IMG/VR virus record: IMGVR_UViG_2061766007_000803
DNA: 20,000 nt
Origin: an uncultured virus (IMG/VR IMGVR_UViG_2061766007_000803)
Taxonomy: Duplodnaviria > Heunggongvirae > Uroviricota > Caudoviricetes
Strand: one strand, 5' to 3'
Part shown: piece after piece, positions 1 through 20,000 of the stretch
Position numbering within the stretch: the first letter of the stretch is position 1
How the letters are laid out: every line of letters begins with the position of its first letter
Position numbers and translations under genes: made by a program
The notes under the pieces: model-generated
What the model was told of the DNA's origin: nothing
The model's database searches: none
Seen by the model: only the letters and a program-made list of their open reading frames with translations

Positions 1-197
1 ATTTGCGCTTAAAACCTACCGGGGTAGAGAATAAGTATAAAGTTGAGCGTATATCCCGGTCTATTGAGAAAGACCGTTTTAGTGCGCTTGAGTATGCACT
101 TTATCGCATTAAATACTATGAAGATAAAGAAATTTTTAGAAAAAGAAAAAAGAATCTTGGTTAGTTTGGTTTCTTTACTCCTAATAATAGGAGGTGA
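1..197 (+). CDS. terL: Terminase large subunit, C-terminal end (5' truncated by window; one in-frame TAG read as Gln)
   Basis: Frame from nt 3 reads LRLKPTGVENKYKVERISRSIEKDRFSALEYALYRIKYYEDKEIFRKRKKNLG(TAG 162-164)FGFFTPNNRR-TGA(195-197). The KDRFSALEYAL motif matches the C-terminal nuclease-domain ending of phage TerL, and the gene lies directly upstream of the portal. It is not in the ORF track. Confidence 0.8.
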
Positions 198-202
198 TTT
201 TT

Positions 203-1741
203 GTGGGTTAGGANNNNNNNNNNNNNNNNNNNNNNNNNNNNNNNNATGTTCCAATGGATTCCCGTGAACGCACCTCTCGCTGGGGCGGTTACAGACATGG
301 CGGCGTACGTAGAGATTTCACGATAGAAGAAATTGAAGAAATAATCCGTTCTGGCGAGATTTCTGCTATTCGTGAATTATCTCGTTATTATTATAGAACA
401 AACGGACGTTATAGAAATAATATTGACTTTCTCGCAAGTTTGCCCTTATATGATACACTTGTTACACCGCTTTATGAGACTGGTAAAGGCTCAAAGGCGC
501 AGATAATTAAAGCTTTTTATAATGCTTGCTCTTTTGTAGAAGCTTTAGATGTTAAGAATACTTTAACCCGTATTACTCGTGAATGGTTAAAGACGGGGGT
601 ATATTATGGTATTTTACAGGAGTACGGTAATAAAGTAGTTGTATAGGATTTACCGGTACAGTACTGTCGTACACGTTATAAGGACTTTAACAACTTACAT
701 ATACTTGAATTTAATGTAGAATATTTCATTAATACTTATACGGATGAAGCAATCCGCGAAGCAGCAGTATTAAATTATCCAGAAGTTGTACAAAGAGCTT
801 GGCGCGCATGGAGAAGCGATAGTTCCAAAAAGGTTAACCCTTGGGTTATGATTCCTGCAAGTATGGGCGGGGTTACTTTCTGTTTTGCAGAAGACTAGAC
901 TCCACTTCTTATTGCGGCGATACCTGAATTAGCCAAAATGAAAGACGCAGTTGGACGTGAAGAAAAACGTGATGAAAATGAATTATATAAATTATTAATT
1001 CATAAGATGCCAGTAGATAGCAATGGTCATTTAGTATTTGAACTTGATGAAATTGAGCAATTACATGCTGGTATTGCGAGTATGCTACAAGATTTGGATA
1101 CTGTTGATGTATTAACTACTGTAGGTGATGCTACATTAGAGAATTTACAAGATTCTTCCGCGGCATCGCAAGCTAATAATAGAATTGAAAAATATAGCGA
1201 TAATGCATGGGATGCTTTAGGTAGCAGTAAATTATTTTTCAATGCTGATAATAGTTCTTCTTTAGCATATGTTATTAAACGTTTAACAAGCATTATGCGT
1301 ACATATTTAAATATGTATGATACTTGGATTCGTTTTCTAATAAATAGCCGTTTTAGTCGCACTGGTTTAACATTTGATTTTGAAATTTTACCTACAACTG
1401 AATTTAATTTGAAAGATTACGTTGGGTTCTGTCTACAATAGGCGCAATTTGGTTATCCTCGTATGCGCGCGGGTGTAGCAATGGGTGTAAAACAACGTAA
1501 TTTAGTAAGCGCACTTGATTTTGAAAATGAATTCTTAAATCTAGATGAAAATATGGTGCCATTAATGTCATCTTATACACAATCTGGTAATGAAAATTCT
1601 AACAAAAAAACTTCAACTTCAGAAAAAAATAGTAGTAGTTCAGTGTAGATAAAAGACATAACTAATAAGGGCGGAAGACCAGCGTTAGCTGATGAAGACC
1701 GTTCTCAGAAAACATAGGCAAACATTGACGCTATGGGTTAA
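203..1741 (+). CDS. Portal protein (~512 aa; TAG-recoded)
   Basis: Track ORFs 254-646, 938-1441 and 1463-1648 share one frame and are separated only by TAG (644, 896, 1439, 1646, 1715; also 209 if the start is GTG 203). The first TAA is at 1739-1741, abutting the next SD. SD AGGAGGTGA lies at 189-197. The product has IRELSRYYY, QDLPVQYCRT and a C-terminal KGGRP tail typical of portals, and lies between terL and the protease. The start is uncertain because of the N gap at 214-245. Confidence 0.85.
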
Positions 1742-1753
1742 GGAGGAAAAATT

Positions 1754-3059
1754 ATGAAAAGGAATATTCCAATTTATTTTGATAATGCCGTCATAATGTC
1801 ACCTGCTGAACCCATCGGCAATGGGTCCTCAGGTCTTAATAGATTAAGAGTTGGCGTATTTACTAAATATAGTAACCGCAATGGTTCTTATATTACTGAT
1901 GCAGTTGCCAATATGATGATTGATGGGACAATGAGCCGCCCAACTCCAGTAGTTGGATTCTTTGACCCAGAATCAAAAACATGGGCAAGTCATACCGGAC
2001 CAGACCTTGCAAATGCATATGGTTATGTAGAAGGTTTCGAAGGATGGAAGCCATTCGTAGATACCGATGGCGTTGAGCGCGAATACGCTGTTTTCTCTGT
2101 GGCTTTATTTACAAATTATTTTAATGAAGCCAATTTTGTAGTTGGACAAAATCAATCAATGGAACTTGATATTCACTCAATTGAAGGTAATTGGGCGAAT
2201 ATCGGTGACAAAGAATATTTTGTCTATACCAAAGCCGAAATCATGGGATTGTGTATCATTGGAGACCACGAACCATGTTTCTCAGTATCTTCATTCTTTA
2301 GTAAGAATGATGATGCATATAAATCTCAATATGATAAGTTCTCTTCTCTATTGGCTGATTTGAAAGCTAAAGTGGAAGAGGCAGAAAATCAACCAATCGA
2401 AGGAGGGGAACATCAAATGGAAAATGAAATGAATCCCGANNNNNNNNNNTGAAGCTCCGGCTGAAGAACCTGTAAACCAGGAGCCAGAAGCTCCAGTTGC
2501 AGATGAGCCTGCCGCTGAAGAACCAGCTGCAGAACCAGAACAGGAACCGGCTGCAGAAGAACCTGCAGAGGAACCTGCGGCTGAAGAGCCTGCTGCTGAG
2601 CCTGAAGGTGAAAAGGGTGAAGAACCCGCAGCGGAAGAACCTGCTGCAGATTTTGAAGCACAGATTACTGAACTTCAGAATCAATTAAATGAAATGACTA
2701 CTAACTACGAAAATGCTCAAACTCGTATCGCAGAACTCGAAGCCCAGATAACATCCGCGTCTGAGACTGAGACCAATCTACGTAATGAGATTGCTACTTA
2801 TGAAGCCGAGCGTGCTCGTTTAGAGGTAGAAAAGAAAAATGCTTTAATTGAACGTTATGAGAATAATCTAAATGATGACGAACTTGAAGATGTACGTAAT
2901 CATGTAGCTGAATATTCTTATAATGAAATTGAAAGCAAGTTAGCAATTACATTTGCTAATAAACAAATGGCTGGCAGTGCTGACAACAAAGTAGTTCCAC
3001 TACCAGAACCTGTTGTTGACGACTTCGCGGAATTTATGAAGAATTACCGCAAGAATTAA
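1754..3059 (+). CDS. Prohead protease / scaffold fusion protein
   Basis: SD AGGAGG at 1741-1746, then ATG 1754. The N-terminal domain (NRNGSYIT, QSMEL, GLCIIG..EPCF) is typical of capsid maturation protease-like proteins. After a 10-N gap (2440-2449) the frame at 2451 continues through an acidic Pro/Ala/Glu repeat and a coiled coil into track ORF 2694-3059 (TAA). No in-frame TAG. Confidence 0.75.
2417..3059 (+). CDS. Putative nested scaffold protein translated from an internal in-frame start
   Basis: Internal SD AGGAGGGG (2401-2408) precedes in-frame ATG 2417 (MENEMNP) exactly at the boundary between the protease-like domain and the acidic/coiled-coil region. Confidence 0.55.
2451..2648 (+). 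repeat. Coding tandem repeat (EPAAE-type units) in the scaffold region
   Basis: Translates to EAPAEEPVNQEPEAPVADEPAAEEPAAEPEQEPAAEEPAEEPAAEEPAAEPEGEKGEEPAAEEPAA, with 7 EPAA copies and varied synonymous codons. Confidence 0.9.
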
Positions 3060-3072
3060 GGAGGAATAAATC

Positions 3073-3674
3073 ATGGGTAATTATGTAAGATTTCCGATTA
3101 CCAATGTTGAAGGCGATTTAGTTGCTCAGTATCGCAATCCTAGAGAAAAGCTATATGCCAGCCTCGAACTAAACCAAGTAGCATTCCCAAAGACNNNNNN
3201 NNNNNNNNNNNNNNNNNNNNNNNNNNNNNNNNNNNNNNNNNNNNNNNNNNNNNNNNNNNNNNNNNNNNNNNNNNNNNNNNNNNNNNNNNTGGTATCGTAT
3301 ATACCACAGAAAAAGAATATGATATGATGCATTATGGTCTACAGCGCTTTGGCCGCAAGATTGCTGGGGATTATCCTCGTGTTGGTCTATTTGGCATTGG
3401 CGATACTGTAACCACCAACTGCTTACAGTATAGTAAGACTAATTTCGCTACTGAAGCGGCTTTACTAGAAGCATTAAAGAAGGACTTATCCGTTGCTGAT
3501 AACGCCCTATATGTTGTTCCTGGTGTAAACTCTGACTTAGCTGATGATTCTGCTAAGGCTGTTCCAGAAATTGTTAAGGCTGCTCCTCAATCCGGCATTT
3601 ATGGCCGTATTACTAAGTTCTACACGATTCCTAACGGCGGTATCGGCGTTAAGTATCAGATTATTAAACTATAA
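3073..3674 (+). CDS. Head decoration / capsid-stabilising-like structural protein
   Basis: SD AGGAGG at 3059-3064, ATG 3073. Track ORFs 3073 and 3324 join across the N gap at 3195-3289 (GIVYTTEKEYDMMHYGLQRF...), ending TAA 3672-3674. It lies between scaffold and capsid, has high-expression codon usage and no TAG. Function is inferred from position. Confidence 0.6.
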
Positions 3675-3688
3675 TGGAGGTGCGACTT

Positions 3689-4797
3689 ATGGATAGACTA
3701 CATATGTTAATGAACGGTGTATTTGGTCGCGCCNNNNNNNNNNNNNNNNNNNNNNNNNNNNNNNNNNAAATTATGATTATGAAGCCGCTCTCCGTGATGA
3801 ATTAGCAAAGCTAATGACCAAGGATGGCGTACACTTCAATCGTCACGTCTTCAATCGTAACAAGGAAGACGTATTTGAACTCCTAGAAGAAAATCTACAG
3901 GAAATGCTTCCACAGAACATTAAGAGTGCTCTCGATATGTTCGTAGAAGTAAAGCATTATGCTCAGGGCCAGCGCCCAGAGTTCCGCGTTGTTCGCGGCA
4001 AGATTCGTGGCAAGCAGTTTGTAACTCGTGCTACCGAATCTGGTAACTATGAGACCTTCCGTCTAGACCGTGATCGCTTTGATTTATACATCCAGGCAAT
4101 CGGCGGCGCTGGATATGTTGACTTCGAACGTTATCTTGATGGTCTTGAAAACATGACCGATATCTATGAAGTAATCCAGGAAGGTATTGTTGACCGTCTA
4201 TTCGAAATGGTACAGGAATGCTTACTAGCTTCTTGGAACGCTGCTGGCCGTCCAGTACGTAACAAGGTAGCTGCTAATACCTTCAATCCTGCTGCTATGA
4301 AGAAACTTTGCAACACCGTTGCTCCTTATGGCTCCCCAATTATCTATTGCACTCCTGAGTTCGCCGCAGAAATGGTAAATGCTATTATTTATAATGCAAC
4401 CACCAAGATTTCTGATGTTGACATGCAGGAAGTTCGCGACCGTGGATACATTGGTAAGTTCCAGGGTGTACCAGTTGTTGTTATGCCTCAGTCCTTCACT
4501 GATGAGAAGAACGAGAAACTAATGTTCAACCCATCTTTCGCTTATGTCCTACCAGCTGGCAAGGAAAAGATTATTAAGATGGCATTTGAAGGTTCTCCTT
4601 ACTTCCGTGAGTGGGATGACCACGAAGGCGACAACCAGTTCACTCTACAGGGCTATGTAAAGGTTGGTGTTGGCCTATTTACTACTCCTAACTACTGGGG
4701 CATCTATTACAATAGTGCTCTAGACGATGGTTCTGGTTGGGAAACCTATAATCAGGCTCTAGTTCCTACTTTTGATGACGGTACCGCTAATTCCTAA
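3689..4797 (+). CDS. Major capsid protein
   Basis: SD GGAGGTG at 3676-3682, ATG 3689 (MDRLHMLMNGVFGRA), N gap, then track ORF 3814-4797; about 370 aa. It contains GYIGKFQGVPVVVMPQ, typical of HK97-fold capsids, has strongly biased codon usage, is followed by a terminator and has no in-frame TAG. Confidence 0.85.
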
Positions 4798-4813
4798 TAG
4801 ATGATATAAAGTT

Positions 4814-4852
4814 GGGAGGGAGAGATTCTCTCTCCCTCCCGGTTCTTTTTTT
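4814..4852 (+). terminator. Intrinsic terminator after the major capsid gene
   Basis: Perfect 12-bp stem GGGAGGGAGAGA (4814-4825) / TTC loop / TCTCTCCCTCCC (4829-4840), followed by GGTTCTTTTTTT. Confidence 0.85.
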
Positions 4853-4876
4853 GGAGATAAAAGGAGGATTTAAATT

Positions 4877-5314
4877 ATGATTAGAATTAAAAACGTAAGT
4901 ACTTCGCTCGTATCTTTATATGTGCCAAGTATTAGATTAAATCGTGAATTGACGCCAGGGCGCGCAATTCCAGTATCCCAGGAAGAATATGAAGAACTAA
5001 CTTTCGATCCTGGTTTTATGGCTCTTGTTAATGGACATTATGTTGTAATTGAGGGCATTGAAGAAGAACGCCAGGTAACAGAAGTTGGCCCTGTATTTGA
5101 AGCAAGCAAAATTGAAAAGATGCTTCTTGAAAATGATGTAGCTGCTTTTATTAAGTTTATTCCAAATGCAACTGAAGCAGAAAAGGAAAGCGCAGTTACA
5201 TTAGCAGTCGAGCATAAGATTACCAATTCTGGTATCGTAGCTTTAATTAAGAAATACTGCGACGTTGATGTTATACAGGCTATTGCAGCTAAGCACGACG
5301 CAGAAGAGAAGTGA
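4877..5314 (+). CDS. Hypothetical phage protein (145 aa) following the capsid gene
   Basis: SD AAGGAGG at 4861-4867, complete ORF, TGA stop, no TAG. Confidence 0.8.
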   Translation: MIRIKNVSTSLVSLYVPSIRLNRELTPGRAIPVSQEEYEELTFDPGFMALVNGHYVVIEGIEEERQVTEVGPVFEASKIEKMLLENDVAAFIKFIPNATEAEKESAVTLAVEHKITNSGIVALIKKYCDVDVIQAIAAKHDAEEK

Positions 5315-5320
5315 TGAAAA

Positions 5321-5782
5321 ATGGCAACACCCTTCTTAAAGGTTTATGATGCTTTTCTCGCGCGAATAACCGCCGATGAATGGACATTAGAAGAAGAGTT
5401 AGCTATCGTTGAACGAGATTGGCAAGAGCTTCTCAAAATGGCTATTGCTCGGTTTAAATATCCTCGTGTGAGTTTAGATTTTGAGGAGGTTAACGCCGCT
5501 GAAGATGAAGAAAACGCTCCTCAACTTAAAATATATTAGTTTACTAGTGATTTAACCAATGATGAAATTCAGCTTCTTGCAGTTTATATGAAGCATGAAT
5601 GGATTAAACGTTGTGTTGCTAGTTGGGAACATATTGGTCAGCTCTATACTTCAAAGGATTTCTCTGCCGCGAATCACTTAGATAAATTAAACGACCTTGA
5701 AGCAAATGTGTTGCGTGAGGTCGAAGAACAGTAGGATATATATGATAGGTCTAGAGGAAAAGTCCCTGCAGATATCTTTAGA
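5321..5782 (+). CDS. Head-tail adaptor / neck-type protein (TAG-recoded; 3' end in N gap)
   Basis: MATPFLKVYDAFLARIT... reads through TAG 5537 and TAG 5732 (FTSDLTNDEIQLLAVYMKHEWIKR...KDFSAANHLDKL) up to the gap at 5783-5792. The FSxANHL motif and position suggest a head-completion protein. Confidence 0.6.
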
Positions 5783-5792
5783 NNNNNNNNNN

Positions 5793-6061
5793 CTAAAGTC
5801 ACATTTGATGGCTATAAAGGTAAACTAAAAGGACGTCTATATGGACTACTTTGTGAGCGCGAAAAAGACGGAGAATGGGAAAAATTCCTTGATACTCTAA
5901 TCATTGAATTACGAGGCTTGGGAGCCAATTCTATTAATTGGTGGCCGCTTATGGGTAAATTAAATGCATTAAAATATATGTCTTATGAATATTTTAGAAA
6001 GACAATATTTGAATGTATTAATTTAGTTGGCGGTTTAGATATCCCGGATGAATTACGTTGA
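5793..6061 (+). CDS. Small hypothetical protein (start lost in N gap)
   Basis: Open frame from 5795: KVTFDGYKGKLKGRLYGLLCEREKDGEWEKFLDTLIIELRGLG...YEYFRKTIFECINLVGGLDIPDELR-TGA (6059-6061), overlapping the next start at 6048. It is missed by the ORF track. Confidence 0.7.
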
Positions 6062-7242
6062 TGTATATTTTTCCCGTGTAAATCACTTTGGAGAAACGCC
6101 AGCTGAACGAATTAAAAATAGCGGGATTGTGGCTTTTGAAAAATGGATGGCACAATCTCCATTTACAGTTACTGACTTATCCGTAGAACGTGGTTACTAT
6201 TTTAGCGGCATAATACAAACCAATAAGGATAAGGAAGAAAAGAAAATCATGTATTTGTATGTTGCTAATGATATACCAATTGTTGTTGGTGATATACTTA
6301 CATGGAGACAAGATAATGGAGCCATTGAAAAATGGCTTTTATTATAGAAAGAGCATAAAGTGCATGAATAGTATCAAACATTTTAGATAATTAAATGTAA
6401 TTATGAATTAAGATGGATTGATGCTGATGGCTATTTACATAAGTCTTGGGCTTATGCAGTAAGTTCGGTAGATAGTAAAGTTAAAGGTAATTTCCGTATG
6501 TGGCATTCACTAATTTCACCACAGCCTAATAAGTTTGCAGAAATTATTATGCCAAGACCCGAATTAAAAGGTACTGATAAAGATGAATTAATGCGTGGAA
6601 TTACTTTTATTATTGAGAACGAAGGTTGGGTAGTTATTGAATGTGACTGGACTAGCGTTGAAGGTATTGTTTATATGTCTTTAACTGAAAGTAAAGTAAA
6701 CTATCAATATGATGACCGTGATTTAGACGTCGCGGCTCTTGATAGATATAAATTCCCAATTTTACAGCCATTATATAAGGTAGGAGATTATATTATACCA
6801 GAATTTGAGCCAGAAACGCTGAATGAATGGGAAATTGAATTAATTCCTACAAATAGTGCATTAGTTCAAAAAGATGAAGAAAGTGGTCACTGGCAGGCAA
6901 TCGCGGCCGGTAAGCTAANNNNNNNNNNNNNNNNNNNNNNNNNNNNNNNNNNNNNNNNNNNNNNNNNNNNNNNNNNNNNNNNNNNNNACTGCATATATCG
7001 AAGGGCCAGATGAAATTAGATTAGATAGATATGCGACTTATAAATTACATGGAACTAGCGAAATAATTGGCGCAGTTACATTTGATTTAGAAGAATCACC
7101 ATATGCTAGCGTATCTAATATAGGAACTAATGAAATAGCAATTCATGCCAATGCTAAAAATAAATTAGGGGAAGTTATTTTAAGCGCTACGTATAATGGG
7201 GTAACCTATACGAAGACAATTAAAATAGTACCTCTATGGTGA
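6048..7242 (+). CDS. Head-closure / head-tail joining-type protein with beta-rich (Ig-like) C-terminal extension (TAG-recoded)
   Basis: Track ORFs 6048-6347 and 6498- are in one frame joined via TAG 6345, 6369 and 6384 (VGDILTW...WLLLQKE...FQIIKCNYELRWID). After the gap at 6919-6987 it reads TAYIEGPDEIRLDR...YTKTIKIVPLW-TGA (7240-7242). Confidence 0.6.
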
Positions 7243-7252
7243 GGTGAGTTAA

Positions 7253-7759
7253 ATGCCAGTTAATGAACCAACACAGCGGCGATTCGCAGTTATGGGCACA
7301 AATGCATTTAATATCGCCAATAAACTAATGCAAAATTAGCGTTTATGTCGTCTTCTTAAATACCAAGTAAGAGACCCTTTTGATGAATAGAAATATGAGA
7401 ATGTTGATGGAGTATTACTCCTAAATAAGCAAATTATGATTACTCCCAAAATTTGGGACGAAAGTACGGAGAAAACTTCATATATAGTTGCATTGTTCGA
7501 TGATTTTACTACCAACTTAATAAATCCAGATTACAAGATAGATACAATTAGTTTTGATATAGCTTGTCCTTATGATGAATGGGTTTTAAGTGGTACATCA
7601 TTACGCCCATATCTTATTATGGAAGAAATTGATAAGATGTTTAATGGCGCGCAAATGTCTGGTATTGGAACATTACAATTTGTAAGAGCAGATAGAAATG
7701 TATTTACCTCACAAATTGGCGGCTACACTATGAAGTATAGTATTAATGAATTTAACTGA
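7253..7759 (+). CDS. Tail completion / tail terminator-like protein (TAG-recoded, 168 aa)
   Basis: SD GAGGTGA at 7241-7247, ATG 7253. It reads through TAG 7337 and 7388 (NKLMQNQRLCRLLKY) into track ORF 7436-7759 (FDIACPYDEW...RPYLIMEEIDKMFN), TGA stop. Function is inferred from position. Confidence 0.6.
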
Positions 7760-8523
7760 TTCAGATGTTCTCAAGTTTCAAAAAGGTAGTCCGGTATTTA
7801 TAGACGATATTTGCGCGGTTTATCCTGCAACTCTTGGAGAGATTGTAGACCTTGGCTATGATAAATTTCAACAATATTTATCAATTGCTACTGCAACGAA
7901 ACCTATAACAAACAAAGCTGATAGAGAATTAAATGAATNNNNNNNNNNNNNNNNNNNNNNNNNNNNNNNNNNNNNNNNNNNNNNNNNNNNNNTTAGCAAC
8001 AAATGCATTGTTTAAACAAGCATTACATTTCTTTACACATGAAGAAATAACAATTGTTTCTAATCCACCCAGTATTCTCGTTGGCCCTTTAGTAGAATAG
8101 CGGATTATGAATGAACAATAGTTTTATGACTTTCAACATTTAATTAGGCGCATGTATTTTCTTGAAACTGAAGCCGATGAAATTATTATATATTAGAATG
8201 ATGACCCAATCACACGAAGTATAAAAGAGAAGATGCGCGCAAATAGAGAAAAGGTTAGAAAGGCAAAAGCAAAGTAGAGTCAAGGTAGTGATTCCGATAT
8301 GAAATTATCGGACCTCATTGGTAGTATGACTATCAATGATTGTGGCCTAAATATGGTAAATATTTGGGATATTACATATTATGCTTTTCACGATTAGCTA
8401 AAGCGGATGGGCTGGCGTGACTAGTTTAATATAAATTAGAAAGCCGCCCTCGCGGGCGCGAAAATCAAAAAATCACAGTTAAAGCATTGGATGCGTTCCA
8501 TTGCAAGCTCTGATAAATCATGA
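7746..8523 (+). CDS. Conserved hypothetical tail-assembly-region protein (TAG-recoded, ~258 aa)
   Basis: ATG 7746 overlaps the upstream gene. After the gap at 7939-7992 the frame from 7993 is open except for 7 TAGs (8098, 8119, 8194, 8275, 8395, 8422, 8437) and ends at TGA 8521-8523, just before the tail-tube SD. It contains NIWDITYYAFHD(TAG)LKRM and AALAGAK. Confidence 0.75.
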
Positions 8524-8543
8524 TTTATAAGGAGGTAACTTTT

Positions 8544-9515
8544 ATGGCAAGTAACGTTAATATTTTTGATAAGTATGGCATTAAAGAAGTTGCTAACGTT
8601 TACTTTGAGGCTCTAGATGACGATGCTGCTGCTGGCGTATACGCTGGTGATATCGTTCTATTCCTAGATACTCTAAAAGTTTCCACCATTGAAACTACTG
8701 CCGAGAATACCGCTGCACAGGGCGGTTGGGGTAATCCAAAACTCGTACAGTGGGACTATGGTAAGGAAATTAATATTACTCTAGAAGATGCTCTAATGTC
8801 CTTAGAATCCCTACGTTTCATGTTAGGCGGTGCTATTAAAAAATCCGGCGTAGACGGTGCTAAGGTAGTAGTACGTCATACTGAAGAAGTTGTTTGCACC
8901 ACTGGTGGCGCGGTTCCACTACCAAAAGACCATCTTACTAATGCAACACTACATCCAGTTGCTACTTATGAACATCCAATTCGTTTAATCAACTTAACAA
9001 CCGGTGCTCGTACTCAGCTAAAGCCAGCAACTGCAGCTGCAGCTTCCATCTCCATGGATGGCGAAAAGGCTATTCAGTTTGTTAATCCTAAGATGCTTGG
9101 TGCTGAACCAGAAACCACCAAGGCTGGCGACCACATTCGTATTTTCTGGGAAGAAGAAGTAGCACAGTCTGGTACAGATGCTGATAGCGCTGTTGAAGTA
9201 ACTATTTCTCCTGATACCTTCCCAGGCACCTATCGTGTTGTTGGTGATACCTTCATGCGTTCTGAGAAGACCGGTAAGGATGAACCCTTCCAATTTGTTA
9301 TCAACAAGGCAAAGGTACAGAGCAACGTTACCATCACTCTACAGGCTGAAGGCGATCCTTCTACCTTCGAGATGACTCTAAACGTACTCCGTTCTACCAA
9401 CGATGAAGGTCAGAACGAAATGATGAAGCTAGTTCGTTATAATATTGAAACCGCAACCGCTTCTGGTTCTGGTGACGATATTGGTTCTCTAACCGTAGCG
9501 ACCTCTGCTGGCTAA
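8544..9515 (+). CDS. Major tail (tube) protein, 323 aa
   Basis: SD AAGGAGGT at 8529-8536 favours ATG 8544 over the track start at 8520. Motifs include YGIKEVANV, AQGGWGNPKLVQWDYGKE and ITLQAEGDPSTFEMTLNVL. It has high-expression codon usage, no TAG, and a terminator follows. Confidence 0.8.
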   Translation: MASNVNIFDKYGIKEVANVYFEALDDDAAAGVYAGDIVLFLDTLKVSTIETTAENTAAQGGWGNPKLVQWDYGKEINITLEDALMSLESLRFMLGGAIKKSGVDGAKVVVRHTEEVVCTTGGAVPLPKDHLTNATLHPVATYEHPIRLINLTTGARTQLKPATAAAASISMDGEKAIQFVNPKMLGAEPETTKAGDHIRIFWEEEVAQSGTDADSAVEVTISPDTFPGTYRVVGDTFMRSEKTGKDEPFQFVINKAKVQSNVTITLQAEGDPSTFEMTLNVLRSTNDEGQNEMMKLVRYNIETATASGSGDDIGSLTVATSAG

Positions 9516-9528
9516 TTAACGATATAAT

Positions 9529-9562
9529 AGGGACTCTCGAAAGAGAGTCCCTTTATTTTTTT
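9529..9562 (+). terminator. Intrinsic terminator after the tail tube gene
   Basis: Perfect 10-bp stem AGGGACTCTC (9529-9538) / GAAA tetraloop / GAGAGTCCCT (9543-9552), followed by TTATTTTTTT. Confidence 0.9.
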
Positions 9563-9579
9563 AATAGGTGGTGATGCCT

Positions 9580-10340
9580 ATGATGGACCAGTATTTTGGT
9601 CATAAAGAATTATACGAGGTTGTTTTGCGCGCGAAAAATCCTATGCAATTCGGTGATAGATATATTGAGGCGCAAGAACCTGTATTATATTTTGATAATT
9701 TACAAATGTCTTTATTAAGTGAATAGAATCGTCCTGTGTTCGCTCGTGGTGGTTGGGCAAATATGCCTAGAGTCATTTGGGATGAGCGTAGTGAAGTTTA
9801 GTTTTAGATGATTGAAGGTGTAATGTCTTCTGTTGGTATGAGTATTCTATTAAGTTCGAATGTTCTATCAAAGTAGGAAAATTAGCCTTTATATATACAT
9901 AAAAAAGAAGGACCTTTCTCTATTGGACCGGATGGGTATGTATATTTGTAGCACTGGCCCGTAGCTCCAAATATAAAGAAAACATTTATCTTTGATTTTG
10001 ATAGAGAAGCGGTTCAAAAGAAAATTTATGGAAAATTAGTTCCAGGGATGACAGACCCTCTTGGTCAAGAATTACATTGTATTCAAATTTTTGAAGATAA
10101 AAATTGTACAATTCCAGCAGATAATAGTAGGAAATATTTAATTGATTACTACNNNNNNNNNNNNNNNNNNNNNNNNNNNNNNNNNNNNNNNNNNNNNNNN
10201 NNNNNNNNAAGATTTAATGGTCTTTTTACGCTAGAAGCGAAATTCTACTCAAAGGATGAAAATGAGGGCATAAATTATACGAATGTATTATATATGCCGA
10301 AAGTTAGGATTGTAAGTAACATTAACTTACGATTGGGAGA
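9580..10340 (+). CDS. Second, diverged tail-tube-like protein (TAG-recoded; 3' end in N gap 10341-10479)
   Basis: SD AGGTGGTGA at 9566-9574, ATG 9580. One frame with TAG at 9724, 9799, 9805, 9874, 9883 and 9949 joins track ORF 10048-. It aligns by eye with the upstream tail tube at both ends. Confidence 0.7.
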
Positions 10341-10505
10341 NNNNNNNNNNNNNNNNNNNNNNNNNNNNNNNNNNNNNNNNNNNNNNNNNNNNNNNNNNNN
10401 NNNNNNNNNNNNNNNNNNNNNNNNNNNNNNNNNNNNNNNNNNNNNNNNNNNNNNNNNNNNNNNNNNNNNNNNNNNNNNNTTATGGATTGAAAGGAGATGA
10501 GAATT

Positions 10506-13500
10506 ATGGGTCAAGCGAGCATTAATGTTGATATACTTGCTAAAGTTAAAGGCTGGCAAGAAGAATTAAACAAATTAAAAGCTGCCGCTAGTAAAATTGA
10601 CATTGGCTCTAGTTTTGGAAAATAGTTTGCANNNNNNNNNNNNNNNNNNNNNNNNNNNNNNNNNNNNNNNNNNNNNNNNNNNNNNNNNNNNNNNNNNNNN
10701 NNNNNNNNNNNNNNNNNNNNNNNNNNNNNNNNNNNNNNNNNNNNNNNNNNNNNNNNNNNNNNNNNNNNNNNNNNNNNNNNNNNNNNNNNNNNNNNNNNNN
10801 NNNNNNNNNNNNNNNNNNNNNNNNNNNNNNNNNNNNNNNNNNNNNNNNNNNNNNNNNNNNNNNNNNNNNNNNNNNNNNNNNNNNNNNNNNNNNNNNNNNN
10901 NNNNNNNNNNNNNNNNNNNNNNNNNNNNNNNNNNNNNNNNNNNNNNNNNNNNNNNNNNNNNNNNNNNNNNNNNNNNNNNNNNNNNNNNNNNNNNNNNNNN
11001 NNNNNNNNNNNNNNNNNNNNNNNNNNNNNNNNNNNNNNNNNNNNNNNNNNNNNNNNNNNNNNNNNNNNNNNNNNNNNNNNNNNNNNNNNNNNNNNNNNNN
11101 NNNNNNNNNNNNNNNNNNNNNNNNNNNNNNNNNNNNNNNNNNNNNNNNNNNNNNNNNNNNNNNNNNNNNNNNNNNNNNNNNNNNNNNNNNNNNNNNNNNN
11201 NNNNNNNNNNNNNNNNNNNNNNNNNNNNNNNNNNNNNNNNNNNNNNNNNNNNNNNNNAATGAATTTGTTACTAACAATCTTGCTACTTTAAATGATGCAA
11301 GAAATCGTTTACAAGAATCTATAAGACAGCTTTATCCCGAATCAGACGCAGCAAAATTAGCAGAAAATTTTGTTAATGCTGTAAAAAATGGTAATTGGGA
11401 AGAAGGAAAGTAGGCTTTATAGGAAAAGTTAGGCGAGTATAAAATTGCTATTGATGGCAGAAAAGCAGAAATAGAAACTTCTTTAAAAGAAATTACTGAT
11501 TTAATTAATAATACTCGCTCTGATATGCAAGCAAAACAATATACTCAGGGCGTTACTAGAGAGGCTCTTGAAAAAGATTGGCCTGAATTAGTTAGATAGT
11601 TAACTGAGCAAAATAAGAACTTAGATGATAGAGTTAAGAAATTAGAAGCTGAACTCGCATAGAAAGTTAGCGGAATGGTTTCTGATGTAAGAGCCACTGG
11701 CGTAAATACAATGCAATAGTCAAAAGCAGCTCTTATGGAAAATGCTAATGCCGCGAAAGTATATAGAACTGAATTAGAAACAGTATAGGCAAGAGAACAA
11801 TTAGTTGGAAAAGTTCAAGGGGTTGTACAACGCTGGTTTAGTATTTATGCCGCAGTTCGTATGGTTTCTAATGCAATTAGGTCTATTATTTCTACTGTAA
11901 AAGAATTAGATGCAACAATTACAGAAATTGCAATTGTTACTAAGATGGATTAGAATTAGTTATGGGGCCAAATGGATACTTATACTTCTATGGCTCGAGC
12001 ATACGCTGCATCTATTTCTGGTGTATATAAAGTTTCTCAGTTATACTATCAACAGGGTTNNNNNNNNNNNNNNNNNNNNNNNNNNNNNNNTTAACTGAGC
12101 AAACATTAAAAATGGCTCGTATTTCTGGTTTGGATTATGCACAAGCAACTGACTATATGACGAACGCAGTTCGTTCTTTCAAACTAGAAATGACAGATGC
12201 TCAAAGTGTTGTAGATACATATTCAGCTATCGCGGCAAAATCTGCTACAAGCGTAACTGAATTAGCAACCGCTATGAGTAAAACTGCTTCATCTGCACAA
12301 TCTGTGGGCGCAAGTTTACAGAGCACTACTGCAATGATGGCAGTAATGATTGAAGCTACTCGTGAATCTCCAGAGAATATCGGTTCTGCTATGAAATCTA
12401 TTATTTCTCGTTATGGTGAATTAAAAGAGAATAAAACCGGTATAGATGCTGAAGGTGAAGAATATAATTTAAACAAAGTTGATAAGGCATTACAAACTGT
12501 TGGTTTAAGTATTCATGATGTAAATGGTGAATTCCGTGATTTTGATGACGTTATTATGGAATTAGCAGAAAAATGGGATACTATTGATAAGAATACATAG
12601 CGTTACATTGCTACTATTATGGCTGGTAACAGACAACAGTCTCGTTTCTTAGCATTGGTATCTTCTTATGACCGTTTAAAGGAATTAACTGCTGAAGCCG
12701 CGGATTCTGAAGATGCATCACAATTACAGTTCTTAAAAACACTTGATTCTGTAGCAGCAAAGACTCAATAGCTACAAACAAGTTTACAATCTTTATATGT
12801 AGATACAGGAATTGAAAAATTATATAAGGGATTATTAGATACAATTAATAATATAGTAGTATCTCTTACTAACTTACCAACAGTAATGGATTTACCAATT
12901 CCTGCTATTACTAAGATAGCTACAACCTTTATGAGTTTAGCAAACATAGTTACAACTATGTTTGGAATTATAAAGGCTTCCGTAAGCGCGAGATTAAAAT
13001 AGCTTTCTCAAGAAACTATCGCTGGCGTAGAAGAAACTGTCGGCACTAGTAATACGGCCTATCAATAGGATGTTGATAATTTTACTACAGCAGCACAGAG
13101 AAAAGTAGAAGTTGAAAAATAGGCTTAGGAATAGATTAGAGAAGCCAGATAGGGCAGTAATGTAGATCCGTCTACAATTGGTGGAGGCTCTGGAGGAAAA
13201 GGTGCCAGTGGAAAAGTAAAAGTTACTAGAACTATGGCATTAACAGGAGTTGCATTAAATCTCGCGGGGTTAGCTTTATAGACCGCTGCTGATAAAAAAG
13301 ATGAGCGAACTAAAGCAAACAGATAGTCAAAAGCCGCTTTAACAGGGATTAGTAATCTACTTTAGGGTGCGGGCTTAGGATTATCTATTGGTGGAATAAA
13401 GGGCGCTGCGATTGGTGCTGGTTTAGGTATACTTAAAGGTGCAATTGAAGCAATTGGTATTGCCACTGAAACTGTAAAAGAAAAAGTTGATAATTTATCA

Positions 13501-16500
13501 CATTCAATAGAAGAAGCCGGTAACAAGAGAATACAATCTAAGGCTGAGTTAAAAACTTTAGAAGAATATAAAGCTAGATATGATGAGTTAAATAAAGCTT
13601 AGTATGAAAGTGCAGAAAAGAAACAAGAATTTATTAGTTTATAGAATGAAATTGCCGCGACTTATCCAGAATTAATTCAAAGAATGACAGAAGAGGGCAA
13701 TTATGTTGTAAACATGACAGAAAGCTATAAACGTCTTGTTGAAGCTAAGCGTGAAGCATATAAAGCCGATTTAATTGAATCCATTTCTGCTGAAGTAACT
13801 GGTTTAAGTGATGTTGATTATATTTTAAAAAGTCTTTATGGACATACATCTTTAGAGTCTAAAAAGAACTTTATTGGTTGGGAAACTGATAATTATGAAA
13901 AATTACTTAATATGGATTACAGTTCTCCTGTACTTACTAAATATTCTGAAATATTTGATGCATTTTCAGATAGAACACAATATAAAGATTATAATACAGC
14001 TAGACGTTTATTTAATGGTAATAATTATTTTAATTCTAATACTCCATTAACTTTTGATTTTATAGGCGGNNNNNNNNNNNNNNNNNNNNNNNNNNNNNNN
14101 NNNNNNNNNNNNATATATAGAATTTGTTAGAGCAATGAAAGAAGGTTTAGATTTAAATTCCGCAAAAACTTAGGTTCGCAATCAATTTGGTGAAAAATAC
14201 GAAGAATTAATTAATAATTTTGATGTATAGTTCTATAAAGAATTATAGCTAAGATATTTAGTTCCAAAGTTTTAGGATACTTTGACCACGAACGCTTTAA
14301 GTTCTTATGCAACAGAATATGTACATATTTTAGCTGNNNNNNNNNNNNNNNNNNNNNNNNNNNNNNNNNNNNNNNNNNNNNNNNNNNNNNNNNNNNNNNN
14401 NNTCTGAATGGAACTCTGAGTTTAGCGCGAAGTATTTGGCGGCAAAGGATGAAGATGAAAGAAAGTAGATACTTCAAGATTTCTTTACTAGCCATGAAGA
14501 AGTTTGGGCACAAACTNNNNNNNNNNNNNNNNNNNNNNNNNNNNNNNNNNNNNNNNNNNNNNNNNNNNNNNNNNNNNNNNNNNNNNNNNNNNNNNNNNNN
14601 NNNNNNNNNNNNNNNNNNNNNNNNNAAATTGGAAAGTAAATGAAGTAGAAAAAACAAGAAAAGAATTCTTTGATAGTATTTTTGAAAATGATTACAAAGA
14701 TATAATTAATACTTATAAAAACTGGATATCACAAGAAGATACTTCACAATATGGAGCTAAAGATTATTCTAATGTATTTGGGCCAGACTTNNNNNNNNNN
14801 NNNNNNNNNNNNNNNNNNNNNNNNNNNNNNNNNNNNNNNNNNNNNNNNNNNNNNNNNNNNNNNNNNNNNNNNNNNNNNNNNNNNNNNNNNNNNNNNNNNN
14901 NNNNNNNNNNNNNNNNNNNNNNNNNNNNNNNNNNNNNNNNNNNNNNNNNNNNNNNNNNNNNNNNNNNNNNNNNNNATTAGACTATTATTGGAAATAGTAA
15001 TTTATCAGATTCCTTAAAGAAAGAATAGGTTAAAGGTTTAAATAATATATATGATATTATTGCTAGTGATGCATTGAATANNNNNNNNNNNNNNNNNNNN
15101 NNNNNNNNNNNNNNNNNNNNNNNNNNNNNNNNNNNNNNNNNNNNNNNNNNNNNNATTGACTCTTTAAGTGGGGTTGAAGGATTAAATTTAGATACAGCTG
15201 GTCTTACTGATGCTATTCTCAATTTTAGAAAATATCTTTATGTAAATATTAATACAGAAATAGAAAATATTATTAATACTTATACTTCAAATATTTCTGA
15301 TTTAGAAAAAGATATTTCTTCTGCTGTTAATGGCATGGATTTTAAATCTGCTTCTGAAATGGCAAATAAAATAGGAAAGCCATTATCTGAATTTAGATTT
15401 TATGCTGGAAAATNNNNNNNNNNNNNNNNNNNNNNNNNATTATAGAATATTATGAAAGTCAAAATAAAGATTATTTAAATGATTTAAACACAGAATTTTC
15501 TACCGTTAAAGATAAATTTGCTTCATTAAATGTAAGTAAACGAGTAGTANNNNNNNNNNNNNNNNNNNNNNNNNNNNNNNNNNNNNNNNNNNNNNNNNNN
15601 NNNNNNNNNNNNNNNNNNNNNNNNNAAATAGAAGCAGCAGGATTAACCGTATAGCAATTAAAAAGTGTATATTATACCGCACGTAATGCTACTTATAATA
15701 GTTAGGGTCATTATGACGAAAAGAAAACTATTGAAAATTTTAATCAAAGATTATTAGAACTACTAGAAAATTCTCCTAAAATTGAAGAAATATCTTCATT
15801 AAGTATTGATGATTTAATTGAGGTAAATAAAACTGAGCAAGAATTAAAAGATGCCCTTTCTAAGGAAGATACCGCGAAACGTTTAGTTGATGCTGGTTTA
15901 ACTATTGACTAGGTATTATTCTATGCTCAAGAATATCGTAATCGTGCAGAAGAGGATATTAATAAATCTTTTATTGAATGGCTAGGAGATTATTTACAAC
16001 AATTATGGAATTCTACTGTAGCAGAAACAGATAAATACACATAGTATTTATCTGCTAGTTCTATGTTATCTTCTGGTAATATTAGTGGTTTCGTTGATAA
16101 AACTTGGGGAGAGCAAAGAAAGAAGCAAATTCGTGCAAATATAGAACATAGCGCACATTGGAATAATGCTACAATAGAATAGATTAATGAAGAAGTTGAG
16201 CGACAATATAATGAATTACCAGAAAGACAAAATTTAATTGAAGCAATTAGTCGTGGTGNNNNNNNNNNNNNNNNNNNNNNNNCTGAATTAATTTATAATA
16301 CATATAAAGATGTAGCTTCTAATATTTTTACTTCTTTAGTCGATGGAATTAATAATGGCGATACACAAATAATTGTTAATGATAAGAATAAAAATATTTT
16401 AGACAAGATGCGTCAAGATGGGTTTGTTATTGGTGGTACTGAAGGAGAACTCAAAGAAGGCGATATTGTATAGATTGCATCTGAAGTATTAAATGGGACT

Positions 16501-19500
16501 AAATCTTTAAATGAGTGGATTAATGAAGTATATACAAATGAATCCGAACGTTTAAAGGCTATATAGGAATATCACGCGGCTATTACAGGCTCCAAATATA
16601 CTTAGATAACATCCTTAATGGATAATGATTAGACGGTAGAATTTAATGATTTTACAAATTATTTAAGTACTTCTGGAATTTTAAGTAGTAATTAGTTATT
16701 TACTAATGATAATAAGATTAGCCAAGAACTCAAGGATAATTTAGATAAGTATGGTTTAAAATATAATGAAGCAGCTGGTAATTTCATTATTGAAAACGAA
16801 GAGAAATATTTACAATCATTAATAGATGATTTAGGTACTCTTAACAATTCTAATTCTACTCTTGAATAGCGTAATGAATTACGCGCAAGGATTTCTAAAA
16901 TAAAGCATANNNNNNNNNNNNNNNNNNNNNNNNNNNNNNNNNNNNNNNNNNNNNNNNNNNNNNNNNNNNNNNNNNNNNNNNNNNNNNNNNNNNNNNNNNN
17001 NNNNNNGCACGAGTAAACTTAGTCTTCAATATTTTAATGATTTACTAAATGAATCAAATCTTTCTGATACTACTCGTGCAGTGATAGAAGAACTACTTAG
17101 CGGAATTTTAGATGATTATCTTAGCGGTATTTCTAATGCTGCAGGATATACAGTTAATGGCACCAAAAAAATATCTGATATGCAAAAGTTCATTAATGAA
17201 TATAATGAACATAATGAACATATATCAGTTGCAGATGCATTTAAATGGGATGAAATTTTAGATAGCTGGACATTAAAACCAGAATATCTAAAAGCATATT
17301 TAAATTCTCAACGAGAAGCACTGATTTCTGAAGGATTTGATGAAAATTATATTAATAGTTATATTTATTCAGAAATTGAGTCTATCAAGAATAATGTCGA
17401 TATTTCTGGTTTCTTATCTGCAGAACCAAGCGCACAATCTCGTCGTACATTAGAAAACGCAATGAAAGCCGCTCTTGCTGTAAGCACCGAGTTTACACAA
17501 GAAATTATTAATGCACAAGTAGAAACTGATATTCATGCTCTTGAGTCTGGCGGCGAAGNNNNNNNNNNNNNNNNNNNNNNNNNNNNNNNNNNNCGTATCA
17601 TTACTACTGAAGAAATTGAAAATGCTTTCTATCATGCCGCGAATGTACTTCAAGATGCTTTAAGTTCTTTAGGAAGTATTACTGTAGGACAAATTACTAC
17701 CGGTAAATTAAAAGAACATTTAGCAAAAGCAGGAATGATAGACGCAGATGGCGTTATTACTTCTGTAAAAGAAATGGTAGCTGTTTATGCAAGTATTTAT
17801 GAAGAAATGAAAAATACTGCAGGAACTACTACAGCTGATTTAAATAGTGCTTTTGCAGAAATATTAACAGCACAAGATAAGCAACGTACAGATGCTTTAG
17901 ATACTTTAGAAAACGCTTCTGGTATGACGTATGATGCTTTCGCTGAGTTATTAACATCTTATAATTTAAGTTTTGAGGAAGTTTTAACTTAGGCACAAAG
18001 TTATGGAGTACAAACAACCGGTTTTGGAAAGATTCGCATTGTTGATTTTAAACAATTTGCAAGTATGATGGGCTGGGATATTAATAGTCCAGAATATGCT
18101 GAAGCTTATAATAATTGGGTTAATAGCATGACTGAACTACAAAACCAACCTATTACATTAATGCAAAATGCAACAGAACAATTATCTGGAATTCTTGAAG
18201 CAAAACCAAATCAAAGAATGAATGTATCTTATTTAGAAAGAACATTCAATCTTATTGGAGAAGATTTAGGAGCCATTGTTGGAAAATATGGTGCAGAATT
18301 ACACAATGGTATTTTAACTGTTTCTGAAAATACAGATATTCCTAATCTTGTTGCTGAAATCGCTAATGTCGCCGCGGAAGCTGGAGCAATAATTCCAGAA
18401 GAACTTGCAAAATTAGCAGATGCGGTTAAAGAAACACTTGCTTCTATTGTTTCTTTACTTTCTGGTGGTTTAAGCGGTAATTTAGATAATGCTCAAAAGC
18501 AATAGTTAAGTGAATGGGCAAGTCTTCATGGAATAGAAAGATTAACATTCACTGAAACCGCAGAAGGATTTAAACTCGCTAATGGTTCTGCAATTGAATT
18601 GGTACAGAAAGTTCGTGAATTAGACGCTTTACAAGGTGAAGTTGCATTTGGTCACCTTAAAGATAATTTAATCGCAACTGAAGATATTTTTGCTACTGTA
18701 ACAAGTCAAGCTGCAGATTTAGCAGATTTACAAGCATTTGTAGATTATGAAAAGTTTAAAAAAGAGATAATTCAAAATAGTAATAAGGTTGAATTATTTG
18801 ATGAATTACAAGCAAAAGGTAATGTTTAGAATCTATATAACCGTAAACGTATTAATAATGCAGACGGTTCATATTCTACACTATTAACCACAACTTTAGA
18901 TTCCCGTAATTTTGAAACGGATGTTCCTTGGATAATGAACATTACGCCAATTACAGAGGATGGAAAAATATTATCTGAAGAAGAATTAAGTAATTATGTT
19001 AAAGAATTAATTGAGGGTACAAACGGCAAGTTAGAGTCTGTAATGAAAGCTGATAAAGAAGGTTTAAGTTTAATTCTTGAAATGGCTGANNNNNNNNNNN
19101 NNNNNNNNNNNNNNNNNNNNNNNNNNNNNNNNNNNNNNNNNNNNNNNNNNNTAGTGAAGCTTATGAAGCTGTTAAGGCTGGCGAAACCTATGATGATACT
19201 AAGATACAGCAATATGAAGAAGAATTAAGACTAAATCAAGAAATTCTTGCATTACGTTCTACTTCACAAGATAGTACATTTAGCTTCATGTCTAATAAGA
19301 TACCTGGAGCACAAAATAATCCTATTAATTATATGGAAAATTGGTTTAGCGCGATGTCTACTATTGATGATTCCGTTAAATCTGGCTGGATGGATTATAG
19401 TAATTTCTATAATATCATTACAGCAATGGGAGAATTATCAAAGATAACAGGCGAAGCAATTCCAATTGGTACAGATATTGCAGTTAATAGTGAAAACGTT

Positions 19501-20000
19501 GCTCAACTTATCGAACAAGCAGCCGGTTATATGAAAATTGATGCCAGTGATGGAAAGTATAAGATTAATTTATCTGGACTTTCTCAAATGGGTATTGATT
19601 TTGCGGCTGCGGGTGTAGATATGAAGGGTAATGTCACCGAGGGTATACATGATTATGCATAGGCTCAAGTTGAAATGCTTGATGGTATGATTCAAGTACT
19701 TGAAACTATTGTAGCTATGTAGAAACTTGGTGAGATTACAGGTGCCGACAATAAGATTGATATGACTGATTTATTCCCAGAATTTAATATGGATGATGAG
19801 AATGAAAAGCATATCATGAATAATGAAAAAGCAATAAAATGGGCAGAAGAGTTATTAAGTTCATAGANNNNNNNNNNNNNNNNNNNNNNNNNNTATAGAA
19901 TATCAAAATAAACGGACTATCATTACATGATTTACTAACAGATGCAATAACTGAAGGTAAGGGTCTTAATGAAGAAAATGCGAGATTATTGTCAATAGCG
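10506..20000 (+). CDS. Giant tail tape measure protein (TP901-type core; >3,100 codons; TAG-recoded; 3' truncated by window)
   Basis: SD AAGGAG at 10491-10496, ATG 10506 (MGQASINVDILAK). Every ungapped segment has one + frame interrupted only by TAG (~47 by hand count), with no TAA/TGA. Tape-measure core motifs at ~11890-12700 include VKELDATITEIAIVT, YYQQG, ATRESPENIGSAMKSIISR and DKNT(TAG)RYIATIMAGNRQQSRFLAL. A gene boundary hidden in an N gap cannot be excluded. Confidence 0.85.

What the first reader, a model, noticed from the sequence alone, without database searches (positions are those of the whole stretch)
1..20000. Amber (TAG) stop codon reassigned to a sense codon, most likely Gln, across the structural operon
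Seen: about 74 hand-counted in-frame TAGs interrupt otherwise continuous frames (terL 1, portal 6, neck 2, head closure 3, tail completion 2, gene 7746 7, second tube 6, tape measure ~47). All 11 visible true gene ends, each abutting the next SD, start or terminator, are TAA or TGA. Inference for Gln: TAG is one transition from CAG, CAG is scarce where TAG is common, and TAG falls where I recall Gln in homologous motifs (DKNT*RYIAT, FHD*LKRM, VVV*DLP). Established: TAG-to-Gln (table 15) recoding is known in gut and animal phages, concentrated in late genes and usually supported by a phage suppressor tRNA(CUA). The phenomenon is known, but this lineage may be new.
Basis: partly seen in the sequence, partly recalled or inferred. 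Interest (0 to 1): 0.85.

Follow-up and report, generated by a model that had tools for sequence, protein, structure and literature searches.

The report
Phage reads TAG stop as glutamine

Summary
Confirmed. The + strand holds one run of phage head and tail genes: TerL end, portal, capsid-module genes, two tube-like genes and a tape measure of about 3,000 codons. In 5,600 readable in-frame codons there are 71 TAG, no TGA and one TAA (a gene end); about 470 TAA/TGA would be expected. All 14 gene ends are TAA or TGA. Reading TAG as sense lifts ORF cover from 0.68 to 0.97.

Gln is the best reading of TAG, by 33 log-likelihood units against standard-code relatives and 42 against recoded ones. TAG swaps with CAA/CAG between relatives. 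CAA+CAG+TAG restores the family's Gln share of 3.7%.

The window has no tRNA. A tRNA(CUA) is present in 11 of 12 recoded relatives' records; no release factor or GlnRS/GluRS was found in the 5 complete relatives searched. This is code-15-type recoding, published for crAss-like, Lak and phAss-1 phages: a new member of a known kind.

Side results in relatives, which this scan had already noted on other DNA:
- One sublineage reads TAG as Glu.
- The Gln-type suppressor carries an extra hairpin showing a Gln anticodon.
- In three genomes its gene is split by a group I-type intron.

The parts
3..197 (+). 3' end of the large terminase gene (5' open); 1 in-frame TAG at 162; ends TGA
   Evidence: 88% identical over 64 aa to the end of the phrog_2 TerL-like gene of relative G001. 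Q in 19 of 21 standard-code relatives opposite the TAG.
194..1741 (+). Portal gene; 6 in-frame TAG (about 209, 644, 896, 1439, 1646, 1715); ends TAA
   Evidence: phrog_2739 portal, E 1.4e-66, when TAG is read through. Counts; columns.
1754..2452 (+). Gene with a weak phrog_3313 match; 0 TAG; ends TGA
2694..3674 (+). Three small genes (2694-3059, 3073-3327, 3324-3674); 0 TAG; ends TAA, TGA, TAA
   Evidence: no family match
3814..4797 (+). phrog_4088 gene (PHROGs gives no function; by place a candidate major capsid protein, not tested); 0 TAG; Gln codons CAA 0 / CAG 14
4877..5314 (+). Small gene; 0 TAG; Gln CAA 0 / CAG 3
5321..6061 (+). phrog_3853 gene; 2 TAG (5537, 5732); ends TGA
6048..7013 (+). 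Gene with phrog_10703/5251 matches; 3 TAG (6345, 6369, 6384); ends TGA
7253..7759 (+). phrog_6123 virion structural protein; 2 TAG (7337, 7388); ends TGA
7746..8523 (+). phrog_4051 gene read in two frames across the N run 7939-7992; 7 TAG, all after the run; ends TGA
   Evidence: Both pieces hit phrog_4051, profile positions 5-55 and 84-245. Counts.
8520..9515 (+). First phrog_2729 virion structural (tube-like) gene; 0 TAG; Gln CAA 1 / CAG 8; ends TAA
9568..10500 (+). Second phrog_2729 paralogue; 6 TAG; ends TGA
10497..19911 (+). Tape measure region, read in pieces because the frame changes at N runs; 45 countable TAG; may be one gene ending at 19228 or 19911 (both TAA)
   Evidence: PF10145 at 1.7e-24 and phrog_4211 at 1.6e-51 on 12112-14193. 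Open segments and counts. The G001 counterpart is 5,227 codons with 144 TAG.

Best explanation
The window is the late (virion) gene block of a large tailed phage, from a family with genomes of about 180 kb, in which UAG is translated as glutamine.

Shown:
- TAG sits inside conserved genes that contain no TAA or TGA.
- It stands where relatives have Gln.
- It swaps with CAA/CAG between relatives.

Inferred from relatives (the window has no tRNA and its genome is not held):
- The phage brings its own tRNA with anticodon CUA.
- That tRNA takes the place of the family's tRNA-Gln(CUG).
- It is loaded with Gln by a host enzyme, since no phage GlnRS/GluRS or release factor is found.

The replication genes carry no TAG, so they can be made before the suppressor acts. 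Most virion genes need the suppressor. The few made in bulk (gene 3814, first tube-like gene 8520) avoid TAG and use CAG.
For: Sense use of TAG:
- 71 in-frame TAG against 0 TGA and 1 terminal TAA in 5,600 codons, where about 470 TAA/TGA would be expected.
- ORF cover rises from 0.68 to 0.97.
- Family matches span the TAGs.
- The same habit is seen in independent contigs. 50 of the 75 portal loci analysed carry 2-11 in-frame TAG and none carries TAA/TGA. 5 of the 80 fetched loci had cut matches and were left out.

Gln, against standard-code relatives:
- 54 of 70 TAG sites aligned; 3 of these lie in a doubtful overlapping ORF.
- Majority residue: Q 19, K 10, E 4, S 4.
- Log-likelihood: Q -135.4, next H -168.2 and K -168.8.
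- Top hit only: Q -123.7 against K -142.1.
- Of 11 sites where at least 80% of 10 or more relatives agree, 7 are Q.

Gln, against recoded relatives:
- 60 sites. Log-likelihood: Q -164.3, K -206.1, E -207.5, S -211.5.
- Codons opposite window TAG: TAG 157, CAA 58, GAA 30, AAA 19, CAG 17.
- Window CAA faces TAG 138 times.

Budget: window CAA+CAG is 2.6%, and adding TAG (1.2%) gives 3.7%. Standard-code relatives have 3.7-3.9%.

Relationship: the window is sister to L006 (82% portal identity) inside an all-recoded clade of 35 rows (quick tree).

Decoder:
- tRNA(CUA) is present in 11 of 12 recoded records: G001-G004, G006 and G008-G013 have it; G007, 80% complete, does not.
- None was found in 3 of 3 standard-code genomes scanned whole.
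- Model R1 gave no match of 50 bits or more in 5 of 5 standard-code records.
- Recoded G001, G004, G006 and G010 lack tRNA-Gln(CUG), which the three standard genomes have.
- The G001 suppressor shares its acceptor stem with G001's own tRNA-Gln(UUG), apart from position 72.
- Among 29 long-arm suppressors, 28 have G73 and none has a G-C pair at 1:72. All 11 tRNA-Gln of the family show the same end.

Timing, in G001:
- TAG count is 0 in DNA polymerase, RecJ, primase, DnaB, Sak4, both topoisomerase II subunits, NrdD, and the DNA and RNA ligases.
- TAG count is above 0 in TerL, portal, tail genes and the tape measure.
Against: - Q is the majority residue at only 19 of 54 aligned sites. 4 of the 11 best-conserved sites show E, T, W or N.
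- Sites 162, 1646 and 6345 show a TAG/Ser/Gln mix among recoded relatives.
- The window has no tRNA and its own genome is not held. The decoder is therefore borrowed from relatives.
- The Gln-type suppressor has a long variable arm, the shape of Ser/Leu/Tyr tRNAs. Nothing here shows which amino acid it carries.
- A sublineage of the same family reads TAG as Glu. Family membership alone therefore does not fix the meaning.
- About 10% of the window is N, and frames across the N runs are inferred.
- There is no peptide evidence.
Confidence: 0.9

Rival explanations
1. TAG is sense but means glutamate, as in the G008/G009/L073 sublineage of the same family.
For: Three relatives give Glu by the same test. 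At sites where three standard genomes agree, G008 shows E at 36 of 49 and G009 shows E at 124 of 151. E is the majority at 4 of 54 window sites.
Against: For the window, log-likelihood is Q -135.4 against E -180.3, and Q -164.3 against E -207.5. Window TAG faces CAA/CAG far more than GAG in close relatives. The Gln budget closes at 3.7%. The window's clade of 35 rows, and every one of its members tested, gives Q.
Confidence: 0.03
2. TAG means Ser (or Leu/Tyr), because the suppressor has the long variable arm of class II tRNAs, which seryl-tRNA synthetase recognises by shape.
For: Long variable arm and G73. Ser is the commonest non-TAG residue at 6 of 60 sites among recoded relatives.
Against: Log-likelihood for S is -211.5 against Q -164.3, and -187.4 against -135.4. 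Window TCA does not face TAG among its 8 commonest partners. The arm's loop holds a Gln anticodon (CUG 24, UUG 5 of 29) and not a Ser-type arm sequence. The 1:72 pair is weak, as in tRNA-Gln, whereas the family's tRNA-Ser(GCU) have G1-C72 in 7 of 7.
Confidence: 0.03
3. TAG is read through without a phage tRNA in this phage: by a host suppressor, or because the host itself uses a TAG-sense code.
For: No tRNA in the window. One recoded relative (G007, 80% complete) showed no tRNA(CUA). Published surveys find suppressors in only about 40% of TAG-recoded phages (passage of bioRxiv 10.1101/2021.08.26.457843).
Against: 11 of 12 recoded relatives' records carry one, including the nearest. Three would have been missed without an intron-aware search. 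This suggests that 'missing' suppressors are often a detection failure.
Confidence: 0.05
4. The TAGs are real stops: a decayed or mis-assembled phage.
For: The window is a gapped sequence with 23 N runs.
Against: There are 0 TGA and 1 terminal TAA in 5,600 in-frame codons. TAGs at the same columns recur in many independent contigs. Complete relatives with terminal repeats show the same pattern.
Confidence: 0.01

Closest known systems
TAG-to-Gln ('code 15') phages: crAss-like, Lak and the gemstone clades of Borges et al. (bioRxiv 10.1101/2021.08.26.457843, passages read); proteomic proof in crAss-like phages (PMC9523058, abstract seen in listing)
   Same: In-frame TAG in late/structural genes, Gln opposite TAG, a phage tRNA(CUA), standard-code close relatives, and TAG rare as a stop in those relatives.
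   Different: A different phage family: a siphovirus-like module with a huge tape measure and genomes of about 180 kb. No RF2 was found. I could not compare sequences with the named clades (Agate, Sapphire, Jade), so membership in one of them is open.
phAss-1 / proposed Phassvirus group (PMC10607447, passages read)
   Same: Large gut phages with TAG in virion genes, read as Gln, with tRNA-Sup(CUA) and no own synthetase. phAss-1 carries a 91-nt long-arm tRNA(CUA) identical to IMG/VR copies of the family found here.
   Different: The portal is only 27% identical, and phAss-1 is 136 kb. The paper's main text never uses the word 'variable', so the arm is not discussed there.
E. coli amber suppressors charged with Gln (supE; su7 tRNA-Trp CUA). 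Recalled from textbooks; also named in an earlier scan note.
   Same: A CUA anticodon with a weak 1:72 pair and G73 favours glutaminylation.
   Different: Those are point mutants of cell tRNAs with normal short variable loops. The phage tRNA has an added hairpin, and in some genomes an intron.

Membership tests
Stop-codon-recoded phage, TAG to Gln (NCBI table 15 usage) | In-frame TAG in conserved genes while TAA/TGA stay stops | tested here: met
   71 TAG, 0 TGA and 1 terminal TAA in 5,600 in-frame codons; 14 of 14 gene ends are TAA/TGA.
Stop-codon-recoded phage, TAG to Gln (NCBI table 15 usage) | Coding density rises by at least 10% when TAG is read as sense | tested here: met
   0.68 to 0.97 on the + strand. 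TGA-sense and TAA-sense give 0.72.
Stop-codon-recoded phage, TAG to Gln (NCBI table 15 usage) | Gln is the residue opposite TAG in homologues | tested here: met
   Q is best by 33 (mean over relatives) or 18 (top hit) log units against standard-code relatives, and by 42 against recoded relatives. The Gln budget closes.
Stop-codon-recoded phage, TAG to Gln (NCBI table 15 usage) | Phage-encoded tRNA with anticodon CUA | not testable with these tools
   No tRNA in the window and no genome held. Present in 11 of 12 recoded relatives' records.
Stop-codon-recoded phage, TAG to Gln (NCBI table 15 usage) | Peptides with Gln at TAG positions | not testable with these tools
   No proteomic data on hand.
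phAss-1 group (proposed family around Phassvirus) | Clusters with the group in trees of signature proteins | tested here: inconclusive
   phAss-1 is the second-best GenBank portal hit at 27% identity; Enterococcus phage EF1, named in the paper as possible kin, also hits. No joint tree was made.
phAss-1 group (proposed family around Phassvirus) | Long-arm tRNA-Sup(CUA) of the same family | tested here: inconclusive
   Shared between phAss-1 and relatives of the window. The window's own genome is not visible.

The most novel reading that the evidence does not exclude
The window belongs to a phage family that has captured the same stop codon for two different amino acids.

- Most lineages, the window's included, read TAG as Gln. 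They use a tRNA(CUA) that replaced tRNA-Gln(CUG) and carries an extra hairpin displaying a Gln anticodon (CUG or UUG). That hairpin may be what makes the host's Gln-charging enzymes accept it.
- One sublineage (G008, G009, L073) reads TAG as Glu through a short, different tRNA(CUA).
- In three Gln-type genomes the suppressor gene is split between U35 and A36 by a group I-type intron. Decoding of the late genes would then wait on splicing.

The two meanings are well supported. The roles of the hairpin and the intron are conjecture.
Probability: 0.5. Interest if true: 0.8.

Novelty: new member of a known kind. Interest (0 to 1): 0.4.

Why it matters
For this window the practical point is annotation. 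Under table 11 the portal, tail and tape-measure genes fall to pieces; they must be called with TAG as Gln.

The wider value lies in the family around it. It holds standard-code, TAG=Gln and TAG=Glu members at about 56-62% protein identity, many with complete genomes. That makes it a natural series for asking how a stop codon is captured, how a host synthetase is made to load a stop-codon reader, and why surveys fail to find suppressors (introns, odd shapes). It also shows that 'TAG-recoded' must not be equated with 'table 15' without testing the residue.

Tried and rejected
- DNA search of 8 kb against GenBank phages: no match.
- Pfam gave only PF10145 on the tape measure above its cut-off, so a Pfam-based Codetta-type test was not possible. 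I used relatives instead.
- Rfam on the window: nothing.
- Whole genome of the window: not held.
- Release factor (PF00472) and GlnRS/GluRS (PF00749) in 5 complete relatives: none.
- Overall sequence likeness of the suppressors to other tRNAs did not name an isotype.
- The G1.U72 + A73 end of the short suppressors is shared with tRNA-Glu, but also with Ile, Leu and Arg tRNAs, so it is not decisive.
- Rfam at gathering score missed the introns in the suppressor genes. They appear only below the cut-off of 50 bits: 46 bits, E 1.3e-10 in G010, and 36.5 bits, E 6e-8 in G004.
- The careful tree search did not finish, so the quick tree is what I cite.
- ARAGORN's intron mode chose another splice point in G010 (anticodon 'aag'). 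I read CUA from the identical intact homologue L160.
- I considered the N runs as possible hiding places of frameshifts or introns and could not test it.
- Literature: four searches turned up no paper on TAG=Glu in phages, on the long arm of phage tRNA(CUA), or on a group I intron in a suppressor tRNA. PMC13037316 (passages) does report introns in tRNAs of recoded jumbo phages in general. bioRxiv supplements were not open to me.
Full report
WHAT IS IN THE WINDOW

The window is 20,000 bases, 31.8% G+C, with 1,978 N in 23 runs of 10-626 bases. All sizeable genes lie on the + strand.

With TAG read through, PHROGs names the following:
- a portal (194-1741, phrog_2739, E 1.4e-66);
- phrog_4088 (3814-4797);
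- phrog_3853, phrog_6123 and phrog_4051;
- two phrog_2729 'virion structural' paralogues (8520-9515 and 9568-10500);
- a tape measure (phrog_4211, E 1.6e-51).

Pfam gives PF10145 on the tape measure. The 5'-open frame 3-197 is the end of the large terminase: it is 88% identical to the end of the TerL-like gene of the nearest complete relative. The window has no tRNA and no Rfam family.

TAA/TGA-free frames of at least 100 codons cover 0.97 of the + strand. Table 11 gives 0.68; treating TGA or TAA as sense gives 0.72.

In 5,600 in-frame codons free of N there are 71 TAG, no TGA and one TAA, which is a gene end. The off-frame rate of TAA+TGA (8.4%) predicts about 470. In-frame TAG (1.27%) is about half as common as off-frame TAG (2.28%). 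All 14 gene ends are TGA (9) or TAA (5).

One caveat is that frames jump across several N runs. For example, both halves of gene 7746 hit phrog_4051 in different frames. The runs therefore do not keep length, or they hide something. The tape measure is read in pieces, and its end (19228 or 19911) is open.

THE SAME HABIT IN INDEPENDENT CONTIGS

The portal finds 119 relatives in IMG/VR; 80 were kept, at 57-80% identity. I analysed 75 of them; 5 had cut matches and were left out. Of the 75, 50 have 2-11 in-frame TAG in the portal, 25 have none, and none has TAA or TGA.

Several come from complete genomes of 177-188 kb with terminal repeats.

Among loci of at least 6 kb, 51 behave as recoded, 33 as standard code and 2 are unclear.

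A quick IQ-TREE tree (the careful search did not finish) puts the window next to L006 (82% identity), inside an all-recoded clade of 35 rows. The code label needs three changes on the tree, and at least two are forced by supported branches.

WHICH AMINO ACID

I asked, for each amino acid, how well it predicts the residues that relatives show opposite the window's TAGs. The substitution frequencies came from the same alignments.

Against standard-code relatives (L071 dropped):
- 54 of 70 TAG sites aligned; 3 lie in a doubtful overlapping ORF at 1935-2360.
- Majority residue: Q 19, K 10, E 4, S 4, T 3, R 3, A 3, D 2, and six others once each.
- Log-likelihood: Q -135.4, H -168.2, K -168.8, E -180.3, S -187.4.
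- Top hit alone: Q -123.7, K -142.1.
- Of 11 sites where at least 80% of 10 or more relatives agree, 7 are Q. The others are E, T, W and N.

Against recoded relatives:
- 60 sites. Log-likelihood: Q -164.3, K -206.1, E -207.5, S -211.5.
- In alignments of at least 65% identity, window TAG faces TAG 157, CAA 58, GAA 30, AAA 19 and CAG 17.
- Window CAA faces TAG 138 times, second only to CAA itself.

A composition test agrees. Standard-code relatives spend 3.7-3.9% of codons on Gln. The window spends 2.6% on CAA+CAG, and 3.7% once TAG is added. Four Gln-lineage genomes behave alike (3.7-4.0%).

Results that pull the other way:
- Q is the majority at only about a third of sites.
- K and E, one base from TAG, are common.
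- Three sites show a TAG/Ser/Gln mix among recoded relatives.

HOW IT IS DECODED (FROM RELATIVES)

Genome G001 (L006's record, 181,407 bases) has 30 tRNAs. One has anticodon CUA; there is a tRNA-Gln(UUG) but no tRNA-Gln(CUG). The three standard-code genomes scanned whole have both tRNA-Gln and no CUA.

The G001 suppressor is 93 nt with a long variable arm. Its acceptor stem and positions 8-10 equal those of G001's own tRNA-Gln(UUG), except at position 72.

A pattern scan that left the arm unconstrained found 43 such genes in IMG/VR, 29 distinct:
- 28 of 29 have G73.
- None has a G-C or C-G pair at 1:72.
- The acceptor pairs covary.
- All 11 tRNA-Gln of nine family genomes show the same kind of end.

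One copy is identical to the tRNA annotated in phAss-1. Its authors call it Gln by tRNAscan-SE (passage).

After I had seen the arm, the scan's earlier notes offered a reading: the arm is a second hairpin showing a Gln anticodon loop. I tested this on my set. All 29 have N-U-YUG-N-N in the arm (CUG 24, UUG 5), flanked by 2-5 complementary bases. Only the two Gln anticodons occur. Folding the arm alone often prefers a shifted stem, however, so the 7-base loop is not proven.

With a model of the family (R1):
- Six recoded records score 80-100 bits.
- No standard-code record reaches 50 bits.
- Three recoded genomes that seemed to lack a suppressor (G004, G006, G010) have the gene split by an intron between U35 and A36. 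The introns are 175, 177 and about 290 nt. They match Rfam's group I intron over the whole model, but below its cut-off of 50 bits: 46 and 36.5 bits.
- G008 and G009 have a short tRNA(CUA) instead.

In all, 11 of 12 recoded records carry a tRNA(CUA). No release factor and no GlnRS/GluRS gene was found in 5 of 5 complete relatives.

WHERE TAG IS USED

In G001 a crude call gives 193 genes, 92 of them with TAG and 505 TAGs in all. I scanned 41 genes of at least 280 codons against PHROGs; six genes crossing piece boundaries and the tape measure were left out.
- TAG-free: DNA polymerase, RecJ, primase, DnaB, Sak4, both topoisomerase II subunits, NrdD, DNA ligase and RNA ligase.
- TAG-bearing: TerL, a sigma-factor-like gene, tail genes, a helicase-like gene, a methyltransferase and PhoH.
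- The phrog_4088 and first phrog_2729 genes are TAG-free, as in the window, where they also use CAG almost alone.

The replication block ends its genes in TAA or TGA in 18 of 19 cases. Standard-code relatives end only 6-8 of about 107 long ORFs in TAG.

A SECOND MEANING IN THE SAME FAMILY

Running the residue test on each of 51 recoded loci gave Q for 48. It gave Glu for L062, L073 and L115, by 43-63 log units. L131, on the same contig as L073, was nearly tied.

L062 and L115 belong to G008 and G009, the two records with the short tRNA(CUA). Genome-wide results against three standard genomes:

| Genome | Aligned TAG sites | LL best | LL second | Sites where all 3 standard genomes agree |
|---|---|---|---|---|
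| G008 | 189 | E -444.1 | Q -514.8 | 49: E 36, Q 2 |
| G009 | 477 | E -1054.4 | Q -1293.7 | 151: E 124, Q 6 |
| G001 (control) | 239 | Q -603.5 | K -748.7 | 67: Q 40, E 6 |
| G004 (control) | 290 | Q -754.1 | K -911.5 | 67: Q 46, E 3 |
| G006 (control) | 263 | Q -687.2 | E -846.1 | 51: Q 34, E 5 |
| G010 (control) | 274 | Q -692.4 | K -829.0 | 69: Q 45, E 7 |

The cross-comparison is the clearest result:
- TAG of G009 faces E 135 times in G001.
- TAG of G001 faces Q 45 times in G009.
- TAG seldom faces TAG between the two lineages: too rarely to reach the six commonest partners listed for G009 versus G001 (fewer than 9), and 8 times for G008 versus G001.
- Two Gln-lineage genomes equally far apart share 30-44 TAG-TAG columns.

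Neither G008 nor G009 has any tRNA-Glu. Their suppressor ends in G1.U72 + A73, like 6 of 7 tRNA-Glu of the family, but that end is not exclusive to Glu. The scan had already noted TAG=Glu phages on other DNA. My searches are an independent check on different records.

The passages I read of Borges et al. state that only TAG to Gln and TGA to Trp were seen in phages.

VERDICT

The finding is correct in observation and in interpretation. It describes a known kind of recoding in a phage family that is abundant in public viromes but, as far as my four searches show, unnamed. The window itself adds a new member. What is unusual lies in its relatives.

Noticed in passing
Relatives G008 (L254-L262), G009 (L263-L271), L062, L073, L115: A sublineage of the same phage family uses in-frame TAG where relatives have Glu, not Gln. 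At sites conserved across three standard genomes, E appears at 36 of 49 (G008) and 124 of 151 (G009). TAG of G009 faces E 135 times in G001, while TAG of G001 faces Q 45 times in G009. Each genome has one short tRNA(CUA) and no tRNA-Glu.. The scan noted TAG=Glu phages before on other DNA.
   Followed up: yes
L142-L184 (alignment A1); G001:5318-5410 (-): The Gln-type suppressor tRNA(CUA) is 86-95 nt with a long variable arm. The arm always holds a U-YUG motif (CUG 24, UUG 5 of 29 distinct genes), like a second Gln anticodon loop. G73 is present in 28 of 29, and 1:72 is never G-C. An identical copy is annotated in phAss-1 (OQ749652.1, 62442-62532)..
   Followed up: yes
G004:140729-140991; G006 about 117710-117978; G010 about 101722-102109: In three recoded relatives the tRNA(CUA) gene is split between U35 and A36 by an intron of 175, 177 or about 290 nt. 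The introns match Rfam group I introns below the cut-off (36.5 and 46 bits against 50). A plain tRNA search misses these genes..
   Followed up: partly
Whole genomes G001, G004, G006, G010 versus G005, G014, G015: Standard-code genomes carry tRNA-Gln(CUG) and tRNA-Gln(UUG). The Gln-lineage recoded genomes carry only tRNA-Gln(UUG) plus the CUA tRNA, as if the suppressor took the place of tRNA-Gln(CUG).
   Followed up: partly
window, 23 N runs (e.g. 7939-7992, 10632-11257, 14070-14112, 16910-17006): About 10% of the window is N. The reading frame changes across at least six runs, so the runs do not keep the true length or they hide something. An earlier scan note reports group I introns in the terminase and tape-measure genes of a look-alike phage. 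I could not test that here.
   Followed up: no
window 1935-2363 (+), frame 2: A TAA/TGA-free frame with 4 TAG overlaps gene 1754-2452 and still found one relative at E below 1e-8. It may be a frame change in this gapped sequence, or chance.
   Followed up: no
window 3814-4797, 4877-5314, 8520-9515: The TAG-free, probably most abundant virion genes encode Gln almost only by CAG (CAA/CAG: 0/14, 0/3, 1/8). TAG-bearing genes prefer CAA. This fits selection on codon choice in highly expressed genes.
   Followed up: partly
G001:75585-76907 (+), just upstream of TerL: A sigma-factor-like gene (phrog_5767, E 2e-20) carries 9 in-frame TAG, so a likely late transcription factor would itself depend on the suppressor.
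   Followed up: no
L230 955-1143 (G010): A 189-base match to the Rfam tRNA model (50 bits) suggests another interrupted tRNA gene in this genome.
   Followed up: no
G001:90125-105808 (+): The tape measure of the nearest complete relative is a single open frame of 5,227 codons with 144 TAG.
   Followed up: no

Follow-up and report, generated by a model that had tools for sequence, protein, structure and literature searches.

Does a phage that reads TAG as glutamine use the reassigned codon indiscriminately, or does the amount of TAG in a gene follow how that gene is used? The question is raised by a 20,000-nucleotide stretch of DNA from an uncultured virus, referred to here as the window. A first-pass annotation reported that the protease/scaffold, decoration, capsid and tail tube genes and the gene at 4877 (the bulk set) are free of TAG and that low-copy genes are loaded with it. 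It proposed both that TAG is costly and purged from bulk proteins, and that it may act as a translational rheostat or timing gate within one late operon.

Genes and genetic code of the window

The window contains 1,978 masked bases (N) in 23 runs, and reading frames shift across the masks; a recount in which every unmasked stretch was read in its own open frame gave the same result as plain counts. The genes are as follows.

3..197, plus strand: large terminase gene, 3' end, with 1 in-frame TAG; the orthologue in relative G005 (625 aa) matches phrog_2 terminase large subunit and has identical end residues
194..1741, plus strand: portal gene (phrog_2739 portal, E=1.4e-66), TAG-rich, with 5-6 TAG, 9 CAA and 4 CAG
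1754..3059, plus strand: putative prohead protease/scaffold gene, named from its position; 0 TAG, 8 CAA and 5 CAG in sequenced codons
3073..3674, plus strand: possible capsid cement/decoration gene, a lead, with strong codon bias and 0 TAG
3689..4797, plus strand: gene for a major capsid protein of predicted HK97 fold, with 0 TAG, 0 CAA and 14 CAG
4877..5314, plus strand: gene for a predicted protein of 145 aa, TAG-free in the window, with moderate codon bias
5321..7239, plus strand: minor virion genes (phrog_3853; phrog_29637; phrog_10703/5251), with 2 TAG in 5321-5782 and 5 in 5973-6917
7253..7759, plus strand: gene for a virion structural protein (phrog_6123), with 2 TAG, 6 CAA and 1 CAG
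7746..8523, plus strand: phrog_4051 gene (259 aa in G005), with 7 TAG in its second half
8544..9515, plus strand: probable major tail (tube) protein gene (phrog_2729, E=1.7e-50), with 0 TAG, 1 CAA and 8 CAG
9568..10500, plus strand: tube paralogue (phrog_2729, as the tube), with 6 TAG, 6 CAA and 1 CAG
10497..20000, plus strand: 5' part of a giant tape-measure gene (phrog_4211 TMP, E=1.6e-51; PF10145) that runs off the window

Three of these regions are single genes: 1754-3059 corresponds to one 443-aa open reading frame in G005, 3073-3674 to one of 201 aa, and both halves of 7746-8523 match phrog_4051. In the protease/scaffold protein, a phrog_3313 N-terminal domain is joined by an acidic linker rich in Pro and Glu to a C-terminal coiled coil. 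The start of the capsid gene, preceded by GGAGG, is at 3689; the TAG at 3694 does not lie in its frame. The start of the tube gene was placed at 8544. Pfam hmmscan with the 3073-3674 protein gave no match, and PF22758 Phage_cement is carried by 12-59% of members in its Atlas neighbours. Family searches with the 4877-5314 protein matched no family.

The AF2 model of the capsid protein (pLDDT 76.6, pTM 0.75) matched encapsulins, lambda gpE, HK97 and many phage capsid proteins when compared with the PDB by Foldseek (probability 1.00; best E=2.4e-10; 379 matches at E<=0.001), and on this modelling the product of 3689-4797 is an HK97-fold major capsid protein. For the tube, the sole annotation of phrog_2729 is 'virion structural protein', the match to the phrog_4971 major tail protein is weak (E=0.0085), as is that of the profile to the tail tube proteins 8k98_A and 9jgh_A in the PDB (E=0.003), and the AF2 model is poor (pLDDT 45.6). 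The position of the gene upstream of the tape measure fits a tube role, and the product of 8544-9515 is probably the major tail (tube) protein.

The portal, tape-measure and other genes are broken when read with table 11 and come out whole once TAG counts as a sense codon, and coding density in the relatives is 0.3-0.5 under table 11 compared with 0.9-1.0. The tape-measure gene has 47 TAG in 2,668 sequenced codons, with all unmasked stretches open throughout in one frame; its counterpart in G005 encodes 5,226 aa with 144 TAG. Residues opposite the TAG sites of the window are most often Q (212 of 600 aligned, followed by K with 88), the codon opposite TAG in close pairs is CAA in 209, CAG in 139 and GAA in 64 of 611 cases, and TAG is present in 50 of 65 conserved-Q columns. 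There is no suppressor tRNA(CUA) within the 20-kb window; the complete genomes of relatives G005 and G008 encode one, and the 79% complete record of G001, the closest relative, has none. A search of 5 relatives for release factor and GlnRS/GluRS genes found none. The G005 genes for NrdD, DNA polymerase, RecJ, primase, DnaB, topoisomerase II and ligase have 0 TAG, and its terminase, portal, tail and tape-measure genes have many.

The first-pass counts were reproduced throughout: 0 TAG, 0 CAA and 14 CAG in 3814-4797 of the capsid gene, 0, 1 and 8 in 8520-9515 for the tube, 7, 4 and 1 in 7993-8523, 6 TAG in 9568-10500, and 0 TAG in each of 1754-2452, 2694-3059, 3073-3327, 3324-3674 and 4877-5314. 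The bulk set as a whole has 0 TAG, 11 CAA and 34 CAG, compared with 16, 22 and 8 for the non-bulk genes within 1754-9515 (Fisher p=6.3e-6) and 75, 119 and 23 for all non-bulk genes of the window (p=7.7e-8). The bulk genes differ from the others both in TAG relative to CAA alone (p=0.008) and in CAG relative to CAA (p=4e-13).

Depletion of TAG in related phages

We compared the locus with those of 50 TAG=Gln, 3 TAG=Glu and 27 standard-code relatives, all of which share a common gene order. Among the TAG=Gln relatives, TAG accounts for 2 of 669 glutamine codons (0.3%) in the capsid gene, 0 of 193 in the gene upstream of it (3073-3674), 3 of 283 (~1%) in the tube gene, 7 of 151 in the 4877 gene (7 TAG, 80 CAA and 64 CAG at 48 loci), 50 of 408 in the protease/scaffold gene and a fraction of 0.30-0.51 in seven minor genes, although these loci are akin to one another and pooled counts overstate their independence. 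The depletion is graded, strongest in the capsid, cement-like and tube genes, then in the 4877 gene, then in the protease/scaffold gene, and then in the rest. Capsid and tube genes bearing TAG at the minor-gene rate in related recoded phages, which the first-pass annotation had named as a refutation of its reading, were not observed (0-1% as against 30-51%).

The capsid gene has a lone TAG in 2 of 50 relatives, as does the tube gene in 3 of 39. At least one TAG is present in the protease/scaffold gene at 27 of 51 loci and in the 4877 gene at 6 of 50, and each of these two genes can be free of TAG in one phage and carry it in a close relative. The notion of TAG-free bulk genes thus stands family-wide for the capsid, the upstream gene and the tube, but not for the protease/scaffold gene, whose zero in the window is not significant by itself, since 13 glutamine codons at the family mean share of 0.12 would give zero ~18% of the time.

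Protein family is not the cause of the contrast, as the TAG-rich tube paralogue (154 TAG, 141 CAA and 20 CAG in relatives) and the TAG-free tube belong to one family. At columns of conserved glutamine, the capsid gene shows CAA/CAG turnover in 8 of 8 and TAG in 0 of 8; in the minor and protease/scaffold genes pooled, TAG is found at 34 of 34. The pattern also recurs in independent lineages: TAG density is lower in bulk than in minor genes in 10 of 10 recoded clades, two of them TAG=Glu, and at the three TAG=Glu loci TAG provides 0 of 62 glutamate codons in the capsid gene compared with 31 of 114 in the portal gene.

In a tree of portal and capsid sequences, standard-code and recoded phages are interleaved, with at least 7 code changes. 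This would suit an account in which capsid and tube genes are TAG-free as a consequence of frequent recombination between standard-code and recoded members, with TAG-free alleles the only ones to function under both codes. The bulk genes are also the most conserved, with mean identities to the window of 80% and 73% compared with 50-69% for minor genes. However, portal and terminase genes would have to travel too, yet these are TAG-rich, and portability leaves the extreme bias at other amino acids (CTA, AAG, CGT and TTC) unexplained; we consider this account very improbable.

Differences in base composition were also considered, with bulk genes merely GC-richer, TAG share following GC3 and TAG itself unselected. 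The GC content of bulk genes is indeed 0.43-0.45 compared with 0.33-0.36 elsewhere, and their GC3 is higher (0.38 for the capsid gene as against 0.22-0.30). TAG, however, has G at its third position and does not differ from CAA in GC content. The TAG/CAA ratio is nevertheless 0.5-1.3 in minor genes and drops to 0.03 for the capsid and 0.07 for the tube gene, and this contrast contradicts a full explanation by per-gene AT or GC3 bias, which the first-pass annotation had named as fatal to its reading. Similarly, the 5321 and 7993 genes have a GC3 of 0.30, close to the 0.31 of the tube and upstream genes, but TAG shares of 0.30-0.51 compared with 0-0.01, and the leucine codon favoured by bulk genes, CTA, ends in A. 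Composition as the sole cause is therefore hardly credible.

Codon bias with and without recoding

In gradient and in choice of codons, both preferred and avoided, the 27 standard-code loci agree with their recoded relatives, and their bulk genes are already extremely biased, towards CAG, AAG, CTA and CGT. In these phages CAG and AAG reach 0.83 and 0.94 in the capsid gene and 0.82 and 0.80 in the tube gene, compared with 0.13-0.31 and 0.17-0.37 in minor genes. The first-pass annotation had suggested correlating TAG share with codon adaptation, and across 12 genes the TAG share in recoded phages is tightly and inversely related to the AAG preference of the standard-code orthologue (Spearman rho=-0.91, p=4e-5). 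Preferred codons are enriched in bulk relative to minor genes by 7.0-fold (CAG), 5.5-fold (CTA), 3.0-fold (TTC and ATC) and 2.6-fold (AAG), and CGA, TCG, CTG, TCA and ATA are depleted 10- to 250-fold. The bulk/minor ratio of TAG, 0.012, falls among those of CGA (0.004), TCG (0.020) and CTG (0.046), so that TAG is avoided in bulk genes about as strongly as the worst ordinary codons, such as CGA and TCG. Several of the preferred codons are matched by tRNAs that relatives encode (Leu-UAG/CTA, Lys-CUU/AAG, Glu-CUC/GAG and Thr-GGU/ACC), and the standard-code relative G004 encodes a tRNA Gln-CUG, matching CAG.

The description of low-copy genes as loaded with TAG does not survive this comparison. 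Their pooled shares, 0.386 TAG, 0.492 CAA and 0.122 CAG (0.39:0.49:0.12), are close to those that AT mutation pressure alone would produce, about 0.44, 0.44 and 0.12 in a simple model at GC3 0.2-0.26.

We therefore think it likely that TAG has been purged from the most heavily made proteins by ordinary translational selection, and not by a timing switch. The window would represent the late structural operon of a tailed phage of ~150-190 kb in which TAG is read as glutamine. The proteins made most heavily, with strong codon selection, would be the capsid protein of HK97 fold, the small product of the gene just ahead of it and the probable tube, and the 4877 and protease/scaffold genes would be under the same selection, only weaker. 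Such selection would retain CAG for glutamine along with AAG, CTA, CGT and NNC codons and remove poor ones, of which TAG would be among the poorest: it would need the phage suppressor tRNA, and a failure to read it would end the chain. TAG would then be purged in proportion to the amount of protein made. Selection would be too weak in genes of low copy number (portal, neck and tail parts, tape measure), and their glutamine codons would drift to the AT-biased mutational ratio, roughly TAG equal to CAA and both far above CAG. Codon bias serves here as a proxy for expression level or copy number, with high expression assigned from function (HK97-fold capsid, probable tube), and the depletion gradient may reflect either quantity. 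Competition with host RF1 or a limiting supply of suppressor tRNA are both plausible sources of the cost.

Among phage late genes under translational selection, those for the most abundant virion proteins have the strongest bias. The present case is similar, but differs in that a reassigned stop is among the synonyms, and misreading it cuts the product short rather than only slowing its synthesis.

Genome-wide, the relation between TAG share and AAG preference in the relatives is weak (rho -0.04 to -0.38), and about half of their genes are TAG-free without codon bias, replication genes included. These TAG-free genes require a separate, early/late explanation.

Timing and relation to known recoded phages

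What of the proposed gate or rheostat, in which bulk proteins are TAG-free for synthesis under the host code while portal, neck and tape measure await the suppressor tRNA or are made in amounts set by TAG? An early/late split of recoded phages is seen in the family, as in G005, and three bulk genes are almost without TAG. TAG also tends to lie nearer the 5' end of genes than synonymous codons do (0.445 compared with 0.49-0.50 in mean relative position), as would suit an early block, although starts over-extended by crude gene calls may account for part of this skew. An all-or-none requirement, too, would yield near-zero TAG in three genes.

Two sites in the 7746-8523 gene are retained in ~90% of TAG=Gln relatives, but TAG columns are otherwise scattered: 203 of 305 are occupied in 10% or fewer of these relatives and only 3 in more than 50%, and top occupancy in the portal, tape-measure and other genes does not exceed 0.5. 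The one TAG position kept across diverged relatives that would characterize an amber gate was not seen (0 of 305 columns above 90%). The minor-gene TAG shares match the mutational expectation without enrichment, and their TAG density is similar, 1.3-2.8 per 100 codons, whatever the likely copy number, and so does not follow stoichiometry. The flipping of the protease/scaffold and 4877 genes among close relatives and the lone TAGs in capsid and tube genes also argue against a gate, and the late genes follow one another head to tail in a single block, all on one strand, so that their timing would already be set by transcription. For the 144-TAG tape measure, read-through of ~99% or better per codon is needed for one quarter of chains to reach full length; this need for near-complete read-through leaves little room for tuning, as 5-10 TAGs would shift yield by only 5-10%. 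Finally, in tailed-phage assembly, capsid protein made ahead of the portal, as the gate would have it, would promote dead-end products that lack a portal. We regard the gate or rheostat as very improbable.

A variant in which the charged suppressor tRNA is a checkpoint tying the start of assembly and packaging to cell state, with the TAG-free trio (capsid, cement-like and tube proteins) independent of it, terminase, portal, neck and tape measure dependent on it, and the logic evolved twice (TAG=Gln and TAG=Glu), is given equally little credence. Of the first-pass interpretation, then, the part in which a costly codon is purged from bulk genes fits all of the comparative data, and the rheostat or timing gate is without support. 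No new regulatory system follows from the finding.

Purging by translational selection instead implies that a reassigned stop in use behaves as other synonymous codons do, if as a very poor one, with the balance between mutation pressure and expression-dependent selection setting its frequency gene by gene, and a family with 50 TAG=Gln, 3 TAG=Glu and 27 standard-code relatives offers a natural experiment on its cost. The phages resemble the code-15 gut and rumen phages of Borges et al. (10.1101/2021.08.26.457843), as far as the available text of that paper describes them: TAG is read as glutamine, relatives encode a suppressor tRNA(CUA), replication genes are standard and structural genes recoded, and close standard-code relatives exist. 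The same text reports that, across gene families, recoded stops are under selection that enriches them in some and depletes them in others, and cites a T4-type link of tRNA sets to late-gene codons. Where those authors sought gene families in which the recoded codon is enriched (lysis genes, a crAss 'tail tube'), the contrast here lies within a late operon and is tied to ordinary bias; we found no mention of capsid depletion in the available text, 'capsid' occurring 0 times in its main text. The crAss-like 'tail tube' family prefers TAG (section 8 of Borges et al.), so the pattern does not extend to every recoded phage; whether or not its name fits, the crAss-like protein is not necessarily a tube of high copy number.

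An account of an amber-reassigned Crassvirales phage (10.64898/2026.08.21.746148) describes, in the portion available, a major capsid gene without alternative codon usage and ascribes this to matching host translational bias; unlike the present comparison, it concerns one genome in one sentence, without a tube or cement gene, relatives or a standard-code baseline. In the accessible part of the phAss-1 report (PMC10607447), TerL and the tape measure are listed as TAG-bearing, and the capsid protein is not. In the available part of Cook et al. (PMC11210395), the capsid protein was found under table 11 in 407 of 715 code-15 genomes, as against 475 under table 15. In practice, the capsid genes of recoded phages can be expected often to look 'standard-code', which makes them poor indicators of the code, and gene callers that rely on markers can be misled.

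Gene models and glutamine codons in the window

The convincing genes of the window all lie on the + strand, in frames that are open only when TAG is read as sense, and no tRNA gene was found within the 20 kb. Of the sequence, 1,978 bases are masked, distributed over 23 runs, and the open frame differs across many of the masks (e.g., 2440-2449, 3195-3289, 3734-3767, and 7939-7992), so the earlier gene list is broken at masks and has short out-of-frame tails after them. Codon counts are safe within unmasked stretches only, and our recount was made stretch by stretch. The gene models, several of them set by comparison with G005, a complete relative that reads TAG as glutamine, are:

194-1741, +, portal (phrog_2739)
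1754-3059, +, putative protease/scaffold (by position), a single gene by comparison with G005
3073-3674, +, gene upstream of the capsid gene, single by the same comparison; its "cement" label is a candidate from the Atlas
3814-4797, +, capsid gene (phrog_4088), start at 3689; family search with G005 as guide
7746-8523, +, single gene by comparison with G005
8544-9515, +, probable tube, start at 8544 with G005 as guide
8520-9515 and 9568-10500, +, pair of paralogues (phrog_2729, family searches)
~10497 to past the window end, +, tape measure (phrog_4211, PF10145)

Several window genes on this strand also fall into "virion structural" families in family searches. Although a capsid profile gave no match among PDB sequences, the AlphaFold model of the phrog_4088 protein (pLDDT 76.6) retrieved HK97-fold capsid proteins and encapsulins from the PDB with Foldseek (best E=2.4e-10; 379 matches at E<=0.001), a predicted fold that identifies it as the major capsid protein. 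The product of 8544-9515 is probably the tube, as judged from weak profile matches to tail tube proteins of known structure (E=0.003), a weak phrog_4971 match, and its position; its AF2 model, built from 16 sequences, was too poor for a fold search (pLDDT 45.6). A Pfam search with nine late proteins of G005 returned nothing useful at E<=1. From 10491 onward every unmasked stretch is open in one frame, that of a giant tape-measure gene which in G005 (90125-105808) has 5,226 codons and 144 TAGs; the part in the window has 47 TAGs in 2,668 sequenced codons.

All of the per-gene TAG, CAA, and CAG counts of the first-pass annotation were reproduced. The five genes treated as bulk (capsid, its upstream gene, tube, the 4877 gene, and protease/scaffold) contain TAG 0, CAA 11, and CAG 34 in sequenced codons, as compared with 16, 22, and 8 in the remaining genes within 1754-9515 (Fisher p=6e-6) and 75, 119, and 23 in all non-bulk window genes (p=8e-8). 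That TAG encodes glutamine here can be seen from standard-code orthologues, in which 212 of the 600 residues aligned with window TAGs are Q and 88, the next most frequent, are K. The tube gene is TAG-free and CAG-rich, and its adjacent phrog_2729 paralogue (9568-10500) has as many TAGs as CAAs; the slot occupied by the paralogue, between tube and tape measure, is the usual place of chaperone genes.

TAG in bulk and minor genes of related phages

An IMG/VR search with the capsid protein gave 107 candidates, of which 104 were related stretches; the best 80 of these, with 66-96% capsid identity and on contigs no longer than 190 kb, were kept. Coding density and TAG counts in aligned orthologues divide these 80 loci into 53 that are TAG-recoded and 27 that use the standard code. 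Three recoded loci with TAG at glutamate columns (L060, L073, and L077) were kept apart, leaving 50 TAG=Gln loci for the glutamine counts.

Glutamine codons in the 50 TAG=Gln loci
Gene: TAG / CAA / CAG
Capsid: 2 / 78 / 589
3324-3674 segment (3' part of the capsid's upstream gene): 0 / 40 / 153
Tube (stop codon of the upstream gene excluded): 3 / 41 / 239
4877 gene: 7 / 80 / 64
Protease/scaffold, N-terminal part: 50 / 308 / 50
Seven minor genes: TAG share of glutamine codons 0.30-0.51

The list of TAG-free genes drawn from the window therefore stands for the capsid, its upstream gene, and the tube, and roughly for the 4877 gene; for protease/scaffold the absence of TAG is not a family trait, as 27 of 51 recoded loci carry TAG in this gene. 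Single TAGs are rare in the capsid gene (L051 and L024) and in the tube (L021, L027, and L053). An apparent read-through TAG in the tube of 13 standard-code loci was rejected, since it terminates the preceding gene, ahead of the true start.

On a portal+capsid tree (FastTree, 77 rows, SH-like support only) the code label changes at least seven times, with standard-code, TAG=Gln, and TAG=Glu phages interleaved. Related recoded phages do not carry TAG in capsid and tube genes at the rate of minor genes: bulk density is below minor density in 10 of 10 recoded clades, for example 4/19,815 codons versus 793/43,733 in clade A, 0/3,500 versus 127/7,924 in clade H, and 0/675 versus 60/1,974 in the TAG=Glu locus L077. 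The same contrast is seen by alignment column, as TAG occurs at 2 of 325 capsid and 3 of 312 tube columns and at 11-24 per 100 in minor genes. Conserved-glutamine columns of the capsid show CAA/CAG turnover at 8/8 and TAG at 0/8, whereas in the seven minor genes and protease/scaffold TAG is present in some relative at 34/34. Three of the 53 recoded loci (L036, L037, and L058) have only 3-5 TAGs in their aligned genes and may represent an early or late stage of recoding.

Our full-text literature searches found no systematic analysis of this bulk/minor contrast. Borges et al. (10.1101/2021.08.26.457843), in the part of their text available, describe an early/late split and recoded stops that are enriched or depleted per gene family by selection; the test described there was for enrichment only, and a crAss-like "tail tube" family was among the enriched, a caveat that limits the generality of TAG depletion. 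Elsewhere, a preprint on one Crassvirales phage (bioRxiv 10.64898/2026.08.21.746148), in its accessible portion, notes that the capsid gene lacks TAG and attributes this to host translational bias; the available sections on phAss-1 (PMC10607447) give TerL and the tape measure as TAG-bearing and do not list the capsid protein; and of the 715 code-15 genomes in the excerpted text of Cook et al. (PMC11210395), 407 had a capsid protein identified with table 11. According to the available part of a jumbo-phage survey, no type of protein is preferred.

Probable codon selection, base composition, and the cost of TAG

The standard-code relatives show the same stratification of genes without any TAG. 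In these 27 loci CAG/(CAA+CAG) is 0.83 in the capsid, 0.79 in its upstream gene, 0.82 in the tube, and 0.52 in the 4877 gene, and 0.13-0.31 elsewhere; the corresponding values of AAG/(AAA+AAG) are 0.94, 0.82, 0.80, and 0.62, and 0.17-0.38 elsewhere. Across 12 genes, the TAG share in recoded phages runs opposite to the AAG preference of the standard-code orthologue (rho=-0.91, p=4e-5). Bulk genes favour CTA, CAG, AAG, TTC, ATC, and TGC and are depleted 10- to 250-fold in CGA, TCG, CTG, TCA, and ATA; the bulk/minor ratio of TAG, 0.012, lies inside the range of these avoided ordinary codons. The tRNAs of G005 and of G004, a standard-code relative, match bulk-preferred codons (Leu-UAG for CTA, Lys-CUU for AAG, Glu-CUC for GAG, Thr-GGU for ACC, and Arg-ACG for CGT), and a Gln-CUG tRNA for CAG is also present in G004. 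The bulk-gene bias may thus be tuned to the phage's own tRNAs and not to those of the host.

The first-pass annotation had allowed that per-gene GC3 might fully explain the TAG fraction. Simple GC3 fails to explain it: TAG/CAA falls from 0.5-1.3 in minor genes to 0.03-0.07 in the capsid gene and the tube at equal GC content of the two codons, and minor genes that match the GC3 of the tube are TAG-rich. In the minor genes the pooled shares (TAG 0.386, CAA 0.492, CAG 0.122) are near the ~0.44:0.44:0.12 that a simple AT-biased mutation model would give at their GC3, suggesting that they drift, without TAG loading. Genome-wide, in five relatives, TAG share correlates weakly with AAG preference or GC3 (rho -0.04 to -0.38) because of TAG-free early genes that lack codon bias, and the idea of one variable behind every TAG-free gene was dropped.

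The complete relatives encode a tRNA(CUA), and no release factor, GlnRS, or GluRS gene was found in five relatives; host RF1 is thus presumably still present, and TAG decoding would compete with it. The tape measure bounds the cost of a TAG. With 144 TAGs, read-through of 0.99 per codon gives 0.99^144=0.24 and 0.95 gives 6e-4, so a full-length yield above about one quarter needs ~99% read-through, and TAG costs at most ~1% of the chains that pass each one. Such a loss would be trivial for a few-copy protein and selectable for one present at hundreds per virion, and the rare single TAGs in capsid and tube fit a cost of this size. The proposal that TAG is costly and has been purged from bulk proteins is supported, in that depletion holds family-wide and follows the codon bias of standard-code relatives; the TAG contrast most likely follows from codon selection of the ordinary kind, for which this family offers a natural control of unusual clarity.

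Timing, and phages that appear to read TAG as glutamate

It had also been proposed that TAG acts as a rheostat or timing gate within the late block. G005 has the early/late architecture already known, with replication genes TAG-free, though CAA-rich and unbiased, and TAG in the terminase, portal, tail, sigma factor, and resolvase genes, and a code switch thus probably exists in this phage family. TAG also lies toward the 5' side of genes, with a mean relative position of 0.445 versus 0.49-0.50 for synonymous codons (KS p=2e-4 and 9e-7; genome-wide in the relatives G001, G005, G008, G002, and G003), although gene starts were called crudely, which may have created part of the excess in the first decile; the skew suits gating and reduced waste from early termination alike. 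Within the late block, however, 203 of 305 TAG columns are occupied in <=10% of loci, three in >50%, and none in >90%, TAG density is alike across minor genes, and intermediate genes change TAG state among relatives. A cost of at most ~1% per codon leaves little scope for a rheostat. This half of the proposal is unsupported, and we consider a timing gate in the late block very improbable.

Among the 7993-8523 orthologues of 39 TAG=Gln relatives, TAG is retained at alignment column 49 in 90% and at column 146 in 87%, frequencies well beyond those of any other site, which could reflect common descent or some importance of TAG at these positions. In G005, a region of ~30 kb (44800-76000) has short ORFs on both strands and a GC3 of 0.4-0.75 versus 0.15-0.3 elsewhere, based on crude ORF calls that may be wrong there.

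L060, L073, and L077 (whole records G003 and G002) appear, from their aligned codons, to read TAG as glutamate. In L077, TAG occupies 28 of 134 conserved-glutamate columns and none of 65 conserved-glutamine columns, and in L060 the counts are 12/139 and 1/65; the codon facing TAG of the three in other loci is GAA in 1,894 and GAG in 395 of 4,068 comparisons. Our literature search found no paper on TAG=Glu phages. On the portal+capsid tree, L077 and a TAG=Gln clade are sister groups (support 100). The tRNA(CUA) genes are:

G002, 50570-50643, TAG=Glu phage
G003, 63845-63919, TAG=Glu phage
G005, 5318-5410, -, TAG=Gln phage
G008, 51768-51854, -, TAG=Gln phage

The TAG=Glu tRNAs are ordinary (74-75 nt, 84% mutual identity), and those of the TAG=Gln phages are 93 and 87 nt with a long extra arm (71% mutual identity), an arm that is unusual in a glutamine tRNA. 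The suppressors are 58-67% identical both to the Gln and to the Glu tRNAs of the phages themselves, which does not discriminate the charging enzyme. The two kinds of tRNA(CUA) match the two readings of TAG. The base that follows TAG, relative to synonymous codons, also differs between them: in TAG=Gln phages A is more frequent and T rarer, and in TAG=Glu phages C is more frequent and G rarer.
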